Below, in pieces: positions 1 to 59,914 of a stretch of DNA of 59,914 nucleotides. The stretch is from Candidatus Omnitrophota bacterium (GTDB lineage Bacteria; Omnitrophota; Gorgyraeia; Gygaellales; Profunditerraquicolaceae), in the NCBI GenBank assembly GCA_043807505.1, contig JAZDFW010000038.1, positions 1 to 59,914 of the forward strand. The letters run 5' to 3'. The translations under genes and the position numbers were made by a program. The notes under the pieces were generated by a model. The model was not told the origin of the DNA. It did no database searches and saw nothing but the letters and a program-made list of their open reading frames with translations. Every line of letters begins with the position of its first letter. The stretch's first letter is position 1.

Positions 1-634
1 GATTGGCAGCGAAGACGTCCCTAAATTTAGAGATTAAATTAACTTTTACAACATCAATCTCAATATTTCTTCCTAAAACTGTTTCCAGAGAAGTCATTTT
101 TATATCCATACCGCACGGACGGATTAAATTATAGTTATCTAAATCATCTTTTTTAATGTTGAGGCTTAAACCGTGAAACGTTATCCAGTTTTTTATGGCA
201 ATGCCGATTGAAGCGATTTTTTTATCCTTAACCCAAACACCTGTTAATCCTTTAATTCTTACTGCCTTAATCCCAAAACAAAATAGTAAACTTATCAAAA
301 TTTCTTCTAATTGCCGTAAAAATAAATTAACATCCTTTTTGAAAAGCCCCAAATTAAATATAGGATAAACGATTAATTGCCCCGGCCCATGATAAGTAAC
401 ATCTCCACCTCGTTCTATGAGGCAGGTTTGTATACCTTTTAGCTTAAGGCCAGCGTCGGAGATTAGAATATTATCAAGGTGCGCTTGTCTTCCTAAAGTT
501 ATTACAGCATTGTGCCGACAGGTTATTAATGCGGATTCGAAGACCCTAAGTTTAATTTGTTGAAAAATATTTCTTTGTTGCTCTAAACTTTTCGTAAAAT
601 CAATTAATCCTGAATCAATGACCTCAAAATTCAT
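1..634 (-). CDS. lipB: lipoyl(octanoyl) transferase LipB; C-terminal end runs off the left window edge
   Basis: Absent from the ORF track because it is open at the window edge. Hand translation from ATG (634-632): MNFEVIDSGLIDFTKSLEQQ...CLIERGGDVTYHGPGQLIVYPIFNL...NLIRPCGMDIK... The RGGxxTYHGPGQ and PCG motifs are LipB hallmarks. No stop codon before position 1. Confidence 0.85.
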   Translation of the reverse strand, partial: MNFEVIDSGLIDFTKSLEQQRNIFQQIKLRVFESALITCRHNAVITLGRQAHLDNILISDAGLKLKGIQTCLIERGGDVTYHGPGQLIVYPIFNLGLFKKDVNLFLRQLEEILISLLFCFGIKAVRIKGLTGVWVKDKKIASIGIAIKNWITFHGLSLNIKKDDLDNYNLIRPCGMDIKMTSLETVLGRNIEIDVVKVNLISKFRDVFAAN

Positions 635-638
635 GCTT

Positions 639-1910
639 TTATCCAAAAGCCTCGCCTATTGATTCCGAAAGAGTAGGATGGGCGAAAATCGTGTTTTTTA
701 TGCTGCTTATAGTAAGGCGATTTTGTATGGCTAAAGTTAAAATACCGATTAATTCTGTTGCCCGCGCTCCAATAATTACGGCAGAGATAATTCTACCTGT
801 ATTTTTTTCAGAAGAAATTTTAATAAAACCTTCGGTTTCATCTAATATACGCGCCATACCAGAACCCAAGAATTCAAATTTATCTACTTGAGCAAACTCA
901 TCTTTTAATCCAACACTAGCGATTTCAGGATCAGTAAAAATACAATTTGGAACATTTCTGTTATCGCATTTTCTAAGATTACCGGGATTTGCAATATTTT
1001 CTGCGGCAAGTTTACCTTGATAAGCGGCAAAATGCGCTAGCATACATTTAGCAGTACAATCCCCTGCCGCGAAAATATTCGAGAAATTCGTTTTTAAAAA
1101 TTCGTCAGTAACAATTTTCCCTTTTTCAATATTTATACCGATTTTTTCGAGCCCCAGGCCGCTAGTTAAGGGGGACCTTCCTACACAAACTAAGACTATG
1201 GAATAATTCTTTAAGTCGTAGCTCGCTGCATCAGTATTTGTAAAAACCATAATCCCTTTCTTCTTAAAAATTATCTCGATTTTGCGCGCTACTTCGTTAT
1301 CCTCTCCAGGTAAAAGCTGGGGCATTTTTTCTACTATTGCCACTTTAGTGCCAAGGCTTGAAAAAAGAGAAGCAAATTCACAACCAATCACGCCTCCGCC
1401 AATAATTAATAAAGACTGGGGCAATTCTTTTAAATTCAAGATCTCGTCACTTGAGATAATCTTCTCTGAGTCAAATTTTAAATCTTTTAACTCAATTGAT
1501 TTTGAGCCGGAAGCAATAAGGAAATATTTCGCGTTTAATTTTCTTGTCCCTACTTGCAAGCAAGTGGGGGATAGAAAATTTGCCTCGCCAAAGATCAAAT
1601 CAATACCTTTAAGCATAAACTCCATGCCCTTAGAAAGTTGCTGCACTAAATTTTGTTTTTTTGCCTGGATCTGGCTAAAATTAACTTTTGGCTCTATGGT
1701 TTCGATGCCAAAATTACTTGCTTTTTTAATAAGGCTATAAACTTTTGCGCTTTGAATGAGGGCTTTGGTAGGAATACAACCTCGATTTAGGCAGGTGCCT
1801 CCGATTTTATCTTTTTCGACTACTGCGGTTTTTAACCCTAATTGCTGCGCTTTTTTTGCCGCATTAAATCCAGCCCAACCAGCGCCAATAATGACTAAAT
1901 CGTAGTCCAT
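639..1910 (-). CDS. lpdA: dihydrolipoyl dehydrogenase-like flavoprotein disulfide reductase (short, 423 aa)
   Basis: FAD fold GAGWAG, redox-active disulfide GGTCLNRGCIPTK, C-terminal HPTLSE His-Glu motif. Adjacent to lipB. Confidence 0.8.
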   Translation of the reverse strand: MDYDLVIIGAGWAGFNAAKKAQQLGLKTAVVEKDKIGGTCLNRGCIPTKALIQSAKVYSLIKKASNFGIETIEPKVNFSQIQAKKQNLVQQLSKGMEFMLKGIDLIFGEANFLSPTCLQVGTRKLNAKYFLIASGSKSIELKDLKFDSEKIISSDEILNLKELPQSLLIIGGGVIGCEFASLFSSLGTKVAIVEKMPQLLPGEDNEVARKIEIIFKKKGIMVFTNTDAASYDLKNYSIVLVCVGRSPLTSGLGLEKIGINIEKGKIVTDEFLKTNFSNIFAAGDCTAKCMLAHFAAYQGKLAAENIANPGNLRKCDNRNVPNCIFTDPEIASVGLKDEFAQVDKFEFLGSGMARILDETEGFIKISSEKNTGRIISAVIIGARATELIGILTLAIQNRLTISSIKNTIFAHPTLSESIGEAFG

Positions 1911-1913
1911 AAT

Positions 1914-2834
1914 CTAAGCAGAGATTAATTTATACTGCTCTTTAAGATTTGCCGCGGACTTAATTAGTATTTCTTTTTCTTCTTTGCTTAAATCCAACTC
2001 AATGATTTCTTCTATGCCATTTTTACCTAAGCGGGCCGGCACACCGATACAGGCGTCTCTTATGCCGTATTCGCCATTTAGATACGCACAAACACAAATC
2101 GTGCGTTTTTGATCTTTGACAATAACTTTCACGATGTCGGCAATCGCCGCAGAAGGCGCGTAATAAGCGCTGCCGCTTCCCAATAATGAAACAATCTCTG
2201 CTCCCCGATTAACGGTTTTTTTAACTAAATCGTTAATTTTTTCCTCATTTAAAAATTCATCCAGGGTAACACCTTTTATGTTTGTTAGTTTAGGCAAAGG
2301 TAACATCCCTTCACCGTGTATGCCGATAACGCAGGCCTCAACATCAACCGGCGAAACATTCAATTCTTCTGCGATTAGATTAGCAAACCTGGCCGCATCA
2401 AGGCTGGTGCCCATTCCGAATAATCTGTTTTTGTCGAATCCGGTAGTTTTTAGCGCAAAATAAGTCATGAGATCCAGCGGGTTAGTTACGATTATAACAA
2501 TCGCTTCAGAAGCTAAATCTTTTATATTATTGCAAACATCTTTTAGTATAGCGGCATTTTTATTCAACAATTCTTCACGGGTCATCCCGGGTTTACGCGC
2601 TAACCCCGCTGTAATCACCACAACATCCGAATTCTTTATTTCTTTAATATCATTAGCCCCGCAAACATTGTAATTATGTTTTGTGATTGCTCTGGCATCT
2701 TGTAAATCAAAAGCTTTGCCACAAGCCAAGCCGCCTGCAATATCAACTAAATTAATATCGCCGAGCCCTTCCTCGGCAAGGCGCATTGCAGTCGTCCCGC
2801 CTACATTTCCCGCGCCAAGAATAGATATCTTCAT
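1914..2834 (-). CDS. mdh: malate dehydrogenase (LDH-like family)
   Basis: N-terminal GAGNVGG Rossmann motif. [10 protein letters not shown] has Arg at the substrate-discriminating position typical of MDH rather than LDH. Confidence 0.8.
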
Positions 2835-3913
2835 TTTAACTTGGCAATAATAGCATCTGCCATACCTTGAGTTCCAACTGCTGATGGATCATCGCCCGTT
2901 GGCTTTAAATCATAAGTAACAGACTTACCCTCTAAAAGCACTTGCTTTACCGCATTTTCTAATTTCTCCGCGGCTTTTTCTTCGCCGATGTATCTTAACA
3001 TCAAAACCCCCGATAGGATCATTGCGGTAGGATTGACTTTATCCATGCCGGCATATTTAGGGGCTGAGCCATGCACCGCCTCAAATACTGCTAATCCCTC
3101 GCCAATATTCGCACCCGGAGCAACCCCTAAACCGCCGACTAAACCAGCACATAGGTCAGATAAAATGTCGCCGTAAAGATTAGGTAAAACCAACACATCA
3201 TAATTATGCGGCTTCTGCACTAACTGCATACACATATTATCCACTAGCGCTTCTTCAAAGACAATTTTACCCGCATAATCCTTTGCTACTTCCCGGGCAG
3301 TATTAAGAAAAAGCCCGTCAGTAAATTTCATAATATTCGCTTTTTGGACACAAGTGACTTTTTTACGGTTAAATTTCAGGGCATATTCAAAGGCATATCG
3401 GACGATTCTTTCTGAAGCAAATTTTGAGATAAGCTTAATTGATATTCCTGAATCACGGCGGATTTTCTTTGAGGTATATTTTTCGATTTGGCCAATCAGG
3501 GCTTGGGTCTGGGGCTTTCCAACTTCAAATTCGATGCCAGCGTATAAATCTTCGCTATTTTCTCTGATTATCACCAGGTCTATATCTTTATACGGACTTT
3601 TTACTCCTATGTAAGATTTTGTTGGGCGCACACAGGCATACAAATCAAGCGCATGCCTTATTGCAACGTTTACGGAACGAAAACCGGTGCCAATAGGAGT
3701 AATAATCGGCCCTTTTAAAGCAATTTTATTTTTTTTTATTGATCTTAAGACATTTTCCGGCAGCAGAGTTCCAAGTTTTTCTAGGGCAGCCTGGCCAGCA
3801 CTAACTTCTTCCCATTCTATTTTTACGCCTGTAGAATCAATACATCTTTTAGCGGCTAAAGCTACTTCCGGGCCGATTCCATCGCCTGGAATTAAGGTAA
3901 TTTTACGGCTCAT
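2831..3913 (-). CDS. icd: isocitrate dehydrogenase-type beta-decarboxylating dehydrogenase (360 aa)
   Basis: IPGDGIGPE start. [31 protein letters not shown] resembles the isocitrate-binding SxN segment of [12 protein letters not shown] metal site. Confidence 0.7.
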
Positions 3914-3914
3914 C

Positions 3915-4415
3915 TTAAATTTTTAATTCCCCGTATTTTTTTATGTAATCAACTACGCCGCCCTCCTGCAATAACTTTTGCATAAATTCAGGCAGCGGAT
4001 TAATCTTTACTTCAGTATTTTTAGTTAAATTATTAACTTGCCCTTTATCAAAATCAATACATAGGAAATCGTTCCCGCTAATCTTATCCGTATCTAATTC
4101 AATTAAAGGCAGGCCGATATTAAAGGCATTACGATAAAATATTCTTGCAAAAGATTTGGCAATTACGCCAATGATACCCGCTTCTTTAATCACTAATGGA
4201 GCTTGTTCCCTTGAGGAACCCATACCGAAATTACTGCCAGCTACAATTATGGATTTTCCCGGCACTATCTTAGCGGGAAAACTTGGATCAATATCTTCCA
4301 TGATGTGTTTTGCTAATTCTTTCATGTCAGTAATGGCAAATTTATACCTTCCTGAAATAATAAAATCAGTGTTTATATTATCGCCTAATTTTATAGCCTC
4401 CCCTTCAATTTTCAT
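3915..4415 (-). CDS. aconitase-family small subunit (LeuD/HacB type)
   Basis: 166 aa with the [14 protein letters not shown] swivel-domain motif. Substrate (isopropylmalate, homoaconitate or aconitate) is not resolvable by eye. Confidence 0.75.
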
Positions 4416-4457
4416 GTTTGGCCATTATCAGTTACCACTTACAACTAAACTCTCTGG

Positions 4458-5504
4458 TTATAGCTGTTTAAACTCGTCCATATTCTTGACTTTAGACATT
4501 GCAGCGTCCATGGTAATTAACCCTTGCTGAAATAAATCCTTCAGGCATTTATCCATTGTCTTCATGCCATACTGACTGCCGGTCTGAATCAAGGTCGGTA
4601 TCTGCTCAATCTCCTGTTCACGGATAAGATTTCTTATGCCGGCTGTAGCAATCATTACCTCCGTTGCAAGCACACGGCCCGTGCCTGAGGTCCTAGGAAG
4701 CAATAATTGCGAAATTACTCCCTGAAGGCAATCCGCAAGCTGAAGTTTTACCTGTTGCTGCTGGTGAGGCGGGAATACATCGATAATTCTTTGTACTGTC
4801 TGAGGCGCATCCGGAGTATGCAAAGTTGCCAAAACCAAGTGGCCTGTTTCAGCGGCCGTAAGAGTAGTTGAAATAGTTTCTAAATCGCGCATTTCGCCTA
4901 CAACAATAACATTCGGATCCTGGCGCAAAGTATGTTTCAATGCCTCTGCGAAAGAATGAGTATCGGCATAAACTTCTCTTTGCTTTACAATACTCTTTTT
5001 ATTCACATGAATAAATTCTATAGGATCTTCAATACAAACCATCACGCATTCTTTCTCGCTATTGATAAGATCAATTATTGCCGCTAATGTTGTGGTCTTA
5101 CCGACTCCTGTAGGGCCTGTGACTAAAACTAAACCATTGGGCCTGCGAGCAAGATCAAAAACTATAGGAGGTAAACCTAAATCCTGAATAGTCGGTATAA
5201 CTAAAGGTACACGCCTAAAGGCTGCTTCCACAGAACCTTTCTGTAAATGAATGTTAACCCTAAATCTATCCATGCTAGGAAGCGCCAGAGAAAAATCTAA
5301 TTCTAACTCCCGTTCGAATTTTTCTTTTTGCGGATTGGTCAAAACACTATAGATCATTCTCTTTAGGTCATCTTTGCTTAAAGCGCCCGTTGTAGTGCGG
5401 TAGATGTTACCATCAATACGCAAAATCGGCGGTTCTTTTTCGGTAAGATGCAAGTCTGAAGCCTTTTTTTCAATGCATAACAACAGTAACTCTTTTATCT
5501 CCAT
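4458..5504 (-). CDS. pilT: type IV pilus retraction ATPase PilT (348 aa from MEIKELLL)
   Basis: Walker A GPTGVGKTT, and GHLVLATLHT PilT/PilU signature. Start reassigned to ATG 5504-5502, preceded by AGGAGGGGG. The 56-aa upstream extension in the ORF track reads through a repeat element. Confidence 0.85.
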   Translation of the reverse strand: MEIKELLLLCIEKKASDLHLTEKEPPILRIDGNIYRTTTGALSKDDLKRMIYSVLTNPQKEKFERELELDFSLALPSMDRFRVNIHLQKGSVEAAFRRVPLVIPTIQDLGLPPIVFDLARRPNGLVLVTGPTGVGKTTTLAAIIDLINSEKECVMVCIEDPIEFIHVNKKSIVKQREVYADTHSFAEALKHTLRQDPNVIVVGEMRDLETISTTLTAAETGHLVLATLHTPDAPQTVQRIIDVFPPHQQQQVKLQLADCLQGVISQLLLPRTSGTGRVLATEVMIATAGIRNLIREQEIEQIPTLIQTGSQYGMKTMDKCLKDLFQQGLITMDAAMSKVKNMDEFKQL

Positions 5505-5530
5505 AACAGTCCCCCTCCTAAAAAAAATTA

Positions 5531-5635
5531 TAACCCCAAATTTTGCCTGCCCGCCTATGGCGGGTGAAGCAAAATTTGCCCCGAAGGGGTTGCGCAACAA
5601 AATCCGACGAGGATTTTGTTGGTTTCGCAAGGTAA
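5531..5635 (+). repeat. TAA-bounded nested-hairpin element, left-type module (unit A1)
   Basis: TAA-CCCCAAATTTTGC[CCCGCCtatGGCGGG]GCAAAATTTG-CCCCgaaGGGG-...CAACAAAATCCgacgaGGATTTTGTTG...GCAAGG-TAA. Same module order as the copy after hisA (49184-49273, opposite strand). Confidence 0.7.
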
Positions 5636-5798
5636 TCCCGGGTTTTACACACACTATTTTGTGCAGTTGCAAAATTTGGGATACCCCGCAAAGCCGGCCA
5701 AATTCTCGTCGAATTTGACCGTGCGGCCCCTCGCTATACCTAAAGGTAGGCTACGCACTCGCTCGGGGCGGATTTTTCTAACGCAAAATCCGGGATAA
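5633..5798 (+). repeat. TAA-bounded nested-hairpin element, right-type module (unit A2), MITE-like
   Basis: TAA-TCCCGGGTTTTAC...GCAAAATCCGGGA-TAA with imperfect terminal inverted repeats. By hand alignment, 63/67 and 37/40 positions are identical to the inverted copy at 35181-35316. Carries a 23-nt internal insertion relative to that copy. Confidence 0.8.
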
Positions 5799-7046
5799 AT
5801 ATTTACGTGGATCCGTAATCTTACCGGTAATTGCGGAAGCCGTAACCGTTGCAGGCGATGCTAAATAAATAAATGCCTCTGGGTTTCCCATGCGGCCTTT
5901 AAAATTCCTATTAGCAGAAGAAATAACAATTTCCCCATCCGCGGGAACCCCGTTATGTGTACCGACGCATGGCCCGCAGCCAGGTGTCAAAACTACAGCG
6001 CCTGAGCTAACAAACACGCCAATAATCCCTAACTTTAAAGCTTCCTGAAGTATTTCCCGCGAACTCGGAGCAATGATAAACTTTACTCCCTTAGCAACTT
6101 TTCTGGATTTTAGAATCGATGCGGCTATTTTCAAATCATGGATTCTACCATTAGTACAGCTACCTAGGTAAGCCTCGTTGATTTTTATGTTTTTTAATTC
6201 CCCTACAGGCACAGCGCTATCTACATTATGCGGACAGCTTACTTGAGGAACTAACCTAGAAATATCATACTCCAAAATTTTTGAATATAAAGCATTTTTA
6301 TCGGCAATAACCGGATTTATTTTTCTCTTACTTTTGACGCGCGGGCTTAGCCAGAAAAGAGTTTTTTCATCTACCGGCATAAAACCTGCCTTTGCCCCCA
6401 TTTCAACCACCATATTAGATATAGTAAAACGCCCATCCATATCCAGCTTATCTATTACCGGGCCAGAAAACTCAATTGCCTTATAAGTGGCGCCGTCTGC
6501 GCCAATTTTAGTAATTATATAGAGGATAATATCTTTGGCAAAAATTCCTTTGGGGATTTTCCCTGTAATTATTATTTTAATCGTCTCAGGAACCTTTAAC
6601 CAGTTCGACCCTGTGGCAAGTGAGACCGCTAAGTCAGTCGAACCTACTCCCGTAGAAAAAGCGCCCAGCGCCCCATATGTGCAAGTATGCGAATCCGCGC
6701 CAAAAACCAGGTCCCCGGGAAGTATCCGGCCGGATTCAGGGATTACTTGATGGCAAACGCCGCAACCAATATCATAAAACATAGTCTGATATTGCGAGTA
6801 AAAATCGCGCATTTTTTTATGTACGCGCGAAACACCCTCACTAGGAGAAGGCGCGCTATGGTCTATGACCATACAAAATTTAGTTTTTAACTTTTTTGTA
6901 CCAAGCTCTTTTATTCTGTCGATAATAATTGAAGAGGTACCATCTTGCCCCAAGGCAAAATCAATTCTACACAAAGCAAAATCGCCGGCTTTTAAATCAC
7001 GGCCGGCATGTTTGCTTAATATTTTTTCAGCAATTGTCTTCCACAT
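5778..7046 (-). CDS. aconitase-family large subunit (LeuC/HacA type, 422 aa)
   Basis: GADSHTCTYGALGAF, LGSCTNGR and PGCGPCVG Fe-S/active-site motifs. The last 5 codons plus the TAG stop lie inside repeat unit A2. Confidence 0.8.
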   Translation of the reverse strand: MWKTIAEKILSKHAGRDLKAGDFALCRIDFALGQDGTSSIIIDRIKELGTKKLKTKFCMVIDHSAPSPSEGVSRVHKKMRDFYSQYQTMFYDIGCGVCHQVIPESGRILPGDLVFGADSHTCTYGALGAFSTGVGSTDLAVSLATGSNWLKVPETIKIIITGKIPKGIFAKDIILYIITKIGADGATYKAIEFSGPVIDKLDMDGRFTISNMVVEMGAKAGFMPVDEKTLFWLSPRVKSKRKINPVIADKNALYSKILEYDISRLVPQVSCPHNVDSAVPVGELKNIKINEAYLGSCTNGRIHDLKIAASILKSRKVAKGVKFIIAPSSREILQEALKLGIIGVFVSSGAVVLTPGCGPCVGTHNGVPADGEIVISSANRNFKGRMGNPEAFIYLASPATVTASAITGKITDPRKYLSRILR

Positions 7047-7067
7047 AAGAATTTTTAAGTTTAGTAT

Positions 7068-8243
7068 TTAGAGTTTATTTACCCATTCCTCTATTCTATC
7101 CATTCCCTTTTTTAATTGTTCTAAATTTGTGGCAAAACTTATGCGTATAAAATCATTCCTTCCAAAACTATCCCCCGGTATTACCGCGACAAGCGCTTGG
7201 TCAAGCAGGCGCTCAGCAAAAGTCAATGAATCAAGCTTAGTCTTTGATATATCGGAAAATATATAAAATGCTCCTTCTGGGAATACAGGGTTTATTTTTT
7301 TTATCGCTTTTAATCTTGAATAACAATAATCCCTTCTTTTCTGGAACTCGCAAGCCATGGACTTCGAGAAATCATCTCCCGCCTTAAGGGCGGCAAGAGC
7401 TGCTTTTTGACTAATGGAAGCCGGATTAGAAGTCGAATGATCCTGGAATTTTGAAATATTTTCGATAATATCCGCCGGCCCTGCTAAATAACCAATGCGC
7501 CAGCCTGTCATAGAATGGCTTTTAGACAAACCATTAATAGTAATAGTTAAATCGAATATCTCTTTACTAGAGGATGCGATAGATATGTGTTTAGCAGGAT
7601 CAAAAATAATTTTTTCATAAATTTCATCCGAAATGACAAAAATTTTCTTTGCTACGCAGATTTTGGCAATTTCCTTAAGTTCATCTTTTGTATAAACACA
7701 ACCTGTCGGGTTTGATGGGCTATTTAATATCAGCACTTTAGTTTTTGCGCTGATATATTTTTCTATTTCATTGATTTTAACCTTAAATTTATCCTGGGGG
7801 AGAGTGGGTATAAAACGCGGGGTGCCTTCGCATAGCCAAACCATTTCAGGGTAACTTACCCAATAAGGAGACGGGATCAAAACTTCATCGGTTTTGTTAA
7901 TTAAAACAAAAAGTGTATTAAATATACTGTGTTTTGCTCCGCAAGAAACAACTATTTGGTTTGGATTATATTCGAGGTAATTGTCTTTTTTAAATTTTTC
8001 GCAAATCGCATTTTTTAATTCTAAGATGCCGGTCGAGGGGGTATATTTAGTAAACCCGGATTTAATCGCTTCAATCGCAGCATCCTTTATAAAATCAGGA
8101 GTATCAAAATCCGGTTCACCAGCGGCCAAGGATACTACATCAACACCTTCGGCCTTTAATTTTTTTGCTTTTGAAGTAATCCCAAGCGTAGAAGAAGGGT
8201 TTACTTTTTTTAATCTTTCCGCTAAGCGTGTATCTATGCGCAT
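7068..8243 (-). CDS. aspC: class I PLP-dependent aspartate aminotransferase
   Basis: SPSNPTG and the NGLSKSHSMTGWRIGY Lys-PLP motif. Confidence 0.8.
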   Translation of the reverse strand: MRIDTRLAERLKKVNPSSTLGITSKAKKLKAEGVDVVSLAAGEPDFDTPDFIKDAAIEAIKSGFTKYTPSTGILELKNAICEKFKKDNYLEYNPNQIVVSCGAKHSIFNTLFVLINKTDEVLIPSPYWVSYPEMVWLCEGTPRFIPTLPQDKFKVKINEIEKYISAKTKVLILNSPSNPTGCVYTKDELKEIAKICVAKKIFVISDEIYEKIIFDPAKHISIASSSKEIFDLTITINGLSKSHSMTGWRIGYLAGPADIIENISKFQDHSTSNPASISQKAALAALKAGDDFSKSMACEFQKRRDYCYSRLKAIKKINPVFPEGAFYIFSDISKTKLDSLTFAERLLDQALVAVIPGDSFGRNDFIRISFATNLEQLKKGMDRIEEWVNKL

Positions 8244-8270
8244 GAGAAGAAAACATTGAAAAATTTGGGT

Positions 8271-8828
8271 TTAAAGAGGCCCTCTTTCCTTCCTAAAGAT
8301 ATTCTTTAAGCCTCCCAAAAATTTCTTGGGCGGCTTCTTAACAATTGGCGGCTGCTCTTGCTGAACAGCTGTTTGGGTTTTATGCTTTTGTACCTCACTA
8401 ACCGTCTCAGGCTGATTAGTTTCTATTGGGTGTACAGCTTTTTCTTTTTTAACCTTTTTTATTTCCCTTTTTTTAATTTCAGTTAACTCCAGAATAACCA
8501 TTTCCGCGTTGTCACCGCGTCTTTTACCAAGATTCAAGATTCTGGTGTAACCGCCTATTCTTTTTGTAAAACGCGGGGCTAGCTCGGCAAACAAAGCGCT
8601 CACCAGGCGATGGTCACCAAGTATTCTATAAGCTTCTCTTTTTGCTGCCAGCGTATTATCCTTACCTAAAGTGATAAGTTTTTCCACTAAAGGCTTAACC
8701 GCTGCGGCCCTTGCCTTAGTAGTCTTTATGCTCTGATGCAAAAGTACACTCATGGCAAGGCTCTTTAAAGTTGCTTTGCGCCAAGTGCTAAACCGGTTCA
8801 ACTGATGCCTTAATTTCTTATGTCTCAT
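8271..8828 (-). CDS. rplQ: 50S ribosomal protein L17 with about 60-aa basic/Pro-Gln-rich C-terminal tail
   Basis: MRHKKLRHQLNRFSTWRKA... bL17 N-terminus. Last gene of the alpha operon, after rpoA. Confidence 0.9.
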   Translation of the reverse strand: MRHKKLRHQLNRFSTWRKATLKSLAMSVLLHQSIKTTKARAAAVKPLVEKLITLGKDNTLAAKREAYRILGDHRLVSALFAELAPRFTKRIGGYTRILNLGKRRGDNAEMVILELTEIKKREIKKVKKEKAVHPIETNQPETVSEVQKHKTQTAVQQEQPPIVKKPPKKFLGGLKNIFRKERGPL

Positions 8829-8831
8829 ATC

Positions 8832-9824
8832 CTATGCCTTTTTTAATTTTCTAGGGTCTATCTGCATCCCTAAAGTTAATCCCATCCCTGCAAGAAGTTC
8901 CTTAATCTCAGTTAAGGATTTTTTTCCAAAATTCTTAAAAGCTAACATTTCATCTTCACTTCTCTTGACTAAATCAGCGATAACCTTAATATTCGCCTCT
9001 CTTAAACAATTAGAACTTCTTACGGAAAGTTCAAGCTCGGAGATCGGAAGCCTTAATTTCTCATAAAGAGCAGCTTCCTCTTTTGTCATCTCCAGCTCCA
9101 GTTCTTCCTCTTCCTCGGGCATTTGTCCAAAGTTAACAAAGATATCCAAATGGCGCTGCAGAATATTAGACGCATATAATAAAGCGTCTTTTGGAGTTAT
9201 AGCTCCATTGGTGAATATCTCTAATATTAGTTTATCGTAATCCGTCTTCTGCCCTACCCGGGTATTCTCAATAGAGAAATTTACTTTTTTAACCGGGCTG
9301 AAAATCGAATCAATCGCAATCGAACCAATTGACGCATCTTCTTTCTTATTTAACTCAGCAGGCACATAGCCCCTTCCCTTTGCCACTTCCATCTCAACAT
9401 GGAATTTAACGTCTTTAGTTAAAGTAGCAATATGTAAATCGGGATTAATTACCTCTATTGTTTCATCCGCTTCGATATCGCCTGCCTTAACTTCTCCTTT
9501 TGTATCTTTTTTGATATAGACTGTTTTAGGAATTTTTGAGTGAGAGCTTAAGACGATATTCTTGATATTCAAAATTATTTCTGTCGTATCTTCCAATACT
9601 CCGGGGATCGTGGAAAATTCATGCTGCACGCCGTGGAATTTTACGCTCGTTATACTGCTTCCTTCTATAGAAGAAAGCAAAACCCTTCTTAACGAATTAC
9701 CTAAAGTGATGCCATACCCTTTTTCAAAAGGAGCGGCAATAAATTTACCATAGGTATTGCTATAAGCTGCTTCATCACATTCAAGCCTCTTTGGTAACTG
9801 AAAATCTCTCCATTTTATGCCCAT
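8832..9824 (-). CDS. rpoA: DNA-directed RNA polymerase subunit alpha
   Basis: 330 aa with a conserved N-terminal domain and a C-terminal LELSVRSSNCL helix-hairpin-helix. Confidence 0.95.
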   Translation of the reverse strand: MGIKWRDFQLPKRLECDEAAYSNTYGKFIAAPFEKGYGITLGNSLRRVLLSSIEGSSITSVKFHGVQHEFSTIPGVLEDTTEIILNIKNIVLSSHSKIPKTVYIKKDTKGEVKAGDIEADETIEVINPDLHIATLTKDVKFHVEMEVAKGRGYVPAELNKKEDASIGSIAIDSIFSPVKKVNFSIENTRVGQKTDYDKLILEIFTNGAITPKDALLYASNILQRHLDIFVNFGQMPEEEEELELEMTKEEAALYEKLRLPISELELSVRSSNCLREANIKVIADLVKRSEDEMLAFKNFGKKSLTEIKELLAGMGLTLGMQIDPRKLKKA

Positions 9825-9889
9825 ATATTTTTCTCCGTTTTTGTTTTAGGTTAATTTCCTAGCGGCGAACATGCCGCATCAACCAGTAT

Positions 9890-10519
9890 TTACTTTGAAT
9901 ATAATTCTACGATTAATTGTTCCTGAATAGTGCTTGAGATATCTTCTTTCTCCGGCAACCTTGTAACTTTCGCCTTTAATGCCTGCTGGTCAAGCTCAAG
10001 CCACGAAGGAACAGATCTATCTTTATTTAACTCTATGTTTTCTTTAATTTTTTTCAAGCCCTTCTCTTTTGCCTTTATCTCAATCACATCATCTTTATCT
10101 ACCGAAAATGAAGGAATATTTACGCGCCGAGAATTAATATAGACAAAATTGTGCCTTACAATCTGCCTACCGCCTGCTCTTGAGGTAGCAAGGCCTAATC
10201 TAAACACTACATTATCCAGCCTTCTTTCCAGAAGTTGCAATAACACGCGCCCTGTAACACCTTTTGATTTCGAGGCAGTTTGAAAATATCTGCGGAATTG
10301 CCTCTCCAAGACTCCGTACATCCATTTGACTTTTTGTTTTTCCTTCATCTGCAGTCCGTAGTTAGAGAGCTTCTGCCTTCTACCTTCTCCGTGCTGGCCG
10401 GGAGCAAATGCCCTTTTAGTCATAGCGCATTTCTGGGTATAACATTTATTACCTTTAAGAAATAATTTCTCTAAACTACGCCGGCATAATCTACAAACAG
10501 CATCTGTATATCGAGCCAT
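9890..10519 (-). CDS. rpsD: 30S ribosomal protein S4
   Basis: MARYTDAVCRLCRR... uS4 N-terminus. Position in the alpha operon. Confidence 0.95.
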   Translation of the reverse strand: MARYTDAVCRLCRRSLEKLFLKGNKCYTQKCAMTKRAFAPGQHGEGRRQKLSNYGLQMKEKQKVKWMYGVLERQFRRYFQTASKSKGVTGRVLLQLLERRLDNVVFRLGLATSRAGGRQIVRHNFVYINSRRVNIPSFSVDKDDVIEIKAKEKGLKKIKENIELNKDRSVPSWLELDQQALKAKVTRLPEKEDISSTIQEQLIVELYSK

Positions 10520-10524
10520 TAAAT

Positions 10525-10914
10525 TTACACTCTCCTTTTCTTTTTAGGACGACATCCGTTGTGCGGTATAGGAGTTACATCTTTAATAGAAGTAATTACA
10601 AGGCCTGCGGCTTGCAATGCCCTAATTGCTGATTCACGCCCAAACCCAGGGCCTTTTACCTGCACCTCAATCTCTTTAAGCCCTATTTCTTTTGCTTTTC
10701 TTGCCGCATCTGTCGCGGCAAGCTGAGCCGCAAATGGTGTGGATTTTTTTGAACCGCCATAACCGACAATACCGGGAGTGGACCAAACCAATACATTGCC
10801 CTGTTTATCGGTAATCGTTATTATCGTATTATTAAAACTTGCCTGAATATGGGCAATACCGGTCGTAATCCCCTTGGCAATTTTTTTCTTTTTATTTTTT
10901 TCTTTTATAGCCAT
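10525..10914 (-). CDS. rpsK: 30S ribosomal protein S11 (start at [11 protein letters not shown])
   Basis: uS11 core [21 protein letters not shown] 10914-10912 is preceded by AAGGAGG. The 40-aa extension in the ORF track reads through the structured element. Confidence 0.9.
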
Positions 10915-10940
10915 TAAATTTTTTCCTCCTTGCACAGTAA

Positions 10941-11064
10941 GTGCACACCGGCCTATCCAATTAGGCCGGGTGTTTGCCCACAAAGGGCACACTGGCGCAA
11001 TTCTCCGCCAAAGGGCGTATGCCGAACCATCCAATTGGTTCGGGCCGATAAGCGCCAGGTGTGC
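10941..11064. repeat. 124-bp GC-rich structured palindromic element between rpsM and rpsK
   Basis: Ends are GTGCACACC...GGTGTGC. Twin hairpins CCGGCCT-atccaatt-AGGCCGG (10948-10969) and CCGAACCA-tccaat-TGGTTCGG (11022-11043) share a loop and a 3' G bulge. A long stem joins GCACACTGGCGC (10987-10998) and GCGCCAGGTGTGC (11052-11064). Confidence 0.6.
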
Positions 11065-11073
11065 TATATTACT

Positions 11074-11502
11074 TTATTTTCCAGCGCTCTTTGCGCCAGG
11101 AGCAGCAGCTTTCTTAGGCGCTGTTTCGGCTTTCTTAATTACCGCCATACCGCTTCTTCGCTTCCCTTTTCTAGTCCTTGCGTTTGTTCGTGTTCGCTGC
11201 CCTCTCACCGGAAGGCCTTTCTTATGGCGCAACCCTCTCCAAGAACCAATGTCCATTAATCTTTTTATGTTTTGCGAAATATCCCTGCGCAAATCTCCTT
11301 CAACCCTATAAGTACCTTTCTGTAAAATATTAGTGATACGGGAAATCTCCTCTTCATTTAACTCTTTTGCGCGCTTATCAGGGCTAATCCCCGCTTCTTT
11401 AAGAATAACGCCTGACAAATGCCGGCCGACTCCGAATAAATAAGTAAGCGAAATCTCAATTCTTTTTTCTTTTGGGATGTCTACACCTAAGATCCTGGGC
11501 AT
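11074..11502 (-). CDS. rpsM: 30S ribosomal protein S13 with Ala/Lys/Pro-rich C-terminal tail
   Basis: [26 protein letters not shown] uS13 N-terminus. Confidence 0.95.
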
Positions 11503-11519
11503 AATCTATTTACTCCTTT

Positions 11520-11633
11520 TTATCCTTGTCTCTGTTTGTGTTTTGGATTAATGCAAATTACCCGCACAATCCCCCTTCTTTTAATAATTTTACATTTATC
11601 GCAGATTTTTCTAACAGACGATTTTACCTTCAT
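11520..11633 (-). CDS. rpmJ: 50S ribosomal protein L36 (37 aa)
   Basis: Below the ORF-track size cutoff. Hand translation: [37 protein letters not shown]. Lies between infA and rpsM as expected. Confidence 0.9.
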
Positions 11634-11634
11634 T

Positions 11635-11853
11635 TTATTTCACCCGAAAAGTTATTCTCCCGCGGCTCAAATCATAAGGAGAAAGCCCTAATTTTACTTT
11701 GTCACCCGGCAAAATTCTAATAAAGTTCATTCTCATTTTTCCCGAAACATGCGCAAGCACTATATGGCCGTTCTCAAGCTCCACTCTAAACATCGCGTTT
11801 GGTAATGCCTCAACTACTTTACCTTCGGTCTCAATCAATTCTTCTTTTGCCAT
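11635..11853 (-). CDS. infA: translation initiation factor IF-1
   Basis: 72 aa S1-like fold: [30 protein letters not shown]. Confidence 0.95.
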
Positions 11854-11877
11854 ACAATCCTTTTTTTAGCCCCAGAG

Positions 11878-12621
11878 TTATTTAGTCAATATTTCCGTGC
11901 CGTGGTCTGTAATTGCTACTGTATGTTCAAAATGTGCCGAGGCAAGGCCGTCTTCTGTTACTGCTGTCCAGCCGTTATCAAGGATCTTACTTTCCCAAGT
12001 GCCCATGTTTACCATCGGCTCAATAGCCAATACCATTCCGCTTTTTAACACCGGGCCTGAGTGTGCTTGGCCAAAATTGGGAATCTCCGGTTCTTCATGT
12101 AAACTTCTGCCTATACCATGGCCTACAAACTGCCTCACTACCGAAAATCCGTTGCGTTCTACATAATTCTGAATCGCATAAGAGATATCAAATAAATGGT
12201 TTTGCGCCCTAGCCTGCTTTATTCCAACGCCTAAGGCAGCCTTAGTAACATCAATTAACTTTTTTAATTTTTGGTCAATCTTACCTATGCCTATAGTAAC
12301 CGCGGCATCGGAAAAATAACCTTCATATTTGATGCCCACATCAAGGCTTAAGATATCGCCTTCTTTTAATTTTCTTGGCCCCGGGATTCCATGCACTATT
12401 TCTTCATTAATCGAAGTGCAGATACTTGAGGTAAAGCCCTTGTAGCCCTTAAAAGCAGGTTCGGCATTTTCTCGCCTAATCAACTCTTCAGCCAACTTGT
12501 CAATTTCGCTTGTCGCAATCCCAACATCTATAAATTCGCCTAAACTATTCATTACCCTGGCCAAGATTCTTCCCGATATCCGAAGTTTTTCTAAGTCTAG
12601 TTCAGACTTTAAAGGAATCAT
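11878..12621 (-). CDS. map: type I methionine aminopeptidase
   Basis: 247 aa with metal-ligand segments DVGIKYEGYFSD, GHGIG and EPM. Confidence 0.9.
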   Translation of the reverse strand: MIPLKSELDLEKLRISGRILARVMNSLGEFIDVGIATSEIDKLAEELIRRENAEPAFKGYKGFTSSICTSINEEIVHGIPGPRKLKEGDILSLDVGIKYEGYFSDAAVTIGIGKIDQKLKKLIDVTKAALGVGIKQARAQNHLFDISYAIQNYVERNGFSVVRQFVGHGIGRSLHEEPEIPNFGQAHSGPVLKSGMVLAIEPMVNMGTWESKILDNGWTAVTEDGLASAHFEHTVAITDHGTEILTK

Positions 12622-13267
12622 TCTGTTTTTTTACAAGGCTAATAATCTCTTCTAAAACCTTGCTTGCTTCTCCGTCAGCCAGGACACGAACTAATTTTTG
12701 CTTTGAGGCGTAATATTCAATTACGGGCGCTGATTCCTTATTGTAAACCTCAAGCCGTTTTTTAATTGTCTCTTCTTTATCATCGTTTCTCTGATAAAGT
12801 TTGCCCGAGCAATTATCACAAACCATATTAACTTTAGGCGGCATGTTCACCGCGTGGAAATTAAGGCCGCATTTACTGCAAACTAGGCGGCCGGAAAGCC
12901 GCTGTATAATTACCAAAATATTTGTATCAAGATACACCGCCATGTCTATATTTGAATTTTTATCTTTAAGCATACTATCTAATGACTCTGCCTGTTTTAT
13001 GGTCCGGGGAAACCCATCTAAAATAAAACCTTTTTTTACATCAGGCTGGTCAAATCTGGCGGAGAGCATTTTAGTAACCAACTCATCCGGAACAAGCGTA
13101 CCTTTATTCATATAGCCTTGCGCTTCTTTGCCTAATTCAGTTCCAGAGGAAACATTCTGACGCAGCAAATCACCGGTAGAAATATGTGTCAGGCTTAATC
13201 TCTCTGCTAAAACCTTCGCCTGCGTGCCCTTTCCTGCCCCTGGCGGCCCCAATAAAATTATCTTCAT
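12602..13267 (-). CDS. adk: adenylate kinase (Zn-lid type)
   Basis: GPPGAGKGTQA P-loop, and lid cysteines CSKCG...CDNCSG. Confidence 0.95.
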   Translation of the reverse strand: MKIILLGPPGAGKGTQAKVLAERLSLTHISTGDLLRQNVSSGTELGKEAQGYMNKGTLVPDELVTKMLSARFDQPDVKKGFILDGFPRTIKQAESLDSMLKDKNSNIDMAVYLDTNILVIIQRLSGRLVCSKCGLNFHAVNMPPKVNMVCDNCSGKLYQRNDDKEETIKKRLEVYNKESAPVIEYYASKQKLVRVLADGEASKVLEEIISLVKKQNDSFKV

Positions 13268-13273
13268 ATAAAA

Positions 13274-14644
13274 CTATCTTCTTCCTTTAATACGGCTGCC
13301 TTTAATAAACCCTTCGTAATGATGGGTCAATAAATGTGATTCGATTTGTTTTATCGTATCCAGCATAACGCCCACAGTAATCAATATGCTGGTCCCGCCG
13401 GCAAAAGAAGCGATTAAATACGGCACTTTAAGCCACGCCATAATTGCATCCGGTAAAATCGCGATGCAAGCAATGAATATCGCGCCGGCTAATGTAACTC
13501 TTACCATTACATAATCTAAAAATTCCGCGGTAGATAATCCCGGCCTTACACCGGGAATAAAACCGCCGTATTTTTTCATGTTCTCGGATAAATCATTGGG
13601 ATTAAATACTATGGCTGTATAAAAATAACAAAAGAAAATTATTAAAAGCGCGTAAACAACAGTATAAAGTAAGTGGCCCCTAATTAACCCTTGCGCCAAA
13701 CTCTGAAATGAAGGATTAGGAATAAATGAGGCTAATGTAGCAGGAAATAATATTATTGACTGCGCAAATATAATCGCAATAACGCCGGAAGTATCCACCT
13801 TTAACGGGATATAAGTACTCTGTCCGCCGTAAATCTTACGGCCGACAATCCTGCGCGCATACTGCACAGGAATTTTACGCTGGCCCTGCGTGATTAAGAT
13901 TACTAAAAATACAACCGCGGCAAAAAGAACAGCCATAACTAATAACGTAAAAGGCTGTATCTGGCGGCGAGAAATATCTAACGGTGAAATCAGGATAAAT
14001 AATTGATGCAGCGCGGCGGGGATCCTTGAAATAATACCGGCGGTGATTACTAATGAAATACCATTGCCAATACCTCTTTCTTGTATCTGCTCTCCCAGCC
14101 ACATAATAAATATAGTGCCTGTTGTAAGAGTCACGACCGTAAGTAATCTAAAGCCCCAGCCGGGAGAAAGCACGATCCTTAAGCCCTCAAAACGAGCGGG
14201 ATTCTCCAACCACAGGGCAATAAAAAATGACTGGACTATTGATAAGACAACTGTCCCGTAACGGGTGATTTGATTTATCTTTTCGTATCCGGCTTTACCT
14301 TCTTTAGCCAACTTTTCTAATGCCGGCACAACCGCGGTTAAAAGCTGCATAATAATAGAACTTGAGATATAAGGCATAATCCCAAGCGCGAAAATAGTCA
14401 ACCGCTCCATTGCGCCACCGGAAAACATATTAATTATGCCAAAGAGCGCTCCGCCTTGAGTTTTTGCGACCCGCGCAAAAAATTCCGCTAATGCTGCCCC
14501 ATCAATACCGGGAGTGGGCAAATAACAACCCACACGATAAACCCCGATTAATGCCGCGGTGATTACGAGGCGTCTTTTTAAATCCGGTATCTTAAAAGAA
14601 TTAACTAAAGGACTAAAATTAAATAGCTCAGTTATTGAGGTCAT
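13274..14644 (-). CDS. secY: preprotein translocase subunit SecY
   Basis: 456-aa polytopic membrane protein at the end of the spc operon. Confidence 0.95.
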   Translation of the reverse strand: MTSITELFNFSPLVNSFKIPDLKRRLVITAALIGVYRVGCYLPTPGIDGAALAEFFARVAKTQGGALFGIINMFSGGAMERLTIFALGIMPYISSSIIMQLLTAVVPALEKLAKEGKAGYEKINQITRYGTVVLSIVQSFFIALWLENPARFEGLRIVLSPGWGFRLLTVVTLTTGTIFIMWLGEQIQERGIGNGISLVITAGIISRIPAALHQLFILISPLDISRRQIQPFTLLVMAVLFAAVVFLVILITQGQRKIPVQYARRIVGRKIYGGQSTYIPLKVDTSGVIAIIFAQSIILFPATLASFIPNPSFQSLAQGLIRGHLLYTVVYALLIIFFCYFYTAIVFNPNDLSENMKKYGGFIPGVRPGLSTAEFLDYVMVRVTLAGAIFIACIAILPDAIMAWLKVPYLIASFAGGTSILITVGVMLDTIKQIESHLLTHHYEGFIKGSRIKGRR

Positions 14645-15173
14645 TTATAATTTCTATTTTTCCGCCAGATTTTTGGATCTTCTCGGCCGCAGTTTTGGAA
14701 AATGCGTGGGCTCGGACAGTAACGGCGTTATTCAGGTCTGCGTCACCTAAAATTTTAATGGCCTTAGACTTATCCTTAATTAATCCTTTTTCTTCTAATA
14801 AATCCGGGGTTATACTTAAATCTTTAATAACTTTAAGGTCATCCAAATTTACCAACTGATATTCTTTTTTAAATCTATTTGTAAATCCGCGTTTTGGCAT
14901 CCTGCGGATTAAAGGAGTTTGTCCTCCTTCGAATCCGGCATAAAAATCCCGCCCTGCGCGGGAAGTCTGCCCCTTACTACCGCGAGTAGAAGTTTTCCCG
15001 TGCCCGGAACCAGGGCCCCTGCCTAAAAGTTTTTTACGTTTGTGCGCGCCATGCGGAACTTTTAAATTATGTAAACCAAAAGCCGGCGCTAAAGGAACCG
15101 GCTCTAGTTTCTTAATCTTAGCCCCAACCTTAGGCTTTGGGGTCGTCTTTTTCTTTAGTATCTTCTTTTTCAT
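14628..15173 (-). CDS. rplO: 50S ribosomal protein L15 with about 30-aa Lys-rich N-terminal extension
   Basis: [19 protein letters not shown] uL15 motif. No alternative ATG exists. Overlaps the rpsE 3' end by 44 nt, so start confidence is lower. Confidence 0.8.
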
Positions 15174-15630
15174 CGTTAGTAACCTTTAAATTTTTTAAGC
15201 CATCGATTGTTGCTTTAATTACATTTATCGGATTGTTCGATTTAAGGCATTTGGTTAATATGTTTTTTATGCCGGCTGCTTCACAGATTGCTCTAACAGG
15301 GCCTGCCGCAATAACACCGGTTCCTTCAGAAGCAGGCTTTAAAAGAACCTTGGCAGCGCCATATTTACCGATTATTTCATGAGGGATAGTCGTTCCTTCC
15401 CTAGGCACATTAAAAAGATCTTTTTTTGCTTTTGTCAGGCTTTTACGAATTGCGATAGCAACCTCATTAGCCTTCTCCAGCGCAAAACCGACGCGGCCCT
15501 TAGTATCGCCTACAACAACCAGCGCGCTAAAATGAAGTTTTTTTCCGCCTTTAGTAACTTTTGTTACACGGTTAATACTAATAACTTTTTCGATTAATTC
15601 TGAATGTTGTTCTATATTTAATTCTCGCAT
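15130..15630 (-). CDS. rpsE: 30S ribosomal protein S5
   Basis: [27 protein letters not shown] uS5 motif with an acidic/Lys-rich C-terminal tail. Confidence 0.95.
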
Positions 15631-15631
15631 C

Positions 15632-16000
15632 TTAGAATTCTAATCCCCCTTTTCTTAAACTCTCGGCAAAGGCCTTGACCCTGCCGTGATATAAATAACC
15701 TGCCCGGTCAAAAATAATTTTATTGATGCCCTTTTCCTTTAATTTCTTTACGCAAATTTCGCCTAACCCTACGGCAGCCTTTATGTTACCACCCGAAGGA
15801 AATTTTTCTTTTACCTCTTTATCCATAGAAGAAATCGAAAGCATGGTTTTATTTTTTGTATCGTCAACAATCTGCACAGAAAGGTTATTGAGGCTGCGCC
15901 TGACAACTAAACGCGGCCTATCTGCGCTAGAATTCATTTTTAATCTTAAACGAGTGTGCCTTTTTGATCTTGATATTTCTTTTTTATTTTTCATAATCAA
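15632..16000 (-). CDS. rplR: 50S ribosomal protein L18
   Basis: [20 protein letters not shown] and a [16 protein letters not shown] uL18 C-terminus. Confidence 0.95.
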
Positions 16001-16012
16001 TTACCCTTAAAT

Positions 16013-16564
16013 TTATTTTCCGCCGCCTGTCGCTTGCGCCTTGCCAACTTTCATTTTCACATATTCTCCGGCAAAACGAATACCCTTACCTTTATATGGT
16101 TCAGGAGGGCATACTGCGCGAATCTCGGCAGCTATCCTGCCGATTAATTCTTTATCAATCCCTCTTATAACAAGCTGCGTAGGTTTAGGAGTTTCTATTT
16201 TAATTCCTTGGGGTATAGCAATTGTTACAGGATGAGAAAACCCTAACTGTAAGGTTAATTTATCCTGTTGGACCGCTGCCTTATATCCCACACCTCTAAT
16301 TTCTAATTCTTTAACGTAACCTTCGGTAACGCCTTTAATCATACCAACAACTAAAGCACGGTATAAACCATGGAGAGATTTATCAGTTTTTATATCGGAG
16401 GCTCGCTTAAACAAGGCAAATCCATCTTTAACTTCCAAGGTTATACGAGCAGACATCTTGCGGGACAATTTGCCTTTTGGCCCTTCAACAAAAACTACTC
16501 CGTCTTTTACTTCTATTGATACGCCTTTAGGGATTATAACCGGTTTTTTGCCTAACCTAGACAT
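16013..16564 (-). CDS. rplF: 50S ribosomal protein L6
   Basis: MSRLGKKPVIIPKGV uL6 N-terminus. Confidence 0.95.
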   Translation of the reverse strand: MSRLGKKPVIIPKGVSIEVKDGVVFVEGPKGKLSRKMSARITLEVKDGFALFKRASDIKTDKSLHGLYRALVVGMIKGVTEGYVKELEIRGVGYKAAVQQDKLTLQLGFSHPVTIAIPQGIKIETPKPTQLVIRGIDKELIGRIAAEIRAVCPPEPYKGKGIRFAGEYVKMKVGKAQATGGGK

Positions 16565-16574
16565 TTTATTTCCT

Positions 16575-16970
16575 TTACCAAATGTATGCTATTATCTCTC
16601 CGCCTAAACCTAAATCCCTAGCTTGCTTATCGGTTAAAATACCTTTTGAGGTAGAAACTATGGCTATCCCTCTACCCCTTAGAACCGATGGTATCTTATC
16701 GCGCTTAACATATACCCGCAAAGAAGATTTAGAAATTCGCTTTATCTTTCTTATTGCCGGCTTACCGGCTATATATTTTAAATAAATCCTAAGTATTCCC
16801 TGTTTTTTATCTTCAACTAACTTAAAAGCATCAATATAATTCTCTTTTTCTAAAATCTCTAAAATTGATTTTAAAGTACCTGACGCAGGCACATCTACAT
16901 TTTCTTTATGTACCATTTGGGCATTACGGATCATTGTAAACGCATCTGCGATTAAATCTGTCCTAGACAT
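16575..16970 (-). CDS. rpsH: 30S ribosomal protein S8
   Basis: DLIADAFTMIRNAQMV uS8 N-terminus. Confidence 0.95.
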   Translation of the reverse strand: MSRTDLIADAFTMIRNAQMVHKENVDVPASGTLKSILEILEKENYIDAFKLVEDKKQGILRIYLKYIAGKPAIRKIKRISKSSLRVYVKRDKIPSVLRGRGIAIVSTSKGILTDKQARDLGLGGEIIAYIW

Positions 16971-16996
16971 CTTTTTTATTCTCCTTAAAACTTTAA

Positions 16997-17182
16997 CTAC
17001 CAGCTTGCCTTTTTGATTCCCGGAATCACACCGGCCGAGGCTAATTCTCTAAAACAAATACGACAGAGCTTAAACCTGCGAAGAAATCCTCCTACCCTGC
17101 CACAAAGCGGACAACGGTTATATTTGCGCGACGAAAATTTAGGAGCCCTTTTCCATCTTGCTATTTGTGATTTTTTTGCCAT
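16997..17182 (-). CDS. rpsN: 30S ribosomal protein S14, Zn-ribbon (type Z, 61 aa)
   Basis: CPLCGR...CRICFRE CxxC pairs and the terminal KASW. Confidence 0.95.
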
Positions 17183-17183
17183 A

Positions 17184-17738
17184 TTACTCCTTAGATACTT
17201 TAAACGGCATCCCGAATAATTTCAATAACTCTCTTGCCTGTTCTATGGATTTTGCATTTTTGATAACTAAGGTAATATCCATTCCTTGCGCGCGGCTTAC
17301 TCTATCATAATCAATTTCCGGAAATATTAATTGTTCGGTTAAACCTAATGTATAGTTACCGGCTTTATCAAATGAATCTAGCGGCACGCCTCTAAAGTCA
17401 CGAATACGGGGAATAGCGACGTTAATTAATCGATCGATAAATTCATACATCATCGTCCGCCTCAAAGTAACCTTGCAAGCGATTGCCTGGCCTTGCCTAA
17501 TCTTAAAGTTAGCAATTGCTTTTTTAGCGCGCCTTATAATCGGTTTTTGACCGGTGATTATAGCAAGTTCCTCCATTGCCTTATCTAAGATTTTAATATC
17601 CAGCAATGCTTCACCTACGCCCATATTAACGACTACCTTCTCTAAACGCGGAACCTCAAACCTATTCTTCAGAGAAAAAACCCGCATCATCTCCGGGATA
17701 ATTTCTTTTCTGTATTTTTCTAATAATCTTGGGGCCAT
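17184..17738 (-). CDS. rplE: 50S ribosomal protein L5
   Basis: uL5 family by sequence and by position in the spc operon. Confidence 0.95.
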
Positions 17739-17740
17739 AT

Positions 17741-18052
17741 TTATATCGCCTCTTTACAAGCTTTGCAAAATCTTGATTTTGTGCCGTCTTTTAAATTCAT
17801 TATGCCAACCCTGACAGGACGATTGCAACTCTTACAAACCAACATCAGATTTGCGATACTAATCGGGGTCTCGATGGAAACAATCCCTCCCTGCTGGTCT
17901 TGCTGGGTTTTACGCTTATGTTTTTTCACAGTGTTTAACCCTTCCACGAGGGCGCGCTTTTCTGCCAACAGGATACTTAAAACCTTGCCTTTTTTACCTT
18001 TATCTTTACCTTTAACTGCTTGAACTATATCGCCGCGCCTGATTTTATACAT
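17741..18052 (-). CDS. rplX: 50S ribosomal protein L24
   Basis: KOW motif [21 protein letters not shown]. Confidence 0.95.
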
Positions 18053-18420
18053 TAAATAACCTCTGGAGCTAAAGAAATGATTTTAGTAAAATTCTTCTCT
18101 CTTAATTCTCTTGCCACCGGGCCAAAAACTCTTGTGCCTTTAGGATTCATTTGCGGATCAATAAATACAATTGCATTATGGTCAAACCTTAATATAGAAC
18201 CATCCGATCTCCTAATCCCCATTTTTGTCCTTACAATTACGGCTTTGCCCACTTCGCCTTTTTTCACAGCTGCATCAGGCCCAGATTCTTTGACATTTAC
18301 ATTGATTACGTCGCCGATTTGCGCATGCAGGCAATTCATTTTTCCCAAGACGCCGATAAACGAAGCCTTTTTTGCGCCGGTATTATCTGCTACATCTAAA
18401 ATTGTCCTTAACTGAATCAT
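18052..18420 (-). CDS. rplN: 50S ribosomal protein L14
   Basis: [18 protein letters not shown] uL14 N-terminus. Confidence 0.95.
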
Positions 18421-18698
18421 TCTATCTCTTCCTTTAATTCAATATGCGGCAGTGCTGCTTTCTTTACGATCTCAAGAAGCCGAAAATGCTTTTCTTTCGA
18501 CAAAGGCCTGGTTTCTTCTATACGCACCAAATCGCCTATTTTAGTTATATTTTTTTCATCATGCACCTTAAATTTACTATGTTTTTTCATAATCTTACCG
18601 TATTTAGCATGTTTGGCTAATCTGGTAATCTTAATAACGCGGGTCTTCTGCATCTTGTCACTTGTAACTATGCCGGTATAAATTTTATTCCTACCCAT
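18417..18698 (-). CDS. rpsQ: 30S ribosomal protein S17
   Basis: [16 protein letters not shown] uS17 motif. Confidence 0.95.
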
Positions 18699-18894
18699 TT
18701 GCTTTCACTTTCTTCTCTTTTAATAAAGTTTTAACGCGGGCGATATCTTTTTTTACTAAAGAGAACATATGCGGCTTATCAACCCTGCCGCTGTAACGGC
18801 CTTCATTAAGCTTAAATAACTCTTGGCCCAAGGCTTTTTCCTTTTGCATAAGCTCTTCCGTTGATAAATCTCTTAAATCTTTAATTTTAGTCAT
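18691..18894 (-). CDS. rpmC: 50S ribosomal protein L29
   Basis: 67 aa, LRDLSTEELMQKEKALGQELFKLN. Confidence 0.9.
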   Translation of the reverse strand: MTKIKDLRDLSTEELMQKEKALGQELFKLNEGRYSGRVDKPHMFSLVKKDIARVKTLLKEKKVKANG

Positions 18895-19310
18895 TATTTA
18901 TGGATCCTGGTGACAAATTTCGTCCTTAGCGGTAATTTATACGCTGCTAACCTAAAACAATACTTGGCATACTCCTCAGGCACACCACCTAATTCAAATA
19001 AAATCTTTCCTCTTTTTACCACGACAACCCAATGATCAAGATCGCCTTTTCCTTTACCCATACGCACTTCCGCCGGCTTCTTAGTTATAGATTTGTCAGT
19101 GAAAATCCTGATCCATAACTTTCCGCCTTTATGTAACTGACGCGCTAAGACAACGCGCACTGCTTCAATCTGATTATTCTTGATCCATCCGTTTTCTAAT
19201 GATTTGATCCCATACTCGCCAAAAGCTAAATCAGCGCCGGTAGTAGCTACACCCCGCCTATTTCCTTTTTGTAGTTTACGATACTTTACTCTTTTTGGCA
19301 TCATTACCAT
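18894..19310 (-). CDS. rplP: 50S ribosomal protein L16 (start could be any of M1/M3/M4)
   Basis: [12 protein letters not shown] uL16 N-terminus. Confidence 0.9.
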
Positions 19311-19322
19311 TGTAATTCCCCT

Positions 19323-19982
19323 TCAGGCCGCGCCTTTAAGCTTATTGATTTTTTCAACTAAAATATCGCCCTTATAAATCCAAACCTTAACACCAATCAA
19401 ACCGTAAGTAGTCAAACTTTCCGTAAAACCGTAATCTATGTCCGCGCGTAATGTATGCAGCGGAATTTTTCCCTGGCGGTATGTCTCAGTCCTGGACATT
19501 TCGGCGCCATTTAACCTGCCCGAACAAGAAACCTTAACTCCTTTTGCGCCGGAGTTTATCGATTGCTCCATCGCGCGTTTCACAGCCCTGCGAAAAGCAA
19601 CTCTTTTTTCTATCTGCAACGCGACATTCTGAGCAACAAGTTGCGCATCCAGGCCGGGATTTTTTACTTCTTCTATATCAATAGCAACTTCTGACTTAGT
19701 TATAGCAAATAGATCTTCACGTAATTTCTCGATATCCGCGCCATGACGGCCAATAATAATTCCCGGCCTGGCAGACAAGATCCGAACCTTTACGCGATCA
19801 GCAAGCCTTTCAATAATAATATTAGAAACAGCCGCGTGTTTAAATTTTAACCTTATATGCTTTCTAAGATTAAAATCTTGTTCGATAAACTTGGGGTAAT
19901 CTTTGTGGCCGGCAAACCAACGGCTATGCCAAGTTCTAATAAAACCAACTCTAAATAAAAACGGATTTACTTTATGGCCCAT
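19323..19982 (-). CDS. rpsC: 30S ribosomal protein S3
   Basis: MGHKVNPFLFRVGFIRTWHSRWF uS3 N-terminus. Confidence 0.95.
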   Translation of the reverse strand: MGHKVNPFLFRVGFIRTWHSRWFAGHKDYPKFIEQDFNLRKHIRLKFKHAAVSNIIIERLADRVKVRILSARPGIIIGRHGADIEKLREDLFAITKSEVAIDIEEVKNPGLDAQLVAQNVALQIEKRVAFRRAVKRAMEQSINSGAKGVKVSCSGRLNGAEMSRTETYRQGKIPLHTLRADIDYGFTESLTTYGLIGVKVWIYKGDILVEKINKLKGAA

Positions 19983-19985
19983 TAA

Positions 19986-20324
19986 TTACTCTCCTGATTT
20001 TATATCTAGTTCTATATTAATATGTGACGTTCTTTTCTTTATTGGCGCTGCCCGGCCAAATGCAGCTGCCTTAAATCTTTTCCAAGTAGGGCCGACATCG
20101 CAAATTATTCGCGATACATACAATTGATTTGGATTAAAACCCTTAATCTTCGCGTTAGCAATCGCCGAATTTAGAATCTTAATTAACGCTTCTTTAGGCC
20201 TTTTATTTAAATTGATAAGTATAGCACGTGCCTCTAACGCGCTTTTATTGCGAATTAAATCCATTACCTGCCTTATCTTTGTAGGCGAAATTCTTACATA
20301 TTTTCCGCTGGCTTTAACTATCAT
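19986..20324 (-). CDS. rplV: 50S ribosomal protein L22
   Basis: uL22 family by sequence and by position in the S10 operon. Confidence 0.9.
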   Translation of the reverse strand: MIVKASGKYVRISPTKIRQVMDLIRNKSALEARAILINLNKRPKEALIKILNSAIANAKIKGFNPNQLYVSRIICDVGPTWKRFKAAAFGRAAPIKKRTSHINIELDIKSGE

Positions 20325-20611
20325 TATGTCTTCTCAACTGCTTTCTTTGCCTTCACGCCGCCGTGTTTTCTAAAAATTCTTGAAGGCGCGAATTCACCAA
20401 GTTTATGGCCTACCATATTCTCAGTGACAAAAACCGGTATGTGCTTATGGCCGTCGTGAACAGCAAAAGTAAATCCGACAAAATCCGGAATTATCGTAGA
20501 TTGCCTAGACCAAGTTTTAATTGCCTGACGTTGGCCTGCGCGCCTGGCCCTATCAACTTTCTTTATTAATTTCTCTTCGACAAACGGACCCTTACTTAAT
20601 GAACGTGGCAT
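20324..20611 (-). CDS. rpsS: 30S ribosomal protein S19
   Basis: [15 protein letters not shown] and [23 protein letters not shown]. Confidence 0.95.
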
Positions 20612-20613
20612 TT

Positions 20614-21447
20614 TTATTTCCTTCTTTTAATAATGAATTTATTTGAATATTTCTTACGATTTCTTGTCCTGTAACCTTTTGTGGGTTGGCCCCAAGGGCT
20701 CACCGGATGCGGATTTCCTTGCCCGGATTTACCTTCACCACCGCCATGAGGATGATCAACTGGATTCATAGCCAAACCTCTTACGGTGGGCCTTATTCCA
20801 AGCCACCTCTTTCTTCCTGCCTTACCGATTGAAATTGCTTCATGTTCAATATTGCCAACTTGGCCTATGGTAGCATGACAATCTAAATTTATTAGCCTTA
20901 TTTCTCCGGAAGGAAGCTTAACATGCGCGTATTCTCCTTCTTTTGACATGATCTGCGCGCTTGTTCCGGCACCCCGGACAATCTGCCCGCCTTTACCTTT
21001 GGCTATTTCAATATTATGAACTAAGGTACCTGACGGAATATACCTTAAGAGCAGGCAATTACCGTTTTTAAATTCTACATCCTTTTGATCTGAAGCAATA
21101 ATCTCATCCCCTACTTTTAATTCTAAGGGCGCTAAAATATATTTTTTTATTCTTCCCGCGTATTCAACCAAAGCGATTCTTGCGGAACGATTCGGGTCAT
21201 ATTCAATGGCGGTTACCTTCGCGGGCTTTTCTAATATATCTCGTTTAAAATCTATAAGGCGCAACATCCGTTTGTGTCCGCCACCCTGATGGCGAGTTGT
21301 AATCCTGCCATAGGCATTTCTCCCGCCGGTCCTCTTAAGAGGAACAATTAAGGATTTTTCCGGTTCTGACTTTGTGATTTCGCTAAAATCCGGGCCACTC
21401 ATCCAGCGTCTTGAAGGTGTTGTTGGTTTAAATTTCTTTAATCCCAT
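20614..21447 (-). CDS. rplB: 50S ribosomal protein L2
   Basis: [15 protein letters not shown] uL2 motif. Confidence 0.95.
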
Positions 21448-21458
21448 TTATTTTTTCC

Positions 21459-21737
21459 TTATGCTGTTATATTGATTGCCTGATCCGGTTTTAAGGTAAC
21501 TACGGCCTTTTTTGTATCGGGAGTCTTGCCCAGCTGATACCTGACTTTTTTTAATTTCCCTGGCGCTATAAAAGTGTTAACGTTAGCGACCTTAACTCTA
21601 TATATCTCTTCCACCGCGCGCTTAATCTGAATCTTATTCGCAAATTTTTCAACCAGAAAAAGATACTTCCTCTGCGGCTGAGCCAACGATGATTTTTCTG
21701 TCCTAAGCAGAGTCTTAATTATTCCGTATGAGTCCAT
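21459..21737 (-). CDS. rplW: 50S ribosomal protein L23
   Basis: uL23 family by sequence and by position. Confidence 0.9.
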   Translation of the reverse strand: MDSYGIIKTLLRTEKSSLAQPQRKYLFLVEKFANKIQIKRAVEEIYRVKVANVNTFIAPGKLKKVRYQLGKTPDTKKAVVTLKPDQAINITA

Positions 21738-22390
21738 TATTTTAACCTTTTCACTAAAGCAGCGAGGCCATTTTTAGTAATTACTAACTTTTGACAATTT
21801 AGCACTTCATAAACATTGGTATCGCTTGCCTGATTAATATTCAACGATTCGATATTACGCAATGCCAGCCTTAATTTATTATCTATTTTCTCAAGTAATA
21901 AAAGTTTCTTACAGGCCTTCTTCTTTTTAGTATCTAATTTTAAATTAAGCAATAATTTAGCCGCTTCTTTTGTTTTAGGATTTTCTAATTTTAAATCCTC
22001 AAGCACAATAAAGTTGTTTTCTTTGACCTTTGCGTTAAGCGTAGATTTTAATGCTAAATTTTTTATTTTTTTTGGCAACCTAATAGAAAAATCGCGCGGG
22101 TGAGGCCCAAATGTCACACCGCCGTGGCGCCATAAAGGAGAACGTATTGATCCGTGCCTTGCGCGGCCGGTACCTTTTTGCTTCCATGGTTTTTTACCGC
22201 CGCCTGAAACCTCACCTCGGGTTTTTGTCGCGGCAAACCCTTTTCTTTGGTTAGCCTGATACGCATTAACCGCCTGATAAATAGCAGCTTCGTTAATTGT
22301 GCCGTCAAAAACAGACACGTCCAATTCTATTGTTTCTATTTCTTTGCCCTCTATATTAAATAATGGTAATTTAATCGCCTGTGTATTCAT
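21737..22390 (-). CDS. rplD: 50S ribosomal protein L4
   Basis: KPWKQKGTGRARHGSIRSPLWRHGGVTFGP uL4 motif. Confidence 0.95.
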   Translation of the reverse strand: MNTQAIKLPLFNIEGKEIETIELDVSVFDGTINEAAIYQAVNAYQANQRKGFAATKTRGEVSGGGKKPWKQKGTGRARHGSIRSPLWRHGGVTFGPHPRDFSIRLPKKIKNLALKSTLNAKVKENNFIVLEDLKLENPKTKEAAKLLLNLKLDTKKKKACKKLLLLEKIDNKLRLALRNIESLNINQASDTNVYEVLNCQKLVITKNGLAALVKRLK

Positions 22391-23001
22391 TATTTTTTCT
22401 TCTTTGCTTTTTTAACGATTAAATAACTGTTTTTGTATCCCGGTACCGAACCTCGAACCAGTAACAAATTATTTTCCATATCTATTTTTACAACCTTTAA
22501 ATTCTGCGTTGTAACCTGGCCTGCTCCCATATGGCCAGGCATGTGGTGGCCCCTAAAAACCCTGCCGGGCGTAGTAGTCGAACCAATGGAACCGACACGG
22601 CGATGTGACGTTGAGCCATGCGTCATCGGCCCGCCTTGCCAATGCCAACGCTTCATACCGCCTTGAAAACCTTTACCCAGAGAAATACCGCTGACATCTA
22701 CAAAATCGCCTACTTTAAATATGCTTACTTTTAATTCCTCTCCTACCTTATATTCAAGTGACGCGTCTTTGGAAATTTCCCTGATATACTTACGGGGAGA
22801 AATGTTTAATTTTTTGAATATTCCGGCAATAGGCTTTTTTAGTTTTTTTTCGGCAATTAAATCAAAACCTAATTGGACATTTTTATCTTTTACAGCTAAG
22901 ATAGCGCAAGGCCCCGCTTCTATAGCAGTAACGTTTACGGCCTTTCCGTCTTCGCTGAAAATACTAGTCATACCAATTTTTTTACCTAATAATCCTATCA
23001 T
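22390..23001 (-). CDS. rplC: 50S ribosomal protein L3
   Basis: MIGLLGKKIGMTSIF and FQGGMKRWHWQGG. Confidence 0.95.
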   Translation of the reverse strand: MIGLLGKKIGMTSIFSEDGKAVNVTAIEAGPCAILAVKDKNVQLGFDLIAEKKLKKPIAGIFKKLNISPRKYIREISKDASLEYKVGEELKVSIFKVGDFVDVSGISLGKGFQGGMKRWHWQGGPMTHGSTSHRRVGSIGSTTTPGRVFRGHHMPGHMGAGQVTTQNLKVVKIDMENNLLLVRGSVPGYKNSYLIVKKAKKKK

Positions 23002-23024
23002 TTTTTCCTTAAGGGTATTTAAGT

Positions 23025-23324
23025 TTATTTTATTTCGACATCCACACCTGCGGGCAAATTCAGTTTCCTGAGCGCGTCGATTGTCTTTGACGTAGGTTCA
23101 AATATATCGATAAGCCGTTTGTGCGTGGATAAATCAAATTGTTCGCGAGATTTCTTATCAATCACCGGTGAACGCAGGACAGTATAGATTTCCCTTTTCG
23201 TAGGAAGAGGTACCGGCCCGGATATATTGGCACCGGTACGCCTTACTGTTTCTACGATTTCTCCCACCGCTTGATCCAACAGGCGATGATCATATGCTCT
23301 TAGTTTTATACGTATTTTTTGCAT
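23025..23324 (-). CDS. rpsJ: 30S ribosomal protein S10
   Basis: [15 protein letters not shown] uS10 N-terminus. Confidence 0.95.
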
Positions 23325-23329
23325 TATTA

Positions 23330-24532
23330 TTAAGCTATAACTTCTGTTACGACACCCGCGCCTACTGTATGGCCGCCTTCACGAATGGCAAAACGGGATT
23401 CTTTTTCCATGGCAATAGGTATAATTAACTCAACGTCTAAATTAATATTGTCGCCGGGCATAACCATTTCTGTGCCTTCCGGTAAAGTCACTGCTCCGGT
23501 AACATCGGTAGTCCTAAAATAGAATTGCGGCCTATAACCCTTAAAAAACGGGGTATGCCTTCCGCCTTCTTCTTTGGTCAAAATATAGATTTGCGCTTTA
23601 AACTTGGTATGCGGCGTAATGGACTTAGGCGCCGCAATAACCATACCGCGCTCAATTTCACTTTTATCTACGCCTCTTAAAAGTAAACCAACATTGTCGC
23701 CGGCTCGTCCTTCGTCAAGAAGTTTACGGAACATTTCAATGCCGGTAACAACTGATTTTTTTACTTCGGGCCTTAAACCGATAATTTCAACTTCCTCATT
23801 GATTTTAACCTTTCCGCGTTCGATTCTACCAGTACCAACCGTTCCTCTACCCTCGATAGTAAATACATCTTCAACTGCCATCAAAAAAGGTTTATCTAAT
23901 TCTCTGGCGGGTTCCGGTATAAACTCATCGCAAGCCTTCAGCAACTCTAAGATTGGTTTAGCATCTTCGCTATTGGCATCTTGTGTTTTCATTGCCTTCA
24001 AGGCGCTTCCCTTAATTATCGGGGTCTTATCACCAGGGAAGCCGTATTTTGTCAAAAGGTCTCTGACTTCCATCTCAACTAAATCAATTAATTCTTTATC
24101 TTGAACAATGTCAACTTTATTTAAAAATACAACCATTGACGGGACATTAACCTGTCTTGCCAAAAGAATGTGCTCTCTAGTCTGAGGCATAGGGCCGTCA
24201 ACTGCGGAAACAACAAGTATTGCTCCGTCCATCTGCGCCGCGCCGGTGATCATGTTTTTAATGTAATCAGCATGGCCAGGACAATCTATATGCGCATAAT
24301 GACGATTATCTGTTTCGTATTCAACGTGGGCAACCGAGATGGTAACAATTTTTGTTTCATCTCTTACGGTACCGCCTTTTGCGATATCAGCGTATTGCCT
24401 TTCAGTGGCCTTACCCATTTTTGCTAATATGTGCGTAATAGCGGCAGTTAAGCATGTTTTACCGTGATCAATGTGACCAATAGTTCCGATGTTTACGTGC
24501 GGCTTACTCCTTACAAACTTTTCCTTAGCCAT
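23330..24532 (-). CDS. tuf: elongation factor Tu
   Basis: [16 protein letters not shown] and NKVD GTPase motifs. 400 aa. Confidence 0.97.
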
Positions 24533-24568
24533 TAGTCCACCTCCCTATTTAATAATGATTGTTTAAAA

Positions 24569-26662
24569 TCATCTTCTCGCTCCCGTAGTCGAAAAACCAG
24601 ATACAATTTTTTCTGCTATATGTGTTGGCACCTCTAAATAATAAGAGGGCTCCATTGTATAGGAAGCACGGCCTTGAGATAAAGAACGCATAACCGTCGC
24701 ATAATTAAAAATTTCCGCTAGCGGAATAAATACTCTGATAGCACGAACATTGGCGCGTGAATTAATCGCGTTGATTTTGGCGCGACGAGCGCTTAAGTCT
24801 CCGATGATTGCCCCCATAAATTCCTCAGGAGTTATAACTTCCATATCCATAATCGGTTCCAATAAAATCGGGTTTCCTTTTCTTAAGCCATCGTTAAGCG
24901 CGATGCCCGCGGCCATTTTAAATGCCAACTCTGAAGAATCTACATCGTGAAACGAACCGTCAACTAATGTCACTTTGATATCCGTAACCGGATAACCTGC
25001 CAATACGCCGGACTTGGAAGTATCCATAATTCCTTGTTTGATAGAAGGAATAAATTCCTGAGGAATCGCGCCGCCTTTAATTTTATTTTCAAAAGTAATT
25101 CCAGTACCGGGGGTTTCCTGAGGCTCCATCTCAATGACGCAATGGCCATACTGGCCACGACCGCCGCTCTGTTGAATAAATTTACCGGAAGAACTAACTT
25201 TCTTTTTAATGGTTTCCCGATAAGCTACCTGCGGAAAACCTACCTGTACCCCTACGTTAAATTCCCTTAAAAGCCGATCGACAATTATTTCCAAATGCAG
25301 CTCCCCCATCCCGGAAATAATGGTTTGTCCGGTTTCATGATTATAAGTTACACGAAATGAGGGATCCTCATCTGCTAATTTATGTAAAGCCATCCCTAAT
25401 TTTTCTGACTCATCTTTGCTGCTTGTCTCGATTGCCTGCTGGATTACCGGTTCCGGAAAACGCATTGCCTCAATTAAAATTTGATTATTTTCCATACAGA
25501 GAGTATCCCCGGTTTTTGTTTCTTTCAAACCAACAGCAGCAGCGATATCTCCGGTTGAAACACTTTCAATAATTTCTTGATGATTAGCATGCATACGCAC
25601 TAATTTTGTTACACGCTCTCTGGTTCTTTTACTAACATTATAAACATATGTGCCTGCGGCCAAGGTTCCTGAATAAACCCTGATATAATTTAACTTTCCT
25701 ACATAAGGATCGGTAGCGACTTTAAAACTTAACGCGCAAAAGGGAGCATCGTCGGAAGCGGTAATTTCCTCAAATTCACCAGTATCAGGATCTGTCCCCT
25801 TAATCGCGGCCAAATCCGAAGGCGCGGGTAAATAATCAACAACCGCGTCTAAAACCAATTGTATCCCCTTATTTTTAAACGATGCCCCGCACAATACAGG
25901 AACAAATTTATTGGCAATACAAGTCGAACGTATTTTTTTCTTTAACTCTTGGGTTGTAACTTCTTTGCCGTGTAAATACTTATCCAAAATTTCATCATCA
26001 GCCTCGGCTAATTTTTCTATTAATACATGGCGATATTTTTCGACAGCCGCTGCCAATTCAACAGGGACATCTGTTATTTCAATATCTGTTCCTAAATCAT
26101 CTTTATATACATGAAGTTTTTTTTCAACTATGTCAACAATGCCCTTAAAATTTTCTTCTGTGCCATATGGTATCTGGATTGCCGCGGCATTAGTGCCTAA
26201 TTTATGGTGCATTTCTTCAATTGTCTCAAAAAATTTTGCGCCGGTTCTATCCATCTTATTAATATACGCCAAACGCGGTACACCATAGCGGTCAGCTTGG
26301 CGCCAAACAGTCTCTGATTGAGGCTCAACACCGCCAACACTGCAGAATACAACTACCGCGCCGTCTAATACCTTTAAAGATCTTTCTACTTCAATAGTAA
26401 AATCTACATGGCCGGGCGTATCAATTATATTAATAGTACAATCTTTCCAAAGACATGTAGTAGCAGCAGCGGTGATCGTAATGCCCCTCTCCTGCTCCTG
26501 AACCATCCAATCCATGACAGCAGTGCCCTCATGCACCTCTCCTAATTTATAAGATTTACCGCAATAAAAAAGTATACGCTCAGTAGTAGTAGTTTTACCG
26601 GCATCGATGTGAGCGATAATTCCGATATTCCTTAATTTGTCTATTCCGATTTTTCTTGCCAT
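24569..26662 (-). CDS. fusA: elongation factor G (start at [15 protein letters not shown])
   Basis: [17 protein letters not shown] and NKMD motifs. The 18-aa upstream extension in the ORF track is judged spurious. Confidence 0.93.
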
Positions 26663-26765
26663 TTTCTCTCTAATTTCCTTTATCCTAAAGCCTTTACTCT
26701 CAACGTATAAAACCAACAGTCTACTCCAAAATTTATGCTTTGTCCAGTATTTTCTTTACCTGTGT

Positions 26766-27236
26766 TTACCATCTAAAATGCGCAAAGGCCTTGTTAGCTT
26801 CAGCCATCTTATGCGTATCATCTCTTTTCTTTATCGCTGAACCTTCTCCTTTATAGGCGCTAATAATCTCTTCAGCTAATTTCTCTTTCATTGATTTGCC
26901 CTTTTTGTTCTTAGCGAAATCCCTAATCCAGCGTAAAGAAATTGAAGTACCGCGATCTTGCCTTACCTCAATTGGCACCTGATACGTTGCGCCTCCAACC
27001 CGGCGAGGTTTCACTTCTAACTTGGGCCTGACATTGTCGATTGCCTTGTAAAAAATTTTTAAAATGTCTGCTTCATTCAGTTGTTTTTTTACAATATCGA
27101 ATGAGCCATAAACCATTTTTTCAGCAATGGACTTTTTCCCCTGAAGCATTACCATATTAATAAATTTTCCAACAATTTTCGAATTAAATATCGGATCTGC
27201 TAAAACTTCTTTTGCCTGCGCGCTTCTTCTTCTCAT
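26766..27236 (-). CDS. rpsG: 30S ribosomal protein S7 (start at MRRRSAQAKE)
   Basis: uS7 N-terminus pattern and the terminal AFAHFRW. The longer ORF would overlap rpsL by 23 nt. Confidence 0.92.
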   Translation of the reverse strand: MRRRSAQAKEVLADPIFNSKIVGKFINMVMLQGKKSIAEKMVYGSFDIVKKQLNEADILKIFYKAIDNVRPKLEVKPRRVGGATYQVPIEVRQDRGTSISLRWIRDFAKNKKGKSMKEKLAEEIISAYKGEGSAIKKRDDTHKMAEANKAFAHFRW

Positions 27237-27252
27237 TTTGTTAATTAACCCC

Positions 27253-27624
27253 CTATTTTGGCCTTTTCGCTCCATATTTGGAACGAGATTTCTTACGCTG
27301 GTTTACTCCTGCCGCATCAAGCGTACCACGAACAATATGATATCTGACTCCGGGTAAATCTTTTACACGGCCGCCTCTGACTAAAACTATAGAGTGTTCC
27401 TGAAGATTATGCCCCTCACCCGGAATATAAGCAGTAACTTCAACTCCGGTAGTAAGCCGGACTCTGGCGATTTTTCTTAAGGCAGAGTTTGGTTTCTTAG
27501 GCGTCATCGTGCGCACTTGCAGGCAAACTCCTCTTCTCTGAGGACAGCCCTTTAACGCGGGTGATTTTGTCTTTTTCTTTTTTGATATCCTACCTAATCT
27601 GATTAACTGTTGAATTGTTGGCAT
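27253..27624 (-). CDS. rpsL: 30S ribosomal protein S12
   Basis: MPTIQQLIR...KKPNSALRK uS12 motifs. Confidence 0.97.
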
Positions 27625-27628
27625 ACTT

Positions 27629-30600
27629 TTATACCTTTACTTTCTCTATAGCAACTCGTTCTTTCTCTAACTGCTCTCTTTTTTCTTGAGCAAGCTTAAC
27701 TACTTCAATCTCTCTATGTGTTTTGAAGCCGGTTCCGGAAGGGATCAAATGACCGACGATAACATTCTCTTTTAATCCAAATAACTCATCTTGTTTTCCT
27801 GACGCTGCGGCATCGGTTAAAACACGCGTAGTCTCCTGGAAACTTGCCGCGGAAATAAAACTTTCGGTAGTTAAAGAGGCTTTTGTAATACCTAAAAGTA
27901 AAGGCGTAGCTAAGGCCGGTTTTTCGCCTTTTTTAATCACGCGGGCGTTTTCCTTCTGGAATTTCCACTTATCTATTTGCTGAGTGGCCAAAAAATCAGT
28001 ATCTCCCGAATCCTCTATTCTAACCTTCTTTAACATTTGCCTAATAATTACTTCAATGTGCTTGTCATTTATATGTACACCTTGAAGCCTGTAAACTTCT
28101 TGAACTTCATTAACAAGGTATTCTTGTAAAACCTTATCGCCGGAAACTCTTAATATGTCCTGCAAAACTACAGGCCCATCGGTTAATTGCTGGCCAGCCA
28201 ATACTTTATCACCTTTGTAAACATTAGGATGCTTACCGTGAGGAATTACATATTCTCTTAGCATATCCGTTGAAGAACGCACAATAATCACGCGTTGGCC
28301 TTTCTTGGATTCACCAAATTCCACAAAACCGTCTATTTCGCTGATTACCGCGGGATCCTTTGGGCGCCTGGCTTCAAATAACTCAGCAACACGAGGAAGG
28401 CCGCCGGTAATATCTCTTGTTTTCGTAACCAAACGCGGTATTTTAGCTAAAAGATCCCCTGCGGACGCAGTCTGGCCATCTTTAAGTAAAATATGGGAGC
28501 CTATCGGAATAGGATAAATTCCTAAGACTTCATGCTTGTCATCTAAAATTAATATTTGAGGATGATACTCTGTTTTATGTTCTACAACGACACGTTCGGT
28601 TAATTTTGTTACTGGATTTAATTCATCCCTTAAAGTTACACCTTCTTTTAAATCTTCATACTTTACTTGGCCGCCGACTTCAGTTAAAACCGGGATAGTA
28701 TAAGGATCCCAGCGGACAAACATTATGCCTTTTATAATTTCTTCTTCATCTTTAATACTAATAAATGAGCCTTGCGGCACCGTGTAACGCTCAAGCTCTC
28801 TACCTTGTTTATCATTTATACTGATAGACCCGTTTCTGTTTAAAACAATAAATTCTTTGTTTTTGGTAGTAACCCTTAAACTGTGATATTTGACAATACC
28901 CTTATTTTTTGATTTAACAAATGACTGCGCGACTATACGTGAAGCTGTACCACCGATATGAAAAGTCCTCATGGTTAACTGTGTGCCGGGTTCACCAATG
29001 GACTGAGCAGCAATTACACCAACCGCCTCCCCCAATTCTACCAGCCTTCCCGTAGCAAGATTTCTTCCGTAACACTTAGAACAAACACCCCTGCCTGTTT
29101 CACAAGTAAGAACGCTGCGGATACGAATTCTTTCTATGCCAAGCTGTTCGATCATATCAGCTTTTTCAATGGTTATTTCTTCACCTGAAGCGACAATGAT
29201 CTTATCAGTAATAATGTCTACTACATTATCCAACGCGACACGGCCAACAATACGGTCTTTTAGGCTTACCACAACTTCATCGCCTTCAATAATCGCGGCT
29301 ACTGTAATGCCATTTAAAGTCCCGCAATCAACTTCCGTAGTAATGACTTCCTGAGCAACATCTACAAGCCTACGGGTCAGATAACCCGCGTCGGCGGTTT
29401 TTAACGCTGTATCAGCCAAACCTTTACGCGCGCCGTGAGTTGAAATGAAGTATTCTAAAACGGTTAAACCTTCTCTAAAGTTAGCGGTAATCGGGCTTTC
29501 AATAATCTCACCTGAAGGTTTTGCCATCAGCCCACGCATACCGGCTAACTGTCTAACCTGCAGACGGGATCCGCGCGCGCCTGAATCAGCCATCATAAAT
29601 ATAGGATTAAAAGACTCCATGCCTTTGAATAAAAGATCGGAAATCTTATCTGTGGTGTGAGTCCAGATATCAATGATCTTACTTTTTCTTTCACTGTCAG
29701 TAATAATACCTTTACGGTATTGGTCCTCAACCTTGGCAACCTCGGCTTTTGATTCTTTTAATACTTCTGGTTTTTCCTCGGGAATTTTTAGATCGTCTAT
29801 ACCGATAGAAATTCCGCCTAAGGTGCCAAATTCAAAGCCTATTTTCTTTATATCATCTAAGAGCTGGATGGTACGTTGATGCCCGAATCTTTTATAACAC
29901 TCGGTTACAATATCTCCGACTTTACTTTTGTTTAATTCCCTATTCACAAAACCAAACCCTGCGGGCAATACCTGATTGAAAATAACTTTTCCAACCGTTG
30001 TAGCAATCATTTGCTTTTCGTTAATAAATCTGAGATCGTCTATATCGAATACACTATCAACCCTTAATTTGATTTTAGCGTGCAATTCTACTATCTTGTC
30101 ATCGTAAGCAATAACAACCTCATCGCCATTAGAAAATATTTTATTCTCACCGCGGGCGCCTGCTTTTTCTTTTGAGAGATAGTTAACGCCAAGAATAATA
30201 TCTTGAGTCGGTGTGATGATAGGCCTTCCGTCTGCGGGCGAGAAAACATTATTAATAGAAAGCATTAAAATTTTCGCTTCAATTTGCGATTCTAAAGACA
30301 AAGGCACGTGCACTGCCATCTGGTCACCGTCAAAATCGGCATTAAAGGCAGTACAAACCAAAGGATGAATCTTTATGGCTTTACCTTCAATCAAAACCGG
30401 TTGGAATGCCTGAATGCCCAAACGGTGTAATGTAGGCGCACGGTTTAATAACACCGGATGGTCCTTAATCACTTCGTCCAAGATGTCCCAAACTTCAATC
30501 TTACCGCGCTCTACCATTCTACGCGCGCCTTTTATCGTATGCACAAAACCTTTTTCTCTTAATTTCTTAATGATAAACGGCTCAAACAATTCTAATGCCA

Positions 30601-31684
30601 TTTGTTTAGGTAAACCGCATTCGTGTAATTTCAAATCAGGGCCAACGACAATGACGGAACGGCCGGAATAATCAACGCGTTTACCTAATAAATTCTGCCT
30701 AAATCTTCCTTGTTTACCTTTAAGCATATCGGAAAGTGATTTTAAAGGCCTGTTATTGGCGCCCATTACCGGCCGGCCATGCCTGCCATTATCCAAAAGC
30801 GCGTCCACTGCTTCCTGTAACATGCGCTTTTCATTACGGATAATTATTTCCGGGGCATTGAGATCGATTAATTTCTTTAAACGGTTATTACGGTTGATCA
30901 CTCTACGGTATAAATCATTAAGGTCAGACGTAGCAAACCTTCCGCCATCAAGCGGAACTAAAGGCCTTAGATCGGGGGGGATAACCGGTACGATTTCTAG
31001 AATCATCCATTCAGGCTTATTGCCTGATTTCTTAAAATCTTCGACAATCTTCAAGTATTTCAAGACTTTACGATTATTCAACGCCTCTTTTGATTTTTCC
31101 ATGCTTTTACGAAGAGAACGGCAATATGTATCAATATCCAATTCTTTCAATAAATCCTTGACTGCTTCGGCGCCGATTTTTGCCTTGAATGCCGCGCCAT
31201 ATTTATTGAGGGCTTCTTGGTATTTCTCTTCGCTCAACAGTTCTTTTTTCTTCAAAGGCGAAGTACCCGGGTCAATTACTACATATTCCTCGTAATAAAT
31301 TATTTTTTCTAAATCTCTTAAGCCGATATCTAATAACGCGGAGAGCCTGGATGGAACCGCCTTAAAGAACCAAATATGTGTTACCGGAGCAGCTAATTCA
31401 ATATGGCCCATGCGTTCACGCCTCACCGAAGAACGATCAACAGTTACGCCGCAACGATCACAGGTAATACCTTTAAATTTTATTCCTTTATATTTACCGC
31501 AGTTACATTCCCAGTCACGCACCGGGCCAAAAATCTTTTCGCAAAATAAACCATCTTTTTCCGGTTTCAGAGTGCGATAATTTATAGTTTCTGCTTTTCT
31601 CACTTCACCCTTGGACCAGCTCTTAATTATCTGTTGAGAAGCGATCTTTATGGTAATATGGTCAAAAAGAGTTATCTCTTCCAT
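27629..31684 (-). CDS. rpoC: DNA-directed RNA polymerase subunit beta-prime
   Basis: 1351 aa with the NADFDGDQM catalytic motif and an N-terminal Zn cluster CNCGKY...CDRCG. Confidence 0.97.
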
Positions 31685-34600
31685 TATTTTTCCTTTTCTG
31701 TTCTAATATCAAGGCAGAGGCCTTGAAGTTCTTTTATTAGAACATTAAACGATTCGGGAGTGCCGTGGCTTAAGCGCTGTTCCCCTTTAACAATTGCTTC
31801 GTAAATCCTGGTTCTACCGGAAACATCGTCACTTTTTACTGTAAGCATTTCTTGTAAGGTAAATGCCGCACCATACGCCTCTAATGCCCAAACTTCCATT
31901 TCCCCTAATCTCTGGCCCCCAAACTGCGCCTTTCCGCCTAATGGTTGTTGTGTTACCAAAGAATACGGGCCGATAGAACGAGCGTGAATTTTTTCATCAA
32001 CCAGATGAATCAATTTCATTATGTAGATATAACCAACCGTTACCCTCTGATCAAAAGGCTCGCCGGTAAAACCATCGTAAAGTGTAATTTTCCCATCCTG
32101 AGGTAAATTAGCTTTCGCAAGCATCTCTTTTACTTCCGCTTCGCTAGCGCCATCAAAGACCGGACTATCTATTTGAATACCTAACGCCTTAGCTGCCCAA
32201 CCAAGGTGTGTCTCTAGGATCTGTCCTACGTTCATACGCGAAGGAACACCGAGCGGGTTTAAAATGATTTCCACAGGGGTGCCATCCGGCAAAAAAGGCA
32301 TATCTTCTTCCGGAACAATACGGGCAACTACACCTTTATTACCGTGTCTTCCCGCTAATTTATCGCCTTCAGCAACTTTACGTTTTGTAGCAATGTAAAC
32401 CACCGCTCTTTTTAATACGCCAGGCGGTAATTCATCACCACGCCTGACTTTCTCAATCTCCTGTTGCTGTTCTACTAATAATTCCTGGATCTGTTCATCA
32501 AAAGAGGCGGCTAAAATCTTGGCCTCTTCATTATCGCTAAAATCGATTTTCTCAACTTTCTTCTTATCCACTCCGAAAAGCTGAGCTAATCTGATAATTT
32601 TTTCATTCTGCAAAAATTCGAGTTCTTGTTTATAGTAAGCCTTGAGCTCCCGAATTTTAGTTAATTCCTTGGTCTTTTCTTCTTTAGATTTTCTGCCGCG
32701 GTCTTTACGCTGAAATATATGCACATCCACAACCACACCCTCGACTCCAGGCGGAACGATCAAAGAAGTATCGCGCACATCACCTGCTTTTTCTCCAAAG
32801 ATTGCGCGCAACAGGCGCTCTTCCGGAGAAAGCTCAGATTCAGTCTTAGGCGTAACCTTGCCAACCAGAATATCACCGGGAGTAACCTCGGCGCCTAAAC
32901 GAATTATCCCTGTTTCATCCAAATTCCTTAATGATTCTTCGCTAACATTAGGAATATCCCGGGTGATTTCTTCGTTTCCCAAGCGGGTCTCTGTTGCTTC
33001 ACTTTCGAATTCTTCAATATGTATAGAGGTAAGAGTATCTTCTTTTATTAATTTCTGGCTTAAAACAATAGCGTCTTCAAAATTATAACCACGCCAAGGC
33101 ATAAAAGCACACAATATATTTCTCCCCAATGCAAGCTCGCCATTTCTCGTGCTTGTTCCGTCAGCAATAACTTGTCCAGCTTCAACGTGTTCGCCTAATT
33201 TCACAATTGGCCTTTGGTTTAAACATGTATCAGCATTTGTGCGCAAGAATTTCTTTAAATGGTATGTCTTCTTACCAATAGTAATATGGTTTACATCAAT
33301 ACTAATCACCTTTCCCGCCTCTTGGGCAATAACCACCGCACCGGAATCTCTAGCGATTTTTGCTTCCATTGCCGTGCCAACTACAGGGCTTTCTGAAATC
33401 ATTAAAGGCACAGCTTGCCTTTGCATATTTGCGCCCATTAAGGCACGGTTAGCATCATCATGCTCTAAAAAAGGGATTAATGAAGCGGCAACTGAAACTA
33501 GTTGTTTTGGTGAAACATCCATATATTCAACCTGCTTGCCTGGAACTTTGGGAAAATCTCCCTTATAGCGGCAATACACTTCTTTTTCTTTAAAGGTTCC
33601 GTCATCATTAAGCGGGACATTTGCCTGAGCAATTACTTTGTCTTCTTCTATATCTGCGGTAAGATATTCGATTTTACGGCTAACTCGGCCGTCTTCGACT
33701 TTTCGGTAAGGAGTTTCCAGTAATCCTAGGTTATTTACGCGCGCATAGGTACTTAAGGAGGCAATCAACCCGATATTCGGGCCTTCCGGCGTTTCGATAG
33801 GACAAACTCTTCCATAATGCGAAGGATGAATATCTCTTACTTCAAAACCTGCCCTTTCACGCGATAACCCTCCGGGGCCCAAAGCGCTTAATCTTCTCTT
33901 ATGGGTCATTTCAGCTAGTGGATTAACCTGATCCATAAACTGAGATAATTGGCTGCGGCCGAAGAAATCGCGGATTTGATTCGATAATAGTTTAGAGTTA
34001 ATCAGGAAATGGACGCTTAAAGTATCCAAATCACCGAGTATGCTCAATCTTTCTCTTATGGAACGCTCTACCCTGGATAAACCTATCCTGATTTGATTTT
34101 GGACCAATTCGCCGACGCTTTTAACCCTGCGGTTGCCGAGGTGATCGATATCGTCAATCTTACCTTCGCCAGCTTTCAATTTAATTAAATACTCTATTAC
34201 TCTAATTACAGTAGCAGAATCTAAAATTCTTTTATCAACAGACACATTCATGTTTAATTTTCTATTCAGAATAAATCTACCAACTCTTTCCAAGTCATAT
34301 CTGGCTGGATCAAAGAATAATCTATAGAATAAATTTTCCGCCGCGTCTTTAGTCACAGGTTCTGTAGGGCGCATCTTGCGGTAAAAATCCATATGCGCTT
34401 CTTCCTTGTTCTTCGTAGTATCTTTTTTAAGCGTATTGGTAATTTCCGGATATTCTTTGCCAAAAGCAGCGATGATTTCTTGATCAGTAGAAAAACCGAG
34501 TATTCTTAAAATCTGAGTAGCGGGAAAATTTCTCCGCCTATCAACATAGGCGAGAATTGTCTCTGAAAGGTCGTATTTAAATTCAAGCCAGGCGCCGCGA

Positions 34601-35088
34601 TAAGGAATAATTCGGCCGTGAAATATTTTTTTTCCGGTAGCATGCTCTTCTTCTTCAAAAGATACACCCGGCGAACGCTGCAGCTGGCTGACTACTACGC
34701 GTTCATCACCGTTAATAATAAAGGTACCCGTATCGGTCATTAAGGGAATCTCGCCAAAATAGGCATCCTGCTCTTTAGTTTCCCGAGGTGAAGTCAATCT
34801 AAATTTTACCTTTAAAGGCGCGGCATAAGAAAGCGCGCGCCTCTTAGACTCAGCGATACCATATTTAGGTTTACCTAAAGAATAGCTAAGGAATTCTAAT
34901 TTTATTGACCGGTCATTATTTTCTAAGGGGAATATTTCTTCAAAAACTTCCTGCAAGCCCAATCGTTTTCTTTGGGAAACCGGAATGTCCATCTGAAGAA
35001 ATTCATGGTAAGATTCAAGCTGAACATCTAAAAAATGCGGCAAATCGTAAACTTCTTTTAACTTTGCGAAACTTTTACGTTTGGTCAT
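31684..35088 (-). CDS. rpoB: DNA-directed RNA polymerase subunit beta
   Basis: 1134 aa with GRHGNKGV and [10 protein letters not shown] motifs. Overlaps the rpoC start by 1 nt. Confidence 0.97.
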
Positions 35089-35180
35089 TCGTCACTTTCA
35101 CACCTCGTTGCACAAATTAACACAAATTTCACATTAATAATTAATGTAAATGCAGGTGCAATTCGTGAAAATCCTTCTGA

Positions 35181-35316
35181 TTATCCCGGATTTTTCGATA
35201 GAAAAATCCGCCTCGAGCGAAGCGAGAGGCCGCTCGGTCAAATTCGACGAGAATTTGACCGGCTTAGCGGGGTATCCCAAATTTTGCCTGTCGAAGGCGT
35301 GCAAAATTTGGGATTA
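35181..35316 (-). repeat. TAA-bounded nested-hairpin element (unit B), inverted copy of unit A2
   Basis: On the minus strand: TAA(=rplL stop)-TCCCAAATTTTGC-acgccttcgacag-GCAAAATTTGGGATACCCCGCTAAGCCGGTCAAATTCtcgtcGAATTTGACC...CGGATTTTTctatcgAAAAATCCGGGA-TAA. Terminal inverted repeats are TCCCAAATTTTGC / TCCCGGATTTTTCG. Confidence 0.8.
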
Positions 35317-35712
35317 TTTTAATTCGACAGTGGCACCCGCGGCTTCAAGCCTCTTTTTCATTTCTTCCGCTTCTTCTTTAGGCACGCCCTCTTTAATAGG
35401 CTTGGGTGCTGCGTCAACCAAATCTTTTGCTTCTTTTAATCCCAGGTTAGTAATAGTTCTGACTTCTTTGATTATGGCGATTTTATTGGCGCCAACGCTT
35501 ACAAGAACAACAGAGAATGCGGTTTTTTCTTCCGCAGCGGCCGCACCAGTTGCTGCTCCAGCTGCCGCGCCACCACCTACCGGCATCGCCATCATCGGCA
35601 TATTGGCCTTAACACCAAACTTCTCTTCCAAGGCTTTTACCAAATCAGAGAGCTCCAATACTGTCATACTCTCTATCGATTTAATCAATACATCCAATTT
35701 CTCACTAGCCAT
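35314..35712 (-). CDS. rplL: 50S ribosomal protein L7/L12 (start at MASEKLDVL)
   Basis: Ala-rich hinge and the C-terminal [10 protein letters not shown]...ATVELK. ATG 35712-35710 is preceded by GAAGGAGG. Confidence 0.93.
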
Positions 35713-35735
35713 TTCTTTTCCTCCTTCGATTAAAA

Positions 35736-36260
35736 TCATGTTTTTTTCTGTTTAATTTGATCTAAACAAATAACAAATTTCTTTAATACCTGATTTAAAA
35801 CTATAACTAATCCGGATATAGGCGCATTTAAAGTCCCGACTACCTGTGCCCTTAAAACTTCTTTAGACGGCAACTTTGCCAAAGCTTCAATGCCGCTTTT
35901 ATCTAAAAGTTTATCCTTTAGCAAGCCGCCTTCTAATTGTAATTTATCATGGTCTTTTTTAAAATTGCATAAAATTTTTGAGGCTTCAACAGGTTCTTCC
36001 TTAATAAAAACAAAGCCGCAAGGCCCTTCTACTGCCTTAATTATTAATTCTAATCCGGAGCTTTTCAAGGCACGCCTGGCAACGCTATTTTTTACTACAA
36101 AAAGATTGCTCTTAGCGCCCTTTAAAGACTGCCTTAAAGTAGTAATATCAGGGCTCGATAAACCAGAATAGCCCAGAACAAAAAAACTGTCTGAGCCTTT
36201 CAAATTCTCTTTGATTTTATTTTCAGAAACCTCTTTAACTACTAAACCGATCTTTTTCAT
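35736..36260 (-). CDS. rplJ: 50S ribosomal protein L10
   Basis: uL10 family. Lies between rplA and rplL, with its start overlapping the rplA stop. Confidence 0.9.
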
Positions 36261-36937
36261 ATCGCTAACCTCAATCCCGGATTCATGGTTGAAGAAATTG
36301 AAAGAGTTTTTACAAATTTTCCTTTTACTGATGAAGGCTTTGCGTCATTAATAGCTTCCATAACGCGCAACGCGTTATCATAAATTTTATCATCGGAAAA
36401 GGAAACCTTGCCTACGGATAAATGGATGCCTCCTTGCTTATCAACACGGAATTCTACTTTTCCTTTTTTTACGTCATCAATGGCCTTGGCGATATCATTG
36501 GTTACGGTACCTGTTTTGGGGCTTGGCATAAGGCCGCGCGGCCCTAAAACCTTTCCTAATTTACTCAAGTCTTTCATCATTTCAGGAGTAGCAATAGCAC
36601 AATCAAAATCTAGAAATCCGCCCGCAACCTTATCTATTAAATCACTTCCGCCAACATAATCGGCATGCGCGTCTTTAGCAATGCGTTCGTGTTCCCCTTT
36701 ACAAAATACAGCAACCCTTACTTTTTTCCCCGTTCCATGAGGAAGAATAACTGTACCTCGTACCATCTGTTCGGACTTCTTGGAATCAACATTCAGGTTA
36801 AAATGCAAATCAAAAGAGCCGTCAAACTTGACGGGCGCGAGTTTCTTTAAAACCGGAATAGCTTCTTTAAGTTGATAAGTTTTATCCTTATCAACCAATT
36901 TCTCTGTTTGGCTGTATCTTTTACTTTTGTCTTTCAT
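36257..36937 (-). CDS. rplA: 50S ribosomal protein L1
   Basis: LGPRGLMPSPKTGTVT uL1 motif. Confidence 0.95.
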   Translation of the reverse strand: MKDKSKRYSQTEKLVDKDKTYQLKEAIPVLKKLAPVKFDGSFDLHFNLNVDSKKSEQMVRGTVILPHGTGKKVRVAVFCKGEHERIAKDAHADYVGGSDLIDKVAGGFLDFDCAIATPEMMKDLSKLGKVLGPRGLMPSPKTGTVTNDIAKAIDDVKKGKVEFRVDKQGGIHLSVGKVSFSDDKIYDNALRVMEAINDAKPSSVKGKFVKTLSISSTMNPGLRLAI

Positions 36938-36942
36938 AAAAA

Positions 36943-37368
36943 TTATCCTTCCACAACAATGCCCATACTTCTAGCGGTGCCTTCTATAATTTTAATAGCC
37001 GCGGCTAAATCCGAGGTATTAATATCTTTTGCTTTTATTTTAACAATTTCTTCAACCTGCTTTCTTGTTACTTTGCCAATAACCTCTTTTCCCGCAGTGC
37101 CTGAGGCCTTGGCTAAATTTGCAGCGCGCTTAAGTAATACTGAAGATGGAGGGCTCTTAATAATAAAGGTAAATGTCCTATCCTCATATACACTGATGAC
37201 TACAGGTAAAATTAAACCGTCTCTACCCTTTGTCTGATCATTAAATTGTTTACAAAATTGCATGATGTTTACGCCATGCTGGCCCAAAGCCGGGCCGACA
37301 GGAGGCGCAGGATTTGCTTGTGCCGCGGGAACGTGCAACTTAATTTGTGCCTTAATTTTTTTTGCCAT
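36943..37368 (-). CDS. rplK: 50S ribosomal protein L11
   Basis: [29 protein letters not shown] uL11 motif. Confidence 0.95.
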
Positions 37369-37895
37369 TATATCTTCTCGACTTGCCAGTATTCCAATTC
37401 AACCGGCGTTGCTCTGCCAAAAATTGATACGCTCACCTTTAATTTCCCTTTTTCCGGGTGTATCTCGTCAATAGTGCCGTTAAAATTTACAAATGGGCCG
37501 TCGATTACTCTAACTTGCTCACCTTTTTCGAATATAATCTTAGGGCTGGGCTTTACCGCGGTTTCCTGCGATTTCTTCAGTATATTATCAACCTCAGTTT
37601 GCGATAAAGGCATCGGCTTTCTACCTAAACCGATAAACCCCGTGACCCCTGATGTTGTCTTAATTAATAGATAAGCCTCTTCTGTCAACTCCATTTCAAC
37701 CAGAAGATACCCGGGAAAAAATTTCCTTTGCGAAATCCTTCTCTTACCGGAACGAATTTCAGAAACCTGTTCGGTAGGTATAATAACTTTATTAATAAAT
37801 TCAACCAGGCCGCTAGAGGCAATCCTGTTCTCTAATAACGCCTTTACCTTATCTTCTGAACCGGTTTGTGTGTGGACTACGTACCAATTTTTCAT
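37368..37895 (-). CDS. nusG: transcription termination/antitermination factor NusG
   Basis: [20 protein letters not shown] domain and a C-terminal [14 protein letters not shown]. Confidence 0.95.
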
Positions 37896-38155
37896 CTAAA
37901 CATTACGCTTAAAATCTTGGAAAGTAATAGGTCTATTATACCTATACATATAGCGGCAAAGATGGTAAACGTAATCACTACTACTGTTGAACCTGCTAAT
38001 TCTTGCCTGGTTGACCATGATACCTTCCCTAGTTCTGTTTTTACTTCTAGTAAAAACTTCTTTATTTTCTCAAAATTTATTATTACCGATACCAATATTA
38101 TGCCGCCAATAAGCGAGCTAATTATTGCCTTTAAATTTTTTAATAAAAATTCCAT
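37892..38155 (-). CDS. secE: preprotein translocase subunit SecE (87 aa, apparently two TM segments)
   Basis: KFLLEVKTELGKVSWSTRQEL SecE signature followed by a TM helix. Sits upstream of nusG. Confidence 0.85.
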   Translation of the reverse strand: MEFLLKNLKAIISSLIGGIILVSVIINFEKIKKFLLEVKTELGKVSWSTRQELAGSTVVVITFTIFAAICIGIIDLLLSKILSVMFR

Positions 38156-38189
38156 TTTTTAAAACTCTCTTATTCGGCCTTTAATCCTG

Positions 38190-38260
38190 CAGGAGCGGCA
38201 GGAGTCGAACCTGCAGTTACGGTTTTGGAGACCGTTGGTTTGCCATTAACCGACGCTCCT
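38190..38260 (-). tRNA. trnW: tRNA-Trp (anticodon CCA), CCA end not encoded
   Basis: Hand fold: AGGAGCG-UC-GGUU-AAUGGCA-AACC-A-ACGGU-CUCCAAA-ACCGU-AACU-GCAGG-UUCGACU-CCUGC-CGCUCCU-G. 71 nt. Classic position upstream of secE. Confidence 0.9.
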
Positions 38261-38288
38261 ATTAATGCATTCGCAAAAAACAAAAAAA

Positions 38289-38438
38289 TTACTTTATCTC
38301 TTTATGAACAGTATGCTTATGGCAAAATTTACAATACTTCGATAACTCCAACTTATCTTGATGCAGTTTCTTGTTCTTATAAGTTGTGTAATTTCTATTT
38401 TTACAAACCGTACATCCTAATGTAATTATTTCTCTCAT
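38289..38438 (-). CDS. rpmG: 50S ribosomal protein L33 (49 aa)
   Basis: Below the ORF-track cutoff. Hand translation: [49 protein letters not shown] (CxxC...CxxC). Lies between tRNA-Thr and tRNA-Trp. Confidence 0.9.
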
Positions 38439-38466
38439 GTTTTAAATTTCACTTGCCAAAATTTTA

Positions 38467-38539
38467 AGCTGGAGACGGGAATCGAGCCCGTGACCCCGTC
38501 CTTACCAAGGACGTGCTCTACCAACTGAGCTACTCCAGC
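38467..38539 (-). tRNA. trnT: tRNA-Thr (anticodon GGU), CCA end not encoded
   Basis: Minus strand GCUGGAGUAGCUCAGUUGGUAGAGCACGUCCUUGGUAAGGACG...CUCCAGC-U. Acceptor stems pair and the anticodon loop is UUGGUAA. Confidence 0.9.
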
Positions 38540-38659
38540 AAAAGCACGGGCTTAGCGGGCCTAAAAGATAAAAAAACCACCATTAAGAATTTTATTAAAT
38601 TCTTTTTTAAATTGTTTTAAATTCCCTAAAGTTATTTTGGGGATTTATATAGACAGTGA

Positions 38660-38688
38660 AATATACACTATAATTATATCTTTGTCAA
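38660..38688 (-). promoter_or_regulatory. candidate sigma70-type promoter for the tRNA-Thr/rpmG/tRNA-Trp/secE-nusG cluster
   Basis: Minus strand TTGACA-17 nt-TATATT, about 120 nt upstream of tRNA-Thr. Confidence 0.45.
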
Positions 38689-38695
38689 CCTTTTT

Positions 38696-39535
38696 TTATG
38701 GTTTTGTGCCTGCCTGCCTGCCGGTAGGCAGGCAAGAACTTAATTTAGCAAAATCATCCAGGCTAAGGCGCTCGGGCCGTACGTTGGGGCTAATCTTAAA
38801 TTTAGAAAAAAAATTCTCTAAATTTTGTTGTGGCAGGACTTCCTTAAGGCTGTTTTTTAAAGTTTTCCTTCTCTTGTTAAAAGCAGCCCTGATAATTCTA
38901 AAAAATAATTCCTTATCCTTTACTTTAACAGGCGCTTTTTCTCTTAGGGAAATTTTTAAAAAAACGGAATCCACGCCAGGCACAGGATAAAAAGAATTTC
39001 TTTTAATCGGAAAGAGTATTTTCGGTTGTGAAAAATACTGCACAAAGCATGATATCGAAGCGTAATCTTTTGAACCGCATGAAGCAATTAATCTTTGCGC
39101 AAATTCTTTTTGAACCGTCAGGTACAAACAATCGATTTTTTTGCGGAATTCAAAAACTCGTTCAATGATTGGTGTTGAAATATAATAAGGAATATTGCCG
39201 AATATCTTTATCTTGTTCTTAGTATTAGCGGAGTTAATTTTAATTTTTTTAAAAAACCGCTTGAAATCAAATTTTAATATATCAGTTTGGATTATCTCAA
39301 TATTATCGTCATTTTTTAGATTCTCTTTTAATAAAGGCAAAAGGCGCTGATCAATTTCCAATGCGTAAACTTTTAAACAATTCTTGGCAAGTAGCTGAGT
39401 AAATTCTCCGCTGCCTGAACCAATCTCAAGCAACGTGTCTTGCGAATTAAAATTACACGCGGAAATAATTTTTCTCTGGATATTCTTATCTATAAGGAAA
39501 TTCTGTCCTAAACTTTTTTTTGGTTTAATGTGCAT
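38696..39535 (-). CDS. rsmA: 16S rRNA (adenine1518/1519-N6)-dimethyltransferase RsmA/KsgA
   Basis: SLGQNFL, SAM motif EIGSGSG, and NIPYYIS. Confidence 0.92.
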   Translation of the reverse strand: MHIKPKKSLGQNFLIDKNIQRKIISACNFNSQDTLLEIGSGSGEFTQLLAKNCLKVYALEIDQRLLPLLKENLKNDDNIEIIQTDILKFDFKRFFKKIKINSANTKNKIKIFGNIPYYISTPIIERVFEFRKKIDCLYLTVQKEFAQRLIASCGSKDYASISCFVQYFSQPKILFPIKRNSFYPVPGVDSVFLKISLREKAPVKVKDKELFFRIIRAAFNKRRKTLKNSLKEVLPQQNLENFFSKFKISPNVRPERLSLDDFAKLSSCLPTGRQAGTKP

Positions 39536-40443
39536 TCTACAGCAACTCTTATTGCCTCAATCATGGAACTTGGATTACCAATATTGGTGCCTGCTATATC
39601 AAATGCGGTACCATGTAACGGAGAAGTCCTGATAAAAGGCAGGCCTAAGGTAATATTAACCCCTGTATCGTTACCGGTTAATTTTAAAGGTATCAATGCC
39701 TGGTCGTGATACATCGCAATCACACAATCATAAATACCGGAGTTTGCTTTTTTTATAGCGATATCCGCGGGCAACGGCCCATCAATATATTTTATAACTT
39801 TCCTTAATCTGGCTAACACAGGTTTAATCATTTGGTTTTCTTCATTGCCGATTAAGCCATTATCAGAGGCATGAGGGTTTATTCCACAAACAACAAGATG
39901 AGGATTGCAAATAGAGAATAAATCCCTTAGTGATTTATGTGTTATAAGAATGGTTTTATACAATTCATTTCTTTTTTTTAAGCTAGCCGATACATCTTTT
40001 AAAGCGATATGCCTGGTAACAAGGCTGAATTTTAATTGCTTATTCAATAACATCATCACAATATCTTTTGTTTTTGTCCTATTCTTTAAATATTCAGTAT
40101 GCCCGCTAAACTTAAAACCAGCCAAATTAATTGCTTCTTTTGAGATCGGCGCAGTCACCAGGCAATCAATCTTTTTTGCTTTTATCAGCTCCATCGCCTT
40201 ATCAAGATATTCTATTGACGCGCGCCCATATTCAGCGCTAACTTTTCCAAATCTAAACTTTTTATGATCTATATTGCATAAATTTATAAATCTTACAGCT
40301 GGCAGCTGATTAAACACCCATCTATCTCCGATTAAAACAAATTCAGCTAAATGTTGAACTTTCTCTAGTGCCTTTACAATTATCTCAGGCCCTATACCTG
40401 ATGGATCTCCCATAGTTATTCCGACCCTAATTTTATTATTCAT
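39508..40443 (-). CDS. pdxA: 4-hydroxythreonine-4-phosphate dehydrogenase PdxA
   Basis: GDPSGIGPEI, GHTEYL, MYHDQALIP and SPLHGTAFDIAG motifs. Confidence 0.9.
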   Translation of the reverse strand: MNNKIRVGITMGDPSGIGPEIIVKALEKVQHLAEFVLIGDRWVFNQLPAVRFINLCNIDHKKFRFGKVSAEYGRASIEYLDKAMELIKAKKIDCLVTAPISKEAINLAGFKFSGHTEYLKNRTKTKDIVMMLLNKQLKFSLVTRHIALKDVSASLKKRNELYKTILITHKSLRDLFSICNPHLVVCGINPHASDNGLIGNEENQMIKPVLARLRKVIKYIDGPLPADIAIKKANSGIYDCVIAMYHDQALIPLKLTGNDTGVNITLGLPFIRTSPLHGTAFDIAGTNIGNPSSMIEAIRVAVECTLNQKKV

Positions 40444-40444
40444 T

Positions 40445-41383
40445 CTAATCCTGAGTGTACTTAATGTAGGAGCGCTTCTTAAGCTCTTCTAACCATTTAG
40501 ACAGCTCTTCTTCTATCTTCTTGTTAAAAAGATATGTGTAAATATTGTCTCTGGCTTCGCTTAAGCTTAATTGCCGAGGGGCAGTAATACTTTCCAATTT
40601 AAAAATGTAGTGACTATCATTAATTTTGAGAGGCTTACAAAACTCCCCAACGTTTAATTTAAATATCACATCTTCGATATCTTTCCTTAATTCTCCCTCT
40701 CTTGCCGAAATCAGTTTATCGCTTGAAAGAGAATATTCATTAATAACACTATCCAAGCTTTTATTGGCTTTTAAGTCTTCGTAAGCCTTGCGGGCAATAT
40801 TTTCGTCGTCTGTATTTAATGAAGCGATATTCCGCTCTTCTGTGGCCTTAAAATCCTGAATATTGTTTTCATAGAAATTAGTGACCTCAGTAGGCGCGAC
40901 TGTAATATTCCTTCTTATTTTATACTCAATCATATTAAAGATTAAAAACTGTTCCCTTATTTTTGCCTCCAGATCCCCTTGGACTAACCCCTGACTCCGA
41001 AGGCTATCTTGAAAATCAAGCTCAGTAGGATAGCGCCTTCTCATTTCATCAAGCCTGGCTTTAATTCTATTTTCATCGACAATCACGCCATAACGCTTTG
41101 CTTCCTGTAAAATGAGGCGGTCTTCGATCAACTTATTAATTAAACCGGACTTCTTTGATTGGAGCTGACTTTCTAGCTCCTTACCTGAATATTCCTGGCT
41201 CAACTGCACACGCATAAAATTAGAAAAATCATTTAAATCTTTCTGGGTAATAATATCATTGTTCACGATAGCAACGATTTTATCCTGGGCAAAGGAGTTA
41301 AACGTAAAGCATAAAACGAAAAACGCAAAACCAAAACTTAAAAATAAAAATTTTAAACTTTGAACTTTACGCTTGTCTATCAT
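40445..41383 (-). CDS. surA: SurA-like periplasmic chaperone / parvulin-type PPIase
   Basis: Signal/TM N-terminus, SurA-N-like helical region and a degenerate parvulin domain. Conserved surA-pdxA-rsmA order. Confidence 0.65.
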   Translation of the reverse strand: MIDKRKVQSLKFLFLSFGFAFFVLCFTFNSFAQDKIVAIVNNDIITQKDLNDFSNFMRVQLSQEYSGKELESQLQSKKSGLINKLIEDRLILQEAKRYGVIVDENRIKARLDEMRRRYPTELDFQDSLRSQGLVQGDLEAKIREQFLIFNMIEYKIRRNITVAPTEVTNFYENNIQDFKATEERNIASLNTDDENIARKAYEDLKANKSLDSVINEYSLSSDKLISAREGELRKDIEDVIFKLNVGEFCKPLKINDSHYIFKLESITAPRQLSLSEARDNIYTYLFNKKIEEELSKWLEELKKRSYIKYTQD

Positions 41384-43274
41384 TATAAACCCCTATTTTT
41401 TTTAAGCTTCCCACTGCTTCTCTTAAGAGGCGGCAATAAAGGTCAAAACCTATTGCGGCAATAAAACCATGCTGCTGTTCGCCTAAAAGATTACCGGTAC
41501 CCCTCATTTCCAGATCTTCCATAGCAATCTTGAAACCCGCCCCTAATTGCGAATGTTCCTGTATTGCCAGAAGCCTTTTAGCGGCCCCTGTATCTAAACT
41601 TGAGCGTTTTGGAATCATAAAATAGGCATAGGCAGGTTTATCGATTCTGCCGACTCTGCCGCGCAACTGATGCAAATCAGATAGGCCAAATCTATGCGCG
41701 TTATTCACAATAATAGTATTAACATTAGGGATATCAATGCCCGATTGAATAATCATTGTGCACACCAATACCTGAATCTTGCCGCTTAGGAAATCAAACA
41801 TTACTTTTTCAAGTAATTTTGGCCTCATCTGGCCGTGGCCAACTGCTATAATTATCCCTAAAGGTAAAATCTTAGTGAGCCTATCCTTTACTTTCTCAAT
41901 ATCCTCTACTCGGTTGTGTAAGAAATAAACTTGCCCCCTGCGGCCTATTTCTCTAAGGACAGCCTGACGAATCAGGTCTTCATCATATTCTACCACAATG
42001 CTTCTTATAGGCAACCTATTTTGGGGAGGTGTATTGATTACCGATAAGTCCTTGGCGCCCATCAAGCTCATGTATAGCGTGCGCGGAATAGGAGTTGCAG
42101 TTAAAGTAAGCACATCACAAGAGAATCTCAATGATTTTAATTTCTCTTTTGATCTGACTCCAAACCTCTGTTCTTCATCTATAATTACAAGGCCCAAGTC
42201 TTTAAATTTTATATCATTTGATAATAACCTGTGAGTGCCGATAACGATATCAACTACTCCCTCTTGGAGCCCCTTAATAATCTCTTTCTGCTGATGCTTA
42301 GTTTGGAACCTTGAAAGCATCTGAATATTTACCGGAAATTCCCCCAATCGATATTTAAAATTCTGGTAATGTTGCTCGGCCAAAATTGTAGTAGGCACTA
42401 AAAACGCCGTCTGCTTATTGCTCATCGTGGCCTTAAAAGCTGAGCGCATAGCTACTTCAGTCTTACCATAGCCAACATCTCCGCAAAGCAGCCTGTCCAT
42501 GGGCCTAGATGATTCCATGTCAGATTTTACCTGGTTAGTTGCTTTTATCTGATCTGGCGTCTCTATATAAGGAAACGTTTCTTCAAATCGCTGCTGCCAA
42601 TCTGTATCTAGAGCAAAAGCAAAACCCCCAATTGTAAGCCTCATTGCCTGTAAAGATAGCAGATCCCATGCTAGCTTCTGAATTCCGCGCCTTGCTCTTT
42701 CTTTTGTCCTTACCCACTCTTTTGAACCTAATTTATAGAGCTTTGGCTTTCTGATTTGAAAAGCGATGTATTTTCCTACCAGGTTCATTTGCGTAGTCGG
42801 CACATAAAGCTTTTCCTGGCGGTCATATTCAATAACCAGATGATCTTGGTATTTATCTTTGATTTTAATCTTTTCTAAACCCAAAAACCTTCCAATGCCG
42901 TGCTGATTATGCACAACGTAATCACCCAATTCTAAATCAATAAAATTTTCCAGAGGGAATTCTTCTTTAAACGGCAGCGCCTTTAAGGTGTGGGGCTTTC
43001 TTACGGGCAGGATAATAACCATCCGGTGTTCCCAGGAAACCTCCCCTGTTGAGGGATTAAAAGTTTTCATAAAAACAATGCGTTCAATATCCAGTTCAAT
43101 TCGAATTGGCAGCTCAAAAGAAAATGGAAAGATATCGAGAATGTTACCGCGGCGGGCAAAATCACCTTCTTGGCCTACAAGGACTTGTCTTTTGTAACCA
43201 AAATCAATTAAGGTGTTTGAAATTCGCTCTAAATCAAACGTGCCGTCTTTATAGAGTTTAAGGGATTTAAACAC
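41367..43274 (-). CDS. mfd: transcription-repair coupling factor, compact form (635 aa)
   Basis: CarD/RID motif GDYVVHNQHGIGRF, Walker A GDVGYGKTEVA, and DEEQRFG helicase motif II. A short UvrB-like N-terminal segment GDFARRGNILDIFP is present. Confidence 0.85.
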   Translation of the reverse strand: MFKSLKLYKDGTFDLERISNTLIDFGYKRQVLVGQEGDFARRGNILDIFPFSFELPIRIELDIERIVFMKTFNPSTGEVSWEHRMVIILPVRKPHTLKALPFKEEFPLENFIDLELGDYVVHNQHGIGRFLGLEKIKIKDKYQDHLVIEYDRQEKLYVPTTQMNLVGKYIAFQIRKPKLYKLGSKEWVRTKERARRGIQKLAWDLLSLQAMRLTIGGFAFALDTDWQQRFEETFPYIETPDQIKATNQVKSDMESSRPMDRLLCGDVGYGKTEVAMRSAFKATMSNKQTAFLVPTTILAEQHYQNFKYRLGEFPVNIQMLSRFQTKHQQKEIIKGLQEGVVDIVIGTHRLLSNDIKFKDLGLVIIDEEQRFGVRSKEKLKSLRFSCDVLTLTATPIPRTLYMSLMGAKDLSVINTPPQNRLPIRSIVVEYDEDLIRQAVLREIGRRGQVYFLHNRVEDIEKVKDRLTKILPLGIIIAVGHGQMRPKLLEKVMFDFLSGKIQVLVCTMIIQSGIDIPNVNTIIVNNAHRFGLSDLHQLRGRVGRIDKPAYAYFMIPKRSSLDTGAAKRLLAIQEHSQLGAGFKIAMEDLEMRGTGNLLGEQQHGFIAAIGFDLYCRLLREAVGSLKKIGVYNDRQA

Positions 43275-43285
43275 GAAAGTTAATA

Positions 43286-45481
43286 TTACTTTTTCCGGGT
43301 CCAGGCAAGTACTAAAGGCGAGGCAATATAAACAGTAGAATAAATTCCAGAAATAAAACCAACAAAAAGCGCAAAAGCAAAATTGCTTAGGACTTCACCG
43401 CCGTAAAACAAGATTGCAATAACCACGAAAAGCGTAACCCCGGAAGTAAGAATTGTCCTTGCTAAGGTTTGATTTACGCTCATGTTTATCAATTCATAAA
43501 GGCTGGTTTTTCTTGATAAACGCATGTTTTCGCGGACTCTATCATAAATAACAATTGTATCGTTAATAGAATAACCGGCAATGGTTAAGAATGCGGTTAC
43601 GCTTAAAAGATCAATCGGCCTTCCGGTAATCACCAATGCTCCGAGGGTTACCAAAACATCGTGCAATAAAGCAACAACCCCGGCTATGGCAAAATTAAAA
43701 TGTTTAAATCTGAAAGCCACATAAATCAAAATACCAATCAAAGACCAGATAAGGGCGCTTACGGCTTTACCTTTTAACTGCGCTCCTGCAACCGGGCCCA
43801 CCCTTTCTATCCTTAAAACTTGAATATCCTGATCAGGGAATTTTTCTTTTAATTTATCTGTAATAACATCGTCTTTATTGCTTGCGGTTTTAATTAAAAC
43901 CGCGCGCGGATTATCTTTGAATTGCTGTATTGAAGCATCCTGTAAGCCTGCGTCTCTGAGGACTCCCCTCACCTGATCAATTGGTACAACTGTTTTAAAA
44001 CTATACTCCTGTAGTTGCCCTCCGGAAAAATCAATTCCGTAAGCATTGCTTCCTTTTTTAAAGAAAACTGCCATCCCCGCGATAATTATAATCAAAGAAA
44101 GTGTGTAGCAAATTCTTCTTTTACCGATAAAATCAATTTTTGTTTCTCCGATGAATTTCAACATCGGAAGCGACTTAATCAGGCCAAAGGCAAGCAGTAT
44201 TTCAAAGATGGTGCGCGTTACTACGATTGCCGTAAACATACTGGCAATAAGGCCGATGGTTAAAGTTACGGCAAAGCCCCTTATCGGCCCGGTGCCAAAC
44301 TGAAATAACATAAATGCCGCGATTAAAGTAGTAAAGTTAGAATCAAAAATTGCGGTGAAAGCTCTGGTGTAACCATTAGCAATAGCTGTGCGTAATGGCC
44401 TGCCGGCGGTTAACTCTTCCCTGATTCTTTCATTTATAAGAACGTTGGCATCTACTGCCATACCTAGAGATAAAATAATTCCTGCGATACCCGGAAGGGT
44501 TAAAGTAGCTGATACGCCGGGGAATAGAAGCGGCAATAATCCCAAACCGCCTAAGATTATTATTAAGTTAAGCAACAACGCGATATTAGCGACAATCCCG
44601 GCAAGTAAATAATAAATAAGCATAAAAAGAAGTACACAAACCCCGCCAATAATTGAAGCCTTGATGCCCTTATTAATTGAATCTTGGCCTAATAACGGCC
44701 CGACAGTTCTTTCTTCTTCTATATACATAGGTGCCGGAAGCGCGCCGACTCTTAAAACAAGAGCTAAGTCTTGTGACTGTTCCGGGGTAAAGCGGCCGGT
44801 AATTACTGCCTGGCCCGAAGGAATAGCTTCTTTAATCCTTGGCGCAGACTGGACTTTCCCATCTAATACAATCGCTAGTCTTGCTCCCACATTGGCGGCA
44901 GTAATTTCAGCAAATTTCTTGGCACCTTCTGTATTAAATTCCAAAGAAACAACCGGCTCGTTAAATGAGTTTTCATCAAACCGGACAGATGCATCAGACA
45001 GTGAATCTCCGGTTAAAGCTGCCTTTTTTTCTACAAGCAGCGGTTCACTGTCATCTATAGCGGTCTTTAATTCAAATCCTTCGGGAACAGCTCCGGAAAT
45101 TGCCTGTTTTAACTTTTCTGCATCAGCAGAAACAAGTTTAAATTCAAGCAATGCGGTTTTACCGATTAAATCAATGGCGCGATCCCGATCAGTTACTCCG
45201 GGCAGCTGTACCACAATTTCATCAAGGCCCTGCTTTTGTATGGAAGGCTCTCTTACGCCAAATGCGTCGATCCTATTTCTGATAACCTCAAGCGCCCGGT
45301 CACAGGCATCCTCTTTTGCCTTTTCCGAAAGATGGCTTGTGTCCACTTTAAGCAAAAGATGCATCCCGCCTTTTAAATCGAGCCCAAGATTAATCCTTTT
45401 ATTCAAAGGAAAGGTAAAATAAGCACAAGTACCAATGATTACCAGAATAAAAATTAATTTATAAAGAGTATTTCTTGCCAT
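43286..45481 (-). CDS. secDF: fused protein translocase subunit SecDF (731 aa)
   Basis: Periplasmic SecD head followed by two 6-TM SecD/SecF blocks in a single ORF. Confidence 0.9.
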   Translation of the reverse strand: MARNTLYKLIFILVIIGTCAYFTFPLNKRINLGLDLKGGMHLLLKVDTSHLSEKAKEDACDRALEVIRNRIDAFGVREPSIQKQGLDEIVVQLPGVTDRDRAIDLIGKTALLEFKLVSADAEKLKQAISGAVPEGFELKTAIDDSEPLLVEKKAALTGDSLSDASVRFDENSFNEPVVSLEFNTEGAKKFAEITAANVGARLAIVLDGKVQSAPRIKEAIPSGQAVITGRFTPEQSQDLALVLRVGALPAPMYIEEERTVGPLLGQDSINKGIKASIIGGVCVLLFMLIYYLLAGIVANIALLLNLIIILGGLGLLPLLFPGVSATLTLPGIAGIILSLGMAVDANVLINERIREELTAGRPLRTAIANGYTRAFTAIFDSNFTTLIAAFMLFQFGTGPIRGFAVTLTIGLIASMFTAIVVTRTIFEILLAFGLIKSLPMLKFIGETKIDFIGKRRICYTLSLIIIIAGMAVFFKKGSNAYGIDFSGGQLQEYSFKTVVPIDQVRGVLRDAGLQDASIQQFKDNPRAVLIKTASNKDDVITDKLKEKFPDQDIQVLRIERVGPVAGAQLKGKAVSALIWSLIGILIYVAFRFKHFNFAIAGVVALLHDVLVTLGALVITGRPIDLLSVTAFLTIAGYSINDTIVIYDRVRENMRLSRKTSLYELINMSVNQTLARTILTSGVTLFVVIAILFYGGEVLSNFAFALFVGFISGIYSTVYIASPLVLAWTRKK

Positions 45482-45496
45482 AACTTTTAAACTCCC

Positions 45497-45790
45497 CTAA
45501 CTTACTGCGCCTTGAATCTTCTTTATATAAGCAATACAATTTTTATCAATTTCTAATTTAACATTTTCATCTATCCTCAATACCACGGTTTTATCTTTGA
45601 CATTCACTATTGTGCCGTGGATACCTCCGGAAGTTACTACTTCGTCATTTTTGTTAAGGTTACTAAGCATCTTCTGATGCTCTTTTTCCTTTGATTTCTG
45701 CGGCCTAATCAACATAAAGTAAAAAATAACAAAAATTAGTATTAACGGCACTAAGTTTAGTATCGGATTAACTGCTTGTGCTTGCGGCAT
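45497..45790 (-). CDS. yajC: preprotein translocase subunit YajC
   Basis: 97 aa, single TM, then LIRPQKSKEKEHQKML...GDEVVTSGGIHG-type motif. Confidence 0.85.
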   Translation of the reverse strand: MPQAQAVNPILNLVPLILIFVIFYFMLIRPQKSKEKEHQKMLSNLNKNDEVVTSGGIHGTIVNVKDKTVVLRIDENVKLEIDKNCIAYIKKIQGAVS

Positions 45791-46036
45791 TTATTGCTCC
45801 TTTCGAACCTTTTTTGCTAAACTTTTAACTGTTGCAGAAAGCTGTGCTCCATTTTTTACCCAATGATCCAGGCGTTCTATTTTTATTTTTGTTTCTCCGG
45901 ATACAGGATTATAAAATCCCAATTCTTCAATAAACCTGCCGTCTCTACCGGTGCGTTGATCAAAAACCGTAATGCGAAAATGCGGACGATTTTTTGGATT
46001 TTTACCTATCCTTCTTAAACGAATATGTACTGCCAT
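45791..46036 (-). CDS. rpsP: 30S ribosomal protein S16
   Basis: [28 protein letters not shown] bS16 N-terminus. Confidence 0.93.
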
Positions 46037-46081
46037 TTTTTTTAAAACCTCCCTTTTAACCTGCTTTTGCTTGAGTCAAAT

Positions 46082-46109
46082 AGTATACCACTATATTTTA
46101 TAATTTCAA
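46082..46109 (-). promoter_or_regulatory. candidate sigma70-type promoter for rpsP-yajC-secDF
   Basis: Minus strand TTGAAA-16 nt-TATACT, about 45 nt upstream of the rpsP ATG and directly after the trpE stop. Confidence 0.4.
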
Positions 46110-47609
46110 TTAATAATTGCTTCCATTAATTGCTTCCATTAATGCCCGTGCCTTATTCACTGATTCAAGATATTCTTTTTCCGGAATAGAATCAGCAACC
46201 ACCCCTACCCCTGCCTGCACATAACCAAAATGATTTTTTACAACAATGGTCCTGATGATAATACAAGTATCCATGTTATGCGAAAAACTAAAATAACCTA
46301 CGCATCCGGCATAAGCTCCGCGCCGGGTATTTTCTAATTCATCGATGATTTCCATCGCCCGGATTTTCGGGCTGCCGGATACCGTGCCTGCAGGAAAACA
46401 TGCCCTTAAACAATCATATATATCAAATTTTCTATTTAAAATGCCTGAGACATTTGAAACAATATGCATTACGTGAGAATAACGTTCAATTGACATAAAT
46501 TCATCAACTTCTACCTTACCGTTTTTACAAACCCTGCCCAAATCATTCCTACCTAAATCAACGAGCATAATATGCTCTGCCTTTTCTTTAGCGTCACCCA
46601 AAAGCTCTTGCTCTAACCGCCTGTCCTCATCTTCAGTCTTGCCTCGGGGCCGCGTGCCGGCAATCGGGCGAGTTTGCACAATACCATCAACACAACGCAC
46701 TAAGAGCTCCGGCGAAGAACCAACGAGTGCAAAATCCTTAAGGTTTAGAAAGAACATATAAGGCGAGGGATTAATACTACGTAAATTCCTGTATATTTCA
46801 AATGGCGCTTTATTAATCCTAACTTTAAATCTCTGAGAAGGAACTACCTGGATAACATCACCTTTTCTGATATAGGCCTTAGCATCTCTAACCATTTTCT
46901 GAAATCCGGATTTACTATAGTTGGAGGTTACTAAAGGCGGACGTTTGGTTAATGCAGGCTTTATTTCCTTGTTAACACATGATTCCGTAAGTTCCTTATG
47001 AATTGCTTCAATTTTTGCGATTGCTTTGGAATAAATCTTTGACAATTCCCTGCTTGAAAATGCTTCTTTTTTTTGAGCTAATATGGTATTGGTGACAATT
47101 TTAATGGTGTGGTTAACATGGTCGAATACCAAAATATTATCGGTAAGCATAAAGACTGAATCAGGAAGTTTAAGTTCGTCGGGATTCTTATCGGGAATTT
47201 TTTCAAAAAACCTTACCATATCATAACCCATAAAGCCAACTAAACCTCCGCAAAAACGCGGTAATCCTTTTATCATTACAAATTTAAAATTCTGCATTAT
47301 TTTCTTAATTTCGTCCAAAGGATCGGTTTTTGTAATAAATTTACGGGCTGCCTTTTGGCCCGTATAAATGATTTCAATATCTTTTAGTTTACTTTTAAAA
47401 ACAATAGCCGGATTACTTCCTAAAAAAGAATAGCGGGCAATTTTCTCCTGGCCTTCGACAGATTCAAACAGAAACGAATAATCGCCTTTTTTGATTTTTA
47501 AAAAGGCCGATACCGGCGTATCCAAATCAGCATTAATTTCTTTATACACAGGTATAACATTGCCTTTTTTGCTTAATTTTAAGAATTCTTTTAATGAAGG
47601 GCAATACAT
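46110..47609 (-). CDS. trpE: anthranilate synthase component I (chorismate-utilising enzyme)
   Basis: FLFESVEGQEKIARYSF N-terminal regulatory motif, SPELLVR, and GAYAGCVGYF. Confidence 0.75.
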   Translation of the reverse strand: MYCPSLKEFLKLSKKGNVIPVYKEINADLDTPVSAFLKIKKGDYSFLFESVEGQEKIARYSFLGSNPAIVFKSKLKDIEIIYTGQKAARKFITKTDPLDEIKKIMQNFKFVMIKGLPRFCGGLVGFMGYDMVRFFEKIPDKNPDELKLPDSVFMLTDNILVFDHVNHTIKIVTNTILAQKKEAFSSRELSKIYSKAIAKIEAIHKELTESCVNKEIKPALTKRPPLVTSNYSKSGFQKMVRDAKAYIRKGDVIQVVPSQRFKVRINKAPFEIYRNLRSINPSPYMFFLNLKDFALVGSSPELLVRCVDGIVQTRPIAGTRPRGKTEDEDRRLEQELLGDAKEKAEHIMLVDLGRNDLGRVCKNGKVEVDEFMSIERYSHVMHIVSNVSGILNRKFDIYDCLRACFPAGTVSGSPKIRAMEIIDELENTRRGAYAGCVGYFSFSHNMDTCIIIRTIVVKNHFGYVQAGVGVVADSIPEKEYLESVNKARALMEAINGSNY

Positions 47610-47610
47610 T

Positions 47611-47937
47611 CTATTTTATCTTTCTGTAGAAACACGACCTATTGCCGGTGTGACAGGCAACCCCAAGCTGACGCACCTTAATTAAAAGCGCATCCATGTC
47701 GCAATCGTAATTAATATTTTTGACAAATTGAAAGTGGCCTGAAGTCTCTCCCTTAACCCAATATTCTTTTCTCGAGCGTGACCAAAAACAAGCCTTGCCT
47801 AATTTGAGCGTGCGTTTCAATGATTCCTGATTCAAGTAAGCAAGCATCAAAACCTCACCTGTCTTATAATCCTGAATTATCGCGGGAATCAATCCTTTTG
47901 AGTCATACTTTAAATTTTTTAGATTTAATTTAGTCAT
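47611..47937 (-). CDS. hisI: phosphoribosyl-AMP cyclohydrolase (monofunctional HisI)
   Basis: 108 aa, GLIPAIIQD...CFWSRSR...CDMDALL...CHTGNRSCF. Confidence 0.9.
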
Positions 47938-48689
47938 AATCTTATTGCTACTCCCTTATTTGCCAGATATTCTTTTACTTGTTTAACCGAATATTCCTGA
48001 TAATGAAATATTGAGGCTGCTATGGCAGCATCAGCGCCTGATTTTGTAAATACATCGTAAAAATGCTCTAACTTCCCCGCGCCGCCTGATGCGATTACCG
48101 GGATATTTACTGAATCAGTCACTGCTTTAGTAAGCGCTAAATCATAACCATCTTTTGTGCCGTCATAATCCATACTCGTTAAGAGTATCTCTCCTGCCCC
48201 TAAATCAGCAGCATGTTTTGCCCATTCTATTGCATCAACACCTGTGGCAGTCCTGCCTCCATTAATAAAAACCTCCCAATTGTCTTGTTCTTTTTTGGCA
48301 TCAATTGCCACTACAATACATTGGCTGCCGAATTTTTTTGCAGCATCACTGATTAATTCAGGAAACTTTACCGCAGCAGTATTTATTGATACCTTATCAG
48401 CGCCTGCATTCAACAGATCTCTTATATCATTAATATCCCTGATGCCGCCGCCAACTGTAAAAGGCATATATATATTAACTGCAATTGCTTCAACTAAATC
48501 AATTAAAGTTTTTCGCTTTTGGAAACTGGCAGTAATATCCAAAAATACCAGCTCATCAGCCTGCCCGGCATCGTAGATCTTAGCCGCTTCTACCGGATCG
48601 CCAGCATCTTTTAAGCCAAGAAATTTAATGCCTTTTACGACACGGCCTTCTTTAATGTCTAAGCAAGGAATGATACGCTTGGTCAACAT
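47934..48689 (-). CDS. hisF: imidazole glycerol phosphate synthase cyclase subunit
   Basis: [20 protein letters not shown] HisF N-terminus. Confidence 0.93.
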
Positions 48690-48706
48690 TTTTTTAGTCG
48701 CAAGTA

Positions 48707-49153
48707 TTATTTTGCTTTCTTATATAAATATTCCTTTAATAAATCCCAAGTCTTTTTACCGACTTTTCCGTCAACCGTTAAATTATTGGCTTGCTGAAAT
48801 GCTTTAATCGCATCCTTGGTTTGCTTACCCATTTTCCCGTCAACAAGGCCAAGCGTGTAACCGGCGTTTTTTAAAGCAATCTGTATCTTCTTGACAGTTG
48901 GACGGCTTTTAACTTCCGGGATGATTTTCTTCGCGGTAACTTCTCCTTCTATCTCCATTCTATTTTGTTTCAATGCTTCTTTTAGGTTATTTATCAGCTC
49001 ATCCCTTGATTGCACCTGTGCTTCTAAAGCAGCAACCTGATTTTGTAATCCTTGTATTTCCTCGCTTCTTTGTTTACCGCGGCTCGTCGCGCATCCGCTT
49101 AATGATGCAATAAAAATAAATAAAACTGCTAACACAACTCCTTTTTTGCTCAT
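48707..49153 (-). CDS. lipoprotein with coiled-coil segment and C-terminal peptidoglycan-binding (PG_binding_1-like) domain
   Basis: Signal peptide with lipobox [51 protein letters not shown] matches the PGB repeat pattern. RBS AAGGAGGGG. Confidence 0.75.
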
Positions 49154-49170
49154 TCTCCCCTCCTTACGGT

Positions 49171-49186
49171 TTATCCTATAGGATTA
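49171..49186. repeat. 16-bp perfect palindrome TTATCCTATAGGATTA (TAA-TCC-TATA-GGA-TAA on the minus strand), minimal right-type element ends
   Basis: Sits immediately after unit H, in the same relative position as unit A2 after A1. Retains only the TAATCC...GGATAA termini. Confidence 0.5.
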
Positions 49187-49273
49187 CCCCGGCATGCACG
49201 AAAAATCTCACCGAGATTTTTCGGCCGGCCCTACGGGCAAAAAATGCTTGCTTCGCAGGCATTTTTTGGGTTA
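49184..49273 (-). repeat. TAA-bounded nested-hairpin element, left-type module (unit H)
   Basis: Minus strand: TAA(=hisA stop)-CCCAAAAAATGCctgcgaagcaaGCATTTTTTG-CCCgtaGGG-ccggc-CGAAAAATCTCggtGAGATTTTTCG-tgcatgccgggg-TAA. Collinear with unit A1. Confidence 0.7.
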
Positions 49274-49993
49274 TGAAATTTTTAAAGCCTGTGGCAAAGT
49301 AAACCTGCCTTCATACAAAGCCTTCCCCACAATTATACCTATTAATCCCGCTTTTTCCAATGATTTAAGCCTGCGTAAATCATCCAAAGAAGAAATACCG
49401 CCTGAACCAATAACCTCCAATCCTGTTTCTTTTAAAAAACTTTTAATTGCTTTAATATTCGGCCCTTTTAAGGTCCCGTCTTTAGCAATGTCCGTAAAGA
49501 TTACCTGCTTAAATCCTATTTTCTTTAAAGCGCAGCCAAACTTCAAAGCATCGACACCTTTTAATTTAGTATCCCAGCCCTTAATTGAGACTATTCCGTC
49601 TTTAGCATCAATACTAACAATAATCCTGTCTTTAAATTGCTTAAAACATTTTTTTAAGAAACTCTCGTCTTGCGCTGCCCTTGTTCCCAAAACAACGCGG
49701 CTAACTCCGCAATTAAGCAATTCTTTTATTGTTTCAACTTTTCTTACTCCTCCCCCAAATTGCACTTGCGCATCAATATTTTTTACAATCTCTTTTACAA
49801 TGTTTAAATTTAGCGGATTTCCGGTTAAAGCGCCATCCAAATCAACTACATGAATAAACTTAGCGCCCTGGCTTACCCAATGCTTGGAGGCCTTTAACGG
49901 ATCCTTTGAGTAAATTTTTTTTTGATTAAATTTTCCCTGCACCAATCTTACAACGCAGCCATCCTTAATATCAACTGCCGGAATAATTAACAT
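49271..49993 (-). CDS. hisA: ProFAR isomerase HisA
   Basis: MLIIPAVDIKDGCVVRLVQGKF HisA N-terminus. Confidence 0.93.
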   Translation of the reverse strand: MLIIPAVDIKDGCVVRLVQGKFNQKKIYSKDPLKASKHWVSQGAKFIHVVDLDGALTGNPLNLNIVKEIVKNIDAQVQFGGGVRKVETIKELLNCGVSRVVLGTRAAQDESFLKKCFKQFKDRIIVSIDAKDGIVSIKGWDTKLKGVDALKFGCALKKIGFKQVIFTDIAKDGTLKGPNIKAIKSFLKETGLEVIGSGGISSLDDLRRLKSLEKAGLIGIIVGKALYEGRFTLPQALKIS

Positions 49994-50601
49994 TATATCT
50001 CCACAAAATTTCTTAGCATCCTCAAGCCTGCATCTTGGCTTTTTTCAGGATGGAACTGCACGCCAAATACATTATCTTTCCAAACAACTGCCGGAAAATC
50101 TATTCCGTAATTACATGTTGCCGCAATAACTTTTTTCTCAGAAGGCTGCGGATAATACGAATGGCAAAAATAAACATAAGACTTATCCGGGATATCTTTC
50201 AATAAAGGGCAATTTCTTGAGGTAATATTTAATTGATTCCAGCCTATCTGCGGCACTTTAATTCCTTTTTTTGCGCTAAATTTCTTTACTTCGCCTTTTA
50301 ATATACAGAGGCCGGAAATATTTTTTGCTTCCTGGCTTTTTTCAAACAAAAGCTGCATACCTAAACAAATGCCTAAAAATATTTTTTTGTTCTTTATGGC
50401 ATCGTGAATTGCCGAAACTAAATTACGCCTTTCTAATTCAACCATTGCATCATTAAAAGCGCCTACCCCGGGCAAAACAAATTTTTGAGCTAATTTAAAA
50501 TCATCCGGGTTATTAGTGACAAGGGCCGCGGCGCCCATGCTCTCGAGTGCCTTGGCTACACTGTGGATATTGCCCATACCGTAATCAATAATGGCAATCA
50601 T
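49993..50601 (-). CDS. hisH: imidazole glycerol phosphate synthase glutaminase subunit
   Basis: Class I amidotransferase GICLGMQLL and the HPEKS triad region. Confidence 0.93.
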   Translation of the reverse strand: MIAIIDYGMGNIHSVAKALESMGAAALVTNNPDDFKLAQKFVLPGVGAFNDAMVELERRNLVSAIHDAIKNKKIFLGICLGMQLLFEKSQEAKNISGLCILKGEVKKFSAKKGIKVPQIGWNQLNITSRNCPLLKDIPDKSYVYFCHSYYPQPSEKKVIAATCNYGIDFPAVVWKDNVFGVQFHPEKSQDAGLRMLRNFVEI

Positions 50602-51207
50602 CTAATCTATTACACCTTTTGTTGATGGAACACCTTGCCGGCGGGGATCAATTTGCGTGGCTAGATCTAAAGCAATACCTAAAGCCTTAAAGATAGGTTC
50701 AACAGTTGCGTGTAAATCCTGGCTTGGATTTTCTAACTTTACATTAAGATTCATGCCCAGTTGTTTAGCAAATGCCTCAAAGAAATGCTCTGCATATTTA
50801 AAATTGTATCCATCTTGAGTTTTAGGATGTTTCAGGGCAGCCTCTCCAACAACTAATTTATATGAACCCCGGCCGCTGATATCAACTGTTACATTTGCAG
50901 TTACCTCTTCCATGGGCACTGAAGCAAAACCGATTCTTTTTATGCCGGCCTTATCAAGCAAAGCCTCTTTAAAAACTTGGCCTAAAACAATCCCTAAATC
51001 TTCATTAGTATGATGTATATCTACCTTAAAATCAGCCTGATTAGTCTTAATATCCAAATCAAAATGGCCCCAGAAAGCAAATAACTCCAACATATGGTCG
51101 AGAAATCCGATACCTGAATTTATCTTGGCTATCCCGCTGCCGTCAATATTAAGTTTAATTGTGATATCGGTTTCTTTACTTTTTCTTGATTTTCGCGCTT
51201 CTCTCAT
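50602..51207 (-). CDS. hisB: imidazoleglycerol-phosphate dehydratase (start at MREARKSRKSKETDI)
   Basis: SRKSKETDITIKLNIDGSG IGPD N-terminus. ATG 51207-51205 is preceded by AAGGAGA. The longer ORF-track start is a TTG inside the repeat region. Confidence 0.9.
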   Translation of the reverse strand: MREARKSRKSKETDITIKLNIDGSGIAKINSGIGFLDHMLELFAFWGHFDLDIKTNQADFKVDIHHTNEDLGIVLGQVFKEALLDKAGIKRIGFASVPMEEVTANVTVDISGRGSYKLVVGEAALKHPKTQDGYNFKYAEHFFEAFAKQLGMNLNVKLENPSQDLHATVEPIFKALGIALDLATQIDPRRQGVPSTKGVID

Positions 51208-51231
51208 TTTTCTCCTTGAGCACAAAAAATT

Positions 51232-51309
51232 TTTGTTTAGCGAAATCCCGTGAGTGCACCGAAATTATCGTAGAGAATTTCGGTGTGATTACGAAACGGG
51301 ATAAACAAA
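51232..51309 (+). repeat. nested-hairpin element related to the right-type module (unit D)
   Basis: TTTGTTTA-gcgaa-ATCCCG-tgagtg-CACCGAAATT-atcgtagag-AATTTCGGTG-tgattacgaaa-CGGGAT-AAACAAA. Shares the ATCCCG...CGGGATAA termini and an A/T-tract inner hairpin with units A2 and B. Confidence 0.55.
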
Positions 51310-51336
51310 AACCTCTGGCGCTTATTATTTATTTAA

Positions 51337-51355
51337 CTCCACACTCTGTGTGGAG
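51337..51355 (-). terminator. 8-bp stem / 3-nt loop hairpin just downstream of the hisD stop (weak terminator or processing candidate)
   Basis: CTCCACAC-tct-GTGTGGAG. On the minus strand it is followed by UUAAAUAAAUAAU. Confidence 0.3.
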
Positions 51356-51366
51356 TCTTCAATTTT

Positions 51367-52593
51367 TTAAATGAACCTCGCCTTGACCGAATCCAAATGT
51401 CTACTCATGCCCTCAATAGCGGCGATTTTTTCTAAAGGTTCTTTAATTCGTTCAAGCGCTTTCTTAGAATAGCTGATTATATGGTTACTCCTGGTAAAAT
51501 CAGATACGGATAATCCTGAGAAAAACCTGGCGGTCCCTGAAGTAGGAAGCACATGGCTAGGCCCTGCAACATAATCGCCTACGGCAGCCGGGCTATAAGG
51601 CCCTAAAAATATCGCGCCGGCATTTCTAATGCCTTTGACTAATTTTCGCGGATTCTGCACTAAAATCTCCAAATGTTCCGGTGCAATTTTATTGGCAATC
51701 TCAACTGCTTCTTGTAAATTCCCTGTCAAAATAATGGAACCGTGGCTGTCCGGGCATTGAGATTTTATTTCCTTTGCCAATGCCTTGGAATTTGTAATTA
51801 ATATGGCCAGGCCTCCTGCGTGTTCTGCCTGAGCTTTTAAATCTGCGATAATATACTTAGGTTCGCTGTGACGATTTGCAATAATCACCAGTTCCGTAGG
51901 GCCCGCAATCATATCGATATCGACATAGCCAAACACCTGCCTTTTTGCTTCGCTGACATAGGCGTTACCGGGGCCGACAATTTTATCAACCCGTGGTATG
52001 GTTTTTGTGCCATATGCTAAAGCAGCAATTCCCTGCGCGCCTCCAACTCTATAAATCTCATCTACTTTCAAAAGGTCGGCAACGACAAGGATATGCGGAT
52101 TAATAAAACCGTTTTTATCGGGGGGGCTGATTAAAACTATTTTTTTTACGCCTGCGATTTTCGCCGGAAGCACTGTCATATAAACCGTAGAAACTAAAGG
52201 CGCTGTTCCCGCGGGAATATAGATACCCACCCTCTCAAGAGGCGTGAATTTTTCGCCTAAAACAACGCCATCGCTGTCTTTCATCGACCATGATTTCTTT
52301 ATGGTCTTTCTATAAAATTTGTTTACATTTTCAATTACAACTTTTAAACTAGAAACAAAATTCGGAGTAATATTCTGGTAGGCGCCGCTTATTTCTATCT
52401 CAGAAACCTTTAATTGACGCAAGGACATTTTAACGCCGTCAAACTTTTTGGTATATTTTAATAAAGCATCATCCCCGGCAAAACGCACATCCTCGAGAAT
52501 AGTTTTTACTTTCTCTTCAACCCTCTTTGACCGGCCGAAGGAACGGTTATAAATCTTTTCCAATTTTTTACTTGAAGAACGTATAATTTTCAT
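51367..52593 (-). CDS. hisD: histidinol dehydrogenase
   Basis: 408 aa with HisD family motifs (AGPTE, QAEH, SVSDF). Confidence 0.92.
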   Translation of the reverse strand: MKIIRSSSKKLEKIYNRSFGRSKRVEEKVKTILEDVRFAGDDALLKYTKKFDGVKMSLRQLKVSEIEISGAYQNITPNFVSSLKVVIENVNKFYRKTIKKSWSMKDSDGVVLGEKFTPLERVGIYIPAGTAPLVSTVYMTVLPAKIAGVKKIVLISPPDKNGFINPHILVVADLLKVDEIYRVGGAQGIAALAYGTKTIPRVDKIVGPGNAYVSEAKRQVFGYVDIDMIAGPTELVIIANRHSEPKYIIADLKAQAEHAGGLAILITNSKALAKEIKSQCPDSHGSIILTGNLQEAVEIANKIAPEHLEILVQNPRKLVKGIRNAGAIFLGPYSPAAVGDYVAGPSHVLPTSGTARFFSGLSVSDFTRSNHIISYSKKALERIKEPLEKIAAIEGMSRHLDSVKARFI

Positions 52594-52595
52594 CT

Positions 52596-55202
52596 TTATT
52601 CCCCTAATATATCTATAAGCTTACTAAAGGCCGCTTGAAGATTTTCAGGCTTGGTGCCGCCGGCCTGAGCAAAATCTTTTCTTCCTCCGCCGCTACCGCC
52701 GATTTCCAAAGCAATCCTTCGAACAAGGATAGATGCATCTATGCCTTTCTGGACTAAATCCTCTGTAACTCCCATGACTAACAAAGCTCTTCCCTGATTA
52801 TTGCACCCGAGGCCAATAACACAATTATCTGTCTTTTCTTTAATTAAATCAACTGTCTTTCTTAATAAATTCATATCCAGATTATCCATAATTTTAGTAA
52901 TAACTTTTTTATCTTTTATTGTCAGGGCATTCTGAATCAATAAATCAACAGAAGCCTTAGCGCTGTCTGTTTTTTGCAAATTAAATTGTTTCTCTAGTTC
53001 TTTTATGCGCGATAAGCGTTTTTGTAATTCAAGTGTCAATTTTTCAGCTGGTGTATTCAAAATCGCGGAAATTTCATTTATGGCTGACTCATGGTTTTTT
53101 ATGACACAATAAGCAGGCATACCAACAACTGCTTCAATTCTTCTGACGCCGCTTGCAACCGAACCTTCATGGATAATCTTAAACAAGCCGATTTGGCTGG
53201 TAAAATCAAGATGCGTGCCACCGCAAAATTCCTTTGAAATATTAGCTATACAGACCACACGGACTTGACCGCTATATTTTTCTCCGAAAAGTGCCAAAGC
53301 ACCGGTTTTCTTAGCCGAACTTAATGGCATTTCTCTTGCTTTAAGCTTGTAATTATCCAAAATATACTTATTTACTTCCTCTTCCACTCTATCAAGCTCT
53401 TCCTGACTCATATCTTTAAAATGGGTAAAGTCAAAACGCAATCTTTCTTCAGTTACTAAGGATCCTTGCTGTTTAACGTGTTTTCCCAGGACGTTACGCA
53501 AAGCTGCCTGTAAAAGATGCGTAGCGGTATGATTTCTGGCAATAGCAAGCCTACGCTCAAGGTCAACCCGAGCCATAACTTCATCACCGGACTTAAAGCT
53601 TCCCTCTTTTACAATCCCCGTATGCACAATTACTTTATCTTGTTTTTGCGTGTCTTGAACCTGAAAAACATTTTTTCCTTTAATGATTATGCCCGTATCG
53701 CCAACTTGCCCGCCGCTCTCCGCATAAAATACTGTCTTATCAAGAATAATCTTTGCTTGATCGGCTTTGGTAATTTTTTTAACCTGCGAATTATCTTTTA
53801 CGATTCTTAATATTTTTGCCTTTGTCTGGGCCTTAGTATAACCTAAAAACTTAGTCTCCTTTGTGCCCAAATGCAGTTCTTTTATACTAAACACATCGCC
53901 TTTCATTGCGCTTTGCGATTTCGAGCGTGACTTTTGCTGCTCCAGTTCCTCTTGAAAAGCCTCAAGCATAATTTCAATCTTATTTTTATCCAACCAATCT
54001 TTCGTCAACTCAAAAGGAATCCCATAAGTATCGTAAAGCTGAAAAGCGATTTCTCCGGCTATCCGAGGATTACCTTGTTTCATTAGGTCCTTAAATTTAT
54101 CCTGAAACAAATGATTGCTAGAATTAAGCGTAGTAATAAAACCGTTTTCTTCCGCGAGAATAATTTGCGCGATATCCTCCTGCCGCTGTTTCAACTCCGG
54201 GTAAGAAACCTGCATAATTTTGGTTAAAACCGAAACCAGCCTATAAAGAAACGGCTCTTTTATCTCCAAGGCGCGTAAATGCATGCTACATTTTCGGATC
54301 AGCTTCCTTACCACATAGCCCCGCGCCTCATTAGAAGGAAGCACTCCGTCATAAATAGCAAAACTAATCGCGCGGATATGATCAGCTACAGCATAGGTTA
54401 ATTCTTTTGTGTTGTTTTTTGCATGAGCGTTAATCTCTTTAATTAACGGCTGGAATAATTCAGTTTCAAAATTATTCCGCACTCCCTGCATTACCGCCGT
54501 TAATCTTTCCAGCCCCATGCCTGTATCGATATTTTTCTTTGGTAACGGCTCTAAAATCCCGTCTTCGCCGCGGTTATACTGGGTAAAAACCAGGTTCCAA
54601 ATCTCTGAAAACCTGCCACAGCCGCAAGACGGATCGCAGAAATTTTGTTTACATCCGATATCTTCTCCGAAATCAAAAAATATTTCGGAACACGGCCCGC
54701 ACGGGCCATTGGGCCCTTCGACTTTAGCGTCTGCCGGCCAAAAATTATCATGATCGCCAAGCTTAATAATTTTATTTTTAGGCACTCCGATTTTGTCCAG
54801 CCAAATTTTATAAGAGTCATCATCATCTTTATAAACCGATATCCAAAGTTTATTTTTATCTATATTTAATTCTTCAGTCAAGAATTCCCATGCCCAGCTG
54901 ATTGCTTCATCTTTAAAATAATCGCCGAAAGAAAAATTCCCCAACATTTCAAAGAACGTATGATGCGAGGAAGTTTTACCTACTTTCTCCAAATCATCAG
55001 TACGCAGGCATCTTTGAGACGAGGCAGCGCGGGAAAAATCGGTAATTGCCCCAAGAAATTGTTTTTTAAATTGGTTCATACCGGCCGGAGTAAACAAAAC
55101 AGTAGGGTCATCCCGGGGTACAAGAGAATCGCTTTCCACAACTTTGTGTTTCTTAGCCTTGAAAAATGCGAGAAACTTACCGCGTAATATATCTGCTGTC
55201 AT
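52596..55202 (-). CDS. alaS: alanine--tRNA ligase
   Basis: HHTFFEMLGNFSFGDYF class II motif, HTATHLL editing-domain motif, and a C-terminal DHHA1-like region. Confidence 0.96.
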   Translation of the reverse strand: MTADILRGKFLAFFKAKKHKVVESDSLVPRDDPTVLFTPAGMNQFKKQFLGAITDFSRAASSQRCLRTDDLEKVGKTSSHHTFFEMLGNFSFGDYFKDEAISWAWEFLTEELNIDKNKLWISVYKDDDDSYKIWLDKIGVPKNKIIKLGDHDNFWPADAKVEGPNGPCGPCSEIFFDFGEDIGCKQNFCDPSCGCGRFSEIWNLVFTQYNRGEDGILEPLPKKNIDTGMGLERLTAVMQGVRNNFETELFQPLIKEINAHAKNNTKELTYAVADHIRAISFAIYDGVLPSNEARGYVVRKLIRKCSMHLRALEIKEPFLYRLVSVLTKIMQVSYPELKQRQEDIAQIILAEENGFITTLNSSNHLFQDKFKDLMKQGNPRIAGEIAFQLYDTYGIPFELTKDWLDKNKIEIMLEAFQEELEQQKSRSKSQSAMKGDVFSIKELHLGTKETKFLGYTKAQTKAKILRIVKDNSQVKKITKADQAKIILDKTVFYAESGGQVGDTGIIIKGKNVFQVQDTQKQDKVIVHTGIVKEGSFKSGDEVMARVDLERRLAIARNHTATHLLQAALRNVLGKHVKQQGSLVTEERLRFDFTHFKDMSQEELDRVEEEVNKYILDNYKLKAREMPLSSAKKTGALALFGEKYSGQVRVVCIANISKEFCGGTHLDFTSQIGLFKIIHEGSVASGVRRIEAVVGMPAYCVIKNHESAINEISAILNTPAEKLTLELQKRLSRIKELEKQFNLQKTDSAKASVDLLIQNALTIKDKKVITKIMDNLDMNLLRKTVDLIKEKTDNCVIGLGCNNQGRALLVMGVTEDLVQKGIDASILVRRIALEIGGSGGGRKDFAQAGGTKPENLQAAFSKLIDILGE

Positions 55203-55204
55203 GA

Positions 55205-55672
55205 TTATAATTTATTTAACACTTCCCTTACAATTTCGCTAGAGTAACCGCGGCGTAATAGATATGTATACAGCCGAAACTTTGCTTTTTGCGCTTGTAT
55301 TCCTTTTAACTTTTCGAATCTTTCTCGGACAATTTTTTTAACGATATCTAGTTCAATGTAGCCCTTTTTTACTTCCTCAAGCTCGGCATCGATAATTTTC
55401 TTATCTATGCCTTTTAAACTTAACTCTTGCCGCAGCCTTCTTAAACCTAATGGTTTTCTAATTCGGCTTTCAATCCAAGCCTTGGCAAAAGCTTGGTCAT
55501 CAATAAATTTTCTTTCTTTTAAAAATTCTATTGTTTCTTTTATTACCTGTTCATCGAATTTCTTTTCTTTTAGCCGCTGGGTAATTTCTTTTTCGCTTCT
55601 CAGGCGGAATTTCAGCAGCAAAAAAGCATACTCTTTTCCTTTTTCTAGAGATTCGGGCTTATTTTTTTTCAC
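55205..55672 (-). CDS. recX: recombination regulator RecX
   Basis: 155-aa helical-repeat protein with YAFLLLKFRLRSEKE... and FIDDQAFAKAW RecX patterns. Upstream of alaS. Confidence 0.8.
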   Translation of the reverse strand: MKKNKPESLEKGKEYAFLLLKFRLRSEKEITQRLKEKKFDEQVIKETIEFLKERKFIDDQAFAKAWIESRIRKPLGLRRLRQELSLKGIDKKIIDAELEEVKKGYIELDIVKKIVRERFEKLKGIQAQKAKFRLYTYLLRRGYSSEIVREVLNKL

Positions 55673-57137
55673 TGCTCTCTTTGACTATAAAGAATCCGCG
55701 TGAAGTCCGAACTAATACATTACCTTTTAAGGCTTTGGTAGCTTTTTCGTAATCTAAAATATTCTTTATAGGTTTCTTGTTTATTTCTAAGATCACATCC
55801 CCTGTGGTTAACCCTGCGTCACTAGCTTCCGAATTCGGCTCAACATCTACTACCACTACCCCGCTTTTTTCTTCTATTTGAAAACGCTTAGCAATCTCGG
55901 GGGTTATGTTTTCAATTATTAAACCTCTCCATTTACCAGTTTCCAATTCAATTCCCTGCTCTTCTACTTGGGCAGCCTGCGGCCGCTCTCCAATTACAAG
56001 ATCCAAAATTAACGGCCTCTTATCACGTAATACACTTACTTTTACATGGCGGCCTACTTCAAATTTTCCCACAACGCTTAATAATTCTCTCACATTATTA
56101 ATTGCGGCGCTATCTATGAATTTAATAATATCTCCCTCTTTCATACCTGCTTTTTTAGCAGGATTATCCTCTAAAACCTTGGCTACTAATACGCCATTTT
56201 TATCCGGCAGGCCAAAATGCTGCATGAGATCATCGTTTAAATCCTGCACAGTTATGCCAAACCAGCCATAAACTATTTTTTTACCCTCAATTAGGCGCGA
56301 GATAATTCTTTTTGCGGTATTGATGGGAATCGCAAAACCTATCCCCTGATATCCTCCGGTAGTGGAAAATATTGCCACGTTAATTCCTATTACTTGCCCC
56401 TTAAGATCCACAAGCGGACCTCCGGAATTACCCGGATTAATCGCTGCATCTGTCTGGATCAAATCGCCGTAATCCCTATCCTGACTAAGTGCCCTTCCTA
56501 AAGAACGATGGAGCGCGCTGATTACTCCTGCGGTTACGGTCGGTTCAGGATTCTGCATCGCAAAACTGTAAGGATTACCAATAGCTACAACCCATTGCCC
56601 GATCCTTATGTTATCCGAATCCCCCAGCTTTGCTACCGGAAGATTATGGGCGTTTATTTTAATTACCGCCAAGTCTGAACGGGAATCCCTACCCTTGATC
56701 TGGCCGCTAAACTCCCTTCCGTCAGATAATGTTACAGTTACTTTATCCGCATCATTAATTACATGTTCATTTGTTAAAATAAACCCTTCATTATTAATAA
56801 TTACACCGGAGCCAAGCCCCATTTTCTTATATTCCCTGTCAGGTATTGCCCCAAAAAAATCATCAAAAAATTTACGAAAATTCTCGTCCTCTCCGAAAGG
56901 CGAACCATATGGCTGGTTATAATAAAGTTTTCTTCCTTTTATCTTTTCTGTATGCTCCGTGCTAATTGAAACAACTGCCTTACCGGTTAGATCAGCAACA
57001 TTAATTACTGCCTCTTCCATATACTGCCCTTCAGCAGAAACAGGCGCTGATGTATTACTTGCCGCGCCAAAAGCTAAACCAATTGTTAAACCTATAAAAA
57101 AAGTTAAACCGAGAATTGAAAATAATCTTCTTTTCAT
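55659..57137 (-). CDS. htrA: periplasmic serine endoprotease HtrA/DegP family, two PDZ domains
   Basis: Signal/TM N-terminus. Catalytic triad segments LTNEHV, RSDLAVIK and GNSGGPLVD. Confidence 0.9.
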   Translation of the reverse strand: MKRRLFSILGLTFFIGLTIGLAFGAASNTSAPVSAEGQYMEEAVINVADLTGKAVVSISTEHTEKIKGRKLYYNQPYGSPFGEDENFRKFFDDFFGAIPDREYKKMGLGSGVIINNEGFILTNEHVINDADKVTVTLSDGREFSGQIKGRDSRSDLAVIKINAHNLPVAKLGDSDNIRIGQWVVAIGNPYSFAMQNPEPTVTAGVISALHRSLGRALSQDRDYGDLIQTDAAINPGNSGGPLVDLKGQVIGINVAIFSTTGGYQGIGFAIPINTAKRIISRLIEGKKIVYGWFGITVQDLNDDLMQHFGLPDKNGVLVAKVLEDNPAKKAGMKEGDIIKFIDSAAINNVRELLSVVGKFEVGRHVKVSVLRDKRPLILDLVIGERPQAAQVEEQGIELETGKWRGLIIENITPEIAKRFQIEEKSGVVVVDVEPNSEASDAGLTTGDVILEINKKPIKNILDYEKATKALKGNVLVRTSRGFFIVKESSEKK

Positions 57138-57152
57138 ATTTTCTCCTTTCGA

Positions 57153-58175
57153 TTAACCCAGCGTGATTTTCTTTCTGATTTCTTTTTCTAAATCTTCCAG
57201 TGATTTCGGCTTTTCTTTTAATAATTTTATCGCTGCTTCCCTGCCTTGGCCGAGCTTCTCGCCTTTATAAGAAAGCCAAGTCCCGGATTTTTCAATTATG
57301 CCTTGAGCAACAGCAGTATCCACCATATTATTAACCCTGGCAATACCTTCGTTATGTAAAATTTCAAACTCTGCCTCTTTAAAAGGAGGCGCCACCTTAT
57401 TTTTTACGACCCTTGCCCGCACTCTATTACCAATCACCTCGTCGCCAGATTTTAAAGTTTGAATTTTTCTTAAATCAAGCCTAACCGAAGAATAAAATTT
57501 AAGCGCCCTGCCACCGGTAGTAGTTTCAGGGCTGCCAAACATCACACCGATTTTTTCTCTCAACTGGTTAATAAAAATCATGCAGGTGCGGGATTTGCTA
57601 ATCGCTCCGGTTAATTTACGCAATGCCTGTGACATAAGGCGTGCCTGCAGCCCCATGTGCGAATCTCCCATTTCGCCTTCGATTTCAGCGCGCGGGGTAA
57701 GGGCTGCTACGGAATCAATTACAACTAAATCTACGGCATTTGAACGTATGAGTGTCTCGGCAATCTCTAATGCTTGTTCACCGGTATCAGGCTGTGAAAT
57801 CAAAAGGTCATCTAGATTTACTCCGATAATCTTGGCATAAGTAGAATCAAAAGCGTGTTCCGCATCAATAAATGCCGCAACCCCGTTTTTTTTCTGAATT
57901 TCTTTAATCACGCTTAAAGTAAGGGTTGTCTTTCCTGATGCTTCAGGGCCGAATATTTCGATAATCCTGCCGCGGGGGAGGCCGCCGACGCCGAGTGCCA
58001 CATCTAATCCAATTGCACCTGTAGGTATTGCGTCAACATCCGCTTTTGCTTGGCCGCCAAGCTTCATAATTGAGCCTTTACCAAACTGTTTTTCTATCTG
58101 GGCAAGTGCTAATTCTAACGCTTTATGACGATTAGATAAATCTACCGCTTCATCTTTTTTCTTTTCTGTAACCAT
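57153..58175 (-). CDS. recA: recombinase RecA
   Basis: GPEASGKTT Walker A and [22 protein letters not shown]. Confidence 0.97.
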
Positions 58176-58209
58176 AAAAACCTCCGATTTTAGTTGAAAT
58201 TAGATTATT

Positions 58210-58238
58210 ATTATATCCTAGCTATTTTTGACTGTCAA
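58210..58238 (-). promoter_or_regulatory. consensus sigma70-type promoter upstream of recA
   Basis: Minus strand TTGACA-17 nt-TATAAT, both hexamers perfect. The -10 lies about 35 nt upstream of the recA ATG. Confidence 0.6.
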
Positions 58239-58319
58239 ACGAAATTACCTTCTGGTATGGTACCTCCTTCCTACTAACAATAGACGTAGAAAAAAGAAAA
58301 ATCTAACACAGAAAGTGTA

Positions 58320-58369
58320 AAGAAAAGGGGACGTTTCTCTTTTCCAAAAGAGAAACGTCCCCTTTTCTT
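58320..58369. terminator. 24-bp perfect inverted repeat (bidirectional intrinsic-terminator-like hairpin) downstream of hicA
   Basis: AAGAAAAGGGGACGTTTCTCTTTT-cc-AAAAGAGAAACGTCCCCTTTTCTT. Flanked by GTTTTT on the + strand and UUACACUUUCU on the minus strand. Confidence 0.6.
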
Positions 58370-58382
58370 GTTTTTCGCACTA

Positions 58383-58592
58383 TTATATAAGTTCCCTAAA
58401 CTGCTCATCAGTAAGACAAGCGTCTTTAATTATTCCTTTGAGGGTATAGGGGTTAATCCGTTTATGGCGGGGAATGGTTAAATGACGAGTGCCATCAGAC
58501 ATGCCAATGTGCTTACTTTGGCGAATAATCCTAAATCCAGCTTTAGATAATGCATTAACTACGCGCTCAGAAGAAAGGCCGCTAAATTGCAT
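58383..58592 (-). CDS. hicA: HicA/YcfA-like mRNA interferase toxin (69 aa)
   Basis: Pattern ...KAGFRIIRQSKHIGMS...LTIPRHKRINPYTLKGIIKDACL matches the HicA fold motif (RQxGSH...TxPxH...TLxxIxxxAG). Its start overlaps the upstream gene stop (TAATG). Confidence 0.65.
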   Translation of the reverse strand: MQFSGLSSERVVNALSKAGFRIIRQSKHIGMSDGTRHLTIPRHKRINPYTLKGIIKDACLTDEQFRELI

Positions 58593-58786
58593 TAAACGGC
58601 AACCTCGACTTCATAGAGAGACCCCTTTTCTTCATCAGATATCATTTCGAGATAGGTATGAATTGCATCCTTAATATTCTCCAATGCCTCTTCCAATGTA
58701 TCACCTTGGCTGTGACAGCCGGGCAGAAGCGGGCAATGAATATCATAACCATATTCACTCTTATGCGCAACAACAGGATATTTCAT
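58592..58786 (-). CDS. hicB: HicB-like (UPF0150) antitoxin, N-terminal domain only (64 aa)
   Basis: MKYPVVAHKSEYGYDIHCPLLPGCHSQGDTLEEALENIKDAIHTYLE is the typical HicB partial RNase-H-like fold motif. RBS GGAGGTG. Confidence 0.65.
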   Translation of the reverse strand: MKYPVVAHKSEYGYDIHCPLLPGCHSQGDTLEEALENIKDAIHTYLEMISDEEKGSLYEVEVAV

Positions 58787-58980
58787 TTTATTTTCACCTC
58801 CGGAATAAAGATTACCACAATATTGGATTATTTACAATATCTTCTTACGATCCTTGTTACCTTCATACCTGCAAAAGAACTATAATAATCAACACCAGAC
58901 ACTTTACCGGTTGTATGCCTTACTCTTCTCTCCTCGCCGCAATCCTGGCAATACCTATCTGTAGCTAAAGCTATCGCTCT

Positions 58981-59914
58981 TTATTGCAGTGTAACTAAGA
59001 CTGTAATTTTACCTTCCCCTTTTTCCAGAGGCTCCATGGCTTTACCCAAGACTGTGCCGATTTGTATTTTTCCAGGATCACCCTTCATGGCATAACCTGG
59101 CTTAGAAGAAGTAACTAACAAGTCGCCGCGGTTTATTGGGCCATTTTCCGTAGTTACTTTACAGAGAACACGGCCTGCTAAAGCAAGGGGAGTCTTTCCA
59201 TCCGGCATAGCGATATGGAAAGCTGGCGAAAGTGAAACAATACCAGCTACAGCTGAATCATACGGTTTCTTAGATTTTACTACACACTGGTTATTGCGCG
59301 CATCTATTATTACTACATCACTTGCTTCAACGTCTCCGCGAGAAGAAATATCTTCAGCGAGATCAAAACTGAACATCTGTTTCGTACCACCTCCTGGGAA
59401 ATTTGTAGATACCCTACCATACACAGCAAGTTGATCTGCTGCTCGAGGTGCTCCCCCGATGCCGACGCTGCCGCTTTCACCTAAATTCAACACATAACCC
59501 CCTGTGTCTGTACCAATTTGAACTATATCGTTGACGCTATCCCATCTAAGACCACCAAAATTACCGGCTACATCCGAATCACCTACTAAAAGCCTTGGAT
59601 TCCCGCCATTTCTCCATATATAAATATCCCCTCCGTTAACTTCTAATCTCGCATTTGGACTCGCCGTCCCGATGCCGACGTTGCCTGCATTCGCTCCAGC
59701 TCCCACGATGGTCATTCGTGTGGTGTTTCCTGCCCAGAATGCCAGGTCATGAGCCGTGAACGTGCCAAGGACCATCCTGTTTATGCCGCCAGATAAGCCC
59801 ACCTTAAACACGCCTTCCACGGGAACAATGGTGTTTGTGAGAGTCAAATCCGTAGTGGCGGCCCCGCTGGACAAATGAAGAATACTGGTTGGCACCGGCG
59901 TCCCGATGCCGACG
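58981..59914 (-). CDS. tail-fibre-like / surface repeat protein, C-terminal 311 codons; N-terminus lies beyond the right window edge
   Basis: The frame stays open to the window edge: upstream of the GTG used by the ORF track it reads VGIGTPVPTS. NVGIGTASPNARLEVNGG-type motifs are typical of phage tail-fibre/neck repeats. G+C is higher than in neighbouring genes. Confidence 0.6.
   Translation of the reverse strand, partial: VGIGTPVPTSILHLSSGAATTDLTLTNTIVPVEGVFKVGLSGGINRMVLGTFTAHDLAFWAGNTTRMTIVGAGANAGNVGIGTASPNARLEVNGGDIYIWRNGGNPRLLVGDSDVAGNFGGLRWDSVNDIVQIGTDTGGYVLNLGESGSVGIGGAPRAADQLAVYGRVSTNFPGGGTKQMFSFDLAEDISSRGDVEASDVVIIDARNNQCVVKSKKPYDSAVAGIVSLSPAFHIAMPDGKTPLALAGRVLCKVTTENGPINRGDLLVTSSKPGYAMKGDPGKIQIGTVLGKAMEPLEKGEGKITVLVTLQ

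Follow-up and report, generated by a model that had tools for sequence, protein, structure and literature searches.

A probable non-autonomous DNA transposon of an Omnitrophota lineage at the leuC-pilT junction, and its dispersed copies

The leuC-pilT junction and its alleles

The window analysed here, the whole stretch of 59,914 nucleotides from an Omnitrophota genome, carries on its minus strand a leuC-like gene and a pilT-like gene that lie 273 bp apart (5505-5777), and the locus raises the question of what this spacer is and how it came to separate the two genes. The upstream ORF (5778-7046) belongs to the aconitase-family large subunits, is assigned by its homologues to the 3-isopropylmalate dehydratase LeuC and ends in ...DPRKYLSRILR*, and the pilT-like ORF starts with the ATG at 5504. 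A preliminary description of the locus had proposed that a transposable element, non-autonomous and flanked by a 3-bp target duplication, was inserted here, and its coordinates for the genes, the gap and the flanking TAA triplets were all verified on the sequence. The spacer had also been called GC-rich against an AT-rich background; an enrichment is present but only modest (0.50-0.52 vs 0.40), the GC fraction being 0.498 in the gap and 0.519 in the element, compared to 0.399 in the window and about 0.42 in the two flanking genes.

By repeat search and multi-copy alignment we delimited within the gap a 262-bp full-length composite element (copy 1; 5534-5795, plus strand), with orthologous filled alleles in L033 and L034, and with high confidence we regard this segment as a MITE, a DNA transposon of the non-autonomous kind, belonging to an Omnitrophota lineage. 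On its left stands a TAA (5531-5533, plus strand; TTA on the coding strand) that is single in the empty sites of the relatives L031 and L032, and on its right a second TAA (5796-5798, plus strand), which read as TTA on the minus strand is the Leu417 codon of LeuC. Comparison with the empty sites identified the original leuC stop codon TAA at 5528-5530 (minus strand), now parted from its ORF by the element. The Shine-Dalgarno sequence AGGAGG of pilT (5514-5519, minus strand), present in the empty sites too, was kept downstream of the insertion, so that pilT retains its ribosome binding site and is now preceded by a highly structured segment of 262 nt.

Excision in silico had predicted a tight joint between the leuC stop and the pilT ribosome binding site, and a search for this empty site found it exactly in two relatives, as CGTAAATATCTA TAA TTTTTTAGGAGG..ATG in L032 and as CGTAAATATTTA TAA TTTTTTTTAGGAGG..ATG in L031. 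In both, the junction reads ...CGTAAATAT(C/T)TA TAA TTTTTT(TT)AGGAGG...ATG with 20 nt between the leuC stop and the pilT ATG, in line with the earlier estimate that pilT was shifted by 265 bp. The insertion does lie at the junction of the leuC stop and the pilT ribosome binding site as described, but the duplicated triplet is the last sense codon TTA (Leu417) and not the stop.

The five codons said to have been added to LeuC were likewise recovered in the protein comparison, where the element-derived SRILR* (5778-5795, minus strand; five codons and a stop) separates two length classes. The homologues P0001 (99% identical) and P0002 (96%) have 422 aa and end in SRILR, P0003-P0008 have 417 aa, and of the 120 homologues listed nearly all are 415-419 aa long and end in RKYL or similar. 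P0003, encoded by the empty locus L032 (L031 encodes P0006), is 100% identical to the filled-site protein P0002 over 417 aa and ends at RKYL, the point at which P0002 continues with SRILR. Annotated LeuC proteins of 422 aa therefore bear a tail derived from the element.

Together with the window, four relatives record four allelic states of this one locus among genomes that are 91-99% identical, and recent transposition in an uncultured phylum is well documented here. The site is empty in L031 (about 91% identity to the window) and in L032 (97% and 94%); it holds the full element in the window, the full element with a nested 63-bp insertion in L033 (98.7% and 96.5%), and an element cut to 92 bp by internal deletion in L034 (99.3%). 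Identity between the empty L032 and the filled L033 is 99.95% on the leuC side but 97.6% on the pilT side, and L033 is nearer to the empty L032 than to the filled window. The distribution of empty and filled alleles thus does not follow a simple tree, and recombination, precise loss or repeated insertion is needed to account for it; the drop in identity between L032 and L033 is suggestive of a recombination breakpoint at the element or close to it. An apparent disruption of pilT in L033 proved to be a run of N in the scaffold and not a pseudogene.

The gene order at this locus is itself odd, in that a gene for a pilT-like ATPase (T2SSE, PF00437) stands between leuC and leuD-leuB. The order leuC-pilT-leuD-leuB (window 3915-7046; L031 5001-8951; L034 4036-8082) is kept in the relatives of about 91% and about 99% identity, with the element present or absent.

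Dispersed copies and the TNA target duplication

The window holds a second copy, a short internally deleted form of 130 bp (35184-35313, minus strand) between rplL and rpoB, which emerged in the self-search of the window as a repeat of 5669-5798 at 35181-35287 in two blocks of 94% and 92.5% identity. Its upstream target duplication is the TAA stop codon of rplL (35314-35316, minus strand) and its downstream duplication a further TAA (35181-35183, minus strand). The corresponding empty site of L035, ...GAATTAAAA TAA TCAGAAGG..., has flanks 100% and 99.87% identical to those of the window and lacks exactly 35184-35316 minus one TAA, showing that the rplL stop codon was the target and was regenerated by the duplication. 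The insertion enlarged the rplL-rpoB spacer, which in E. coli contains an attenuator, by 133 bp.

A scan of genome and metagenome collections with an exact 19-mer word brought to light about 20 more copies, located in MAGs of Omnitrophota type and in metagenome contigs. The copies counted are two in the window, three in two MAGs (one in the Omnitrophota MAG L002 and two in L005, a MAG labelled Planctomycetia) and about 17 in metagenome contigs, 17 of the 25 matching contigs carrying real copies. The remaining eight metagenome loci, as well as three of the five genome loci with the exact word, were chance matches in coding sequence. The copies sit between unrelated housekeeping genes and occur in both orientations relative to them. 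No copy was found in viral contigs, where all 38 matches to the right-end 16-mer were due to chance, and the annotated plasmids and phages had no similarity to the MITE. Inside the window, a 16-mer resembling the right end at 57281 lies within a recA-like ORF and was likewise discarded as a chance match. Our literature search returned no paper linking Omnitrophota with MITEs; within the literature searched the family is previously undescribed, its kind, the bacterial MITEs, being already known.

Two partial matches were observed besides these copies. On the contig of L002 a second, truncated copy (L002:90-221, minus strand) lies directly 3' of a TAATAA stop and comprises the left arm with a diverged H3 hairpin and only the start of the central hairpin (hairpins are described below). 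Directly 3' of the rplQ stop codon the window reads TAA ACCCAAATTTTTC (8258-8273, minus strand), which is identical to L013 across its left flank and left terminus; in L031, the relative of 91% identity, rplQ is followed by another spacer, of 23 nt. A deletion may have left a solo terminus here, or the match may be due to chance.

At 20 independent insertion sites that we delimited, the flanking triplets were TAA/TAA (12 sites), TTA/TTA (6), TGA/TGA (1) and TAA/TAG (1). They are identical on both sides in 19 of the 20 and share the middle base in all 20 (binomial P ~1.7e-6 from the observed base frequencies). Inverted termini would pair TAA with TTA, which is not seen, and the triplets are therefore duplicated target and not part of the element. 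This settles the question, raised with the preliminary description, of whether a multi-copy comparison would assign the triplets to the element or to the target, as they are direct repeats that co-vary between loci. On these sequences the target duplication is a 3-bp TNA, so that the proposed duplication of TAA holds as a duplication but TAA is only one variant of it. With dispersed copies, co-varying direct flanking triplets and empty sites all in hand, the earlier proposal of a transposable element that is non-autonomous and duplicates 3 bp of its target is upheld. In four of about 20 copies the duplication is the stop codon of a neighbouring gene and in four more it lies no more than 6 nt from a stop, a proximity that would fit a TNA target combined with selection against harmful insertions.

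Architecture of the element and the nested 63-bp insertion

Copy 1 folds into seven hairpins on the plus strand, three in a left arm (H1 5537-5578, H2 5579-5589, H3 5590-5630), a central one (H4 5636-5681) and three in a right arm (H5 5685-5726, H6 5726-5769, H7 5770-5792). H1 and H7, H2 and H6, and H3 and H5 are inverted counterparts; the left arm is an inverted and diverged version of the right arm around H4, and the element as a whole is therefore a long imperfect palindrome. Its 13-bp terminal inverted repeats are of the type TCCCRRATTTTKC, giving the bounding pattern TNA-TCCCRRATTTTKC...GRAAAATYYGGGA-TNA. In copy 1 the left repeat is CCCCAAATTTTGC (5534-5546, plus strand; family consensus TCCCAAATTTTGC) and the right repeat GCAAAATCCGGGA (5783-5795, plus strand; family consensus GAAAAATCCGGGA). 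The consensus left end matches the reverse complement of the right, TCCCGGATTTTTC, at 10 of 13 positions, and both ends are kept across copies. The terminal motif occurs three more times inside the MITE, five times in all.

The preliminary description had divided the spacer into two tandem units, A1 (5534-5632) and A2 (5636-5795), each bounded by TAA, and A2 does have the imperfect terminal inverted repeats attributed to it (TCCCGGGTTTTAC vs reverse complement TCCCGGATTTTGC, 11/13). That the two units are successive independent insertions gains some credit from these repeats, which are perfect (13/13) in L028, from the TAA on both sides of A2 in the window, and from an A2-only element with its own TTA/TTA flanks in L024. 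Against this, the same A1+A2 arrangement recurs at no fewer than 12 (at least 12) unrelated loci from different samples, no A1-only copy with a flanking duplication was seen among the copies, and the empty leuC-pilT sites lack A1 and A2 together. Moreover, the TAA at the joint of the two units (5633-5635, plus strand), replaced in other copies by GGTAATCCC or GGTATCC, is TAA or GTA whatever the outer flanks are, these being TTA in L023, L005a, L009a and L026 and TGA in L014, with TAA inside both L023 and L014. The internal triplet is therefore part of the element and not a target duplication at these loci, and we consider two separate insertions very improbable. Judged from the aligned sequences, the conserved mobile unit is the whole composite bounded by 5534-5546 and 5783-5795. 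Since short A2-like elements stand alone elsewhere (L024), the idea of two units may nevertheless describe the origin of the composite.

The copies range from 77 to 326 bp, within the span of about 50-800 bp expected of prokaryotic MITEs, and have no transposase gene and no coding capacity. A direct repeat GCAAAATTTG is present at 5569-5578 and, with a spacing of 100 nt, at 5669-5678 (both plus strand), and removal of the segment between its two copies yields the architecture of short forms such as window copy 2 and L016; larger internal deletions are found in L021 and L034. In the 229-nt family consensus one frame is open from end to end (75 codons), and as a result insertions can extend ORFs instead of truncating them. 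A protein search with this frame returned only three short spurious ORFs, with no Pfam domain and no transposase, and the frame is probably fortuitous.

We also observed small GC-rich tip hairpins, (C)TCGCCCGC-NNN(N)-GCGGGCAGG, that sit in hairpin loops, the loop occupied varying from copy to copy: they are found in the H1 loop of the window (5547-5568), in H4 of L002, L006 and L020, in H7 of L006 and L026, and in H6 of L013, L016 and L009a. Either a module of about 22 nt moves between loops, or the tip hairpins have repeatedly been lost from them.

Some MITE copies contain a second mobile element of 63 bp, CCCTGGTCAATCTGAAAGATTGCCCAGGACTAGTCCTGATGAAATTCTACGAATTTCTCAGGG, found at L033:5407-5469, L013:3838-3900 and L020:5966-6028, with a half copy at L023:1876-1907. 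It forms two hairpins as DNA (z -6.6), and copies from different samples are 98-100% identical. It was found only inside MITE copies, always at TACCYYG^CRAA and without target duplication, and two unoccupied target motifs lie in the window (between 5627/5628 and 5688/5689). The presence of the 63-bp element in L033 and its absence from the orthologous window copy indicate that it moved recently. In its two hairpins, fixed target and lack of a duplication it behaves like a REPIN, an IS200/605-derived or an IS110-type element. No copy of it was found in viral contigs, and a diverged relative was observed in L014 at a different site of the MITE copy there. If the two elements form a two-level system, the target motif TACCYYG^CRAA would exist nowhere but in the MITE, and the 63-bp element would have another mobile element as its habitat. 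Another palindrome, near-perfect and 50 bp long (AAGAAAAGGGGACGTTTCTCTTTTCC/AAAAGAGAAACGTCCCCTTTTCTT, 58320-58369), stands in the spacer upstream of the recA-like ORF (57153-58175); it looks like a bidirectional terminator and is unrelated to the MITE.

Movement, folding and comparison with known systems

For the MITE itself the sequences show insertion at TNA with duplication of 3 bp, the target at this locus being the final sense codon of leuC, directly ahead of the stop. The element would move by cut-and-paste or copy-in through a DDE transposase acting in trans. This enzyme would bind to the terminal repeats, perhaps also to the three internal occurrences of the motif, and would cut TNA with a 3-nt stagger. 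The short forms would arise from frequent internal deletions driven by direct and inverted repeats within the element. There is about an even chance that the transposase belongs to the IS5 / PIF-Harbinger superfamily, to which the TNA duplication is the one feature that points. IS5-family ends typically start with GG, GA or GAG; those of the MITE begin with TCCC and do not match them. A TNA/TWA target duplication is a hallmark of PIF/Harbinger elements (PMC4482050).

An autonomous partner, i.e., an ORF-bearing element with the same termini, was found neither in the window nor in the collected loci, and no plausible long-range pair of termini was found in any of these loci. A Pfam search of 50 ORFs flanking the copies returned housekeeping functions only and no transposase among the 25 of 108 families listed. 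It is conceivable, although we think it unlikely, that there is no conventional IS partner and that the ends define an undescribed Omnitrophota transposase family with five hairpin-embedded copies of a 13-nt motif, the MITE and the 63-bp element forming a two-level parasitic system.

The region folds far better than expected by chance, with z-scores of -7.2 (RNA) and -7.3 (DNA), a level that not one of 200 shuffles reached. RNAalifold predicted from 12 full-length copies 72 pairs in 11 helices, with 95.4% of cells paired, and compensatory double changes were found at 11 pairs, compared to 4.9 +/- 1.4 after shuffling of the columns and 0-4 when the partners were slid, indicating that the hairpins are actively maintained. 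These properties bring to mind a single-strand hairpin element moved by a Y1/HUH transposase, such as an IS200/IS605-derived palindrome or a RAYT-moved REPIN, for both MITE ends are hairpins, the body folds strongly as single-stranded DNA (z -7.3) and its stems are kept by compensatory changes. Such an origin is contradicted by a 3-bp duplication whose variable middle base matches at all 20 sites, and by the single triplet of the empty sites; IS200/IS605 and REPIN insertions are not known to leave a duplication. A fixed extended left-flank motif, as expected of this group, is absent as well, and we give a Y1/HUH origin very little credence, marginally less than two separate insertions.

Least probable of all is a host function, as a structured RNA or as a regulatory signal such as a terminator, attenuator or small RNA, that would have kept the sequence conserved. 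The predicted structure, the compensatory changes and the stop-proximal position of copies just 3' of gene ends would be congenial to it, but it is at odds with presence and absence between flanks that are 99.9-100% identical, with the occurrence of copies in both orientations relative to transcription and with the searches for RNA and regulatory signals. At the gathering score, Rfam 15 returned only tRNAs located elsewhere in the window, and at E<=10 the region matched only miRNA hairpin models, at 18-25 bits against cut-offs of 57-99. A promoter scan of the region found no promoter-like site, and a terminator scan gave a single weak candidate, which does not lie on the strand of the genes but on the opposite one. 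Departures of the G-U and A-C types are roughly balanced (a tally from pair types and not a statistical test), and this balance, the two orientations and the lack of an Rfam match favour a palindrome at the DNA level over a strand-specific RNA. Individual MITE copies may have been co-opted secondarily by the host. A self-cleaving ribozyme was considered, by inspection only, for the loop CCGAYGAGG and the CUGAUGA of the nested element, which resemble a hammerhead core, and was rejected: CCGAYGAGG has C at the required U4, and neither motif has GAAA after stem II.

The MITE is a real but ordinary kind of mobile DNA and brings no new biological principle. It can alter the C-terminus of a core enzyme and place a structured spacer in tight operons (leuC-pilT-leuD-leuB and rplL-rpoB) with the host apparently remaining viable. 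The family provides a strain-level marker for these Omnitrophota, and in their MAGs it causes contig breaks and gives rise to spurious ORFs. Most unusual are its modular construction from hairpins and the site-specific element of 63 bp that is nested in some copies.

Small size, lack of coding capacity, terminal inverted repeats, a target duplication and dispersed copies with empty sites are all found in this family, as in bacterial MITEs, which measure 100-300 bp, carry terminal inverted repeats and hairpins, are intergenic and strain-polymorphic, and can alter transcripts or extend ORFs (PMC10969869). Correia elements of Neisseria and RUP elements of Streptococcus pneumoniae resemble the window element in size, hairpins and location near gene ends. 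Both duplicate TA (IS630-type). The Omnitrophota MITE differs in duplicating TNA and in its foldback body of seven hairpins, with the terminal motif present five times; the variable middle base (TAA, TTA, TGA) and the whole triplet being single in empty sites exclude a TA duplication of the IS630 type.

Among bacterial insertion sequences, the IS1031 group of the IS5 family makes 3-bp TNA duplications (in the ISfinder classification) and consists of autonomous elements of 850-950 bp with termini starting with GAG; the element described here has no ORF and its termini are dissimilar. PIF/Harbinger termini are of the GG... type, unlike TCCCRRATTTTKC. With Tourist-type MITEs and PIF-Harbinger the family shares a 3-bp TWA duplication (TNA in some related groups; PMC4482050). 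Further common features are small derivatives that encode no protein, terminal inverted repeats of short length, and targets that tend to be AT-rich. Those elements are related to the bacterial IS5 family but are themselves eukaryotic, and homology of the MITE to them would be putative.

REPINs, or REP doublets, and IS200/IS605 palindromes have in common with the MITE the modular inverted hairpins and the compensatory upkeep of stems; the main MITE makes a target duplication and they do not. Finally, the Rickettsia palindromic elements (RPE) are likewise palindromic mobile elements that change proteins while the host gene apparently remains functional. RPEs insert in frame inside ORFs, whereas the MITE at the leuC-pilT junction touches only the last codon and the stop of leuC and leaves a tail of five residues.

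Follow-up and report, generated by a model that had tools for sequence, protein, structure and literature searches.

The stretch of DNA analysed here (the window, 59,914 nt) appears to carry copies of a non-autonomous mobile DNA family of Omnitrophota at three loci, A, C and D, a reading to which we assign a probability of about 0.85. The family is a small, gene-less, hairpin-rich element that appears to be common to many uncultured Omnitrophota and is apparently undescribed; it is a new family, but one of an already known type (REP/MITE-like repeats). The preliminary description of this DNA had recognised no named family (REP/BIME, ERIC, BOX, RUP, Correia) in it, and this stood: the Rfam search it proposed returned no model matching the element, and no match for the element was found in the literature. 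Its view of a non-autonomous, MITE/REP-like modular hairpin repeat is likewise supported, the window encoding no transposase. Among the five loci it listed, A and C are clear copies and D is a diverged one, while B is an end fragment only and E is unproven.

Locus A (5531–5798, minus strand; left end at 5798, right end at 5531) sits between the leuC-like gene and pilT and is a full-length copy, 268 nt with the TTA flanks counted. Its two units form an inverted dimer, with additional small hairpins in the H2 loop and the last loop. It matched the 20-copy profile with an nhmmer E of 1.6e-67 over model positions 1–229, and its DNA fold reached −71.7 kcal/mol (z=−7.96). The covariance model CM R1 recovered its left unit (5682–5798, plus strand; 63.0 bits, E=1.6e-14) and its right unit (5531–5648, minus strand; 103.7 bits, E=4.4e-25), the latter having belonged to the training set. 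The leuC-like reading frame had been described as extended by the element, and it does run five codons into A, to a TAG at 5780–5778 in the loop of the left-end hairpin. Locus C (35181–35316, plus strand), between the rplL stop and rpoB, consists of one unit to which a complete terminal hairpin is added and measures 136 nt including its flanks (nhmmer E=7.1e-34; fold z=−7.36), the unit being found by CM R1 on the minus strand at 35181–35287 (80.2 bits, E=5.5e-19). A and C lie in opposite orientations, in keeping with the earlier remark that both orientations occur, and are alike at a blastn E of 1e-23, with 93–94% identity in the repeat search (repeats I1/I2).

Locus D (49171–49274, plus strand), flanked by the stop of hisA and the gene that follows, is a diverged single unit that was absent from the training set and was recovered over the full model length (47.3 bits, E=2e-10) by CM R1, the covariance model that the preliminary description had suggested building. 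A degenerate TCC-TATA-GGA palindrome is followed by the long hairpin, a CCC-TAC-GGG mini-hairpin and the terminal hairpin (fold z=−6.65); a different element occupies this site in L050/L082. The reported association with stop codons was confirmed for rplL and hisA, both stops being the reverse complement of the terminal TTA of the element (35314–35316 at C, 49271–49273 at D).

Locus B probably represents an isolated remnant of the right end, GAAAAATTTGGGTTTA at 8257–8273 on the plus strand, amounting to 14–17 nt of the element end. The right-end motif AAAATTTGGGNTWA occurs three times in the window (A, C and B) vs 0.03 expected, and at B it abuts rplQ, whose stop is the reverse complement of the TTA at 8271–8273; this part of the earlier rplQ claim was upheld, but no hairpin element exists there, as 8244–8273 showed no fold (z=+0.8), the hairpin partner is absent and neither CM R1 nor nhmmer gave a match. 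Locus E (51235–51296, minus strand; claimed as 51232–51309), between hisD and hisB, is a possible degenerate relative with the layout TTA, TCCCG, a single AT-tract hairpin, CGGGA and TTT. It folds well (z=−4.70), scored a non-significant 12.8 bits with CM R1 (E=0.19) without an nhmmer match, and is identical in strains L036/L049, so that there is no empty site for comparison. Other, unrelated hairpins are numerous in the spacers of this organism. The recurrence of the 11-mer GGCTTAGCGGG upstream of tRNA-Thr, which had been linked to the element, is read as chance because about 500 element 11-mers were implicitly tested and, by simple arithmetic, roughly 5–15 such matches are expected; the surrounding sequence has no further similarity to the element.

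The exact 22-base left-end hairpin pattern was matched at 34 loci in 18 species-level genomes (estimated chance expectation ~0.07), of which 12 are labelled Omnitrophota/Omnitrophica, four are labelled Planctomycetia/-ales and two are unlabelled, with many of the matches at contig ends. The two unlabelled MAGs have only the left-end hairpin in common with the family, which is present in the 16 genomes labelled Omnitrophota or Planctomycetia. The right-end 33-mer was matched by 21 metagenome contigs, more than 50 full copies are known from other genomes and metagenomes, and the alignment of 20 full copies runs end to end. Identity to the consensus is ~90% across copies despite a host GC of 38–55%; the nearest relative is located in a different genome for 14 of the 20 copies, and host proteins are only 49–72% identical. 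That there is no family, and that the shared strings are just A/T tracts of low complexity and palindromes arisen by chance in AT-rich spacers, is scarcely credible: the many unrelated hairpins of the spacers and the lack of significant alignment of B and E with other loci would suit that reading, but it is refuted for A, C and D by the A/C similarity, by the recovery of D with an independent model and by the full copies elsewhere.

The basic unit is ~100 nt long (range 100–130 nt) and has no coding content. It opens with an end palindrome or end hairpin (TCCCGGATTTTT-loop-AAAAATCCG...); next come a long hairpin built of two stems, outer and inner, and the CCCC-TTCG-GGGG mini-hairpin, and another end hairpin (CAAATTTTGC-loop-GCAAAATTTGGGA) closes it. 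The two ends are of distinct flavours, the left being GG-type and the right AA-type, and a complete end palindrome has arms of 13–15 bp around a 6-nt centre. In the common long form of ~225 nt two units are inverted relative to each other, and CM R1 gives one match per half in every long copy, the two being on opposite strands. The termini described earlier (TTA then TCCCGGATTTT at the left end, AAAATTTGGGA then TTA at the right) were found, as were the small CCC(C)-N3-GGG(G) hairpins, in the form of the CCCC-TTC-GGGG mini-hairpin.

Judged from the alignment, the stems covary strongly and the structure of the element would be under selection: 97.1% of cells were paired (20–52% in slid controls), and ten pairs carried compensatory double changes (33 cells), with none of 500 shuffles as high. 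Equal numbers of G.T and A.C mismatches in the stems (22 vs 26), hairpin loops flipped in place in L003 and L007 and the occurrence of copies in both orientations relative to genes point to pairing at the DNA rather than the RNA level. A selected cis-acting structure at gene ends, spread by recombination rather than transposition and serving either in RNA (terminator, attenuator, mRNA stabiliser or processing site) or, in the manner of E. coli BIMEs, as a binding platform on DNA, would account for the strong covariation, the very stable folds (z about −7 to −8), the phylum-wide sequence conservation, the UNCG form retained by the mini-hairpin loop (TTCG, TCCG, TGCG) and the orthologous site occupied in both of two species (L022 and L032). 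We nevertheless hold it to be very improbable, given that presence or absence differs between near-identical strains in essential operons, that copies lie in both orientations relative to transcription, that G.U does not exceed A.C in the stems, that no T-run follows the hairpins, which therefore lack intrinsic-terminator anatomy, and that the element enters a short target in one piece whose ends are defined. The two readings are not exclusive, as a mobile element may also affect its neighbours.

The mobility of the element, a guess in the preliminary description, is shown by three filled/empty site pairs among strains 99.3–99.9% identical to the window, and the element is currently active, being gained or lost between near-identical strains, mostly directly at stop codons of essential genes. 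The rplL-rpoB site is filled in the window only (+133 nt) and empty in L037–L040; rplJ-rplL carries +131 nt in L037, L038, L042 and L043 and no insertion in the window; and leuC-pilT, empty in L047/L048, carries +265 nt in the window. The whole element goes in as one block at T(T/C)A^T (caret, insertion point), where the last sense codon meets the stop codon. At rplL the flanks are exactly TAA...TAA; the rplJ target is TCA, and the filled allele there has TCA on the 5' and TTA on the 3' side; and at leuC a CTA in the empty allele corresponds to TTA in the filled one, so every model requires one substitution or polymorphism there. Among 28 non-redundant copies, the 5' flank was TTA in 24 and the 3' end was TTA in 24, the base after the 3' end was T in 21 of 26, and none of the other 5' flanks (ATA, CTA, TTG, TAA, TCA) matched its own 3' end. 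The flanks read TTA...TTA in an orientation fixed relative to the GG-type and AA-type ends, and never TAA...TAA.

A 3' TTA borne by the element, with insertion 3' of T-Y-A(T), fits these flanks better than duplication at a staggered cut, and the 3-bp duplication of IS5/PIF-Harbinger type proposed earlier was not established. That the element is a classical MITE served by a DDE transposase, either an IS5-family one (IS1031/IS427-like) or one that is PIF/Harbinger-like, with the imperfect terminal inverted repeats TCCCGGATTTT / TCCCAAATTTT as binding sites and TTA as a 3-bp (TNA/TWA) or AT as a 2-bp duplication, is unlikely, if worth serious consideration. IS5-group and Harbinger elements duplicate TNA/TWA, the ends are symmetric over 11–13 bp with two mismatches, TTA stands on both sides in 24 of 28 copies, the rplL site is exact, a 2-bp AT duplication is compatible with all three sites, and the size and absence of ORFs are MITE-like. 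One of the three informative sites, however, speaks against a 3-bp duplication: the TCA...TTA flanks at rplJ occur in strains 99.9% identical, which makes decay of a duplication unlikely. If a non-palindromic target were cut with a symmetric stagger, both TTA...TTA and TAA...TAA should also arise, the non-TTA 5' flanks never equal the 3' end, and the 2-bp AT register leaves one end 2 nt longer than the other; no DDE gene with the element ends was found, and the only DDE fragment near a copy (L011) is IS4/IS1634-like and so belongs to a family whose duplications are long. A 2-bp (AT) or a mutated 3-bp target duplication may still have occurred.

A site-specific (tyrosine or serine) recombinase could instead join a TTA core of a circular form to the T-Y-A target core, the mismatched core giving heteroduplex junctions that segregate to either sequence. 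All three sites would then be explained without extra mutation (TTA/TTA; TCA/TTA; CTA to TTA/TTA), the complete end palindrome is laid out like a recombinase core site, and on L064 an ORF for a tyrosine recombinase extends into a copy at its left end, with a distant homologue 1.3 kb from the copies on L004. Identity between target and element is, however, limited to 3–4 nt, crossover would fall at the outer edge of the palindrome arms rather than the centre, such a gene is nearby at just 2 of ~55 loci and the empty alleles have no att-like half sites, and we consider this improbable.

The explanation we prefer as a whole, and think rather probable, is an active non-autonomous family mobilised in trans by an HUH-type enzyme. 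Such an enzyme, of the HUH/Y1 kind (IS200/IS605-TnpA or RAYT) and encoded elsewhere, would most likely bind the end hairpins as folded single-stranded DNA and paste the element 3' of the short target with no true duplication. Single-strand mobilisation is favoured over a DDE route by the orientation-specific TTA and the unfaithful duplication at one of three sites, and the specific HUH mechanism remains tentative, somewhat short of an even chance. Among ~230 ORFs adjoining copies no recurrent transposase was found. The phylum does contain a Y1/RAYT-like clade: a gene at 2319–2822 of L064 matched PF01797 (57 bits), and its homologues are named Candidatus Omnitrophota or RayT. This gene, the sole RAYT-like one on an element-bearing contig, is not tied to the element, as the 26-nt inverted repeats on either side of it are its own and unlike the element; 51 kb around one homologue contained no element copy. 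Equal G.T and A.C mismatches are also unexpected under strictly one-strand recognition. In compact operons T(T/C)A^T is on offer mainly where the last sense codon meets a TAA or TGA stop, and the element provides a replacement stop, an immediate TAA when read antisense and a TAG six codons in when read sense, so that genes and downstream ribosome-binding sites remain intact, which explains why operons of ribosomal proteins and rpoB tolerate copies. Once inserted, copies decay by deletion between short internal direct repeats, giving forms such as the C-type, L018, L025 and L001, the last a variant of locus A with an internal 170-nt deletion.

Compared with known systems, the element resembles Tourist-like and IS5-derived MITEs, which have TWA or TNA duplications, in its small size, imperfect terminal inverted repeats, TTA on either side and AT-rich target; it differs in that its TTA is orientation-specific and not always duplicated, its internal hairpins covary and it has a unit/dimer architecture. 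We know of no parent IS for it. IS200/IS605 elements reportedly move by 'peel and paste' (He 2015), and PATEs are said to be their gene-less derivatives (Dyall-Smith 2011). Like this group, the element has hairpins at both ends and two different ends, it inserts 3' of a short T-rich target, its right end finishes in a similar tetranucleotide, its flanks are orientation-specific and duplication is unfaithful at the one discriminating site. Its insertion point, however, lies 3–5 nt from the left hairpin foot (~19 nt in IS608, with the guide tetranucleotide between), it has no recognisable guide tetranucleotide and linker, an autonomous tnpA/tnpB element with these ends was not found, and replication-strand bias in the window (4:1 to 4:2) is not significant, sense and antisense being about equal across the other loci.

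By their generally known features, E. coli BIMEs, pneumococcal BOX, Neisseria Correia, Rickettsia RPE and B. cereus bcr1 are unrelated in sequence and differ in target, ends and host phylum, but they too are sited between operon genes. BIME and BOX share the modular or mosaic assembly from hairpin modules, RPE the supplying or altering of reading-frame ends and in-frame insertion (compare L006), and Correia (TA) and bcr1 (TTTAT) the short AT-rich targets.

Definitions of REPINs (PMC3116915, Bertels & Rainey 2011) and of IS200/IS605 and REP ends (PMC6006769) allow a closer comparison. The element unit is ~100 nt with four hairpins where a REP is one hairpin of 20–40 nt, its hairpin foot lacks the canonical GT[AG]G, its ends are defined and it enters T-Y-A^T as a block, it does not flank the RAYT-like genes seen, and many species share its conserved sequence, whereas REPs are described as specific to a species (PMC6006769). 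Both are short extragenic palindromic units, often in inverted doublets able to fold into one long hairpin (PMC3116915), and the two inverted units of locus A and of the ~225-nt form can be likened to two REPs forming a REPIN. As with REP/RAYT, the many copies are non-autonomous, with a partner presumed to be encoded elsewhere and a RAYT-like Y1 clade in Omnitrophota, and as in REPs the stems conserve structure rather than sequence and the family persists for long.

The element is a real, active and apparently undescribed hairpin repeat family, belonging to a known general kind (REPIN/MITE-like). Exact-protein look-ups led to contigs of strains 99.3–99.97% identical to the window (given L numbers here, as are contigs of other genomes and metagenomes), which were filled or empty at three sites. 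At the rplL/rpoB site (site 1), L037–L040 were empty (..GAATTAAAA TAA TCAGAAGG..) while the window carried an additional 133 nt (..AAAA TAA [ TCCCAAATTTT...CCGGGA TAA] TCAGAAGG). The rplJ/rplL site (site 2) was empty in the window and L039–L041 (..AAACA TGA TTTTAATCG..) and filled in L037, L038, L042, L043 and L082, with 131 nt added (..AAACA TAA TCCCAAATTTT...CCGGGA TGA TTTT..). At the leuC/pilT site (site 3), L047/L048 were empty, with a leuC of 417 aa (..AAATAT CTA TAATTTTTT..), and the window was filled, with a leuC of 422 aa (..AAATAT TTA [TCCCGG...GGGGTTA] TAATTTT..). The element alters gene ends, leuC gaining five codons and the stops of rplJ, rplL and hisA being supplied by it. The pilT-family ATPase gene at the third site lies between leuC-like and leuD-like genes (window 3915-7046), and the order leuC, element A, pilT, leuD, leuB was kept in all strains seen.

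Read from its GG-type (left) to its AA-type (right) end, the inserted block is TCCC...GGGATTA, in a register that may shift by 1–2 bases, AT being redundant at the junction. The three filled/empty pairs showed insertion after TTA, TCA and (C/T)TA, before T; on the coding strand, all three insertions fell between the last sense codon and the stop codon (within the AT ambiguity), which explains the stop-codon association reported in the preliminary description. At site 2, TCA stands to the left of the element and TTA to the right, so the right TTA was carried in by the element. Among non-redundant full copies, the left flank was TTA in 24/28 and the right end TTA in 24/28, with T as the next base after the right end in 21/26; left flanks other than TTA never matched the right end, being discordant in five further copies besides the rplJ site. 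None of the 28 had TAA...TAA flanks in left-to-right orientation, and flank orientation was fixed relative to the element ends, where a symmetric staggered cut at a non-palindromic 3-bp target would yield both orientations. Target duplication was exact at rplL and inexact at rplJ (TCA/TTA), and this pair, one of three, argues against a 3-bp duplication. All three pairs fit insertion after T(T/C)AT with a right end finishing in TTAT, and all three are also compatible with a 2-bp AT duplication; site 3 requires a C/T polymorphism under every model. A TA duplication of the IS630/mariner type was rejected, the rplJ site having CA, not TA, before the element.

The boundary TTA is followed by the left hairpin (TCCCGGATTTTT-cgatag-AAAAATCCG), a second part with tandem G.A pairs (CCTCGAGCG-ata-GCGAGAGG), the first long hairpin (CCGC..GGACAAACTC-gacga-GAGTTTGTCC..GCGG), a centre consisting of GG and a hybrid palindrome (TATCCCAAATTTTGC...GAAAAATCCGGGATTA) around a small hairpin, the second long hairpin (TTGCA..CGACAAAATCC-tcgtc-GGATTTTGTCG.TGCAA), a mini-hairpin (CCCC-TTCG-GGGG) and the right hairpin (CAAATTTTGC-tatc-GCAAAATTTGGGA), then TTA. 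The subterminal hairpins (left CGGATTTTT/AAAAATCCG, right CAAATTTTGC/GCAAAATTTG) form two different ends found in all forms, and the terminal inverted repeats (TCCCGGATTTT and TCCCAAATTTT) are identical at 9/11 positions. The right half, reverse-complemented, resembles the left half, and a covariance model built from the right half alone (R1; 100 positions, 28 pairs) matched each long copy twice, once per half and on opposite strands, in the window and at other loci. Two ~100-nt units in inverted orientation therefore make up the ~225-nt form. The unit also occurs singly, in locus C, the rplJ-site copy, L025 and the L011/L013/L023/L033 subfamily, and L001 has a form of locus A shortened to 103 nt by an internal deletion. 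An assembly artefact was considered for this short allele and rejected, as its junction shares fewer than 10 nt, by our reasoning too few for de Bruijn collapse. The short forms in C, L018 and L025 resemble products of deletion between short direct repeats within the element. Bare end palindromes occur in L006 and L008; that at L006 3145-3177 (33 nt, or 36 nt including TTA) is an in-frame part of the linker in an AAA_14/DUF4143 ATPase ORF and recalls the in-frame insertion of Rickettsia palindromic elements.

The window (59.9 kb, 40% GC, every gene on the - strand) carries secE-nusG-rplKAJL-rpoBC, the S10/spc/alpha ribosomal operons, his and leu genes, alaS and recA, with no transposase among its genes; gene order was conserved on a contig of 'Candidatus Omnitrophota bacterium DeMMO3_15', whose proteins were 49–72% identical. 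The window's own organism is probably an Omnitrophota bacterium. Five loci in the window had been proposed as one family: A (5531-5798, - strand), B (8244-8273), C (35181-35316, + strand), D (49171-49274, + strand) and E (51232-51309). When the five were compared with the window by blastn, the sole strong match was between A (5669-5798) and C (35181-35287), in inverted orientation (E=1e-23); B, D and E had no significant match to A, C or one another. R1, searched with filters off, matched the right half of A (E=4e-25), its left half (E=1.6e-14), C (E=5.5e-19) and the full length of D (E=2e-10), which was outside the training set and has the module order of single-unit forms (a degenerate TCC-TATA-GGA palindrome, a long hairpin, CCC-TAC-GGG and a terminal hairpin). 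The match to E was not significant (E=0.19) and B was without one. The end motif ATCCCRRNTTT occurred eight times in the window against 1.2 expected, six of the eight within A and C, and the right-end motif AAAATTTGGGNTWA three times (in A, C and B) against 0.03 expected. The copy of AAAATTTGGGNTWA in B falls precisely at the rplQ stop, so the most likely reading of B is an isolated remnant of an element end. DNA folding gave z-scores against shuffles of -8.0 (A), -7.4 (C), -6.7 (D) and -4.7 (E), and no fold for B. The grouping therefore holds for A, C and D, is marginal for B (end motif only) and unproven for E, and the 11-mer near tRNA-Thr, once thought related, does not belong to the element.

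The left-end pattern (TATCCCGGATTTT-N7-AAAAATCCG, 22 specified bases), scanned against one genome per species (596 Gb), occurred at 34 loci in 18 genomes, where we estimate ~0.07 by chance. Twelve of these genomes were labelled Omnitrophota/Omnitrophica and four 'uncultured Planctomycetia/-ales', and two were unlabelled; viral contigs gave no match. Exact matches numbered 2–5 per MAG (maximum 5 in one genome), many within ~100 nt of a contig end, and element density in the sequence examined was ~1 copy per 30–50 kb. Twenty copies were alignable over their entire length (consensus ~229 columns), and the right-end 33-mer was present in 21 further metagenome contigs. In two MAGs without an Omnitrophota label (UBP15 UBA6099 and RA.bin91; L010 480-707 and L020 3339-3560), what follows the shared left-end hairpin is another conserved sequence, ~170 nt long, terminating in a AACCCGCAT...ATGCGGGTT hairpin. 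The Rfam check suggested in the preliminary description produced no match to the element at any threshold (window, A and the canonical copy in L030): at the gathering threshold only two tRNAs were found in the window, and E-value scans of A and the L030 copy returned far sub-threshold miRNA/snoRNA noise. Full-text literature searches returned no paper linking Omnitrophota with MITEs or REPs.

The structure of the element is selected, at the DNA level. In the right-half alignment, 97.1% of cells were paired, compared with 20–52% in slid controls, and both-side changes occurred in 10/28 pairs (33 cells), a level reached in 0/500 shuffles; the left half behaved similarly. These tests used hand-defined local hairpins, RNAalifold on the whole element having given a mix of alternative local and long-range pairings. 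An RNA-gene reading was rejected; RNA selected on one strand is a poor fit, since stem mismatches in left-to-right orientation were equally G.T (22) and A.C (26), copies lay about equally sense and antisense to flanking genes, and one hairpin had its loop inverted in place in L003 and L007 (GACGA to TCGTC). As for transcription terminators, no intrinsic-terminator T-run followed the element hairpins on the transcribed strand; copies between rplJ-rplL and rplL-rpoB occur in either orientation, and their presence is strain-variable.

Other small elements were observed in the same spacers and strains. Between the rpsM stop and the rpsK RBS (window 10931-11068, genes on the - strand), a 139-nt multi-hairpin block of a different family, missing from the earlier list of loci, replaces 9 nt (GAAGAGTTT) of strain L089; contigs L090/L091 break there, and a 45-nt insertion found in L055 at the rplE stop shares homology with the tail of the block (ACACCCGGCC-TAATTGGATA-GGCCGGTGT..CACTTACTGTG). 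The hairpin GACTCCACACAGAGTGTGGAGTTAAAT (window 51337-51363), just past the hisD stop, is a third small mobile hairpin type; it recurs, with a compensatory change, at the rplE end in strain L056 only (6392-6418). At the site of D, L050 (1889-2034) and L082 (6492-6637) have in the hisA-downstream spacer a quite different inverted-repeat element of ~125 nt, whose repeats are perfect over 14 bp (ACCCCGTTAGAGAT) and which has TAAAC at either side; their hisA stops at a TGA, one codon short of the window's. A 49-nt insertion in L040 (2759-2807; equivalent to window 36257-36260) splits the overlapping rplA stop/rplJ start with duplication of ATGA and reads, in reverse complement, like a tRNA or tmRNA 3' end (GGTTCGACTCCCTCTGGTCGCTCACCA). 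Upstream of recA the window has a perfect 24-bp palindrome (58320-58369), where L092/L094 have a different three-hairpin array. The rsmA-like gene has at its end (window 38690-38722) a palindromic repeat of tetranucleotides, (TGCC)n/(GGCA)n. L038 (1400-1570) carries a longer version, with a stretch of N in the assembly, and this repeat is apparently also where the 72-kb contig of GCA_021733565.1 stops. Within alaS (868 vs 894 aa between strains), an in-frame segment differs in length and sequence (47 nt at window 54384-54430, 125 nt at L092 5069-5193), and contig L093 ends there.

The search for a partner enzyme covered 150 + 80 ORFs by Pfam and PHROGs, and adjacent ORFs by eye and Pfam, and no recurrent transposase was found near copies. 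Non-recurrent neighbours were an IS4/IS1634-like fragment (L011), two tyrosine recombinases and two GIY-YIG genes. The gene between two full, inverted copies in L004 (4384-5382) is smpB, with a probable tmRNA gene just downstream, and tatA and a 180-aa ORF lie between copies in L075. No autonomous tnpA/tnpB element with the element's ends was present in the 575 kb searched (non-exhaustively). Local tblastn of these 575 kb with IS608 TnpA and E. coli RayT sequences returned one Y1_Tnp gene (L064 2319-2822; PF01797, 57 bits; motifs NHYH, WQ and YIHQNP), with two element copies on the same contig, 2.7 and 8 kb away. The names that sources give to its closest homologues (47–86% identical, 164–173 aa) are Candidatus Omnitrophota, Candidatus Zapsychrus or RayT. 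Inverted repeats of its own, 26 nt long, flank the L064 gene, and the repeats (GACCGGGTACC) of the RAYT-like genes in L064 and L095 (PF01797), seen in two gene contexts, differ from the element. These small (167-aa) RAYT-like Y1 genes with their own inverted repeats (..GACCGGGTACCAATAA..) occupy L064 2257-2863 and L095 9267-10540, two lying side by side in L095 and adjoining RHS-repeat and PemK-toxin genes. The 51 kb around homologue P0002 contained two adjacent Y1 genes and no element copy. With inverted repeats of its own and no copy nearby in the P0002 context, an association of the RAYT-like gene with the element was rejected; the Y1 enzyme class is present in Omnitrophota, as a candidate partner only. 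We give a probability of roughly one in five to the reading that the element forms the repeat component of a system whose Y1/HUH enzyme (RAYT-like/class-3-like) is uncharacterised, vertically inherited and specific to Omnitrophota and the wider PVC group, which would make the element a phylum-wide, long-lived REPIN-like replicator. Three features of such a replicator would be unusual: its four-hairpin unit is much larger, its ends come in two cross-complementary flavours, and its target places it precisely at the sense/stop junction. In a bolder version, a new kind of enzyme could move the element. Should the partner turn out to be a Y1/HUH enzyme, the diversity known for REP/RAYT-like systems would grow in unit architecture as well as in phylum.

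Copies were ~90% identical to the consensus (71–92%) and 45–49% GC, in hosts of 38–55% GC. The nearest relative lay in another genome for 14/20 copies, a recent burst (95–98% identity) was seen in only one genome, and one orthologous site was occupied in two species (L022/L032). This pattern would fit horizontal spread or, alternatively, old subfamilies that selection for mobility has maintained. At one orthologous locus beside a copy (L022 730-1026, L032 1093-1458), a small GIY-YIG gene in one species stands where the other has a 23S-rRNA-IVS-protein-family gene; the bare palindrome of L008 also has a GIY-YIG gene 35 nt away. A non-coding element stays ~90% identical across hosts whose proteins are only 50–70% identical, and insertion is tolerated in the most constrained operons of a compact genome because target and element ends together preserve stop codons and ribosome-binding sites. 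Many copies lie at contig ends, and as Omnitrophota are known almost only from MAGs, an assembly-breaking repeat family affects assembly and binning quality; the covariance model and end motifs are usable for masking or annotating these elements. The element, which differs between strains >99% identical, is also a possible strain marker.

Terminal inverted repeats are shared with DDE-type MITEs (IS5/Harbinger-like), but the parent IS of that type suggested in the preliminary description was not borne out, no IS with the element's ends lying near any copy. Y1 enzymes of the IS200/IS605 and RAYT types insert in a strand-specific manner 3' of a short target, the element bringing its own right end (PMC6006769), and, like IS200/IS605-derived (PATE-like) elements, the family has hairpins at both ends and two different ends. 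IS200/IS605 elements have a guide tetranucleotide 5' of the hairpin foot and a cleavage site some distance away (PMC6006769), whereas the insertion point here is 3–5 nt from the left hairpin foot, with no space for linker and guide, and the hairpin-to-end distance does not match IS608 geometry. In REP/REPIN-RAYT systems each unit is a short, imperfect palindrome whose 5' foot has a conserved GT[AG]G, directly at it or no more than 2 nt away (PMC6006769). This foot is missing from the element, whose hairpin feet are preceded by TTATCC, GGGG or CC, and the 20-copy alignment has no conserved GTAG/GTGG. In such systems, extragenic copies number in the tens to hundreds in each genome. A single-copy RAYT gene flanked by the same repeats is likewise a feature that the element does not share in the two RAYT-like gene contexts seen. 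The inverted two-unit doublet of REPINs, in contrast, is matched by the element's long copies, in which R1 lies on opposite strands.

Follow-up and report, generated by a model that had tools for sequence, protein, structure and literature searches.

In E. coli, the spacer between rplL and rpoB holds a partial terminator (attenuator) and an RNase III site. Among the small palindromic repeats of bacteria, the REP/BIME of gamma-proteobacteria are mosaics of short alternating palindromes located in short spacers just past stop codons, and are recognised by a GTAG-type head on a 20-40 nt palindrome and by an associated Y1 transposase. Liang, Rudd and Deutscher reportedly observed in 2015 that REP hairpins within ~15 nt of a stop codon lower the expression of the upstream gene via ribosome stalling. 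The palindromic elements derived from IS200/IS605 (PATE) are inserted 3' of a fixed tetra- or pentanucleotide, and insertion of both the IS200/IS605 and the REP type leaves the target unduplicated. Correia elements of Neisseria and the ERIC/IRU of enterobacteria and yersiniae are non-coding, ~100-300 nt long, with terminal inverted repeats and a short AT-rich target duplication; they occur in many intergenic copies, give stem-loop transcripts and are present or absent from strain to strain. Members of this type alter the expression of flanking genes via RNase III or RNase E sites, and the effect of ERIC at 3' ends depends on the element (PMC10969869). Finally, the pneumococcal BOX, RUP and SPRITE are built of modular sub-units, insert into one another and are frequently located at the 3' ends of genes, SPRITE having a terminator-like hairpin followed by a U-run (PMC3049150, PMC10969869).

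Here we describe a hairpin repeat family of Candidatus Omnitrophota, of which one copy, element B, lies in the rplL-rpoB spacer of the window, i.e., the whole stretch of DNA analysed (59,914 nt, contig JAZDFW010000038.1 of assembly GCA_043807505.1). It is likely that element B is a non-autonomous DNA transposon, belonging to a MITE-like family of hairpin-mosaic repeats of this phylum. The literature on Omnitrophota repeats, on the assembly accessions and on stop-codon MITEs was searched, and no description of the hairpin family was found; apparently, it had not been described before. Read on the minus strand, the spacer holds four hairpins in an element of 128-130 nt, in the order rplL...AAA-TAA-TCCCAAATTTTGC-ACGCCTTCGACAG-GCAAAATTTGGGA...GAAAAATCCGGGA-TAA-TCAG, and the following features were located:

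35185-35312, minus strand: element B, short form, 128 nt, CCC...GGG, from the sequence, the empty-site comparison and the family alignment
35184-35313, minus strand: element B in its alternative bounds, 130 nt, TCCC...GGGA, if the flanking T and A are counted as element
35313-35317, minus strand: left target copy (ATAAT), containing the rplL stop codon TAA; a single ATAAT in the empty site of L001
35180-35184, minus strand: right target copy (ATAAT), from the empty-site comparison and the 5-nt register analysis
35275-35313, minus strand: hairpin H1, left terminal palindrome, TCCCAAATTTTGC, 13-nt loop, GCAAAATTTGGGA; -17.0 kcal/mol, z = -4.9
35230-35270, minus strand: closing stem CCGC/GCGG and hairpin H2, CGGTCAAATTC-TCGTC-GAATTTGACCG; -14.3 kcal/mol
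35198-35229, minus strand: hairpin H3 (CCTC...GAGG) then GGATTTTTCTAT, terminator-like on the sense strand; -10.5 kcal/mol, z = -0.7
35187-35210, minus strand: hairpin H4, right terminal palindrome, CGGATTTTTC-TATC-GAAAAATCCG; -11.0 kcal/mol, z = -4.7
35089-35179, minus strand: native rplL-rpoB spacer, with one mismatch to L001; the weak AU-rich hairpin and the rpoB ribosome-binding site are kept

As the original prediction had it, the stop codon of rplL is the first TAA (35316-35314), and H1 begins at the base directly 3' of it. The element had been placed at 35181-35316, which was correct for the position but not for the bounds, the outer bases being duplicated target. The U-run after H3 doubles as the 5' arm of H4, and the rpoB ATG is at 35088. 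Folding of the minus-strand region gave the strong structure that was expected (z = -6.6), and the other strand also folded far better than shuffled sequences (z = -7.7). The element had also been considered the only structured RNA in the spacer; strongly structured it is, but the native 92-nt spacer has a weak AU-rich 10-bp hairpin of its own (-6.1 kcal/mol; z = -2.0 for the whole spacer). A search of the whole window against Rfam 15 at gathering scores returned only two tRNAs, the element falling in no Rfam family, and the best result of a permissive search of the spacer was InvR, located outside the element and scoring 23.5 bits where the gathering score is 60.

Related contigs were found by exact lookup of the RplL protein and of a one-cluster RplL relative (P0002); they belong to Candidatus Omnitrophota and are 99.6-100 % identical to the window where measured. 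L001 (GCA_049293655.1) matches the window at 100 % and 99.9 % in the flanks and has a spacer of 92 nt, against 225 nt in the window; the exactly 133 extra nt are the element plus the second target copy; the empty site reads ...GAATTAAAATAATCAGAAGG, with one ATAAT only. Another 12 contigs, belonging to assemblies of NCBI, JGI and SRA, were reached with the P0002 RplL, and the spacer is 92 nt in each. Overall, element B is present in 1/14 related contigs (window included) and its site is empty in 13. The rplL locus of the nearest sequenced species (L034, RplL 79 % identical) is also without the element; neither it nor the rplL loci of other phyla yielded a family copy, a 22-mer of hairpin H2 had no matches in genome contigs and two probes had none in viral contigs.

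These data bear on the possibility that the spacer holds a native, locus-specific attenuator or processing site of the E. coli kind, for which the original prediction had proposed a comparison of the spacer in related genomes. The intergenic position is the same as in E. coli, the structure is strong, and the terminator-like hairpin followed by a U-run could partly terminate transcription. On the other hand, element B is not conserved even among 99.9 %-identical strains, the 92-nt spacer of the 13 contigs and the locus of L034 do without it, and the sequence recurs, oppositely oriented, at an unrelated locus and, in metagenomes, in many contexts. The empty sites refute it as a native feature, and that the element natively stands in for an attenuator/RNase III site is extremely improbable; what occupies the spacer is a transposon insertion rather than an evolved feature of the operon.

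Within the window, the family is represented by three loci and four units in 60 kb, the two loci other than rplL-rpoB being as follows:

5535-5794, plus strand: element A, long form, 260 nt; 101.9 and 90.4 bits with the covariance model; site empty in L114 and L115
5534-5668: left unit of element A, inverted and diverged, head to head with the right unit
5669-5795: right unit of element A, named A2 in the original prediction
5530-5534 (ATAAC) and 5795-5799 (ATAAA): target copies of element A
49174-49270, minus strand: element C, a diverged 97-nt derivative of left-unit type; covariance model 41.9 bits, E = 1e-8

The near-identical inverted copies reported from a hand alignment (63/67 and 37/40 positions identical) were recovered by a repeat finder, which paired 5669-5735 with 35221-35287 (67 nt at 94 %) and 5759-5798 with 35181-35220 (40 nt at 93 %); the 23-nt insert at 5736-5758 occurs only in the 5.5-kb copy and not in element B. 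Probes of 21 and 32 nt matched only these two copies, with 0 matches expected in shuffles. Since the flanking genes are on the minus strand at both loci, the copies are oppositely oriented relative to transcription, as had been stated. Locus A is empty in L114 (GCA_021733565.1) and L115, both 99.6-99.8 % identical, where the leuC-pilT spacer is 20 nt long. From element A, the leuC-like ORF at 5778..7046 (large subunit of the aconitase family) gains the 5 C-terminal residues SRILR, LeuC being 422 aa in the window versus 417 aa, ending in ...KYL, in related strains (window 5778-5799). Element C directly follows the hisA stop codon (49273-49271), ahead of the next gene, is bordered by TAA at either end and is shared with L116 (SRR28011855), whose contig ends inside it. 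Repeats do, therefore, break related assemblies, which speaks for an assembly chimera or artefact in the contig of the window; however, the junctions are base-precise, the target is duplicated and the same architecture is found in independent assemblies from many samples, which makes an artefact hardly credible.

Two other repeats were observed in the window. At 58320-58369, between genes, lies a perfect palindrome of 24 bp interrupted by 2 nt (AAGAAAAGGGGACGTTTCTCTTTT / AAAAGAGAAACGTCCCCTTTTCTT), which may act as a terminator in both directions. Two inverted arms of 32 nt (84 %), at 9851-9882 and 12833-12864 and thus 2.95 kb apart, each contain a small hairpin (GCGGC...GCCGC); the first arm lies in the rpoA-rpsD spacer, and the pair may be another small repeat family.

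A further family member of 126 nt was found on the rplJ stop codon in five related assemblies/samples (L117/L127, L125, L126, L128 and L130; in L117 it lies at 1347-1477, with ATAAT as left and ATGAT as right target copy), the site being empty in the window and in L001 (ACATGATTTTAATCG). GCA_021733565.1 carries the rplJ copy and lacks A and B, and the window carries A and B and lacks the rplJ copy; these reciprocal sets, judged from the sequences, indicate recent and possibly ongoing transposition in one population.

The same population showed other insertions in this region. In L126 (GCA_049297655.1), at ~18822-20035, a 1.2-kb IS unrelated to the hairpin element occupies the rpsG-fusA spacer; it encodes a 364-aa HTH_38 protein (IS30-like), its ends are TTGTGAATTGTAA and it is flanked by a 13-bp duplication, TGGTAAACACAGG. 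Between rplA and rplJ, a 53-nt insert (L120 894-946, and also L119, L129 and L132) takes the place of the overlapping ATGA stop/start, with ATGA duplicated; read as its reverse complement, GGTTCGACTCCCTCTGGTCGCTCACCA, it resembles a tRNA 3' end (T arm, acceptor stem, CCA). Together with the rplL and rplJ copies, these make four insertion polymorphisms in the rplKAJL-rpoBC-rpsLG-fusA stretch of this population.

Outside this population, a 19-mer scan of the JGI metagenomes returned 32 loci, with real copies in 21 and ~16 independent insertion sites, from samples of groundwater, sediment, soil and wastewater type. The other 11 of the 32 matches were discarded, eight being in one conserved coding gene and three elsewhere. 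The copies range from 121 to 311 nt; the commonest form, of ~220-310 nt, consists of an inverted left unit and a right unit head to head, as at locus A, and the short forms (121-194 nt) retain the right unit together with the left terminal arm. With a covariance model of 20 units, all copies were recovered at 67-122 bits, element B scoring 121.8 bits (over 35184-35287), and element C came to light as an additional copy in the window. The copies consist of hairpins, and no ORF lies wholly within the element. Element B is an internal-deletion derivative of the long forms: the loop of its first hairpin is ACGCCTTCGACAG, which in the long forms L004 and L029 is the sequence at the junction. The precise empty sites at both copies, the target duplications and the ~20 further metagenomic copies demonstrate that the repeat is mobile and not locus-specific, as the original prediction had argued.

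The modular composition of the copies was also evident. GC-rich mini-hairpins of ~20 nt (e.g., CTGCCCGC-NNNN-GCGGGCAG) occur in varied loops, in L002, L004, L007, L009, L022, L033 and at 5547-5568 of the window. Paired TCCC...GGGA-bounded hairpins occur at one fixed site in L005, L017, L022 and L024, and hairpins so bounded also occur in a differently built element, at L005 5522-5680. The elements are thus mosaics, and this recurrence suggests nested insertion or module exchange.

The termini of the family are CCC...GGG, with imperfect terminal inverted repeats, CCCAAATTTTGC on the left and GAAAAATCCGGG on the right; CCCAAATTTTGC and the reverse complement of the right end, CCCGGATTTTTC, agree at 9/12 positions, this arrangement is conserved in all copies, and each terminal repeat is part of a terminal palindrome. 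A comparison of the 5 nt preceding CCC with the 5 nt following GGG, over 18 independent loci, gave identity at 75/90 positions, versus 25-44/90 in shifted registers. The target duplication is perfect in 9/18 loci, with consensus ATWAT and core TWA, and in 15/18 the centre base, which varies (A, T or G), is the same on the left and on the right. Non-consensus targets are duplicated whole, as in L016 (CTAAT/CTAAT) and L029 (ATTAA/ATTAA), and at three loci (rplL, leuC-pilT and rplJ) the duplication is demonstrated against empty alleles. A 3-bp TAA/TTA duplication with TCCC...GGGA termini was considered and replaced, since in L016 and L029 the outer bases are also duplicated; that a 2-bp 'AT' register suits 15/18 loci is due only to ATWAT having AT at both ends. 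The duplicated AT-rich target is thus most likely to be read as a 5-bp ATWAT, and the repeat in the flanks is a true duplication of the kind produced by DDE transposases. In two recent insertions the target copies differ by one base (rplJ, ATAAT/ATGAT, with ATGAT in the empty site; locus A, ATAAC/ATAAA), of which donor-flank bases carried into heteroduplex are one possible cause.

The duplication of the target argues against insertion of the IS200/IS605 or REP type. An element of this sort, moved as single-stranded DNA by a Y1 (HUH) transposase that recognises the hairpins, with TWA as fixed target/cleavage motif, would explain the hairpins at both ends, the mosaic of hairpin modules, with TCCC...GGGA hairpins and GC mini-hairpins nested in loops, and the two flanks that are sometimes unequal; moreover, the strict Watson-Crick covariation described below would suit a DNA hairpin as substrate. 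However, the centre base of the flank varies and co-varies on the two sides, non-consensus flanks are duplicated, the empty sites hold one copy of the motif, a GTAG-type REP head is missing and no Y1 transposase gene was noticed in the loci viewed, so that this explanation is very unlikely. For the same reasons, two classes were rejected: REP/BIME with RAYT (no GTAG head, target duplicated) and PATE (the flank, ATAAT, ATTAT, CTAAT or ATTAA, varies and co-varies left/right).

On the contrary, the small size without coding capacity, the terminal inverted repeats, the target duplication and the multiple dispersed copies are those of a MITE. In the mechanism that we propose, a transposase supplied in trans, of the DDE type, would recognise the imperfect terminal inverted repeats CCCAAATTTTGC / GAAAAATCCGGG, insert the element into an AT-rich target (core TWA, ATWAT) and duplicate it. 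At rplL, a short, internally deleted copy would have landed on the ATAAT holding the stop codon, and the duplication would have restored the stop codon, leaving RplL unchanged and, after the native spacer, the rpoB start intact 90 nt downstream; in the sequence, RplL is indeed unchanged and native spacer and rpoB start are intact. No transposase genes are encoded in the window, and no autonomous IS or transposase with the termini of the family was found in the window or in ~1 Mb of retrieved loci. The IS30-like element of L126, the one IS observed in a relative, was rejected as parent, its ends being unrelated and its duplication 13 bp long. As a lead for the parent, the duplication length and the C-run ends of the family presumably fit IS1380, IS1634 and ISH3, which have C-starting ends and 4-6 bp duplications, or the IS5 group, with TNA duplications. 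IS5 and IS1634 elements have been reported in Omnitrophota genomes (preprint 10.64898/2026.06.07.730766). Three features do not sit easily with a MITE: the terminal repeats are short and imperfect (9/12), a one-base mismatch between target copies is not predicted by a simple staggered-cut duplication, and hairpins H2 and H3, which are internal, are strongly conserved by compensatory change, beyond the needs of a MITE relying on terminal repeats only.

Compared with the known systems, the family shares with Correia and ERIC/IRU the small size, the lack of coding capacity, the terminal inverted repeats, the short AT-rich target duplication, the many intergenic copies, the predicted stem-loops of the transcript and the presence or absence from strain to strain, but has no sequence similarity to them, belongs to a different host phylum, uses TWA/ATWAT and not TA as target, has a palindrome at each terminus, keeps its internal hairpins by compensatory change and has as its commonest form a head-to-head dimer of diverged units. 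The modular sub-units, their mutual insertion, the 3'-end location and the terminator-like hairpin with U-run recall BOX, RUP and SPRITE; sequences and host are unrelated, however, and BOX is without a clear target duplication, whereas that of the Omnitrophota family is seen in the empty sites. With REP/BIME it has in common the mosaics of short palindromes just past stop codons, but not the GTAG head, and composites of 128-311 nt move whole, duplicating the target.

In the alignment of 20 units, comprising four helices and 30 pairs, 97.7 % of the cells are paired and 18/30 pairs show compensatory change; none of 500 shuffles (0/500) reached the observed pairing/covariation, and sliding the partners by one column halved the pairing. 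Compensatory changes are found in 8/11 pairs of H2 and, across the family, in 3/5 pairs of the closing stem. Much of this covariation contrast is between left and right units, and the independent events are fewer than the cell counts; H2 and H3, however, also vary with compensation among right units alone. Only 1/600 cells holds a G-U pair, pairing being almost purely Watson-Crick. RNA structures selected on one strand usually tolerate G-U, and because strict Watson-Crick pairing lets both strands fold, the alignment suggests that the palindromes are maintained as DNA or else on both strands. At the DNA level, transposase binding and cruciform or single-strand intermediates would fit; the alternative that fits is folding when the element is transcribed either way. 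In the long forms, a central hairpin pairs fully only on the forward strand, via G-T/G-U pairs.

The position of the copies relative to genes was also considered. In seven independent loci the left target copy contains the stop codon of a co-oriented upstream gene, and in none (0) is the element reversed: rplL, hisA and rplJ in the population of the window, and genes for an ABC permease, a radical-SAM protein, holA and exbD, confirmed by Pfam, in metagenomic contigs. An upstream 127-aa ORF in L005 was left out of the count, having no Pfam support. Loci off stop codons split 5:6 between the two orientations (asymmetric centre base), and a hypergeometric estimate on this small sample gives p ~0.025 for the bias at stop codons. 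The stop-codon position itself is explained by an ATAAT with TAA being one of the few harmless insertion places in genomes with 20-90 nt spacers. The orientation bias suggests selection, though on a small sample.

It could thus be that the family, although mobile, has been domesticated as a 3'-end module, the stop-codon copies being selected as terminator, attenuator, 3' stabiliser or modulator of translation termination, with copy B tuning the ratio of L7/L12 to RNA polymerase. The seven co-oriented loci, with none reversed, are in line with this, as are the H3 with U-run carried by the forward strand of the right unit and the central hairpin of the long forms. By contrast, the presence of B in 1/14 and of the rplJ copy in 5/14 related contigs resembles transient, unfixed polymorphisms, a single G-U pair in 600 cells is unlike RNA-level selection on one strand, H3 alone is no stabler than shuffled sequence (z = -0.7) and the sample is small; domestication of this kind is therefore unlikely. 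In a broader form, the family would be more than a selfish MITE, namely a self-propagating 3'-end cassette, favoured in forward orientation on the stop codons of the ultra-compact Omnitrophota genomes and acting as a portable terminator, attenuator or translation-termination modulator; we put this forward tentatively, and consider it rather unlikely.

Keeping to a MITE-like insertion, its possible effects on rpoBC expression were evaluated. A consensus scan gave 3 overlapping terminator-like calls at 35227-35207, made of H3 and ATTTTTCTAT on the sense strand, with a weak stem (-10.5 kcal/mol, z = -0.7); the motif is also present at locus A, there on the antisense strand. In total, the insert adds to the spacer four hairpins of -10.5 to -17 kcal/mol, including, on the sense strand, H3 and then GGAUUUUUCUAU. 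By analogy with Correia and ERIC and their RNase III and RNase E effects (PMC10969869), the most likely consequence would be a mild partial termination or RNA processing at H3 with its U-run and at the stable hairpins. In addition, H1, abutting the stop codon, could possibly hinder the termination of rplL translation, and the effect described for REP near stop codons may serve as a lead for it. Element B may now perturb the operon as a secondary, incidental effect. Bacteria normally show reduced read-through past rplL into rpoB, which may be why the operon tolerates the insert, and the rarity of element B (1/14 contigs) argues for an allele that is neutral or mildly deleterious, and not an adaptation.

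A preprint of 2026 reports 'hypervariable' windows of read clipping over the ribosomal-protein operons in 150/223 Omnitrophota chromosomes, leaving the mechanism open (10.64898/2026.06.07.730766). Since four insertion polymorphisms occur in the ribosomal/RNA-polymerase stretch of one population, polymorphism of small elements and IS in these operons might contribute to the hypervariable soft-clip signal. Likewise, as the family breaks short-read assemblies, with one contig ending inside a copy, it may add to the population heterogeneity reported in Omnitrophota ribosomal operons.

The structured sequence between rplL and rpoB arrived by a recent transposon insertion and did not evolve as an attenuator; it is therefore unfit for inferring how Omnitrophota balance ribosomal proteins against RNA polymerase. 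In this uncultured phylum, a new repeat family has been mobile recently, and perhaps still is. It offers clean pairs of filled and empty alleles inside the most conserved operons of the genome, which are natural experiments on how a four-hairpin insert at a stop codon bears on translation termination and read-through.
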